DNA of 63,930 nt, counting the filler, from Sluysia triapertura (taxonomy: Eukaryota), in assembly GCA_046118255.1 (NCBI GenBank). It is 5 parts of 5 records of this genome, joined end to end, with 100 filler letters (N's around TTAATTAATTAA, not from the genome) between each part and the next. Parts side by side here need not be neighbours in the genome. Positions count along the whole stretch, not along the records: positions 1 to 12,272 come from JBJNIA010124079.1; positions 12,373 to 25,151 come from JBJNIA010082588.1; positions 25,252 to 39,618 come from JBJNIA010262284.1; positions 39,719 to 51,389 come from JBJNIA010181804.1; positions 51,490 to 63,930 come from JBJNIA010109202.1. One strand, written 5' to 3'. Below, one piece after another: positions 1 to 63,930 of the stretch. The notes under the pieces are model-generated. The model saw only the letters and a list, made by a program, of their open reading frames with translations, was not told the origin of the DNA and made no database searches. Every line of letters begins with the position of its first letter. Within the stretch, counting starts at the first letter, position 1. The position numbers were made by a program, and so were the translations under genes.

Positions 1-335
1 CTATTATTATCACCATTTTATTATCATTATTTCTCATTTTTGTGTTTGTAATTATGAGCATTTTTATTATCAGTATAAATCGATAAATCAGAAATAATTA
101 GTTTTTTTAAAATTTTATACATCAAACATTTTGTATTTTAAACTAAAGTTTCAACAAGTCACATTTTAATTACCTCGGTCAATTTCTATCGATGTTACTA
201 GCTCAGTAACATTGCCACCCATATTATTATCGCCGTCTACACTCATTACATACATTACTATTTTATGACTGAGTCATCGATGCTGTCATATGTGACAGCC
301 ATACATTAATTCTGACTTGTTTAGGTGTCCAATCA
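1..335 (+). promoter_or_regulatory. 3' part of the repeated LTR-like/promoter module (truncated by window start)
   Basis: TTA-rich tract 1-70, TGTCA-tatg-TGACA 284-297, CCAAT 329-333; same order as in the other copies. Confidence 0.5.
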
Positions 336-354
336 CATGAGAGCAGACTGTTTA

Positions 355-1545
355 TGAGTAATGAAGAAATAAAAATTATTTTTATTTGTGGAAAAGTATA
401 ATAAAATTTTTATCATTGCTCAATCTAAAAACAATTCTTGATGTTTACAGTAATACTTACTTATGAATTTGGTGGTTCACAATATTATTATTAACGTAGC
501 ATCCCGGCAATAGACATGGAAAAAAACATTTAGTTCTCCATTATATATGTTATTCAAATATACTGTACTCGACTTTGGTGAAAAAGATAATTTAAAAATT
601 GGTTATTTTGATAACGGCAAGCAAATAAAATACAGTAGATTTGAAGACGGATGTGATGTATTACAATATTTTAAAGACCAAATAATTATTCATTAAATAT
701 GAAATTTGTTAATCTAAAGTTAACTACAAATAAAAAATTAGTTTTTGGTGGTGTGTCTCATGAATTATTTAAGGTACTACCGAAAATTATAAGCTTTTTG
801 AATTATGAAATTAATGAAATCTATGTTAGATTAGTACAAGTACAAAATATTAGTACAAGAAGTTTAACTGCACGATTTTATCCATCTCAATCGAAAGAAA
901 TTACTATTATTTGTAAAAACAACAAAAAATTGTATTTTCAGGTTTAAATCAAGCCTATTCGTTGAATTACAAAATGATAAAGGAAGTATTGATAGATTAA
1001 TAGTATTGATAGATTAATTATAACAGTTGATGGTCAAGTTATTCAAATATCTATTAATGTATTTCTAACGGCTCACAAATTAGTAGATGTTGATTCATTT
1101 GTCATGACAAATAAAGTATCATCATTAAAGACAGACTTGTCGAATCAAAGATCTAAATAAATCCACAGAATTATGCTAATGAATACAAACGGTACAAAAT
1201 GGCTCTTTGTTTATATAAAACTACCAATACTGGCTAATGTTCCATATATGGCAAGAATTGCAGATATTGCCATGGAATTTATGAATTCATAGATGTTCTT
1301 AGTTATCCAGCAAATTTTAATGACTATTATGATAGAATCAAATCTCTTTTATCAAGCTTGGCAATCATACCTGACGTACATAATTTTTCTATTAGTGCTG
1401 TTAATGTTCTCAATAACAGTCGTGCTAATACTCCATCTGATCGAGTGATACAAGAAGAGACAAAAGTAATTATGAATTTTTTTGAGGTTTATATTGATTT
1501 AAAACATTTCATACTTTTATATCTTTTTAGACAAACATTTGAATG
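355..1545 (+). pseudogene. Degraded TIS11/ZFP36-like CCCH zinc-finger gene (module cargo)
   Basis: 1190-1276 translates RYKMALCLYKTTNTG*CSIYGKNCRYCHG (C-x10-C-x6-C-x3-H with an RYK..LC lead-in). Many stops and frameshifts. Possible 44-nt GT-AG intron at 1487-1530. Outer boundaries approximate. Confidence 0.65.
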
Positions 1546-2408
1546 TTTATCAAGGCATAATCAGAATTTAACAAAACGATTTGTAAAGATCTTTGTTTTT
1601 TGTGTAAACCTAAGTAAAATAGATAGTTTACGTTGTTACTTTTATTTTCTGTTAGAATTTAATAATTTTAAGTTAAATTTTGTAATAAAGTTTCTAATCA
1701 AAGATAATTGTAACAGTAATTTTCACTTTTTAATAAGATTTCTTAACAAAAGTAAATTTATTTTATTTGTTATTTCAATAAAGAATAATATAAATTATAT
1801 TATGAACATCATCATACCACATTATTGTTATTACCATTACACTTATCACTATCATTACTTATTGTTATTAATCATTATTTTATTAATCATTATTAATCAT
1901 TATTTTCATATTTTCAGACCTGCGATTTATTCCTGCACATTTACAAATTTATTATCAAATTTCTTAATTTAATTTTGATAACAAAATCTATTCGCCACTA
2001 ATCTAAAAACAAACTAGTAAGTTTTATTAAATTGCAAGTTAGATTTCACTCATTGAGTGCAAATCATAAAATCCACTCAAATTCTCTTTCAAAAAGATTT
2101 TAAAATATTAGTTGTGCAATGGGTGGAAACAGTTGATCTTATTAAATGTCTTAAAATATTTATTAAAAATTGTACAAAATCCATTAATGCTTAAAATATT
2201 ATATTGAAATTCGAAATTACTATTATAAAGTTTATATAAATGACTTAAGGTCCATTATCATCGAAATCAAAAGACCAAACACAGTAAACTAATATCTATT
2301 ATACACTTTCCTAAAATATAAAATGTGAAACAACAACGAAAATTTAACAGTTTAGACATATTATAATAAGAATAGAAAGGATATTTAACTTAGAATGTAC
2401 TTTATTGA

Positions 2409-2849
2409 TTAGATTAAATTAACTTCACGACAATGTTTCGAGAAAAAAATAAAAGATAATTTACCACTTTCTACTCTTGCACTTGAAACACATTTTCCGG
2501 ATTTTGCACTTTGAATCCGGCAATTTGTGATTTCATCATTAACACATATCCGACCAAATTCACGTCCTAGAAGATCTTCTTGTATCATAATTAACAACTT
2601 GGTTAGGAATCCTTCGACATCGCTAAACATGTTTCTGATATAGGTCAATAAATTAATTGAATATAAGCAAGGAGATATAGGTATGATAACTTCACATTGA
2701 CCGCTATATCTTCGCATTTGCTTAATGGGCATTTGAAATTTAAATCCAAATACGATCTTCAAGACTTGTACCGTTGAACAGTGCCTGTATAATCGAATTT
2801 GAATAGCAACACCTCGTGGCATTGGATGTACTAAAAGAAGGGAAATCAA
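2409..2849 (-). CDS. Unknown ORF or pseudogene, possibly module cargo
   Basis: 146-codon ORF with higher GC than background; lies downstream of a GT-rich segment ending GGTGGCAACA (3865); no family recognised. Confidence 0.3.
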   Translation of the reverse strand: MISLLLVHPMPRGVAIQIRLYRHCSTVQVLKIVFGFKFQMPIKQMRRYSGQCEVIIPISPCLYSINLLTYIRNMFSDVEGFLTKLLIMIQEDLLGREFGRICVNDEITNCRIQSAKSGKCVSSARVESGKLSFIFFSKHCREVNLI

Positions 2850-5800
2850 CTTCGCATCGGTTATTGAATTATTTATATTATTTGAATTTCATTAAAAAAT
2901 AGAAATATTTTATTCAATAATTTACAATAAATTAAAATATATTTCAAACTCCTATCATCAAATCACGCTAAATTTGAACATAATTATCATTCATTTATTT
3001 GTTTGTATGACGACATATCATATCTTTATTTTGATTCGAAACGTGTTTTGTGTGCATGCTCATACTGAAAATACACAGAAAATATTTGGTATGACATTCC
3101 AGCATTTTTGATGGATTTCAAGTTAATATTTACTTTCGAATATAAATCAGTAACACTAATTAATCAAAATTAATACTAAGGCAAAATGTCACGGTAGGTC
3201 CGGGTGTTCATTTTCGTGGAAACAATGTAAGGTAACTTTACTTCATTTTAACGAACAATGTAATTCCGTATGACATGACACAGCATTATCTCAAATAAAC
3301 ATCTTCTTCATTTAGCGGACGTGAAGTTAAAATCGATTATTTCCTTAAGAGAAGAAACTGAAATAATATTAAAAATAACAAAGCTGTGTAGCGCTGTGAC
3401 AATTGTGTGTTATTTGTTAAAGTCACATTTTTAATAAATACCAACATTGCATTTTATAAAATAAATCATTTTTATAATTTTATGGTTCCTAATGGCGATC
3501 GTGAGGACAAGAACGACACCGTAAAAAAGGAAAGTTTAATATTAACATATTTGGTTATTATGATTTTGATATAATTAATATTTGATATTATAGTGAAATT
3601 TTATAGTTTTATAATTTTATGATTTGTAAATTAAATTGTATTGGGTATAATGAATTGGTAATGTGTAAGGTGAGTTTGACGTAAAACAAATGTCTTTGTT
3701 GCTGAATGGTAATAAATTGTTATTGTAACTTGAATGTAATTTGTTGTAGGGTTTGAAATCTATATTGACTGTATCGAAATGACTGTATTAAAATGTTTTG
3801 CATATAAATTGTGCATGGCTTTAGGTATGAAATTATTTATGAGTTTATGTGTGAAGGTGGCAACAAGAAATATCGTGCATGGCTGTAACACCACAAGTTG
3901 ATAAAAATTAAAGGCTAAAAAAGGCTTTAATTTTAAATTCAGTATGATCAATTAAATTCTTGTAAGGTAAAGTTGATTTATCGAGCAAAAGGAAATGGAT
4001 TTTTGGTACTTTAATAATTTTTAGACATTAATTTATTTTTACTTTATTCAATTTACTTTATCCTAATGGATCTTATCAATTCTATTTACTCAATGATACA
4101 TTTTTAGTGGTATTTTATTTATTGAAATCAATGGATGTGGTATTTTTAGAAATAATGAATTTTTAATTAATTTATTACTAAGGGATTTACGGATATTTTA
4201 ACTATAAAGCAAATAAAACATATTTAGTCTCATAAGACTTCTTTAGCAACGATCCAACAAAATATATCCAAATATTACAAATTTGTGTTCCTGCTTGATT
4301 CGTGCTGATATAATCATATGTGTAGTGTTCCTGCTATGTTCGTACCGTTTCTGTTTATTTCGTTACTTGCAGATCGGCGATACTTGGCCTTTTTGTAAAA
4401 GATCCCTACGTTTTATTAAATAAGTTTTTATCTCATTTAAGTAAGGTATAACCTTCGTACTTAAAATTAAATTACTCTGACGCTAGTTTAAGCCAGTAAT
4501 AAAACAATCTTTAAATTATTTTGAAAAATTTATTAGGTTTGAAACTCTTAATAAAACAACTTTCTCTTTTTACTGTATTTTAAAAATTTCTTGTAATTAA
4601 TTTTTATTGTGCTCCTTTATTAATCCTTAGTTTTTGCAAGCAATTTTTATAACAGTAACATTTGTAAATAATAAATTGTTCTTTTTAGTTATGTTTTACT
4701 ATAACTTTATTGAATTATAGATTGTAAAATCAGAATAAACTTCAAAGCATAAATTATGGCTAAATTACACATTATATAAGAGTGCCATAAGTATAAGCTA
4801 TCATTTGACGTTACAAGTAAAAAATCATTATAGAATCTTCGAATAGGACTTATCATGATAAATTAGCTCACACAAGTCAAAGAAAACCAATAGGTACTTA
4901 TTTTTAGTATAAAATATAAATCTTATACTATGGGCAAACCCACACAAAATAATTTGCACATAGGCAATTTTTATATTTTACATAAAACATAGTATACATG
5001 TTGATTGTTGTATTTAATAAAAAGTTGGTAAACGTAGACTATGTTGAAACGAAAACATTTATATTAACTTCAAAATCTTAAAGCATAAGTTAAGTGCATA
5101 AATTATAACGTAAATTTCCATTTATAGAATTAAGATCCTCTCTTAACGTAACTATACAGAAGTTAAAGTAAATAAAGTAAATTGAAGAATAAAATATTAA
5201 AGTCAAAATTTACGTTAAGATTTGTCATTTATAGATATAGGAACGCCAACTCTATGTAATAAACCATTTACTGCTAAAATTTATTTTGCTGTAGATTAAA
5301 AATAAAGAAAACCACAACATTTCAATAGCTTTCAAAGTTTTTTATTTTTATCATTTTTCTCTTAATTATATTCAAGTGCACAATTTTTTGAGATTAGATG
5401 TCATATTCAATGTCTGGCTTGTTCAAAAATTTCATAAATACTCCGAACTGAGAATGTAGCTCTTTGATTAGGTGTCTTAGAGAATATAATGTAATTATAA
5501 ACTTATACTCATACTTCTTTTTCTTATTATTATTATTATTGTGTAATATCAAACCTATTTATATTTTTTTCATTTTAAGTTCATAGTAAATATCTTTTGT
5601 TCATATTTATGAGTTTCTATTCTACAAATCATAATTTATTTAGCAAACTATTTTAGTAAATTAGTAAATACAATCATTTTTATTTTTATTTCCAAAAACA
5701 TATATCTAGTTTCAGAAATATAACAAAGAATTCCTTCGTTTTCTAGCATCACTATAAAAATTTTATTAATATTCTATTTTTTAAAAATTATATATTAAAT

Positions 5801-5982
5801 TTTCTAAAATTCTTAGATATAAACTTAGCATATAGTACAAATTGAGAATATTTATTTAAAAATTATTAAAATTTTAAAATTTTTAAAAAAATTAGAAATT
5901 ATTTAGAAATTATATATATATATTTAGATTAATGAAATATTTTATTTAATTTTATCAACATAAAAACTACCTTTAATAGATT

Positions 5983-6557
5983 ATGCCTTTAGAAAGAATA
6001 AATTTAGATAAACCTCGATATGATCAGTCAACATTTTATGGACGCGCTCAGCATTTTTTTACAACAGTTAACCCACTTAATGTATTTAAAAGTACTGAAG
6101 AATTGATTGAATCTAAACGAATAATTGATTCTTATAAAGCTGGAAATGATATGCCAGAATTATCTGAAGAAAAACTATGGTATTATAAGACTGTATACGA
6201 CTCTGCATTTCACCCAGATACTGGAAATTTAATGTTTTTGCCAGGTAGAATGTCTTTTCAAGTTCCAGCAAATGTAGTAATAACTGGATGTTTAATGAGT
6301 TTTTATAAGTAATTTAATATTTTAATTTAAAAAAGTACAATTTTAGAAGTAATGCAGCTATTGTATTTTGGCAATGGTTTAATCAGACATTTAATGCTCT
6401 CGTAAATTATACAAATAATTCAGGATCATCGCCAATTAGTAAAAAGTATTAAATAGTTTTTATATTTTGATCAAAAATTAGACGGCTGGGTATATCTTAT
6501 GTATTAGCAACTGGTGGGGCTTTGTCTACAGCTTTGTACATCAACAAACAAGTAGCA
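5983..6557 (+). CDS. SFXN: Sideroflexin (mitochondrial amino-acid carrier), 5' exons 5983-6308, 6347-6445, 6482-6557; 3' part not found
   Basis: [34 protein letters not shown], then [17 protein letters not shown] and [12 protein letters not shown] after splicing 38-nt and 36-nt GT-AG introns. Confidence 0.95.
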
Positions 6558-7649
6558 GTAAGTTTTACTTTACAATATTTAATTCTAAGCGTTTCAAGAA
6601 GCATACTCAGTAATTATAATAAATTAACGCCAATAAATTAAATTTGATATTTTGTGGTAAAGTATGTTTAAAGTTTGATTTAAATTTACTGGAGATGATT
6701 TAGCTAATACTTGAGATCTATTTCGCAGAAGTACGCAAGGAAGTTAGGACAAAAACATTTTAGAATTTGAAAATGCTAAAATAATTTTCTACTAAATAAA
6801 TCAAAAGTTTACACATTCTTAATTCCACCTTTACATATAAAATCAAAAGTACACAAGCTCCGAATCTTTGTCTCTGTTCATTTCGAGTAAAGTGTAATGT
6901 GTGTTTCTAAAATGTATAAATATCTTTATTTGAATAGTCAAACTTTTGCAATTATTGAAAATTGTTTGTGAAATAAAATCCTTTATAGCTCAGTCTTTCA
7001 ACTATTTCATCTAAATTTAATTGTACCTAGAAATATCTGATGAAAGATATAGAAGTGCTTTATTAGAACTTTGAATATTTAAATTTAGACTTTTAATCCA
7101 AACTTTCTCCTTAGTCTCACTGTATAAAACAAATTATGATTTCACTAAATTTATTGAGGATAAAACAAACTAAAGTACAGTAATGATAATACATAAAAAG
7201 GAAAAATAGTAAACAAACCACTCGTAATGTAATTAAAATTCTTAATATTTTAATATTAATATTAATTATGATATTACTCGTCTAGTTATCACATTATTTA
7301 AATGTGACCTAAAATATTCGAGATTCAAGTTTGTTAGTACCGTTATTGCCCAGATATCTATCGACATGACCCAAAAAAAAGTCCGTAATGCTACTTTTTG
7401 AGGTATATGTGATGTTATTGCTAATTTATGGGGTTTTGAATTAGATTCGATGGCATGAGTGTTTATTTGCATTACCGAATTAAAAATTTGTGCCAGAGGC
7501 GTTTTAGTATATAATTATAGTACTTCATTCAAAATATTTGTATCAATATTAGCCGATTTAGGAGTTTATGGTTTAAAGTGATTTTTATTATCTTTATAAC
7601 GTGGCTTATTTTATTAAAAATTACATGGATTAAATTTCAGTTAATTTTA

Positions 7650-8847
7650 TTGTCTTAATTTATTGTCATTGTTTTTAATTTTTGTTCTTTTATTAATTTT
7701 ATCTTAAAAAATGCAAAGTAAAAAAACTAAATTTATTGTAGCATAAACTAAATATATAACGTAAACTAAAGTTTATTACATTTTTTAAAATTTTGGTTTG
7801 ATAGCTCATGTTCTGGCACGTTATGACTGTCTGTGTTAGATTCTCCCTTAATAATAAATACAAATATAAAAAATCAGTAATTGATAGGTAAATATTTAAA
7901 ATTACTTCGACTAAATTATTTAAGCAACAATCGGGCTTAATATTGTTCGTAGTACCAGCAACTAATTGATCAATACAGATGTTCGCAAAAGAATTGATTT
8001 GTTGATCTAAGATAAATTGCTTCGAAGATGTGTAAATAGGGACAATATACGCCAAATTTTAGACATAAGCCGGCTTCATTTAACTGAGATGGACATTGAA
8101 ACGTCATTTCTTTGATACAAGAATTTCCACTGGAATTATCTTGTTTAATTTTGTAAACATTATTGTTGATAATATTTATATAATTAGAGATGCATTCGCA
8201 TATATAGATTTTATTGAATTTTTGATATTCAATATTTTTCATGAAATACATTTGGCCTGTTGTAGTGGACTCCACTAAGAGCTGTTTCAGTTCATAAACA
8301 CAAAATTTCTTTCACATCTCGAATGATTTTATCAAACACAGTTTCAGTTAAACACGTCACTAGCATGCCGTAAAATTGTTCAAGAACATGTAAACTTTTA
8401 TAATCTGATCTAAGGTCACGAAACCCTTGACAAACACCATCAACTTCATCTATAAGAATCGGTGTATGTTTTCGAGAATACTTTCATAAAATTTTTTCTC
8501 TTTGCAGCTTTTTCTGAAATTGCCAAGATAAGCTTAAATTGTAGTTGTTCAATTGAGTTTGTTTGTAAGACTTTATAAACTTCAGTTAGACTTTTTGTTG
8601 CACGATTTGAGTCTAAAACTCTACATGTGATCTCAGAATTTTTTGAATAACTTATTTGATCTTGTACTAATGGTGTGATTGATAATAAGACAATTGTAAC
8701 TTTTCCTTGATTAGGCTTATCTTTAATACGAACAAGCTTTAACTCATCATTATTAATAATTTCAATATGATTTTTAGTGTTAATAATTACATCTTTCAAT
8801 CTTTTAACTTCATTGTGACATTTACTAATTCTTTGTTGATTATTCAT
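7650..8847 (-). pseudogene. Degraded CCCH zinc-finger gene (cargo of module A)
   Basis: Fragmented ORFs 8446-8847, 7970-8275 and 7699-8055; CPSQLNEAGLCLKFGVYCPYLH = C-x9-C-x6-C-x3-H; candidate 3' intron 7703-7779. Confidence 0.6.
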
Positions 8848-9063
8848 TTACGAATTAAGTGATTAGATAATTAAAGATACTTGTTTTTATTTACTTTTGT
8901 TTTTAATTTTTTTGCTAACAGTTCGTTCATTTTTTATTTTATAATACTGCCAATTTTGTTTAGTTGGTTTTTCACTATTAACTTTTGTTCTCTTTGTCCT
9001 GTTAAAATCAAAATTTTTAATTGTTATTACTGCGAATCTATTTTTACGCAGCAACTCACGAAT

Positions 9064-9241
9064 GATTGGACGTCCAATCAGGTTATACCAAATATGATCT
9101 GAATAGTCTGTCATCGGTAGACAGATCAATTAAAGCTAATTCAATATTTCATATTTGCTGTCTACCGATGACAGATAATGAATGAACTTTGGTAATTAGG
9201 CCGACTAAAATACTGGTGACGAAATTAAAATAAATAATTGC

Positions 9242-9292
<51 letters not shown>

Positions 9293-9944
9293 CGAAATAA
9301 TTAGATAAAATAAAATAATAATATTAAAATTAGACAAAACAAAATGCATAAACTTTGTATTTCTTTTGCTTACATAATCTTTCTTTTGTAAAATCTTTTG
9401 TTCTGAACATATTTTCTGAAAAGCAATAAAAATATGAATTTAAAATGTTTTAGTGGAATTAAAAATGTAAATTAATGGTTTGAGTGAAAGTATGATTTAG
9501 ATGTTGAAATTGTGGATTTGAATGCTTTAAATGAATTTTTAAATGAGCATTGATGATTTTGAATGTAATTGTAGTTTGGATATTCTAAGCTTGTGAATAA
9601 ACATGTTCTGAATAAACTTTAAATTGTAGATTGATGGTTTTAGATGTATTTGTAGTTGTGGTGTTGTGAATTATATGTTAAAATGTTTTAAATAAAATTT
9701 AATGTGCGTTAATGGCTTTGAATATAGACGTGATTTTGGTATTAAAATGAGGATAGTTCTCGTGGATCTGATGAAACAAAATATAAAAAGAAGGTTTTAA
9801 TACGTTCTAAAAGGTAGTTGTATAATGTTAACTAATGTAATTATTATTGTAATGTCATGGAATTATGAGTAGAAAATGTTTTTAATGGATTATTAAATGT
9901 AAATTATTAAAATAAAATTTTAATACATTGTGTTAGCCACAACA
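9064..9944 (-). mobile_element. LTR-like promoter module, copy A
   Basis: Minus-strand start TGTTGTGGCTAACA; ATGCATAAACTT at 9344; (TAA)n 9243-9290; 18-bp perfect inverted repeat 9107-9175; perfect palindrome GATTGGACGTCCAATC 9064-9079. Confidence 0.6.
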
Positions 9945-9997
9945 ATTATTAACTGAATACTTGATCTTAAAGGCTAGCTTAAACTGATTGATTTAAC

Positions 9998-10192
9998 TGC
10001 GTCAATTGACGCAAATGACATATTCCAGTAATGCCATCACTGGAGTTTGAATGGAAAAATTAGGGAAAAAATACGATGTCATAACCTTAATTCCAACACA
10101 CTTCTGAAAGTATCAGCCAATTGCAAGCATTTACGTCAATTGACGCATGTGGGCCTTCTAGGTATTAAAAATTTTGGCCTTTCTAGTGTTAA
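9998..10192. mobile_element. piggyBac-type non-autonomous remnant
   Basis: On the minus strand the right end reads TTAA-CACTAGAAAGGCC...TGCGTCAATTGACG, resembling the piggyBac end TTAACCCTAGAAAG...TGCGTAAAATTGACGC. Palindrome TGCGTCAATTGACGCA at 9998-10013, near-copy at 10132-10147. Confidence 0.6.
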
Positions 10193-10991
10193 TAAAATTT
10201 AGTTGTAGATAATTATTTTGGTTTAGCTATTACTTATTGAGCATGTAAACGAAAAGCTTTAATTGATAATTAATTTCATATATAATTATTAATTTAAGTT
10301 TTGATTGTGTTTATTAGGCGGGCTGACCCTTAGATATTTTGCAAGTATAAGTAAGAAAGAAAAAACATCTTTGATAATTAAGGCTATGTCTAAATCAGAA
10401 AATTTAAAATTTATAATGATTTTTAGGATGGAGTTATTCTGTTTCATAAATAACTTACGAATTATTTTAAAGATTCGTATAAGTAATTTTCAAAGTAACT
10501 TGGGTCATATTTATTAAATTAATCGAAATCTAGTCCATACAATGATGATAAATTAAACAACTAAATAATTTCATAACAATCGAACTACTCAAATCTTGAT
10601 ATTTAACGTTAAAACCAAAATCTAATTTCAATCTCTAGTATCGTATTTTAACTTCTTATTTTGGTATATTTATGAGGGTGCTATAACCATAGTTTATTTC
10701 GAAATTGATACTTTTTCAAATTATTGTAAAATAAAGTATAATTTCTTCAATAAATAATGGATGCGTAACGCCTTTTTATTGTCGACATTATCGACGGCGT
10801 ATTTGCTGGTTTGCTTGATTTGGAAATACTAAGACTGGAAATAATATTTTCGAATATCTATTCGAGATTATTCCATCAATGAGAATGCAGTAAACTCAAA
10901 TTTAATTAAGAACAAAGTCGTCAAAAGAAGTGGAAGCAATAAACTATTCTTTTAAACTATTTCGAACAATATTTTAATTTATTTCATAATA

Positions 10992-11454
10992 CAGTGTCGT
11001 TACGAAATAGAATACTTTTGATTAGGAAATGTAAAACATTTTATTAAAATGTATAAAAAGTACAATAATACAAGGATATTCTTAATTTCCTAATCGAGAA
11101 ATTAATACTTCTTAATGAATATTCAATCTTATGACTATTTATCGCCAAGATATTTTGAGTCTCTTGGCATCCAATAGAATTATTTATAAATTCATTCCAC
11201 CTTAAACGCCTCAGCTGAATCCAATTGAGGAATTTTTTGGAGTATTAAGGCTAGATATAGGCCAACAAATGCAATAGAAATTCAGAATACTGTTGATAAA
11301 GTGTTGGGCAGCTATAATGAAAATTTAATTCCATTTGATAACAAGCAACTTTTTGTGTTGTGTCAAAATTTTGTATCCGGAGATTATTTTTATATTTCCT
11401 AATGAAAAATTTTACGTTTTGTAATCAAAAGTTTTATGTTTCGTAATAACACTG
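10992..11454 (+). mobile_element. IS630-Tc1/mariner deletion derivative
   Basis: Imperfect ~32-bp TIRs (CAGTGTCGTTACGAAA.../...TTTCGTAATAACACTG) flanked by TA; internal IPP*TPQLNPIEEFF motif near 11190-11240. Confidence 0.8.
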
Positions 11455-11519
11455 TAATTATTGCGCAATAACATATTTGATAAACTTTTCGATTCAGTTT
11501 CGTGGTGCAAAATTTTCAG

Positions 11520-11815
11520 TTTCAAAATATTGTCGCTACCGCCAGGCCGCTCCCTCCACTCGAGTGAATACATGACATTCATTTTAAATTACCCTGCCAA
11601 CGAATCTCTCATCTTTAAGTTGAAGGTGTACAAAACAGTGTACAACGGATCTGTCAACACATTATTGGAGGTGTTCGAGATCGCGGGAAATTCGATTTAC
11701 ACAAATCAGAGTATTATTGGAAGCCACATAACGGTGGGCTGCACTATCGGCTACTTCATCGGATATACCTTGGTGAAATTGATTAACTCAACGTTCTTAA
11801 AAGTAATATCGTGTT
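11520..11815 (+). CDS. Probable isolated exon of an unknown gene
   Basis: Open frame with elevated GC, TTTTCAG acceptor at 11519 and GTTAGT donor near 11813; no family recognised. Confidence 0.3.
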
Positions 11816-11934
11816 AGTACTTGAAAAATAATTAATAATTGATTATTATTACTATTACAGGATGATAATTATGAAGAATATCTTATTTTAAAATAAATCC
11901 CGATAAAATAAAGTAGAGATTCCTATATATTAAG

Positions 11935-12272
11935 AAAGAAATATAATATACATCAATGATGCTTTAAGTGTAATCGAATAATATGAATCTAAATACCACA
12001 TAATATGTGTTGATGACGGGCAAATATACACTGAATATATACCAAATATAAAATGGTTTGGAAATAAATACTTGAAAATAATCAATGAAGAAAAGTCAGA
12101 ATTTATAATCATCAGTAATAAAAATAGCTAAAACACCAAAATAAATGAAACAAAGTTAATAGTCGGTGGTAAGATACACTAGATGCGAAGCAAAAAGTAC
12201 GAAATATAGGTTGTTATATGGATTCAAAAATGAATATGGAAGAAAATATTAATTGTATTGTTAAAAAGTGTA
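11935..12272 (+). mobile_element. L2/CR1-group non-LTR RT remnant
   Basis: YINDALSVIE...YH..VDD (decayed YADD motif); homologous to 21920-22175 in the opposite orientation. Confidence 0.65.
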
Positions 12273-12372
12273 NNNNNNNNNNNNNNNNNNNNNNNNNNNN
12301 NNNNNNNNNNNNNNNNTTAATTAATTAANNNNNNNNNNNNNNNNNNNNNNNNNNNNNNNNNNNNNNNNNNNN
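12273..12372. other. Assembly linker/gap
   Basis: N44-TTAATTAATTAA-N44; stops in all six frames. Confidence 0.99.
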
Positions 12373-12756
12373 AAAGATTTTATTTCTCAATTATTTTAAA
12401 GATATTATACAATTTATAAGGTTACTAAAGGATCTCAAATGCCTATCGATATTTCAAGAATACCTAAAGGTTACTAAGGTCTTCAATAATCTAAAGTTCT
12501 AAGATTCAAAAGGTACCTTAATGCTTGCAAAGGTTTTTCAAGTCCATCTCAAGCTTTCATAAGATCTCAAACCCTTATATAGGTCTTTGGAACTCTAAGG
12601 TATTCTTTAACTGTTAACATTATTATAGATATTTTTACTCTCATGATTCTTATTCCACTAATGTTTACCATGTTCAATCCATCACTGTGTATCAGCTTTT
12701 CCCTAATTTTATATGTTTTCATTCATCTCCAGATCCACAGTTGGGCAATCCCAACA
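12373..12756 (-). repeat. Solo-LTR-like repeat, inverted copy of 21127-21520
   Basis: Shares TGTTGGGAT..CCCAACTGTGGA, GACCTATATAAGG (TATA) and TTGAGAAATAAAATC with the 21.1-kb copy. Confidence 0.6.
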
Positions 12757-14274
12757 TTATTATTATTAACTTTGAACTCTGAGAAATAATTATTATTATT
12801 TGAAACTTTATTATCATTTAAACTTTTTTGAACTTATTATTACTTTTTAGACTTTGAATTCTGACAATATAAACTTATGGCATTTGTTACAGTGGTTTAA
12901 ATGCGCATTTTTTCTCTAACGAGTTGAAAGAATTCACATTGAAAGGATTTCATTGAATATAGCGATCTGATACAAATAAACAGAATCACCGCGAATACTG
13001 ACTTTATCTTTTAAAGTAAAATTACGATAAACAAATTATTGTTGATAGCGCTTTGCTTAATTATCTTTAAAGGTTGTAATATAAAATTCATAAGTAAAAT
13101 AGTTATCTGCAGATATAAATAAATTATCTTTAAAATGAAAATTTAAACTGATTTGATCAAATTTCACTAGCTACTTAATACAACACTTAAGAGACCATTA
13201 GAAGCTTAGGTACCATTAGAAAATGTTTTTTATTAAGGATGGGTTACTCGAATTCAGAATAAAAATACAATTACTAAAATTTATAAACAAAAAGAAATAA
13301 ACTTCACATAAATTAACTTTAATTATTGTTTTATTTTGTAGAATCAATATTTTATTTTCATCTAATAAAATTTAAAATTCTAAATGAATTTTCAGGCCAA
13401 ATTCACGTTACTACTTGCTCCGATATCTCAAATTTTGATCTCAACATTTTTGTTATTCAAAATTAAAATGAATAAACAAATAGATTCACATAAACTAAGT
13501 GACTTTAAAAATTTCACATGACAAGAATGTTTCTTTATAATATAAGTCCATGATAATATTTATCGCTCTTACGTGATACTTTGAAATGACTTCATTCATT
13601 AATATATCTAAACTAATTACTGGTCACCGTTTGATCGACCCACTAAAATAGGTTTCGACGCTGGTTGATGTAAGTACTTTCTTTTTTTAATATCATCTAA
13701 TCCAAGTAATGTAATCATACTTTATATTTCACACATTTTAAACTTGTATGATTTGATTACTCATAAAATTAAAAATTTCATATAAATTAAAACGAAAATA
13801 ATAATAAAATTATACAATAAAATTTATAATAGTAAAAATAATATAAATTAAATATTCGATATTAATAATTAAAAACAATCAAATAATAATAAAAATATTT
13901 ATGCTTAAATGAAATTGGAAAAACTACTTGAGGTGCTAAAGTGAACGAAAAGGTGAAGGTAAGACAATAAATGATTGAATGTGGATTAATAGTTTTATGC
14001 GAATGATGAAAAGACGTGTTATCGTATTTGAGATGATGAATTAGGGTTTTGAATCACCAGACTGTTGTGTGTAATTTTGCCTTATTTTAGTTGTTTCTAT
14101 CATTGTTTTCGTTCATTTTTTGTGTTTGTTTCATATTTCAAAACATGTTAATATGCCTCTTTTAAAACAACGAAAGATATTATTTTATATTATTTAAAAC
14201 TTATAATTGTTGGGATATAGGCTTAAGGTGCCATTTGGTATAATTGAATATAGTCATCTAAAAATTGTTAGACT

Positions 14275-14331
14275 GGGCTGATAGCTCAGTGGTAGAGCAC
14301 TAGGCCCCGGGTTCGATCCCCGGTCAGTCCA
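14275..14331 (+). tRNA. tRNA-Ala-like gene or pseudogene lacking the anticodon arm (57 nt)
   Basis: Acceptor GGGCTGA/TCAGTCC+A with G3:U70; D-arm GCTC-AGTGGTA-GAGC; T-arm CCGGG-TTCGATC-CCCGG; only CTAGGCC between the arms; TTTT directly downstream. Confidence 0.75.
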
Positions 14332-14562
14332 TTTTATGAAGTCTAACTTAATTTTTTTAAGATTCTGTGCAATGCTTTTAAGATTATATTTTTATAATTT
14401 ATTATAAAATTAATTAGCACAATACGAATATTTATTTTTAAAAATCTAACTTTAACTTATTAGATTTTTAACTTAAAATTTATTTTACATTAAGATAAAT
14501 ACTTTGAATACACTTTATAAAATATAATATATAAAAAATAAACCAATGAAGTTAAAGCTTAC

Positions 14563-15118
14563 TTTAGTTTCTTGATTTTTACGCCAATCTAGATCTTCTT
14601 TAAAATGAATTAATTTTTCTTTTTCTCTTTTCAATGCCTCGATTAATTTTAATGATATATCACCTAATTCTTCATGTGCCGTATTGGATCTCATGGCTTT
14701 TTGAACTATATTAAATACAGTTTAATACTATGTTATTAATTTATATAGACATTGACAAAGTTCAAAAACTTTAGTAGTAATATGATTCTTACCATCTCGC
14801 TGCTGTTTTTGGGCTTGCTGTATTTTATCTTGAATAATTAGAATTTGCTTTGACATTTGATCATTAGTTTCTTTTTGTATTTCATAACGAGTTTTCCATT
14901 CATTATCTAACCATATAAGTTAATTCAAAATTTACTTTCATAATTAACTGTATCTAAACGCTTTTCATATTCTGCAATAGTTGCCAATAATTCATTGCAT
15001 GAATCTTCAGCTAAAATTCTATCTGCATTAATAACTTAGTATTTATTTACTTCATTTGTTTTTCTTGTAATGCTGCATTTTTTAAGTCTTGTACATTTTC
15101 AGGTGAAACATTAGCCAT
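14563..15118 (-). CDS. CCDC169: CCDC169-like coiled-coil protein, exons 15118-15051, 15018-14936, 14906-14793, 14705-14563; 3' exons not identified
   Basis: Spliced frame ...IAEYEKRLDTVNYENNEWKTRYEIQKETNDQMSKQI...DLDWRKNQETK matches the recalled CCDC169 motif EWKTRYETQLELN; introns 32, 29 and 87 nt. Confidence 0.8.
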
Positions 15119-15488
15119 TTTATTATTACACCGAATATTGTTGATATGGAAATCTTAAGTAAACATTGACGATATAATGCAAAATTTTTGGTAATATGTA
15201 TCAAAATAGTTATTTTTTAATTTTAGTTAAAGCAATAAAATTTAGGAAACTAATATAAAAATAAAAAATATTGTTTTTTAAGCTTTTTGTTTAAATATAT
15301 TTCTAGGTGACCTTTTATTATTTTTTGATTAAATTATTTTGTTTCAGTACAAAATTTATTACTAATAATATAACCTACTATAAAGTTATTTTTAAATAAT
15401 TCTTAATAAGCACTGTTTTTTATTTATTTTATTTTCTTTAATAATTTTTAATTACTATAAATAGTCATCGTAATTTCTAGAAATTATA

Positions 15489-17734
15489 ATGCTGAAATGT
15501 TATAACGTTGGTTGTTGTAAAGATTTTACTCCTGAAGAAAATAAAGAAGGTAATTTTATGATAATTTTATGATATTTTTGCAGATTCGTGTCGTTTTCAT
15601 CCTCAGCCTCCAACTTTTCATGATGGTAAAAAAGGATGGGATTGTTGTAAGAAATATACCACTGATTTTTCCACATGTTTAAACACACCTGTATGTTCGT
15701 TTTATTTTATATAAGTGTTTTAAGGGATGTAAAATTGGTTTTCATAATCCTGATAAGCCAAAAGTAATTGAAACTGAGAAATTAGACTTAAATTTTGATA
15801 AAGAAGTATGTGTCAAAATTATGATTATTTGCCTTTAATTTTCAACATTATGCTGACATTTGTGTTTATGGATTAAGGAAAATTTAAATTTCTATTGGTA
15901 AAGGCAAAATAGGTTTAATAGTATAATTTTTCTTAAGGTCGTTATAGTTGAACCGATTCAGCCCAAATCGAAAGAGCGTCCTTCTGGTGATGAAAATAAA
16001 ACGAAGCTACCAATAAAAGTTTTACCGTCTGCTGCATCTTCAGTTGAGCAAAAATTAAAGCAACTTAATTTAACAAAAGATCAGATTAGGCCCCAGGAAG
16101 AGAAGTTAGTTAAACCTGGAGTTAAATGTCAAAATTATGGTTGTGATGTGTGTTATGTGAGTCCAGAAACTAATAAAGAAATATGTATTTATCACCCAGG
16201 AATTCCCATTTTTCATGAAGGTATTAATTTGTTCTTACAAGAATATTTATAGTTATAAGACAAAATAAGTCAAGTTTTAAAAATCAAATGTAAAGCAGCT
16301 ACAAAATACAAAGTAATAAAAGGACTGGCTATCTTATTGTAAATTCTTATAAAACTCAATTTATTGGTAAGCAGAATATGTATTTCAGATTTTATTATTT
16401 ATGCCACTACTGAACGAATTTAATTGGTTCAGAATTCTCATTTTTATGTTCAATATATTAATGTAGCCGGTAACTTATTGTATAATAATGAGTTTTTTAA
16501 TTCGTCTCAGTTCGAGATGGAAGAACCAAATTTACATATTTAAGTAATTCGAGGTATTAAATCCCGAAACTCAAAAACAAGTCATACGAAAGCATATTTT
16601 ACCATAACTCTATATTAATGAGTGATATAATAAATTTAATAAATGAAACACAAGTAATAAATGCAAGAAAACCACACCTAATGGAAAACATCTTAACTTA
16701 TCTACATAATTAAAGTTATCTATTTTTATATATTATATATACTCATTTATCAAAGTTATATTCAAAGGTTACGAAAATTTCCACAATTGATGTAATTTTC
16801 CTCATGTTTTCTTATACATTGTTTAATTATACTTGCAGTCTAAATCTAATGACTGCAAAATTTACTTGATCTCTTTTTTCTATTTATACTAGCTACATAA
16901 TTAGTTTGGTTTTCGTGCTTATTATTTGAAAAATGTCATAATGATTTTATGGCCAATAGTTTTATGAATTACACTAGAATTACTTTATGATGATGTGCCA
17001 ATATTTAGGCTATAAGTATTTGTCTTTTATTTATCTTATCACATAATGTGCTTATACAAAAATCTAAATTTTGATACAAAAATAAATAGAATTCTAGAAT
17101 TAGCGAAAAAGAAAAAGAAAGTTTTGACGATCTTAAAAATAAGTCATCCATTTGAAAATGTATTGGTATCAGCCAGAGAAATATTTAGTATGGTGAATAT
17201 AAGTCAAAGAACAATTTGTAAGATTTTGTATACGAATGATTTTAAACCTTACAAACCTCAAGTTGTCCCCAAGTTAGAAAGTAAGATTATTTTAATTTGA
17301 ATGTTTAATGGTGATTTTTCAAACATCATGTGAGTACGTTTAAGCTAAATCATTACATTCATTGAAATTAATGGTTGCATATCAAACTATTATACGTAAC
17401 CTTATTAAGTCTATGAACATTAAATGTAGTTTAATAAAAATTTATATTAAAATTAGGAATGAAATTCTGGTCGTGCTGTGGACGTAAAACAACTGATTTT
17501 AGTGCATTTGAAGCTCAAGAAGGGTGCCAGTCTGGAACACATTTGTGGTATCGCGCACCAGATGTTCGCATGGAATGGTTTCAGTCTGGTATTGATCAAA
17601 TAACTGTTCATCTATATGCTAAGTGTGTAGTGCCAGAGACTTGTGTAATCGAAACAAATTCGGTTAATATGGTAATAGAATTTCGATTTGAATGTGGTCT
17701 ACACAAATATTCTCGCACTTTTGAATTATTTGAG
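15489..17734 (+). CDS. CHORDC1: CHORD-domain Hsp90 co-chaperone (CHORDC1/Morgana/melusin family), exons 15489-15549, 15584-15690, 15725-15805, 15938-16220, 17457-17734; last exon not identified
   Basis: Two CHORD repeats (CYNVGC...CRFHPQPPTFHDGKKGWDCC; CQNYGC...[20 protein letters not shown]) followed by a CS-domain start (RMEWFQS); GT-AG introns 34, 34, 132 and 1236 nt. Confidence 0.95.
17046..17300 (+). mobile_element. Tc1/mariner transposase HTH remnant in CHORDC1 intron 4
   Basis: SAREIFSMVNISQRTICKIL...FKPYKPQVV resembles the mariner-family HTH/linker region. Confidence 0.55.
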
Positions 17735-19464
17735 GTAAAATGTTTCAGTTATTTAGCAATTAAATTTTCAAATTTTCTGCAGCAATTAAATGTGACATAC
17801 AAAACATCGATATTTTGTATATAATTTTAAAAGTAAAAGAAAAACAAAGCAAAATATTAAAGATAAGTATAATGTAATCTGTGTTATCTTTCTGGCTATC
17901 GAATTTTGTGCCCATTGATTCATAATGTAAAATAAATACTTTTCGGTATGTTTGTTTAATCTTAAGTCTTAATTTCTAGCGAGTTCTTGTTTCTAATTCT
18001 CAAAATTTATTCTTTGTACTTCTTTACAAATAATACAAAACTTTTAGTTTTGTACTTTAAGTTTCAACTTGGAAATGTGTAAACTTTATTATTCTTATCT
18101 TTTGCAAAAGTTTGTAACTTTGTTAGTAATACTTTAATTATTTATTAACTTTATATCTCTTTTATATACTTGTCTATTCTTTTTATATAGATCATTTAAA
18201 GTTTATTTATAATTCTTTATTGACTGAACTTTAAAATCTAACTAGTGATCAAATGATTCTTTTAACCAGCCTCTTCGTAACTTTATTTTAAATAACTAGC
18301 TTAATTTATTTAATATCTCTAGGCGTTTAATTGGAGATTCAGTTCAATTTTCGCCTTTGTTCTTAGAGATAGAAGTGCTAATTAAAGATTATTCAATAGC
18401 GCGATATATTAAAAAATACAGTTACAAATTGCATTCAAATAATTTTTTATTTTAATGAAAATTTGAATTTTAATGCACGAAAACAATGTCTATAATTTTT
18501 TATATTATATTATATATTATAACTTGTTAATCTGAGTTTTACTTTGTTATTTATTATTTTTATTTTATTACTTAAAATTCAATTTTTTAAAATTAATCTG
18601 AAGGTTGAAGTCTCTATTCGACTCAGATGCACGAGATGGAAGTGCTATAGTTATTTTATAAATTTAAAATTTTAAACTTTCTTTTTCTAAACTTAAACGA
18701 AATAAAATGACTTATTTAAGAAAAGTTTTATTAAACACAAAACTATATATAAAAATATGTTTAACACAGTTTAGAGTAATTTAATGGTAATTTTAAGTAT
18801 TTTATATTAATTTACTTAAAGGTTTATCGTTGAATTCTCTTCAATCAAATATAATTAAAAATTTCAATTCAAAAAACTTAGAATAGTCTTAAGTAAAATT
18901 GTTCCAAATCTTCGATAATAAGTCCTAACATTCTTCAATATAAACCTAATAATAATTGTGATATAATGAAATTTGTTTGTGCAATAATAAATTCCAACAC
19001 TATTTATTTCCATAATAATTATTTTAATATTAATAAATTCTATAGTTATTCTATAATGACTATTCTATTCAATAAATTCTAATGTAATTATTTTATACTA
19101 TTAATTTAATTTAATACAAATAATTTTTAGTTTAATATAATAATTTTATATTAATTGTGATTAGTTTTTTTAAATCTTTTATTTCTGATTTTAATTTTTA
19201 TAAATTTTTAATGCAATATAAACATTTACGTGACAAACAGCTCACTGTGTAAGTCAATTATATTCTCGATCTATTTAAATTAAAGTTCTATTTACGATCC
19301 ATTTAAATGTCGCAGCTACAAAAATATATTTTTGTATGCGTAATTTAATAATTTGCCAGTTATTCGTGCACAAATTTTATTGCATGTTTAAAATTTTAGT
19401 TACTATTTTCTTGCGTATGAAATTAATTTACTATTTATTCAACATAAAATTGGTTCATCATATA

Positions 19465-19555
19465 CACCTATCCCCCGATTTACACGGTAGATACGTTCCT
19501 GAGAAAAACGTAAAAAAACTTATTTGGAAAATCGTGTAAATCGGGGGATAGGTTG
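19465..19555. mobile_element. Tiny MITE (pogo/Tigger-like)
   Basis: 21-bp perfect TIR ACCTATCCCCCGATTTACACG / CGTGTAAATCGGGGGATAGGT. Confidence 0.75.
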
Positions 19556-19919
19556 ATCATATCACTCATTAAATAACATTCAAAATAATCACATGCTATT
19601 TACTACACTCATTGGTTCATCACTATAATCATAATTCATATTATATTATCATAATGGCTCATCATTTATCAAATATTACATTTAACGTTCATAATAATCA
19701 TACTAAGACAAAAATCATTTAGTTTATAATTTATTAAGATTATTATTATATCAAATATAAATTTCTGTTTATTTCATTCAAGCATTATTCATTATAATTT
19801 TCAAACATTTTAAATCTTATTAACACGTTCGCTACCAGCGTCGAATATATGAGACATCAGTTCTTGCTTTTGAGCCCGGCGTTTCTACTTTCGATAAGGT
19901 GTTGCACCATCTTTTCGCA

Positions 19920-20130
19920 GTTAAAAAATCCAATGATAATGGACCTATTCTTCTTGAAATGGATACGTATAGATATTTTGGTCATAGTATGAGTGATCCA
20001 GATTCTTATTGTACTCGAGATCCAATTATATTATTTGGTCATGTATTAGGAAAAGCAGAATTGGCAACTGCAGATGTTAAAACAGAAGTCGAAAATGTTG
20101 TTATTACATCTAAGAACCATCATCAGACCT
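19920..20130 (+). pseudogene. PDHA1: Pyruvate dehydrogenase E1 alpha fragment with internal deletions
   Basis: [20 protein letters not shown] is the PDH-E1a phosphorylation-loop motif; the segment between TR and DPI is missing; no flanking PDH exons seen. Confidence 0.8.
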
Positions 20131-20478
20131 TGTTTGTGTTCATATGCTGGTGGATAATTTAAATTATCCATTCAGAGGTATTTATAATGCGAGCTTAATT
20201 CTTCGAAAAATTAACGCTTCTTAATTTTATAATTATATTTTAATTAATTGTGTAAGAATAAATGATGAGTACATAAATTCAAATTAGAATTTTATTTATC
20301 TTTTGTTTTTAAAACTTTGGTATGCTTTTATTATTTCTATCTTACGTAATTTGAGGAAAATAGTTTCGATGTAGTTTTCTAGTCTTAGTAAAAATATTGT
20401 AGTATTTTGACATTACTGTTTGTTTTACTTTATACGCTTTTATTATAGTTGCTTGCATTTAATTCAGATTTTATAATA

Positions 20479-20646
20479 CAGTGGAATCCGCTTAATCTGA
20501 CCACATCTGGACAATTTTTTTGGTCCGATTAAGCAGCTGGTCCCATTAAACAAACAATACTTTTATCTAATAATATATTGGATTGGATTCGAGACTTTTA
20601 AAAGTGGTCCAAATAAGCGGCTGGTCCGATTAAGCGGATTCCACTG
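20479..20646. mobile_element. pogo/Tigger-type MITE
   Basis: TIR CAGTGGAATCCGCTTAATC / GATTAAGCGGATTCCACTG, TA target duplication, internal TGGTCC repeats. Confidence 0.9.
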
Positions 20647-21126
20647 TATTTGTTTTTCCATGTACGTTTTGTTTTAAGATATACATTTGAAATTTGATAA
20701 TTTGAGATTTTTATACGAGTCTTGAAATAAATGTTACCATTTATATTCATTTTATAACATTAAGAATGTATTTTATAAAAGATTAAACTAATTTACTTTT
20801 CAAATATATTTCATGAACTACATAAATATATCCCATTCATTACTTGCATCTAATTTTTGATATACAAAATTTTTAAGATTCCGTTGTTTCATATTAATTA
20901 TTACATTGATGAATAAAGATATCTAAAAATAAAATAATTAACATTTACCAATATACTCAATGTACTTCTGGAATAACTATATATTAAAATTCTTTTGATC
21001 TTGCTTCTTGCCAGATATTTGGTTATTGATAGTTTAATCTACATAAATTTAATATGGAATAGCCAATTTATTATTTGATAAATATAGCACATATGTATGC
21101 CTATATCTGATTCTTTGCGAATGAGA

Positions 21127-21520
21127 TGTTGGGATCGCCCAACTGTGGAATAGAAGATGGATGGAAACGCGAAAGTATAATTAATTAATGCAGACTATGA
21201 ATAGAAACAAGAAAGTATTGTTGGAGTAAGAATGATGAAAACGGAAATAATTATAGTTGCGTTGAGAGATGAAGGATACCTTTGACTTCCAAAGACCTAT
21301 ATAAGGTATTGAGATCTTGGGGAAGCTTAAAATGGACTTGGAAAACCTTTGAAGGTATTAGACAACCTTTGAGCTTGTGAACATTGAGATCATCTGAGGC
21401 CTTATTAACCTCTAAGTATTCCTGAAACTTTGATAAGCATCTAAGATCTTCGATTAATATTATAAAGTATATAAAATCTTTAAAATATTTGAGAAATAAA
21501 ATCATTGCTCAAAATAATAA
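21127..21520 (+). repeat. Solo-LTR-like repeat
   Basis: Starts TGTTGGGA; TATA box CTATATAAG; AATAAA; second copy at 12373-12756; right end uncertain. Confidence 0.55.
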
Positions 21521-21919
21521 AGATAAGTTTAATATAGTAATAATTAACATGAAGAAGTAGAAAAGGAATCAGAGAGGTGACGGTGAAAACATCTAAAGCA
21601 TCCTCAATACCTTATAAATTACTAAATAACTTTGGGACCTTAATAAAACCTTTAAACGTAAAGTAAGATTAAGTCTAAAGAAAGATTAATTAATTAAAAT
21701 TTTAAGAAAATATACGTTTTTGAATGCGGAATGCTTTGTTAAATTTGAAACTGTATTTGTTTTGAAGACTTTTAGATGAAGTTATGGTTTGACCGAGTTC
21801 ATGCAAGGAAAGCCTTAATATTGAGCAAAGTCAAATTTTAATTAATTTTTAATTATGGAATGTTGAATTTTTAATACTTAGAGTGATGCAAATAAGATGA
21901 ATAGAATATGAATGTCCTG

Positions 21920-22175
21920 CCACCTACAATTAACTTTGCTTCATTTATTTTGGTATTATCGCTATTCTCATTACTGAAGATTATAAATTCTGACTTTTCT
22001 TCATTGATTTTCAAGTATTTATTTCCAATTATCAATTCAGTTCCTCTGTTCTTTGAATAGTATTTTCTATGTTGTTCATTTCAAATTCAGTATATATTAT
22101 CACGTCATCAGCATATATATGGTATTTAAAACCATATGATTCGATTACACTTGAAACATCATTGATATATATACA
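21920..22175 (-). mobile_element. L2/CR1-group RT remnant
   Basis: YINDVSSVIESYGFKYHIYADDVIIYTEF on the minus strand. Confidence 0.8.
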
Positions 22176-22225
22176 TCACCATATATATTGTGAGATAAAT
22201 ATGTAGTTGAATAAAGATTAAAAGC

Positions 22226-22277
22226 GTGAGTTCACCAACGTACATGGACTTACCTGTTAGGGACAGCCGTTGGATTT
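22226..22277. repeat. Conserved hairpin, copy 1 of 2
   Basis: GTGAGTTCACCAACG...CTTACCTGTTAG...CGTTGGATTT; second copy at 63008. Confidence 0.7.
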
Positions 22278-22620
22278 TTTATGCAATATGTCACTTAAGA
22301 TATAACCTTGACTAAATTTCCTTTTAATTGCGATTGAAGTGTCCTAAATCGTCAAAGAGTGTTTGGGTGTTTATTATAATATTTTACACAAATCCTATTA
22401 AAATGATTTTCAAAAATCTTCTATTAACACTAAACAAAAGGGAATTAACTATTATAAAAATTTATTATAACAAAGTGTAATAATTTTTTCAACTATTTAG
22501 GATATAAAATAATATAAGATATAATATTTCATTAAGGAATTAATTATAAATTCCTGATTTTTCTTTGTATTTTATAAATATTATTTTACAAAGGATCTAT
22601 GAAAAGATCCAAATTAATAA

Positions 22621-22860
22621 CTAATAAATTTGCGAAAAAATTTTACAAGATATTATAATAATATCACTCCTTAACAAAAATAAACTAACGTTACCAATTA
22701 ATTTATTTAATAATTGATAAATACCTTTAATATTTGATTTATTCGCTTCAAACGACTTATTATAAAAATCCACTTTTTTCTTTTTAATAGCTTGGAATAG
22801 TATATTTTTGAATTGTATTTTTGACTTTTTCGTTCTTTCCATCTTTAGTATTTCAATTTT
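22621..22860 (-). mobile_element. Non-LTR ORF2 endonuclease-RT linker remnant
   Basis: AIKKKKVDFYNKSFEANKSNIKGIYQLLNKLIG resembles the basic linker of CR1/L2 ORF2; same strand as, and upstream of, the YADD remnant. Confidence 0.5.
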
Positions 22861-23261
22861 AGATAATTCTTCTGCTAGTGTTTCTGATTCCTTGTTAACA
22901 GAAACTTTTCCATTTACAGAAACTTCTTCTGTTTTTGAATTAATCTTTTTTCCGAAACATAATTCACGAAAATTGTAAATTAGCTTCATTGAATTATCTA
23001 ATAATTCACCAATGTCGCTAATTTTTAGTAACTTTAGTCTCCTTTTTCATTTTTTAAATATTATCTATACTTAAAATTTCATATTTTTTTATGATACTAT
23101 CAATGCCATTAGATTCTTCATTTTTCAAACAAAAGGAGATTATTTTAAACTAAATTGACATAAAATTACCAAAATATTTTAAAGTAACACGTAATTGAAG
23201 TAATAATTAGAGTTATTTATTATATACACAGTTATTTATTAATTAATATTTTGCTTTACAG

Positions 23262-24993
23262 ACAATAGGATATCGAATTTTTCCACCTTATTTATCATGG
23301 TTTTTTCCATTAGCAGTAGCGTTATCGACATTTGGCAGTGTTAATGGTAATGTTTTGACGACGTCTCGAATATTTCTGGTAGCTGCTCAAATAAAACAAA
23401 TGCCAAAGTGCTTGTCACTAATTAGCAGTCGATATAGTACTCCTATTCCGTCAGTCTTATTTAGTGTTAGTTTATAATATTTTGAAAATTACAAAATATA
23501 AAATATTAATATTTTATTAATTTTTGTTTAATCATACTTCCAAATTTAGTAAATTTTTATTTTTAACAAATAATTTAATTGAATAAGATTTCATTGGATT
23601 TAAAGTATAAAATTTTTATTTAAAAAGTATTTAATAATTTTCGTATTTTATAAAATGAGAATTTGTTTTATAATCGAAAATTATAAAAAATATATTAATA
23701 ATTTTAAAATAAAATTATATAATAAATCTAAAATGTTTTAGTATTTACAAAATAATATTTAAATAATTTTGAAAGAAACATTTTAAAATATCATTAAATC
23801 AAAATTAATCGAAAAAAAATAAAAAGATAATCTAGAATTAATTAACAAATCGCGAAAGTTAAGTATCAGACAGCAATTATCTATGGTTTTTAAAATGGAA
23901 ATGAAAACTAACAAAAAAATTAATGTGAATTTATGTAAATGTAAAATGAATCATAATATGGTCAAACTAATATTATAGAAGAAAGTTAATTAATTGATTA
24001 TATTATCACCATTATACAAATATTGTCTTACTATAGAAAGAAATTGGATATTTAATGGACTTGAAAAGTAAGGAATTAGCAATGGAGTACTTATTATAAA
24101 ATAGAATTAATAAAATTATTGGTATTGAAAACCTCATAAGCCACACTGCGCAAATACTCAAAATACCGGGATTCTATAGGCAAGTTATGATCATATGTTT
24201 TTAAAAATAGACATTATTATGCCGGTTGGAATAGATCGATGGTTTTACTGTCAGTTAGAGTGATAAGGGTTAAACAATTCTTTTATAAAATATTTAATTT
24301 CAAGACCACAGAGTAAAACAAAATACTCCCTCTGTTCCAAAATATGGTATAGAGATTATTAAATATGGATTTGTTAGACTTATATCTCAGTTTAATTAAA
24401 TACTAGGATTTGTCACGAGTTTTAACATTAAATTACTTTTATTATCAATTGTTTATAGTTTCACGTGCCATATTACGCAACAGGGATACTGGAAATCTGT
24501 TTTCACAAAGTTTTAATTTACTAAAATGTGGAATTGCATAATTATTCGTTAATTGTTTTCCTTTAAAATTAAATATATTTAAACTGCAGCTTAATTTTTG
24601 GTTATATCAATACAACTTCTTGATATGAAAATTAAACCTGAAAAATATGTATTTAAAAAATCAACATTTTTTTAGGTAAACATAATTATACACTATTTTA
24701 GAAATATATACCAAACGTTTTGGAACAGAGAGTGGATATTTTAAATCATTATAAATAAACAATAAAGCTAATTATACAAAAATTTTATTTCAAAAAATAT
24801 CAATATTTAATCTTAATTAGTTTATATTTTTGGTCTTTTTCAGTCATGCTTGTCATTTATGTATTTATTCAGTCCAAATGTGTATACACTCATTAATTAT
24901 CTTAGTACCGTTACTTATTTTACATTTGGATTAGCAGTTGCATCGCTTTTAGTTTTCAGAGTAACAATGAAAGATGCTCCTCGACCTATAAAA
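23262..24993 (+). CDS. L-type amino acid transporter (SLC7/LAT family), internal exons 23262-23465 and 24844-24993
   Basis: PLAVALSTFGSVNGNVLTTSRIFLVAA...STPIPSVLF and VYTLINYLS...LLVFRVTMKDAPRPIK, each with AG/GT boundaries. Confidence 0.9.
24326..24734. mobile_element. Stowaway-like (Tc1/mariner) MITE in the SLC7 intron
   Basis: TA-CTCCCTCTGTTCCAAAA ... TTTTGGAACAGAGAGTG imperfect TIRs. Confidence 0.65.
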
Positions 24994-25151
24994 GTATGTC
25001 AAGTTTTATTTTATGACAATTTTTATGCTAAACTATTGATACATTTTTAACCCCTTAACGTTCAATTTTTTTTCAAAAACTCATTTTTTTTATTGCTGCA
25101 TTATTTACTAAACTATATTTTAGTGTAAGCGTCTTATAACTAGTAGTTGGC

Positions 25152-25251
25152 NNNNNNNNNNNNNNNNNNNNNNNNNNNNNNNNNNNNNNNNNNNNTTAAT
25201 TAATTAANNNNNNNNNNNNNNNNNNNNNNNNNNNNNNNNNNNNNNNNNNNN
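25152..25251. other. Assembly linker/gap
   Basis: N44-TTAATTAATTAA-N44. Confidence 0.99.
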
Positions 25252-25396
25252 ATGGTATTGTTTCTGCTACTACTTTAGCGGATAGATTAAGCAAACTAGG
25301 TACAGTTGTATCAAACTTCGTTGGAATATAAGTATAACATCTTCTATGTTTTGTGTAGACGTTAGAAATGACTGGACTAGAGTTATGCCCCTTCAT
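25252..25396 (-). CDS. N-terminus of a ZSWIM8/ZSWIM4-6-like BC-box protein, truncated by the gap (cargo of module B)
   Basis: VPSLLNLSAKVVAETIP(T..) vs recalled ZSWIM8 PLVELSAKQVAFHIPF; next codon begins with T, compatible with Phe. Confidence 0.6.
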
Positions 25397-25629
25397 TGAA
25401 GTAAGATTCTGTTTTAAAAAGTAATGAAAATTTGTTTCGTAAAATCGGTTAATAATTAAAATGTATTGATTAATTTTTCAATTCACACAATATGTCTGCC
25501 AAGTTATTTTTAAAATCTGTATGGTTGGCTAATAAATTTTTTCAATTTTTATTGACTAATTATTTCTCGTCGATTAATGGTGTAATAAATTACCCTCTTG
25601 TTTTGGTCGTACTGTGCAAATAATGGTAA

Positions 25630-26959
25630 TTAATGGTTGGTTAATTTCTTTGTACACCAATGGCTGTCAAATAAAATTTTGTATTTTTCATTTTGTGTGT
25701 CTATTCTGGCTGCTAAAATCATCCAATTATCATTTACTAAAAATTTTATTGTGTTGACTAATTAATTTTGCTCGTTACGAATAATCATGTGTTCACTAAT
25801 TCTGCGTCTGAATTTTTTAGTGCATACACATGTCTGTCAGATGTATTAGTTATTTCAAAACCTGCTATGTATACAAAACATTGGGTGACATTGATTTTCC
25901 AGTAGATGATTAACAATTTATTACATCATGTACTTTAAAGTACATTTGATTATGCATAAGTGGAGTAATAATAATAATAATATTAACTTTAATGATGAGT
26001 AATAACATAATAATAAAAGAAGATAATAATAAGAGTGATAATAATATACTTAATAGTAGTAAGAATAATAAAAGGTTATAATAATAATGATTATAAGATG
26101 TCAATAATAGGAATTAGTAGGTGAAATTACATAAATCTTTGATATCTCCTTAACTACACGATCTTGCTTTAATCTTTTTAGCTTTTCTTACATATAAATG
26201 GAAAAGGGAAATGAAAAGAGATATTTGTACTGTGAAGGAACAACGGCAATTGAATGAAAGGTGTCTTGTTTGGTTGTTGCTTCACAGTATGATTATAAAT
26301 TGCTTTAGAGTAGTTGGAGACGTCATTGGAAGCTGTGTAATGTTTATGTTTAAATGAAATGAAGAGTGTTGAACATAATTTGTTGACATTGATTAATGTT
26401 TTGTAATTTGAAAAGAAGGTCTATGCATTAGATTTGGAGTGTTTATTTGAAAGGTTGAAGTTAAATTGATTTTATAAAGGTTATTGCGAAATAATTTTGT
26501 ATAAGTTGTAGTGTTATTGAAATGGTTGTAGGTGATGGGTATGATTGTGTGAAATGGATTTTGAATGTTATTATTGCTTATTGTTTTAGGTGTGATGATC
26601 TTTGTTTCTGGAATGGTTAACAATGACGCTTGGATATTGTTGTCTCCGTGATTTATGAAATTTGTGTTGTGGTTCTGATTTAATTTAACGGAGTGTTTGA
26701 TGAATGGATGTTATGAATTGTTTGGAGTGAATGTAATGATTTATTAGTTGTGAATGTTTGAGAAAGTATTTAATGAGTGCGTGCCTTGAGTTGTTGACGT
26801 GAATGTGAGAGTTTAATGGGTTGGAATGTTAAGATATGGATTGATTTATTGTTATATGTAGTTGTGAAGTGTGAGTTGGAAAAGTGTTATGGTTGTGCGT
26901 GTTGTTTTATGTGATGAGTTTTGTTTTATTTTTTTTAAGTTAAGGGGTTGGCCACTACA
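25630..26959 (-). mobile_element. LTR-like promoter module, copy B
   Basis: Minus-strand start TGTAGTGGCCAACC; TTACATAAATCTT at 26127; degenerate (TAA)n 25965-26095; CCAATGGCTGTCAAAT at 25657; body 26400-26570 aligns by eye with copy D 45700-45870. Confidence 0.6.
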
Positions 26960-28095
26960 GTTTATTAAAATTAAAACAAATTTTGTATTAATTAAGAATG
27001 AATTGGTTATCATCTATGATCTTATTAAAATTTACATATAAATAAAAATAAATATTTAAAATAAATAAATCGATGAAATTATTTGCGCTTTTAATGTAGG
27101 TATATTTTTTAATAACGGGAATTTATAGCACTAATTTAACATCGAGATAATATTAGAAGTAGGATTTAATTCATTAATATTTAAGTAACTTGATAATGGG
27201 GAATTAATATTGTAAATATTGAAGAAATCTGTTAATGATGAATTAATTTTAAGGTTAGAATGAAAGTTAAAGAAAGCTGGTAATGATGGATTAATTTTGA
27301 CGTAAGGACTGAGTGATATATAAGTGATTGTGATTATGTAGAAGTGAACTGAAGAACATATGATAGTGCAACATCTTTATTTCTACAAATAACTTTAGAG
27401 GTTAAATTTATATGAATAAAGCTTGATAGCTGTCTTTATCATCATGTACTTTCAATAAAGGGTCTCATGTTAGATAATAGAACGGCCATCGTACTTTTCG
27501 TAGTATTGTCGAAAATTTAAATTTTATCTTAGATTTAAAATAATTTAAACTCGAATCGAACATAAAATCATTTATTTTAAGATCCAATAATTATACTTAT
27601 ATATAAAATAAGGTAAACAAAACATGAGACATTTGTATCGCAAAAATAAAAATTACAAAATTCATCTGCTTTTAACTTGCACGAAATTAATCTCAATAGT
27701 TCTGAAAATTCTTTCTCGATAAAACATATCTTTCCGGAATTCACCACATCACTTTCATTTAATAAGGATGGTAAAACTTATGTATTAAACTTTAAATTAT
27801 ATATTATTTATAAACTGTTTGGGGTATTGTGATTAACTTTATATTTAATTATTTGAATTATATTAATTGATTTATTTAATATTTTTAAGAAAATATGAAA
27901 ATAACGCACGACACATGTTACAGAAAAGGATTGTAGAACTACTAAAAATTTGTTTAATAACATATAAATTGAATAATAACAAATGTTTGTTTACGTTTGA
28001 AAAGGCTACGATCCATACCTTACTTAGTTTTCTAAAAAAAGATACAAAAATATAATCATTATCATCATCAAATACTAATTGTAAGATAAAATAGT

Positions 28096-28662
28096 TTACC
28101 TTAAAAAACTTTCGTTATTATAGAAGGGTCGTAGTATATCGTCAACTCCATGTACGTATGTACAGCGTGCTCCGTTTTTGATACGTTGACCAGTATACGA
28201 TGTACCACACAAACATTGTCCCGTTTTGTTGTAAAATAAATGATTAAGATGTACCATATCTTCAGTATTCGGATGAACATACTGGAAATCTATTTTATTG
28301 GGACAAGATTCCGTGTTTTCATAATATGAAGTACAACAAATGTCAGGTTTGTAATTAGATGTATTATCAACACGAATTTTTGATTTCGTTATAAATTTTA
28401 ATTCATTAGAAATCATATTCAAGAATTGGTTAACTCGATCATATGACTTAATTCGATCAATTTTTGAATTAGAATGAGACTCATTTATACTACAATCAAC
28501 ATCATCTAAATTTGTGTATTTTATCTCTTGATAAATATCTGACTTGATTTCTTGGACTAAATCATTTGTTTTTAACAAGAAACATTCATCATTATCTAAA
28601 TCTCCTTTAACATCATAAATTTTTATTTCATCTTCTAAGAATTTGTTTATCATAAACGACAT
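28096..28662 (-). CDS. Tandem CCCH (TIS11-like) zinc-finger protein, degenerate (cargo of module C)
   Basis: NYKPDICCTSYYENTESCPNKIDFQYVHP and FYNKTGQC...KNGARCTYVHGVDDILRP; donor at 28099, candidate intron 28032-28099. Confidence 0.65.
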   Translation of the reverse strand: MSFMINKFLEDEIKIYDVKGDLDNDECFLLKTNDLVQEIKSDIYQEIKYTNLDDVDCSINESHSNSKIDRIKSYDRVNQFLNMISNELKFITKSKIRVDNTSNYKPDICCTSYYENTESCPNKIDFQYVHPNTEDMVHLNHLFYNKTGQCLCGTSYTGQRIKNGARCTYVHGVDDILRPFYNNESFLR

Positions 28663-28797
28663 TAAGATGTATTAAAATTAAATTTTAAAAATTTTCAATT
28701 TACTAAAGTAATTGTATTTTATTTTGTGTGTTGCCTAAATTAGTTATACATTGCTTTATTTAGCAATTTAGTTGAGTTGGCAATGAAAAAGGTTATG

Positions 28798-29019
28798 GTT
28801 GGTTGACCAATAACAGAGCCCAGCTCAAAAACAATAAATTCTTGTCGCTTATTTTAATAATGATCACACCATATTTTAATAATGAAAACTGTCAACCGAT
28901 GACATTATAAACTACATAATTGAAATTCTGTCTAAGCGGACAACCAATATAATTAAATAATTAAATAAATCGAATGATGATAATGATAATGAAAAATGAT
29001 AATAAATAATGTAATAACG

Positions 29020-29059
<40 letters not shown>

Positions 29060-29522
29060 TGAAAGTAATAAATAATAAAATGAAAATAAAACAAAATGAA
29101 AATCTTTGCATAAATTTATTTCTGTTCTAACATATTTCTTTTCTGTAAAAATCTGTAAAAATCTGTAAAAATGTTTCTTTCTTAAAAATTTGTTCTTCGT
29201 CCTCTATCCTTATTCATTGTTTGATTTCGAAGAGAAAGTATATTCTTTATAATTCTTCGTTCTTTTAATATTTCTATTGCTTAACAGATCTTTTATAGTT
29301 ATTGCATAACGTTGAAATAGTTCAGTTTGAAGGTGATGTATTTGATATCCCTGTTGTGAATTGATTGTTGAAGGAAAAGTAGATGTGGTAAAATAAAAAT
29401 GTAAAAAGAAATTAAAGAAATTCCATTTACAACACTATTTATGGTTTTAATGTTGTATAATATGTGAACTTTAGTGTGTTGTGATGTATTTACAATTTTG
29501 AATGATAAAGTTGGCCACCACA
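28798..29522 (-). mobile_element. LTR-like promoter module, copy C
   Basis: Minus-strand start TGTGGTGGCCAAC; TGCATAAATTTATT at 29107; (TAA)n; TGTCA-ACCGA-TGACA 28890-28904; GTTGG-TTGA-CCAAT; body aligns with copy F. Confidence 0.65.
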
Positions 29523-32274
29523 AACTGTTTAAACATGAACACTTTATTAAAATGAATACTTTTAACTTTAAATTATACATTAAACCTAAACAACACTTTA
29601 GTTACAGTTACTTTCGAATCCATTTATTTTCACATAATTATTGATTAATTTGAAATTGTTCCGAAACATCAGTTGAATCGACCAATGAAACTGGTTGTTG
29701 AGAAGTGCAGAAAGAGTACTTAAGAAATTTTACATACAATGACATAAGTTTGGATCGTTCATTAACGGTTCAATCAACTTTTGCTGATATTAATTGTAGG
29801 TTTACGGAATGTGAATCCTTTCTATATGAAAATGATGCATCATTTCTTGAAATGACGTAATATTTCTTGAAATATAACTTCTTGCGTAATCATCTTTTCA
29901 AGCACAATATTTCTCAATAATTCTACTTGATTGTCTCTTTCTGCATTCTTTCAAGCTATCTTTAAAGTAGTGTATTTAATTCTTCATTCCTTTCATTCAT
30001 TTTTGAAAACAGCAACATGAAAGCATTAGGTGCATCAAAAGAAATATATTCATCAGAATTCATTAAACGAAAATCAAACTAATTTCAACAAAAACAAAAA
30101 TAATTGAACATAATATTTTACGCACGAAGATAATAAATAGCTAATGACGTAAAAGGTCATTATATAAACCAAATAAACTTCTTTTAATAATAAATTATAT
30201 TTTAACAAAATTCCATAAGTTTCTTTCTTATAATGACTTTAAATCTTTGTTTCATAATAGATATTAACGCAAAAAAAGTAATAAGAATTTTAAATATTCA
30301 TTGTTACTTAATAAAATGAATAAAAAGAATCTGAATATGTATTTTATTTTAATTGTTACTGCTGACAAAGTAGTAATAATGATAGTAGAAAAAGATGAAA
30401 TATTTATCTTGAATGAATACTTTATAAGGTGTATGAAGAGTTTGCAAAGACAGAAGGTGCCAGTTGATGAATAATGTCAAATATGTGCATGAATGACTAA
30501 GCACAACACTGTCGTCGATTCTTTCTGATAAAAAACTCAAATATATAATTAGTTAGGAATTCCATTCATAGTTAAATTATTTCCCGCGTCATTCATCACT
30601 CAAATTTGTTGTATGGCAAATTTTTTAACCTTTATTAAAAAATAAGGTAATAATCATAATATTTAGTAGTAAATTCTTCTAAAGCACGAATGAAAAAATG
30701 TTACATATATAACAATCAATTGTTTTACCTTTCGAAACTCCCATTTATCACTTATAAGAACGAATATGTTTAATGCTCATTTAATTTAAAATTAACTTAT
30801 TTGTGATACCATGATTATTTACAACCATTAAGGATGTTAAAAATCGTTATCAAGTTCTTCGAACATTTGGAATAAATTTTGATCCGATTTAATCATTGTC
30901 ACTATATTAAACCCTGAAATACACTTATTGGTACGGTCGTGAAGCCTTTGAACATTTTTTATTTCCACAATCATGTAATCAGGTCTTTTTACTTGTTTTT
31001 AAAAATCATTTCTACATTTTGGAAAAGAACTAGATGAGCTTCTAATTTTATTAAATTCTAGATCTTTAAATATGTTATAACTCATTTTAAAACCAAAGCA
31101 TAATGTAAGTTCGTGCAACATACTACCACTTCGATTTGGTCTTCATTTATTTCCATTTATTTAGCTATTTAAAAAAACATTTACGGCACCATCAATTTAA
31201 AAAAATCCATGAGATAAATGTATATATTGCAATGCGACAAAGCACGTAAAGAAAAAAAATTAAAATTTAATTATAATTATTTATAAAAAAAGATTTTCAA
31301 GTCAATTGATTCATTGCCAAAAAGTTTAGGTTTGTTCAAAGAAGACGTTACGGTTTAAAGCAGCTTTTGAATCGTTATGAAATGAATTACCGAAATGAAA
31401 ATAGACACAATGAACTAATGCAATGAAAAAACTCATTAAAATATTACATTTGACAAATAGCAAAAATTTTTTAGATTACTTCATATAATGTACATGAATT
31501 ATGAACATGTTAAATATGTCATGCCAATTCCATTTTTGTAGAAATTACTTGTTTCTTTGTTTATTTTGTATTCATGTATTATTTTGACCTTAAACATTTA
31601 AATAAGCAAGTTGAATTACTTATCACTAAATTAATTATGCACAATATAGAAAATATTTAAGTGTATTTCACAATCATCATGTAGTTATTAATATTACTAC
31701 ATTAATACATTTCTTAAAATCAACTTATTTAATGGTGAATATTTAAACAAAATTTTATGTAATATTACATTATAATTAGGATTATAATTACATTATTTTA
31801 GGGTTCCTAAATTATGACCGATTATTATTATTGAATTATTAAAAGTTCGATGGAATTAAAGCCGGAATCTAAACATTTAACAAAAACTTTATAACGCTTA
31901 AAGTACATAAAAACTTCCGTTTTAAAGTATATAAAAAATTCGTTTGCATGAAGCGTGTTAAAGAAGAAGAGAAGATAATTAAACCCAAAACACAATAAAA
32001 ATAGCAATTCAACTTTATGTTAAAAAACACTGAACGATAAAAACAACTACTGACTCCTTTTTCTTTTACCAATATTTGCATTTTATCCTTTAATGATTCA
32101 TTTGTATTACACAAATCGCCAATATTTCTACATTTGAAACTTTATTCAGTACGAGGTTCAGATGACGAAAGACAGTTATGATCATCACAGCTCTAATCAT
32201 ATAGTGATGATCAACGGCGATAATTAGTAGGTTTATGTTACGGCAATTATTATTATCAGCATTAATGCAATCAC

Positions 32275-32493
32275 CTTATTTTAACACATAACGTGTCATA
32301 TTCAAATGTGAATGACGGTAACTTTGCATATCTGACCGCGTCATTCATTTATGCATGACAATAAAAAATACACCTAAAGTTAATAAAAATATAAGAGAAA
32401 TTAATTAAATCATACATTCTACAAATAAACATATCACGTGACAATTTTGTCATGTCACCGAACATTGCCTGGTACATAATGTGTTAAAATAAG
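32275..32493. mobile_element. MITE-like element
   Basis: TIR CTTATTTTAACACAT / ATGTGTTAAAATAAG. Confidence 0.5.
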
Positions 32494-35400
32494 TATTAGG
32501 CCATTCTGGAGTTGAAATAATTTCATTTCATAACTACTACTTCATAAATTTTAAAAATAAACATGACTTGGATTTTGAAAGCCTTTTAATAAATTATTAA
32601 TGTAAGATCTTGTGTTCTTCTCACAAACCAATCCCATTATTTATATCTAAGTTCTTAATTAAATATTTTATTAGGCATTCCTAGGCATATTTAAGTTGCT
32701 TCGTTTCGGTTTTGTATAAAAACCTTTCAATGAAATTAAATTATATAAAGAATGATAAAGTATAATAAGGATTAACGCAATCAATGTGAAGAATATGGGT
32801 ATTAAATTATTAGAATAAAAAATTATTAAGAAACTAAAATCAAAAAGCTAAAATTAGTAAATAAATTATAAAAGTTTAAAATATTTATATTAAATTATTT
32901 AAAAAATTTCAACTATTTAAAAACGGAAAAAGAAATCAATTGCATGTAGATTTGAATATTTATGAATTCTTAATTATTTTTGAAGACGGAAAACAGAAAG
33001 GAAGCTGCTACCAATATATTAAAATTATTAAATATATTAAATACCAATATATTAAATTTTGAATTAAAATTAAAATTTTTGGCCGTATTTTTTAGTTATT
33101 AAAATTTCAAAATCGAATTTAATTAAAAGTGTTTTGTAAATGTAAATTTTGTATAATGAACTTTTGTAATTTGTAAATTAATTAATATTAAATTATTTTA
33201 TTGAAAATGTAAATTATTATTATTAAATTATTTTACTTTTGAAATAATATTGAATTATTTCAATAATAATATAAATTATTTTTATTAGAAAATTATTAAT
33301 ATTAAAATATGAGGATAGTATTATTATTAAATAATTTTAATTTATCATTATAGTTTATTGTTCTAAAAATAAATATCGAAATATTATAAATAGTAAGTGA
33401 AGTTTGATTTTAAATTATTAAATTTGAAGTCTACTTTAAGTTTATTGCGAGTTATCGTCAAACTTTGGAAATAAGCTTTCGATTTATTTCAAATTTTTGA
33501 TTTATTATTCAAAATTTGAATCAACGATTTATTAAATTGAAAAAATTGAGTAAGTCCAGTATCATAGAGAACTCACCTAAAGTATACAAAAAAATTAATA
33601 AATAATAAAATAAAATAGTTTCAGTATAGCATAAGATAATTAACAAAAAGTATTCACATAATATAACTCGAAGAAGTAAACAAAAAAGCTCACATATCAT
33701 AACTAGGAAGAGATTTTTCCACATATTATAACAAGATAATTTTAACAGTTTATTGAAAGTATTTCGGCACAGTATTTCAAACTTTGGTACAAATTCAAAG
33801 ATTAGAAAGCATTTTAATATTAAGCCATTGTGTTTCAGCCTAAATTTGAATAGAGAAAGCACATTTAGATTACGTTAGTTTTAATAATTAAGTACCATAT
33901 CCTTATGAGGTACGTAAAAACCACAACGTTTTTAATTTTTTATTATTAATTATTTATTTAAATAGATCGATTAAAATCTAATTAAAATAAATCACTTCAA
34001 TTAAATTCATAGTAACTTTAATCTTGTAATGTGTCTATATTATTTCTACTAAACTTTTTTAGTTTAAATAATAAACTGAGTAATTAAAAAAACTTTTAAA
34101 TAATTTAACACAAATATTTTAAACTTTTATAATTTATTTATTAATTTTAACTATTTGATTTTAATTTTTTAATAATTTTTTACTTTTATTAATAATTTTT
34201 TATTCTAATAATTTAAGACCTCTACTTTTCACATTGATAACGTCAGTCTTTATCTTTTTTATATCTTACAATATCTTTACTTAAATAAACAATCAACTAT
34301 AGCAACCTTATCTTCGATAATATTAACTGTCCTAATATTATCGTTTTGGTTATTAAATAAAGATTTTATCTCACGCATAAGTACTTTAAAACAACTTCTA
34401 TTTCAACAGTTAATTTCTAAGATCATTTTTTTCATCTATAAACAATGAAATATGTTCAACTTAGGTTTTCTATTTTATTGGAGCAATTATTACAAACATT
34501 ATTAGCATCATCTATTGAACGTTTAAATGAAATTATATCAGCTTTATGATAAATTGTATTTGAATTTCGTCTTAAACCCATTAATGATGATTTCGATACA
34601 TCTTCAGGGAGGCATTGTGCAAATGTAACCACATGAAGTTTTTCATCATTACCATTAACAATGGTTAAATATATTGTGGACACAACTGTTGATAATTTTT
34701 CAAATTTTTGATTTTAATTAAGAATCATTTTGTAATTTATAATTAATTGTGTTATATATATAAAACGTTGAGTGGATTTAAAAAATGAACGTGGAAGTAA
34801 TATTAATTGTAATATCAAAAGACTAAACACCGCTTAAAGATTCAGGTGAATTCAGCCCAAAAACATCAACCCCAAAATAACACGCCACATATTCAAACAC
34901 ACCAACATCTGTCTACAATGATCTACATTAGTAACATACTTTCAACAAAAATATTCATCTTTCTTACTTTTCCATAAACAAATATTGTTCTTTCAAATGC
35001 ACAAATAAAATAAATATTATTCACCCTAATAATTATAATACAGTCATTCAGTGTACGAAACTTTGTTCCTTTTCTCCATATCTATCATGTACCTGAGTGA
35101 CTCATTCGGTCGCTTCCCACAAAATGAAGTATCTTTCTGTGGGCTCTGATAAATCACGAATTATGCGGAATATTACTTGTGACTTAATTTGAAATTTTGT
35201 AGATGTTTCACGTCTTAATGTTAGTGTGGCCTTGTTTTCCTAATTTTTCATAATACTTTCCTTATGCTATTTTGGATTAATTCCCCACTATATAATGAGC
35301 GCACACCTTAAGTGTTAAGAGAATTTAGTAATTAATACACGCTTTAAGCATATAAATAAAATCAATCATTACTTATCATTTTCAGACCTCTAAAAATATT

Positions 35401-37129
35401 AGAAAATTTCTTAAAGATACAGCAATACTAACATTAAATCAAATTAATAGAGTCATTTAAAGATCTCATATCATTAATTATTTAACTCTTTTAACATTAC
35501 TTGCTATGTTTCTGAATTTTTTAATGATCCACTTGTGGTAATATGTAGCTTTTGCATAGGTTTAAGCACTTTTGTTCTTGTTTTGCGTCAGTAAAAATAG
35601 ATTCATTGCTATACGTAAGAATGTGGACAAAATTAAAGAGTTCTTACTTGTAAATAAATGCATTACTGAAAAATGAAATAATAAATCTGGCCGTAACTTA
35701 ATTGTTACAAATTTTGATCGAATGAAACTTCCAAAATGATCTAGAAAAACTAATGTATTTGTGTTATAAAATGAACAAAACTGAAAGATCTAGTTAACCA
35801 ATACACACATTTATTTCATACTGAATAAGCTTGTAGCTAATGATCTTCAAAATGACCTAATTTGCGGTCAAAAAATAATAATATAAATGATAGGATAATA
35901 ATGAAACACATATGACAATAATAAAATCATAACAAATACACAAAATAGTCATAGAAAACAATATGATACAATAGTGGCTATAATATTTGTTTTAATTATA
36001 ATTTGAATTGATATGGCCGAAAGTATTGTAAGAGAATTTGTTGAACTAAAGATAAAGAAATGTCAGAATGAGTAGTCATATGTTAGGATGTTTTAATTTA
36101 TGTTTTATTTTAATTTGTTTTATTTCAACTTATGTTTTATATGTATTTAATTGATAAACTTATTATTTGGATTATATTTAATATTATAAAAGCTAAATTT
36201 AGTAAAAAAATATTTTAGAATATTTTAATTAAATTAAATATATTTTAATCAAAATATTAATTTTGATGTTAATAAATATTTTAAAGTATTCATTAATTTA
36301 ATAAAATATTTTAAAGAAATTAAAGAAATTTGTTTACGAAATCAAAAAATTATTATTATTTAGTGATTTTCAATATGGCTTCCAGAATGGAAATTTAACT
36401 ATTTAATAATTTAACTTATTATTTAGTTAATTTATTAATTTATTACATTAGTTTAATACATACATTATGTACACTACATTCATTCAAATTTAATTCACCT
36501 TTAATTTATGGATCACCATACATTTTATTTAAATTATTGTTTAATGTCTGATTAAACAATTTCGATTATTTTCAAACAATCAATTATTAGAAAGTAATAT
36601 ATTGTGTATTTATAGTATTACAATTAAAATATTAACTTAGAATATTATTTTGCTTTTCAACACTGTATCTCTAATATTTATATAAATGAATGCAATCTTA
36701 CATAATGTATATGATGGTTCAGCCGATCATATTATATTAATAACAGCAATAACAAACATGAAAACTTTATCACAAAAAGATATCACAACACGTTTCGTTT
36801 ATAACATCACATCAAGTACCATACTTTCAATGAAATTATAAAATCATTGTTAAAAATCAATAATACTTCAATCTTTACAATAAACATAACCCCCATTGTT
36901 ATACGTCCACACTTTTTTCCATATTTTATTGTTACAATATGTTTTATTTTGTATATATGTTGTAATAGCTGCACCCGTTCACGCGTTGCTGTTTGATACA
37001 TCAAACAATTTATTAATGATCAAATGTATGTAATACATCAAAACGAAAATTAACAATAAAATTATCCCTACATATATGTCATTTGAAAGTAACGTATGTA
37101 CAAAACACAGATATTCATGGTTAATGTGG

Positions 37130-37322
37130 TTGCATCTAGACCCCAAATCTGATTAAAACAAAAATTTTCAAAAATCTTCCCGGGGATACACCTAATAATT
37201 TCCCAAATTTTCACGGCGATTGGATGTATGGTTTCCGAATCTATCGAGTACAGACAGACAGATAGACAGGCATTCATATATATATATATATATATATATA
37301 AATGCCTATCTGTCTATCTGTA
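37130..37322. mobile_element. Helitron-like non-autonomous 5' ends, head-to-head around (TA)n
   Basis: (CAGA)n microsatellite next to (TA)n with AAATTTTCACGGCGATTGGAT, a layout seen in invertebrate non-autonomous Helitrons; mirrored AATGCCTATCTGTCTATCTGTA on the right. Confidence 0.45.
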
Positions 37323-37323
37323 T

Positions 37324-39060
37324 TAGGGTGGGATGAAAAAGAGAAAATATTGGAATATCATTACGGAACTGCGTATTTATTTGACAAATGACCTCTAAAT
37401 AAGAAACAAAATTTTAAATTGCTTTTGTATTACAGGAAGTGCCCCATTTTTAAATCTGAAAAACTGCATTAACCAGCACTTTCAGCTTGATGCATTCTAT
37501 TATTACCTTATTAATTTTAAGATTTAGTATGTATATTTTGCTTCTAATTTGTGTGCCTGCTGCTTATTGCAAATATAGACTTCCAAGTAACAGCCAGATT
37601 CCATAAGCCTTTACAACGAAAACTAAAGAATCGAGATGTAAAATGTAAAGAAAATTTTCATAGCTGAGAGTAACTTAAATCTTAGAGAAGAACAATCTAG
37701 TAACAGTTGTGCAAGTGATCAAAGTGTTGTAGAGGACAGCGATGACGAGGTATTTCATGATAGTGATGATGTAGCTGAAAGTCAGGTGCGAATACCCCTT
37801 ACAAATTTTACAAAAGAAGAAGACAGAGCTGCAGCATCCCTAGCAACAGTAGTGCTTATCGATGTTGGCTTCATAACCAAGCATAATCAAAGCTTGTGAT
37901 AGACAAGAATAATGTGCATTGTGAGAGGTTGAAGTTAAGAAAGGGTTTGTAATTTGATATGCGACAGTCACCAAAAGTTATCACAATTATTTACATTGAT
38001 GGTAGACGAGACACAACAGAAATGGCAAGTGGTATGGTGACACTACTGTTGAAGATCATTATGTTCCGGTTGAAGAACCAGGTAGTAGCAAAAGTATTGA
38101 TATTGCTACCAATATTGTAACTGTAATTAGAGAGCGAAATACAAGTGATAATATCTTAGCAACAGGCTGTGACAGTACAAATGCAAATGTTGGCAGTGAA
38201 GGTGGAGTAATCCGTCATCTAGAGGTGGCTTTAGGACATCCTCTGAATTGGTTCATATGCTTGCTACACACAAATGAACTACCACTGCGACATCTGTTTA
38301 CAACACTGGCTGGGCCAACATCTGGAGAAACGAGTTTCAGTGGTCCCATTGGGCATGAACATTATCACTGCGAACTGAAACATTAATAATTTTACAAAGA
38401 TTACAAATCAACACAATATGCCTGTGTTAGATATGGATGTGTTAGCTGATCTGTCATGTGACCAGAAATATTTATATGATATTGTAACTGCCATTAGAAC
38501 TTGCGTTTCTGAAAATTTATCACCTAGAAAGCCTGGTCTCCTAAATCACTCACAATAGTTTACTTTTGCCAATAGGGTTTGTCGCCTGTATTTGCTACAG
38601 ATAATCCTTCTGCTAACCTTTGCATCATCACACACTTCAACAGTAACTAACTATGTTGCAAACTGGTTCACCATAAAGTTCAATCCCTCATGCACATATG
38701 GTGCAAGACATGTCTATACAACTCAACTTCTCAAAGAACTTTCCAGTGAAACTGCTGCTATTGTCAAGCCTTACGTTAGTCGCAGTGCATATTTTGCTCA
38801 TTCCGAAAATATTCTTATTGCTATACTGGCTGATTCAGACAAAAGTATTTGTTCAAGAGCAGTTGATATTATACTCCAGCGAAGACTCTATGCATCTACA
38901 GCTGCAATACGTCTGTTTAAAGTTCCACCGATTAATTATGATGCGACAAACTACGCTGATCTTATTAACTGGGACGATATCTAGGAGCCACCACTCACGA
39001 TGAAGCTGACAGATGATGATATTTCTAAATTCAGCAATGAGTCACTCACTTTGAATTACA
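37324..39060 (+). mobile_element. hAT-superfamily (hATm-like) transposon with a frameshifted transposase
   Basis: Starts TAGGGTG; motifs DGRRDTT, GCDSTNANVG, WFICLLHTNELPLRHLF, GPTSG...FSGPIG and AYFAHSENIL; GC above background; right TIR absent. Confidence 0.8.
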
Positions 39061-39618
39061 AGAACTTATAATATGAAATATAAAAACTTTTATATTGAAA
39101 AATAACGATTAATGTAATACAAAGTATAAGTAAATAAGCGTAAACAAATAGTCTAACATTTTAAAGGTTACTACTCATTTCGTTGGTAATACTATTTTTG
39201 TAGAAACATCATTTTACTGTTTAAATCATTTATCAATTTAAATAATTCATTTCGTTGTTTGGCTCCGATTAACGAATTCCAGACTTCGAGTTCCAGAATT
39301 CACAATAGCAATTTGCTGCTCAAAATTTTATTAGACTTTGCTGACTATAAGTCTTGGTTTAATGTATCACTTAAATTCTAACAACATTTAACTTTTGAGT
39401 GGTTTAAAGATATCCTTAAACTAATTTTAATTTTAATTTAAAAAATATTAAGAATACTCTTAAAAGTATATTAATCATTATTTCTTTTAGAACTTTTGTT
39501 GGTTTTTTGGGACTTACATATTACATTTTATCTATAGGGTGCTATAACCGCGTTGGTTTAATCAGTTTTTATTAATGATTAAATGAAAATAAAAAGTTTC
39601 AATAAGTCACCTTAGATG

Positions 39619-39718
39619 NNNNNNNNNNNNNNNNNNNNNNNNNNNNNNNNNNNNNNNNNNNNTTAATTAATTAANNNNNNNNNNNNNNNNNNNNNNNNNN
39701 NNNNNNNNNNNNNNNNNN
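39619..39718. other. Assembly linker/gap
   Basis: N44-TTAATTAATTAA-N44. Confidence 0.99.
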
Positions 39719-40230
39719 AACAATGGTTTGCTGTACTCAATTTCAGATAGAAAAGTGAAAAAATTACAATTAATAATTAATCAAGCAGCAAGACTGATTC
39801 TCCAAGTGGGAAGACGATCTCATGTAACACTTTATCTTAAAGAATTATATTGGTTGCCAATAAAAGCAAGAATAGAATTCAAAATCATGACAATAATTTA
39901 CAAATTCTTACATTATAGAAGTGCTGAATATCTTTTAGAAATAGTGAAAAATTTTGAAACCCAGATGAATATTTCATAGAGACACGATAATCTATAGAGA
40001 ATGCACAGTGACAATAAGCTAAGTGATAGGTTGTATATAGTTTATGTTTCAAAAATATTCAACCAATTACCAGAGAATGTCCAATTACTGAAACATTATG
40101 AAATATTTAAGAAAAAGACAAAGTTCTTTCTGTTTCAGAAATATTATAGTGAATGATTTATTTTTTGAGTACTTACTTTTCCGTTGATATGAGCACAATA
40201 TAATTTAATATATTATATTATTATATTCTA
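39719..40230 (+). mobile_element. L2-clade LINE 3' end
   Basis: KLQLIINQAARLI...HVTLYLKELYWLPIKARIEFKI, then a 3' UTR and (ATT)-rich tail; short related piece at about 48030-48200. Confidence 0.85.
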
Positions 40231-54130: not shown

Positions 54131-54413
54131 AAATTTTGCTTCCCTTAATATCATTTCTTGGTTATGCAAATGCTTTTCCTAACAGTGCAATTTAGTAATG
54201 TGTACATTCCATTAAAAGTTAGAATTGAATTTCGCATTAAATTTAACTGAAATTTTTTAAAGTATTTATATGAGTATTCAAACCTTTTAAAATGTATTTT
54301 AAATTTTATTAAAATTAACAAAGTGAATGAGAATTTTGGCTTACAACTAACTAATGAACAAATATAAACATCAAAGAATCTATTAAAATTTTCTAAAAAC
54401 ATAATTTTAATGT

Positions 54414-55235
54414 TTAGATATTGTATTCTGCATATATTTTCTGTTTGAGTCCGTGTTTCACTGCCTGAAGAAAAATCATAATTATTGTAATATTATTATT
54501 GTAATAAAAGGTAATCATTACTTTAAGGACTTTCATTGGCAACCCTTTTAAAGTACGTGTATCTATCCACAAATTAGCACTCTTGAACAGCTCATTAATT
54601 TCCGATTCGTTGACCTTATGCGTATATCGACACTTTACTCCGTTCTTCAAACAAATTCCATGATCATCTGCAGAGTATGAGCAAAAGGCGATGACTTTAG
54701 TTAAATAATCTTCCGTGGTGATCAGCATTGTTACGTTGAATTTTATAATCGTCTTCATCAGCATATTGTTTGGAATTGCGATCATCATCTTTATATTGTT
54801 TAACATATTTCCTGACATCTTTATTCTCTTTGATATTATCATCATCATGGTTATCTTTATAGTGCTTGGAATAATCGTAACCATCTTCATAATGGTAGAA
54901 ATAATTATGACCATCTTTAACTTTATAATTATCAACATAATTGTTATCCTCTCTACAATGGTTAACGTAATCATTATCACTTTTATAATGCTCGAAATAA
55001 TTGTTATCATCTTTATCTTTGTGGTTCTTGACATAATTATTATCGTCTATAGGATTTCAACATATTCGTTATCGTTTTCATAATGCTCGAGACAATGGTT
55101 ATCATTCTTATCTTTATGATTCTTAACACAATTTTTGTCATCTTTATCTTTATGGTATTCACGATCATCACCACCATCTTTAAGTTCTTTGGGTTTAACA
55201 TCATCAACTTCGTAGTACTTAAAATCGTATAACAT
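54414..55235 (-). pseudogene. CCCH zinc-finger gene with a D/N/H/K/Y-rich repetitive N-terminus, frameshifted (cargo of module E)
   Basis: Repeats such as DDNNYVKNHKDKDDNNYFEHY, then CSYSADDHGICLKNGVKCRYTH (C-x9-C-x6-C-x3-H); candidate intron 54465-54521. Confidence 0.65.
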
Positions 55236-55299
55236 TTAAAATCGATTATAATTAACAGTACAAAGAATTGCGTGATATAAAATTTTAGAATCAAAATTA

Positions 55300-55838
55300 A
55301 AACTTTGGAATGTAAGCGTTAAAATGAGTGATGATAGTGTTTAAATATTAGGATTGAATAGTACCAGATGTAAATTTGTGGTGTTTAATTTATTTTTGAG
55401 GTATTTGTTGATTCATTACGAGTGTGAATGTGATTGAATTGTTTACGATGAAAGAATGCAACATAAAATATTTTGAATGAATTTTTAATATACTTTAATG
55501 ATTTAAAACGTTATTGTGATTCGGATGTTGCGAGGTGTCGAATAAATATTCTCCATGGATCGCTTAATGTGAATTGATGATATTCTTTGTTATGAGATTG
55601 TAGGTTTGAAATATTTTGAAAAGTGAGTGTTTATTTTGGTGTTTAGGAAGAGAAATAAGATATAAAAACGGTGAATTTTATAAGATTGTTGTATGTTGTT
55701 GAAAATATGGTTTTAGTTATGTTGCGTTAGTTTAAATGGATTTAAATATGTGTAATGTATATTTGAAAGTTTATAAGATTTTAATATGTTTGAGGTAGAA
55801 TTTTTGTGAAATTTAAGTTTAGTGAGTTGGCCACCACA
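55300..55838 (-). mobile_element. LTR-like module, copy E (internally deleted)
   Basis: Minus-strand start TGTGGTGGCCAAC; GT-rich body on the plus strand; (TAA)n and hairpin absent. Confidence 0.55.
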
Positions 55839-55903
55839 TGCAAAATATATGATGAGTCGGTTCGCCTAATATACACATTTTATATCAATTCTGGAGACGT
55901 GTT

Positions 55904-56250
55904 TGTAGTGGCACACTTGTATACATTATTTTGTTGTTAAATCCACAAACACACTTCACTTCAAACTCATTCATGAACGTTTCATCCATCTTAAAACATC
56001 ATCATATCTCGCACAATTTAAAAAATTCACGCGACCAGATTATTAACATACAAAAGATTTATTATTTATAAATTAATTATAACCTTTCAGATATCACTTT
56101 CTTCGTTCTCCTCGGCAGAATCTCTCACATTTTAGTTTACGTGTATGCTTCTATTCTAAAAGAAAATATTTGTTTTTAATGTCAATTTTAAAAAAATCGA
56201 ATATCACAAATTTTGACAGATTTAAATATGCGAAATAAACTGCATGCATT
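55904..56250 (+). mobile_element. LTR-like module, plus-strand copy E'
   Basis: Starts TGTAGTGGCACAC, followed by a C/A-rich body; right boundary approximate. Confidence 0.45.
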
Positions 56251-56468
56251 TTTTCGTATTCGTTAAGATAAGTTTAATTTAGTTATCATTGTGAAAATTA
56301 TAATATATTTATTTTAATGGTATTTTTGATGAAGATGGATTAAGTTGAAACAAAGCTTAAAAGTTTACATTATTCATATTTGTAGAAAAAATCTTTTGTT
56401 GATTATTTCATTTTTTAATTTTTGTTTTAATAATAATCAAATTTAAATAAAATACTGTTTATGAAAAT

Positions 56469-56990
56469 TTGGTACGCCATTTAAAGGATCATAAAACATT
56501 GAAATTAATGGAATTTGGCAGATTTAATCGTTCAGGTGATTTTAAATCATTTAATAAAGAAGAAACGTCAATCTCAACATTTTTCCAGCACATTGTACTT
56601 AGAGAAGCGCCTTCATTGAAACGTTTAACCGATGGAACTATTGTGTTTCATTACTCCAAATTTGATGATAAAAAAGATAATAATCTTACTAGTATTATTT
56701 CTAGTCATCTCAAGGAGCAAGTTGTTTTCAAGAAATAAAACATCATTAAATTAAGCTTGTGGAAAGAATTTCGAATTAATTTCGTAAATTTGATGAAATA
56801 TATGGACGATTTGAAGGATGATTTCTATCCTATATGTCAACCGAAAGTATCAACAGATCCATTTGAATCTGATGTGAAATTTTTGAAAGGCGAGGATTAA
56901 GTAGAAGACGATAGTGGGAATGATTATGATGATGCAACGAAATATAGAGACGATGTGAAAAATGGTTATCTTATATTTCAGTTAAAAGTG
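56469..56990 (+). pseudogene. BC-box/Cullin-box-like protein remnant (cargo of E')
   Basis: EAPSLKRLTDGTIVFHY...LTSIISSHLKEQV; acidic tail broken by stops. Confidence 0.35.
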
Positions 56991-57559
56991 TCTTGCTTAA
57001 TATGTATAAATAAAGCGAGTAAATCGCTGGAAGATACTGGTAAGTGCTTCACAATGTATGAAGTACTTTATTACATGAGTTAAAGTCACGTGAACCTACT
57101 TTCCCAATGTCCATTCTTTGTATAAACCAAATGGCATTTTGAGATGAAAAATTCGGCACACATAAAGAAACATCAACTAAATCAGTACGGTTTCTGTTGT
57201 CATCGGCGTTTGACTCTAATTTGAACGTGAGCCGCTCTTCAACATTCATGGGTATCATTAACCAAATGATTAATTGAATCGATTCACAACATTGCTCCAG
57301 ATTCTAAAATCACGTAGGCAATGGCTATGACGCAATGCAGACTGGTCACTTTGGTAGTATTAAATTCTGACAGCCTTTATTTAAAGCATTATTTAAATAT
57401 TTAAATAATAAAACTGAATTATTTAATATACATGATCTTATTAAAAAATTGTAGTTGTAAAACATAAAACATATATTGACTAAAACTAGAATTTTCAATT
57501 AGATAATAGAGATACGATAAATAAAGTTGTTTAATTTCGTTTGAATATGCCACCGAAAA

Positions 57560-58585
57560 TATATTACTTATTTTTCTAAATAACAATAAGAACATATAAA
57601 TATAATCATAAAATAAAATTAAGAAAATGTAATGATTTACCTTAAGTATATCAAAACTTTGAGGACTGAACAAAAAGTGGTTTTGTTGGTTATTGGTAAG
57701 TGCATGACAATTGATGGAAGTTTTTCCAAACTCTGTTATTGTTCTTAAACTTAATAGTAAATTGTAGATTCGTTTACCATGATCATCGACATATGGCATG
57801 GGATAAACAGAGCGTTGGAGATCAAAAGGACCATGTGAATAGATAATTTATAGCCGTATTGGAGAGATTCTCCTGCTTCTGTTGACAGTGAGTACAGTGA
57901 AGTTTTATAATATCTTGGATTAAATTTGTTTTCACTGTTTCTGATCTTGAAACGTGCGTATTGTTGATTGATTTCATTTGTCATACTATTTGATTGTGAA
58001 GGGATATCAGTAGCTGGTAGAACTTGGTTATTATTACTTAATCTGATAAAAGTATTAGGCGTTAGCGTTGAAGTTGAAATTGAATGATTAATACTTGCTA
58101 CGTTTCTAAGGACATCGTGACCAATATTTGAACAAAAAACATCAGGTAAAATTGCTGCGATACTATCATTAATATTAATTGTTGTTAATGAACTGTGTTT
58201 ATAAAAAGGATATTGAAGTTGTTGCTTGATTGTGCAGCATTCATATTCTACACTAACATCTTTCTTTCTTTTAGTTAATTCATCATTATACTCAACAGCC
58301 TTTTGTAGCAATTTTGAAAGGAATGCCTCATTATCTCTCAAAGTTTGAATGCACTCATATAATTCTGTATAACTACTTTTGATGCTATCTGTTCGCTTTA
58401 TTTCTAACTGAATAAAATAATCCTTTCTAAATCTATTTTCAAATGATAAATAATCTTGTATATTTGAGCTTAAGTAAGTATGATCTTGATGATGTTCATC
58501 GCAGTCATAATAATATTCATAATCATAATCATAATTTTCATAATCGTCGTCACGAGTAGTTATTTTTTATAAATTTTGCATGACA
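57560..58585 (-). pseudogene. TIS11/ZFP36-like CCCH pseudogene (cargo of module F)
   Basis: KFNPRYYKTSL(Y)SLSTEAGE(S)LQYGYK, then after a frameshift GPFDLQR; Cys positions are TAC/TCT, one change from TGC/TGT; D/Y-rich N-terminus; candidate intron 57576-57640. Confidence 0.65.
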
Positions 58586-58755
58586 TTTACAATCAAAGTT
58601 CTTTTTGAAGTATATCTTTTTAAATCTAAATTTTGTAACAATGATCTTTTTGAAATTATAAGTAAATATCAATTAAGTGAGAAGATTAAATTTGATGAGC
58701 TCTATTAATGAATGTCTTTTTCATTAATTTGAGTAAAAAAATAATTTAGTATTCA

Positions 58756-59495
58756 GATTGGCTGTCAAATCAAAGTGTTACAATAGTGGGTTTTGATGAC
58801 AATTTTTAATTTATTGAAATCTGTCAATAGTTGACAGGTATAAATCAACCAAATTAAAAATATATACGCTATTGACAGTTCATATGATTAATGAAATGAC
58901 AATGATCTGGAAAATGGTAATTAAAATGTAATTATAATAATGATAATGATAATGATAAAATTAATAATAATAAAAATGAGAATAATAATAATAGCAGATA
59001 ACAAAAATGATAATAAAATAAAATAAAACGCATAAATCTTTTAACACATTCTTCTATTTGAAAATTTTCTTTATCATTAAACTAATAATAATGAATCTTT
59101 TAAAACGTGTTCTTTCTCTAAACCTATCTAGTTATGTATTTAATAGTAATTTTTCATATCTTATAAATTTGTTCTTGATGTTCTTTTAATGTTTCGGTTG
59201 CTATTCTATTTTTATGTATTACAAAGCGTTAAAGTAGTTCAGTTTAAAATTGTTCAATTTGATATTCCTGTTGATAATTGGTTATTGAAAGAAGAATATA
59301 TGTCATGATAAAAATATGAAGAATAAAAAATATAAAAAGAGATTAGTGAATTTGGAGATTTTAAAGAAATTCCATTTAGTTTAGTGTTTTAAAATGTAAA
59401 TTTAATGATTTTTGATGTTATTAATGTTGTCGAAATGTAAACTTAAAAGCATTTTGATATATTTACAATTTTGGGTAATAAGGTTGGCCACCAGA
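58756..59495 (-). mobile_element. LTR-like promoter module, copy F
   Basis: Minus-strand start TCTGGTGGCCAACC; ACGCATAAATCTT at 59028; (TAA/TGA)n; TGTCA-ATAGT-TGACA 58822-58836; GATTGGCTGTCAAATC at 58756. Confidence 0.65.
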
Positions 59496-59955
59496 GTCAC
59501 GACAAATCTGCAGATACTCAGCTTATCCCTAAAAAGTAGGTTTATCCTAGTATACTAATTGAACTCGTTTATTATGTGATTCATGGGTCTTATTTTTACC
59601 GTTCAATATATGACGTTTCTACTTACTTTTTTATGTATTTTTAACCAACATTTCAAATATCTGAGTAGAATTTATTTGATTAACAGTAGTTTAATAAAAT
59701 TTCCCTTAAATGATTTAATAAAGGACCTTAATTCCAACTTCCTTTTTAAGTCTAATTTTAAAGTAATTTCAAATGAACATAACTCAATCTATATTTTTAA
59801 ATTAAATGTCCTACAACCATTATAGTGTTATTATGATTTGAATAAAAAATTACGTTTAAACTTAAATGTATTAACTTCAAAACCTATTCTCTTATTAATA
59901 CTTATTGTCGACGTTTAATTAGGTCTTCAAAAAATTTAATTAAATGTCAATATAC

Positions 59956-60322
59956 TTACACTAGCCTCTTAAGGTCTAGTTCAATGAAATTGTAAATTTA
60001 ACAAGCCTTGTACAAAAACTAATTAGTGAATTTATTTAATTACTCTACCCTTTTTAAGGTGTAGATCAAAAAATATTATAATAATTTAAAGATTACACTA
60101 GCCGTATTAAGGTCTAGTGGCAAAAATGATTTTAAGTGCAATAACAAAACTAGATAAATGTCCTTAAAATATATTACAAAAATTCTTATAATTTACAAAA
60201 CAATTGATAAAACTTTTTAGCAAAAATATAATAATCTTAACGATTTTACAAGCTTCCTCAACCTCGGTTGGCGGCTTAGGTATTTTATAAATATATTTCG
60301 CAAGCATTTTTAAGGTCTTCTA
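59956..60322 (-). repeat. Spaced copies of TTACACTAGC-N-TTAAGGTCTAG
   Basis: Copies at 59956, 60040 and 60093, degenerate copy at 60297; reverse complement of the 48.8-49.1 kb motif. Confidence 0.7.
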
Positions 60323-60929
60323 TAAAAATTCCCTTCTAAGGTGAATTTAGAAATTTTACAATAAAAAATTCCTTCATCGTGGACATCATTAAGCACTGAA
60401 ATAAATTTCTTCTTGAATAAAAATATTAAAATGTTGTCTTGAACTTTATTTGCTCTTTGCCTAAAATTTTTGTTGAGAAAATTTAATAAAACAGACTTAC
60501 TTTTATATTAATTTTGGGGTAACCATATTGCGTATTATCCAAATTGATTAATTAAAAGAATTTTCACTTAAACAAAGTAATTATAAAATTCTAATTTTTC
60601 TAAATTCAAAGTTATTTAGAATTTATATTTTATTTAAAAGTAATTTTAAAGTTTTTTAAATTTTTTAAAATTTATATTTTATCTAAAAGTAATATTTTGT
60701 TTAAAAATATTTTAAAATTTTATTTTATAGATTATAAAGTTATTTTATTTCCTTATTGAAGTTATATTGTTTCTATTTATTTAACATTTAATATTTAATT
60801 ATAGTATAAATAATTATTTAAAATATAAAACGCAAATTTATACATAAAATGATAAATTATATACTAAACATAAAACTGCACCTTTATACAAAACACCTTA
60901 ACAGCTAGATATTCTGTTATAGGGGAATT

Positions 60930-61719
60930 GTAAGAAAGAATGGATGGTACTTTGAGTTACAATGTATAATTGATTTTGATAGATTATCGTTCTTCCATCA
61001 CCTTCTACATATGGTTCATTACTAAAAGGATCAACCGCAATATACAAAATATCATAATCTCCTTTGTAGGAATATTTTCACGAAGTTTAACATTATAGGA
61101 ATCCATATGAGCATTTTGTAGTATGTGCCGAATAATAACTGTTTCTAAATAAGCAGACGTTTTCTTCTTACAATAATTATTTTCGAATTGAGGGGAGTAA
61201 AAATATAAACAATGGAATAGAAATAGCTGATTTCAAACTAAATTATTTTTTCTTTATATTTGTACTTGAATTTGATTTTGATGTTACTAGTTTTATTACA
61301 TATGTTAAACTTCGTATGGCGATAAGTTGGAGAAACAGATTAAGTTTTAAGTTTTTAAAATAAGTACATAAAACATTCTCAAGCTTTTTCTCACATCCAA
61401 TAAAGGTAAGACATTTTGTTGAAATCACAATCATCTTCGACCAAATCAAGTCTTTCAATATAGTTTTTATTAACTTTTTGATAATGAATTTATTGTCTTT
61501 ATTACAAATCTTAAAAGAAGACTTATTCTCAAGACCTAAACTAATTCGTAATGTGCTATCAGAATTTATAGTACGATGAAACATATTGACAGTTACCCAA
61601 CGAGAATCTTGAAGAAAGTGAATACGTTGCCTACATACTGGAATGATTGTTGAAATAAAGAACATGAAATCTATTATTTCTATTTTAGTATTGGTGAAAG
61701 AATTTGGATATTCATCCAT
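60930..61719 (-). pseudogene. Unknown ORF (158 aa) with downstream coding-like fragments
   Basis: ATG-initiated ORF 61243-61719; no family recognised. Confidence 0.3.
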
Positions 61720-63007
61720 CAGATATTCTTAATAATAAAAACATTGGATCATTCTCACAACTAGAAAGTGTTAAATCAAGTAATCGTTCTGTTTCTAGAG
61801 CAAATTCAAATCTAAATCTTGTGATGTTTATTTTTCTTATTTTTTATCGCAGTCATTCCCATAAATGTACTAATTTAATGTGCGTGTTTATTAATTGTGA
61901 AAGAAATGTTAAGGACGAACTGGTTAAGAAATGTTTCATAAGAAAGACGAATATGAAAGACGAATAGATACCTTTGTGAAATGTAAAGTTTCTTATCTTA
62001 AAGTTTTGTATCTTAAATGTGATAAAAATGTCATCATAACATCTTATTATTTACTTATTTTAACTATAGTAATAATTGTTTTAATTTCAGTACTTTTAAC
62101 AACTTTATTCACCAAGCGAATTCATGAACAGGATCCACCCTAGAGCCTACTTCAGTCTTTTATCTTTTAAATATTCATGCTTTTTTGTAATCATCATCCT
62201 GATCACATTCACACTTTCAACATTTATAGAGAAACACTTAGCTTAATATTTGCATTCTGCGGTTGATGCAGTTCATCTTTACTTAAGCAGTTTTTAATAA
62301 TTAAAATAAAAAGGCTCAATAAGAAAATTTTAAGTATTGAAATCAAAATAGAAAAATGTAATTTTTAGTCTACTAAACATAATAATGTGTATTAAAGTAG
62401 TAGTCTTCACACATTTTTGTGCTGCGACCCACTTTACGAGTCCAAATTTTTTTACAAACCCCTTTTGAAGAACACTGTATTAAAAATTATTTAAAATTAA
62501 ACTTCTAATATTTAAAGAATATTTTCTTATGAATATTTTACTATAACTTTAAAATTTCTCGCGACCAATAGTGATGATAGTAATATAAGGGCAAAAATAG
62601 TTTTATGCATTTTATGATTAAGTAATATAATAATAATTATTATTATTATATGAATATATTTATCATTAATGTTATTATTAAAATTATTAAATTAAATTAA
62701 AAAAAATAGTCGATAAAATCACATATTGAAGATCTGTGCTTTTTACAGTTATTGTGACGATAAGAAATCAATGTTAAATGTTTGCGATAATTTATGCATA
62801 TTATGCGTTTGGAGTGCTTAATATATTTAAAGGTTCTGAAGCTGCGATAGTGAGAGTTAAATTATACTGAATAATGTTAAATAAAAGGCCATATAAAATA
62901 TGATTTATTTGCAAAGGAAAATGATCTTTGAATAATATGAAATTTACTAACATTATGTGAGATTTTAAAGGCTTATTCCAAATACGCGCGAATAAATGTA
63001 AGTAAAT

Positions 63008-63059
63008 GTGAGTTCACCAACGTACTTAGTCTTACCTGTTAGATCTAGTCGTTGGATTT
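63008..63059. repeat. Conserved hairpin, copy 2 of 2
   Basis: GTGAGTTCACCAACGTACTTAGTCTTACCTGTTAGATCTAGTCGTTGGATTT. Confidence 0.7.
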
Positions 63060-63861
63060 AGAAAGATTAGTTTTAATTTAACTGGAGGTTTTAAATTGGA
63101 TCAATACAACAATTACTTTTTTAAACTTTTAATAAGATTTCTTGATTAAATAAATAACAATGATTTTATTGCGGTTCTTAATAAATAGAAACGAATTATT
63201 CGATTTTATGTGGTTTTATGAAACCAATAGTTTGAATGAAACTTTAGTTAGGATTTTATTAAGGTTCCTATTTAAACAAAACCGTTAGCAACTCACTATA
63301 ATAAAACTTAAAAATTCCAGGAAAATTTATTAATAAATAAAAATTATGTTATTCAGTAAAAATAAGAATGACTATAAAAACTTATATTTTATAAGGATTA
63401 ATCTCCTTAATTCTATAGGTAAATTATATTAATAAATTAGTTTATTTTACCTTTCGTTTTAAAAGATAGGGATATATATAAAATAAAATTTAAGTGTAGT
63501 TTATCAAGTAATCCTTAAATGATTACCAAAAACGGTAATGAAAATTAACGGCTATTAATGAAATTGGTAATTGTCTTCGACAAGAATCAACAAAAAACTG
63601 TAGAGCTTGTAAAAAATTGTGTGTAGTTGTGAAAGCTTATACAGTCAAATTATTATGACCTCCACAATTAAAACAACCTACAATTAAAGCAATCGCAATT
63701 AAAATATTTTAATATTTTTCCAAGTTACAATTAAAATATATTAACTACTTTTACATTTATTAAGATATTTAAAATAAATATTTTTACGATTTATAATTGT
63801 CAAAATGATTAAATTAAATTAAATTAAAAAATTACTTTAAAATCAATATAGTATCATATCC

Positions 63862-63862
<1 letters not shown>

Positions 63863-63930
<68 letters not shown>
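63863..63930. repeat. (TAA)n microsatellite
   Basis: Directly visible; similar tracts at 48150, 50374, 52145 and 53324. Confidence 0.97.

Follow-up and report, generated by a model that had tools for sequence, protein, structure and literature searches.

Inserted repeats with chimeric, unkempt-derived cargo in Sluysia triapertura: possible solo LTRs that carry a gene

Pack-MULEs combine chimeric cargo with long terminal inverted repeats (TIRs) and a target-site duplication (TSD) of about 9 bp, Helitrons have no TSD, TC...CTRR ends and a 3′ hairpin, and non-LTR and Penelope-like elements show a variable TSD, truncated 5′ ends and a tail. Ty3/Gypsy-type solo LTRs (10.1101/137141; PMC2836005) are single unpaired units without TIRs and with a promoter-like interior, which have a 5-bp TSD and a TGTNR start, the Gypsy pattern (PMC2836005), and which occur nested; the former also describes non-TGCA ends in which the first T alone is constant. 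Several LTR lineages carry extra genes. The plant elements Grande, RIRE2 and Retand share an antisense accessory ORF across families, located in the stretch from pol to the 3′ LTR and without host homologues (PMC7264820, PMC11963269), and genes acquired by transduction normally have the orientation of gag-pol, with the described extra ORFs outside the LTR (PMC7264820). In animal LTR-mediated retrocopies (PMC5131818) and in maize Bs1 (cited in PMC7264820), several host gene pieces are fused within an element, internally between LTR parts and usually in few copies. The planarian giant Gypsy element Burro and the bdelloid ORF3s hold host-like regulatory or ubiquitin-pathway domains in internal ORFs (PMC6431247, PMC5408684). 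Outside the retrotransposons, Ginger1 and Ginger2-TDD elements show a TGTNR end, a 4-5 bp TSD, introns, host-like domains and TIRs of 40-270 bp (PMC2836005).

In the window analysed here, 63,930 nucleotides of Sluysia triapertura made up of five parts of assembly GCA_046118255.1, we found that a repeat previously annotated as a promoter module is a whole inserted element with two ends, and that such elements, mostly 1.6-2.6 kb long, fill about 30% of the window (Table 1). The animal genome that holds them is AT-rich. The seven terminal strings quoted in the initial annotation were all present where it had placed them. The terminus TGTRGTGGCCAAC, at no more than two mismatches, gave 6 matches versus 0.48 expected, a count reached in 0 of 100 shuffles; this pattern was derived from its own matches, and the terminus of D needs three mismatches. 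On the far side of the cargo gene is a different, second end, ...C[C/T]AAA, after which the five bases preceding the TG terminus are repeated. A 5-bp TSD following YYAAA was found in C, D, E and F, an outcome that 1372 of 17268 random sites (7.9%) also gave, the motif having been selected after inspection of C and F; it had no match in A or G, and in E′ it matched a site not taken as the end. Right ends read AA in the four best-supported copies (C, D, E, F), TA in E′ and CA only in G, where the end is tentative, as are the TSDs of G, E′ and A. Homology between C and F extended at both ends to the last base before the TSD, whereas their flanks were unrelated, and element flanks generally were mutually unrelated. 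No TIR was detected in 7 of 7 units, and a terminal direct repeat, which TRIM and LARD elements have at both ends, was at chance in 6 of 7 units and marginal and not terminal in G.

Table 1. Elements, cargo parts and associated features along the window.
Feature	Coordinates	Strand	Description
Element C	27818..29522	−	1705 bp, TG...AA, TSD CAGTT
C cargo	27875..28662	−	open 188-aa exon, GT-AG intron at about 28034-28097, 53-aa tail exon
Element F	57350..59495	−	2146 bp, TC...AA, TSD GTGAC; nested in E′; family of C
F cargo	57422..58566	−	broken; bHLH piece resembling Max, unkempt remnants (degenerate), an intron, and a tail exon with homology to that of C
Element E	54191..55838	−	1648 bp, TG...AA, TSD TTGCA; no promoter block
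E cargo	54417..55235	−	broken; acidic repeats and unkempt finger 3, intron, short tail
Element D	43652..46232	−	2581 bp, TG...AA, TSD TATTG; family of B
D cargo	43851..45004	−	133-aa helical ORF with putative BC-box-like start, second ORF, intron, tail exon
Element E′	55904..59824	+	about 1770 bp of own DNA, split by F; TG...TA, TSD GTGTT; right end tentative
E′ cargo remnant	56505-56735		within element E′
Target repeat Z, left piece	55839..55903	+	continues beyond 59829; placed by loose contig ends and the joint
Element A	7298..9944	−	right end tentative; TSD ATAAT, AT-rich
A cargo	7702..8847	−	broken; piece of RECQ1 helicase followed by unkempt-like finger 3, an intron and a tail
A promoter-like block	8950..9290	−	fullest copy; (TTA)16, two TGTC-N-GACA palindromes, inverted CCAAT pair
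Element B	25252..26959	−	truncated by an assembly gap; cargo start at 25396 with putative BC-box-like motif
Element G	2115..3895	−	1781 bp, TG...CA, TSD CAACT; right end tentative
G ORF	2412-2822		open 137-aa orphan ORF in element G
W0 (window start)	1..1969	+	left end beyond window; tract, palindrome at 284-297, CCAAT, broken cargo with CCCH remnant
K	13700..14061	−	short copy; TC terminus, C/A body, TTA-like tract

F is nested in E′, and E′ itself interrupts another repeat (Z): the loose ends of 27 contigs beside E′ agreed by eye with the DNA past the second TSD at 20 of 30 positions. In a public sequencing run (X1), 4116 contigs mapped to 7 kb (53450-60600), so bodies and cargo are multicopy, and the far end of E coincided with a step in summed depth from 4.85 to 501.7, a quantity that does not equal copy number in a run that is possibly the assembly's own source. 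Loose contig ends at the terminus of E did not match its opposite flank. D and E′ showed a weak, offset right-end likeness, which calls the right end of E′ into question; an end of E′ at 58774 was rejected, as was a single inverted-repeat element formed by E′ and F, the TSD not being common to both. Two ends, 5-bp TSDs, nesting and the multicopy state support the proposal in the initial annotation of a gene-carrying mobile unit. The second end, TSDs, nesting, introns and host origin of the cargo were all absent from that annotation, as were copies G and K.

C/A-rich bodies do begin at the termini, as had been reported, with scores of 33-112 in B, D, E, A and G against a shuffle maximum of 14 and a weak signal in C, F and E′. 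Alignment of bodies beyond composition held only within families (z of 23 for C-F, 19 for B-D and about 5 for A-E and A-D), with 6 of 55 pairs passing. No codon periodicity was seen in the bodies, and their reading as coding sequence was rejected. At the TG end, six sequences showed no conserved fold (z −1.3 to 1.2), a tRNA-like or hairpin end was discarded, and the termini had no Rfam match; in a leave-one-out test of profiles for the terminus, 4 of 8 copies were found again.

The fixed order of motifs claimed for full copies was confirmed in A, C and F, and for the most part in B and D; the tract, the palindrome and the CCAAT pair are missing from E and E′, and all of them from G too. Taken by itself the AAGATTTATGC-like motif is unspecific (23 matches at two mismatches), and the TGTCA-N-TGACA palindrome occurs at chance frequency across the window. 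Promoter zones chosen by hand, 1651 bp in all, held 12 TGACAG/CTGTCA half-sites versus 0.32 expected. Perfect (TTA)n tracts lay inside elements in only 4 of 13 cases, elements covering 30% of the window. Because the cargo lies within a TSD-bounded element and is not a neighbour of it, these data are not best described as an LTR-derived promoter driving the birth and death of host genes.

The CCCH cargo derives from host unkempt, a piece of which has been captured and joined to fragments of other host genes. Residues 94-186 of the C cargo correspond to fingers 2-3 of host unkempt (UNK; PDB 5ELH), with E-values of 1.4e-12 and 9e-22 and 29-44% identity to 81 homologues; 24 of 43 host-conserved residues are kept, and each finger lacks one Zn-ligand Cys. 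In E, finger 3 keeps all four ligands (match E 2.4e-4). The Pfam family zf-CCCH_UNK scored above cut-off in C and below it in E and A (0.0014 for A), and F and the window-start copy hold broken remnants that were recognised by eye and score weakly against the profile (E 4.5 and 2.2); these are the five copies to which the initial annotation had assigned a CCCH protein. Unlike host unkempt, the cargo has just one or two fingers, lacks both fingers 4-6 and the RING, and is foreign in its N- and C-terminal parts; the full architecture of six fingers and a C-terminal region was not found in any cargo. Other host pieces are a RECQ1 helicase piece in A (E 6.6e-5), which replaced an AAA+ reading, and a Max-like bHLH piece in F (E 0.01). 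GT-AG introns lie late in the cargo of A, C, D, E and F. Most cargo copies are broken, open ORFs being present in C, D and G. A membrane-anchor tail common to all cargos was rejected, only the C and F tails being homologous. For the C cargo, a word-index protein search confirmed 0 of 13 candidates, and a protein atlas gave as a lead CCCH clusters including giant-virus ones (best 0.87); exact look-up found 0 of 4 cargo ORFs.

BC-box motifs had been assigned to B, D and E′. In BC-box/SOCS-box adaptors a BC-box occurs with a cullin box and binds Elongin BC. The motif pattern is present, as judged by eye against a consensus, and the candidates had no family, PDB or fold match. In the PDB search, B, D and the second ORF of D gave no match, and G and E′ nothing under E 0.2. 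The single-sequence model of the D cargo places a helix at residues 9-18 (pLDDT 61), and neither it nor that of G (pLDDT 46) had a clear fold match; for D, the word-index search confirmed 0 of 51 candidates and the atlas gave no usable match. Copies G (at 3895) and K (at 14061) carry neither cargo, contrary to the earlier statement that the cargo is always CCCH or BC-box, and in K neither cargo nor a second end was found. The CCCH/BC-box pairing is therefore not established, since the BC-boxes are putative, two copies lack both, and the CCCH proteins reduce to a single host gene, unkempt, that was captured and combined with various other host pieces.

The reading to which we give an even chance is that the elements are solo LTRs of a long-LTR retrotransposon lineage, probably of opposite-strand polarity, with an antisense accessory gene in U3. 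The motif order is compatible with U3-R-U5 on the opposite strand, and TSDs are 5 bp in C, D, E and F (tentatively in E′, G and A), within the 4-6 bp of solo LTRs. Left ends follow the Gypsy pattern TGTNR in 6 of 9 copies. The elements differ from Ty3/Gypsy-type solo LTRs in the mostly AA right end, in an intron-containing protein gene per unit and in that no parent element was seen: among 10 units in the window, no flank held a full-length element, PBS or PPT. TG...CA termini occur only in G, F and K begin with TC, and TG...AA is not among the non-TGCA variants named in the part of 10.1101/137141 consulted. That no gag, RT, integrase or transposase follows, as first noted, agrees with our Pfam scan (sets of 83 and 56 ORFs, from 170 of at least 55 aa plus sub-pieces), which returned no RT or integrase match; no gag was detected. 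Segmental duplication of an ordinary host gene family whose members share a TALE/NF-Y-like promoter could account for the promoter-like motifs, the introns and the open ORFs of C, D and G, yet sharp ends, TSDs, the nesting of F in E′, unrelated flanks and chimeric, mostly broken cargo largely refute it, and we regard it as very improbable.

Cut-and-paste movement is possible, if short of probable: the units would be non-autonomous Pack-type DNA elements with asymmetric ends, inverted imperfectly over no more than 6-8 bp, and a DDE transposase, Gypsy-integrase-like or of another kind, would mobilise them, their cargo captured and shuffled at the DNA level. A fixed 5-bp TSD, two fixed ends, chimeric host fragments and the absence of PBS, PPT or a paired copy in the 10 units fit this, and sense introns would be retained without special pleading. 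The first 8 bases agree with the inverted last 8 at 3-6 positions; TDD-4/5 produce 5-bp TSDs and Ginger ends are TGTNR (PMC2836005), compared with which the left ends here match in 6 of 9 copies and the right ends, when inverted, read TTTRG. Against it, the TIRs of Ginger elements (at least 40 bp) are missing here, no repeated subterminal motif is common to both ends, and the one-sided 200-750 bp strand skew and ordered promoter block are left unexplained. Pack-MULEs are set apart by their TIRs and longer TSD, and Helitrons by the TSDs seen here and the lack of a fold at the conserved end. Movement through target-primed reverse transcription, whether dependent on LINEs or Penelope-like, is improbable, as TSDs are always 5 bp, both ends are fixed, there is neither truncation nor a poly(A) tail, and the TG end has no conserved fold. 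In its favour, stretch J (46749-47095), a separate exception, has the same AATACCCAAA at its end and lies between the copies of a 22-bp direct repeat, and what we take, from a motif, to be LINE relics lie in the window. Penelope-like elements are also reported to keep introns.

Under the solo-LTR reading, integrase would have inserted full elements, from which LTR-LTR recombination then removed gag-pol. The genomic RNA would, with a slight preference, be the opposite, G/U-rich strand, giving a U3 with the antisense cargo gene, a two-way CCAAT/TGACAG promoter, an R in which (TAA)n lies with AATAAA, and lastly a U5 rich in G/U that terminates in ...CCACCACA. AATAAA is frequent in DNA of 25% GC, which counts against its weight as a signal, and the usual sense orientation of transduced genes, with extra ORFs outside the LTR, also speaks against this layout. 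The antisense gene would retain its intron through reverse transcription and be copied with every LTR, new host pieces being exchanged ahead of the retained unkempt finger. Fingers 1-3 of unkempt bind A/U-rich RNA (PMC12136788), and intact cargo is predicted to be an element accessory protein that binds such RNA; its target may be the (UUA/UAA)n tract of the element itself. In the window, most copies are decaying. If the proposed polarity holds, the cargo is antisense like the ORFs of Grande, RIRE2 and Retand, from which it differs in lying in the LTR-like unit and in being host-derived; it shares fused host pieces with retrocopies and Bs1, and differs in being multicopy across families.

[quoted passage not shown] Placed within the LTR, a gene would escape this loss, every insertion would leave a chimeric gene and its promoter, and the LTR itself would be a vehicle for shuffling host genes. 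Orphan genes in animals could then arise directly in this way, and the elements would be a testable example of the recruitment of a host RNA regulator. A fuller version, which we consider rather unlikely, makes the LTR a gene-building cassette with non-canonical TT...CA ends, in which an antisense, intron-protected U3 gene and the two-way promoter that drives it are left at every solo LTR, an unkempt finger or Elongin-BC adaptor motif is kept while other host pieces are exchanged, and the finger binds either the UUA/UAA tract of the element or silencing RNAs of the host. Were the elements moved by cut-and-paste, they would be TIR-less, 5-bp-TSD cargo transposons outside every family tested; under either reading, standard annotation would miss or mislabel them. 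In a metagenome pattern scan, 10 loci of 43-59% GC, with no C/A body and no similarity, were taken as chance, and 0 of 22 pattern matches in viral contigs were confirmed. In a sideroflexin tree the host appears as a long-branch animal without placement, its best matches being at 60-64%.

Comparisons within the window and with X1, the single public sequencing run that completed our data basis, showed that the units are a real, multicopy group of gene-carrying transposable elements. All seven termini quoted in the initial annotation were present at their coordinates, the terminus motif produced 6 matches in the window against 0.48 expected, and two additional copies, G and K, were found. Bodies adjoining the termini are C/A-rich and non-coding; alignment beyond base composition held for 6 of the 55 body pairs, which exceeded shuffles, but not for the remaining ones. 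C-F and B-D formed strong body families and A-E a weak one. In X1, 4116 contigs aligned to 7151 window bases, with as many as 59 contigs per body column and as many as 39 within the E cargo. After the initial 170 bases of E′, this number dropped to 2–5, which indicates that most related ends run into sequence less than 80% alike, or stop.

In C, D, E and F, the 5 bases preceding the TG terminus were repeated beyond the cargo, immediately following ...C[C/T]AAA. Since a 5-base repeat followed the end motif at 1372 of 17268 random sites, and the motif had been picked post hoc from C and F, independent support for this second end was sought. Homology between C and F extended to the final base before the target site duplication (TSD), their flanks being unrelated, and the far end of E (54191) coincided with a step in summed X1 depth from 4.85 to 501.7. 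Moreover, the loose ends that 27 X1 contigs have at 55900 agreed with the DNA past the second GTGTT (59825) at 20 of 30 positions in a count by eye, and two X1 contigs linked 55903 to 59967; this makes E′ an insertion within repeat Z, and F in turn an insertion within E′. A weak, out-of-register right-end likeness between D and E′ counts against the end assignment of E′, and the loose ends at the E terminus, which did not match its opposite flank, count against the ends of E. Those of G (TG...CA) and A are tentative, and B is cut off by a gap. Repeat Z itself is a high-copy repeat with CTAG-bounded hairpins (2 matches, 0 expected), possibly Helitron-like.

The fixed motif order attributed to the promoter block was complete in A, C and F, mostly kept in B, D and W0, and absent from E, E′ and G. 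Both the AAGATTTATGC motif and the (TTA)n tract are frequent elsewhere in the window. TGACAG half-sites clustered in promoter zones picked by eye (12 against 0.32 expected); these resemble TALE and NF-Y sites. On the strand opposite to the cargo, AATAAA hexamers preceded the conserved motif closely in A, B, C, D and F, a weak sign in AT-rich DNA.

The finger region of the C cargo gave a collinear 77-residue match to mouse or human unkempt (PDB 5ELH; E 1.4e-12). All of its 81 hits among 1.84 billion representative sequences fell on that region, none covering residues 1-78, and the five homologues inspected were all unkempt. Unkempt profile E-values were 9e-22 for C, 2.4e-4 for E and just 1.8-4.5 for A, W0 and F; A had a Pfam E of 0.0014 for an unkempt-type finger. 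At its front the A cargo consists of part of a RECQ1 helicase, spread over two adjoining frames (E 0.16 and 6.6e-5), the front of the F cargo resembles Max bHLH (E 0.01), and W0 showed a weak CFAP74 Ig match (E 0.001). The BC-box cargo proposed for B, D and E′ fits the BC-box pattern but gained no support from family, PDB or fold searches, and the G ORF was an orphan by PDB and fold comparison of its model. A GT-AG intron of ~37-64 bases, followed by a tail exon, occurs in A, C, D, E and F, the tail exons being homologous in the C-F pair only. Stops or frame shifts break the cargo of W0, A, E, E′ and F. One X1 contig with exactly the window's sequence crosses the break in F; at the E cargo other X1 contigs differ in length, so the breaks are not common to all copies. 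The C frame is open and retains 24 of 43 host-conserved residues, but lacks one Cys per finger.

A fixed 5-bp TSD implies an integrase or DDE transposase. Terminal inverted repeats (TIR) were absent from 7 of 7 units, terminal direct repeats from the seven compared (G marginal, not terminal), and no PBS or PPT was found at any flank of units in the window. A lone unit that has two different ends, lacks TIR, starts with TGTNR (found at 6 of 9 left ends) and contains an ordered promoter fits solo LTR anatomy as outlined in portions of PMC2836005 and 10.1101/137141, and on this analogy it is about an even call that the units are solo LTRs of a retrotransposon lineage. A TIR-less Pack-type DNA element, the main, less probable alternative, would account more simply for the introns and the absent full-length copy, but leaves the one-sided strand skew without explanation. 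Were the units solo LTRs, the introns would argue for a cargo gene antisense to the genomic RNA. On that reading the gene would lie in U3, followed by a two-way promoter, an R containing (TAA)n together with the AATAAA hexamers, and a G/U-rich U5 that, except in F, terminates in CA.

In plant elements, additional ORFs in antisense orientation sit between pol and the 3′ LTR (PMC7264820 and PMC11963269, in part), whereas the cargo here lies inside the unit; PMC7264820 describes transduced genes as mostly sense-oriented. In animals, several host genes fused by LTR-mediated events lie between LTR parts (PMC5131818, in part), and the host-like domains of Burro and bdelloid elements are internal, according to parts of PMC6431247 and PMC5408684. 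A gene inside a solo LTR, CCCH/unkempt cargo or such ends were not found in the literature searched (most subscription papers, supplements and repeat databases lay outside its scope); the list of non-canonical ends supplementing 10.1101/137141 could be relevant to the AA end. More than one family has kept the unkempt finger, which suggests that the element itself uses it. Unkempt fingers 1-3 favour A/U-rich RNA (PMC12136788, in part), and our guess is that the cargo finger binds the element's own tract. Unkempt represses translation via CCR4-NOT (PMC11009413, in part); the regions that it uses for this are absent from the cargo.

The window is eukaryotic, with 25% GC and four scaffold gaps, and its host genes, e.g., sideroflexin and a CHORD protein, have short introns. 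The best sideroflexin matches (60-64% identity) include many from flatworms, and the window protein took no firm placement in the tree.

Coordinates of additional features in the window
Feature	Coordinates	Strand	Remarks
LINE-like relics	39719-39976, 22624-23046	+, -	no matching Pfam hit
Transposase-like relic, broken, higher GC	37642-38981	+	no Pfam hit
Tc1-type HTH fragment	17016-17297	+	E 0.002; flanked by CHORD gene exons
Short tRNA-like sequence	14275-14331		Rfam 48.5 bits; no ARAGORN call
Second partial tRNA-like copy	~42325-42400		
Orphan ORF pieces, higher GC	10986-11814		75-bp inverted repeat 10986-11059 / 11387-11461
Orphan ORF clusters, partly broken	49098-50455, 60901-61728, 47170-47560		outside mapped elements
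Dehydrogenase E1 fragment, degenerate	19824-20159	+	
Separate dispersed repeat, inverted orientation	11946-12757 and 21126-22172		spans assembly gap
C/A-rich stretches without terminus motif	34856-35042, 27144-27346	+, -	no alignment to bodies
C/A-rich stretch J	46749-47095	-	350 bp
Repeat Z	55839-55903 / 59830-60130 / 48790-49090		E′ target

We take the LINE-like relics to resemble L2/CR1 LINE ORF2 by motif, and the transposase-like relic to be hAT-like. The orphan ORF clusters may be cargo of other families, the dehydrogenase E1 fragment is apparently a pseudogene, and the tRNA-like pair is a possible SINE head. Stretch J ends in AATACCCAAA, like the right end of the elements, lacks a TG start, carries a 22-bp direct repeat at its flanks and is weakly similar to part of the G body.
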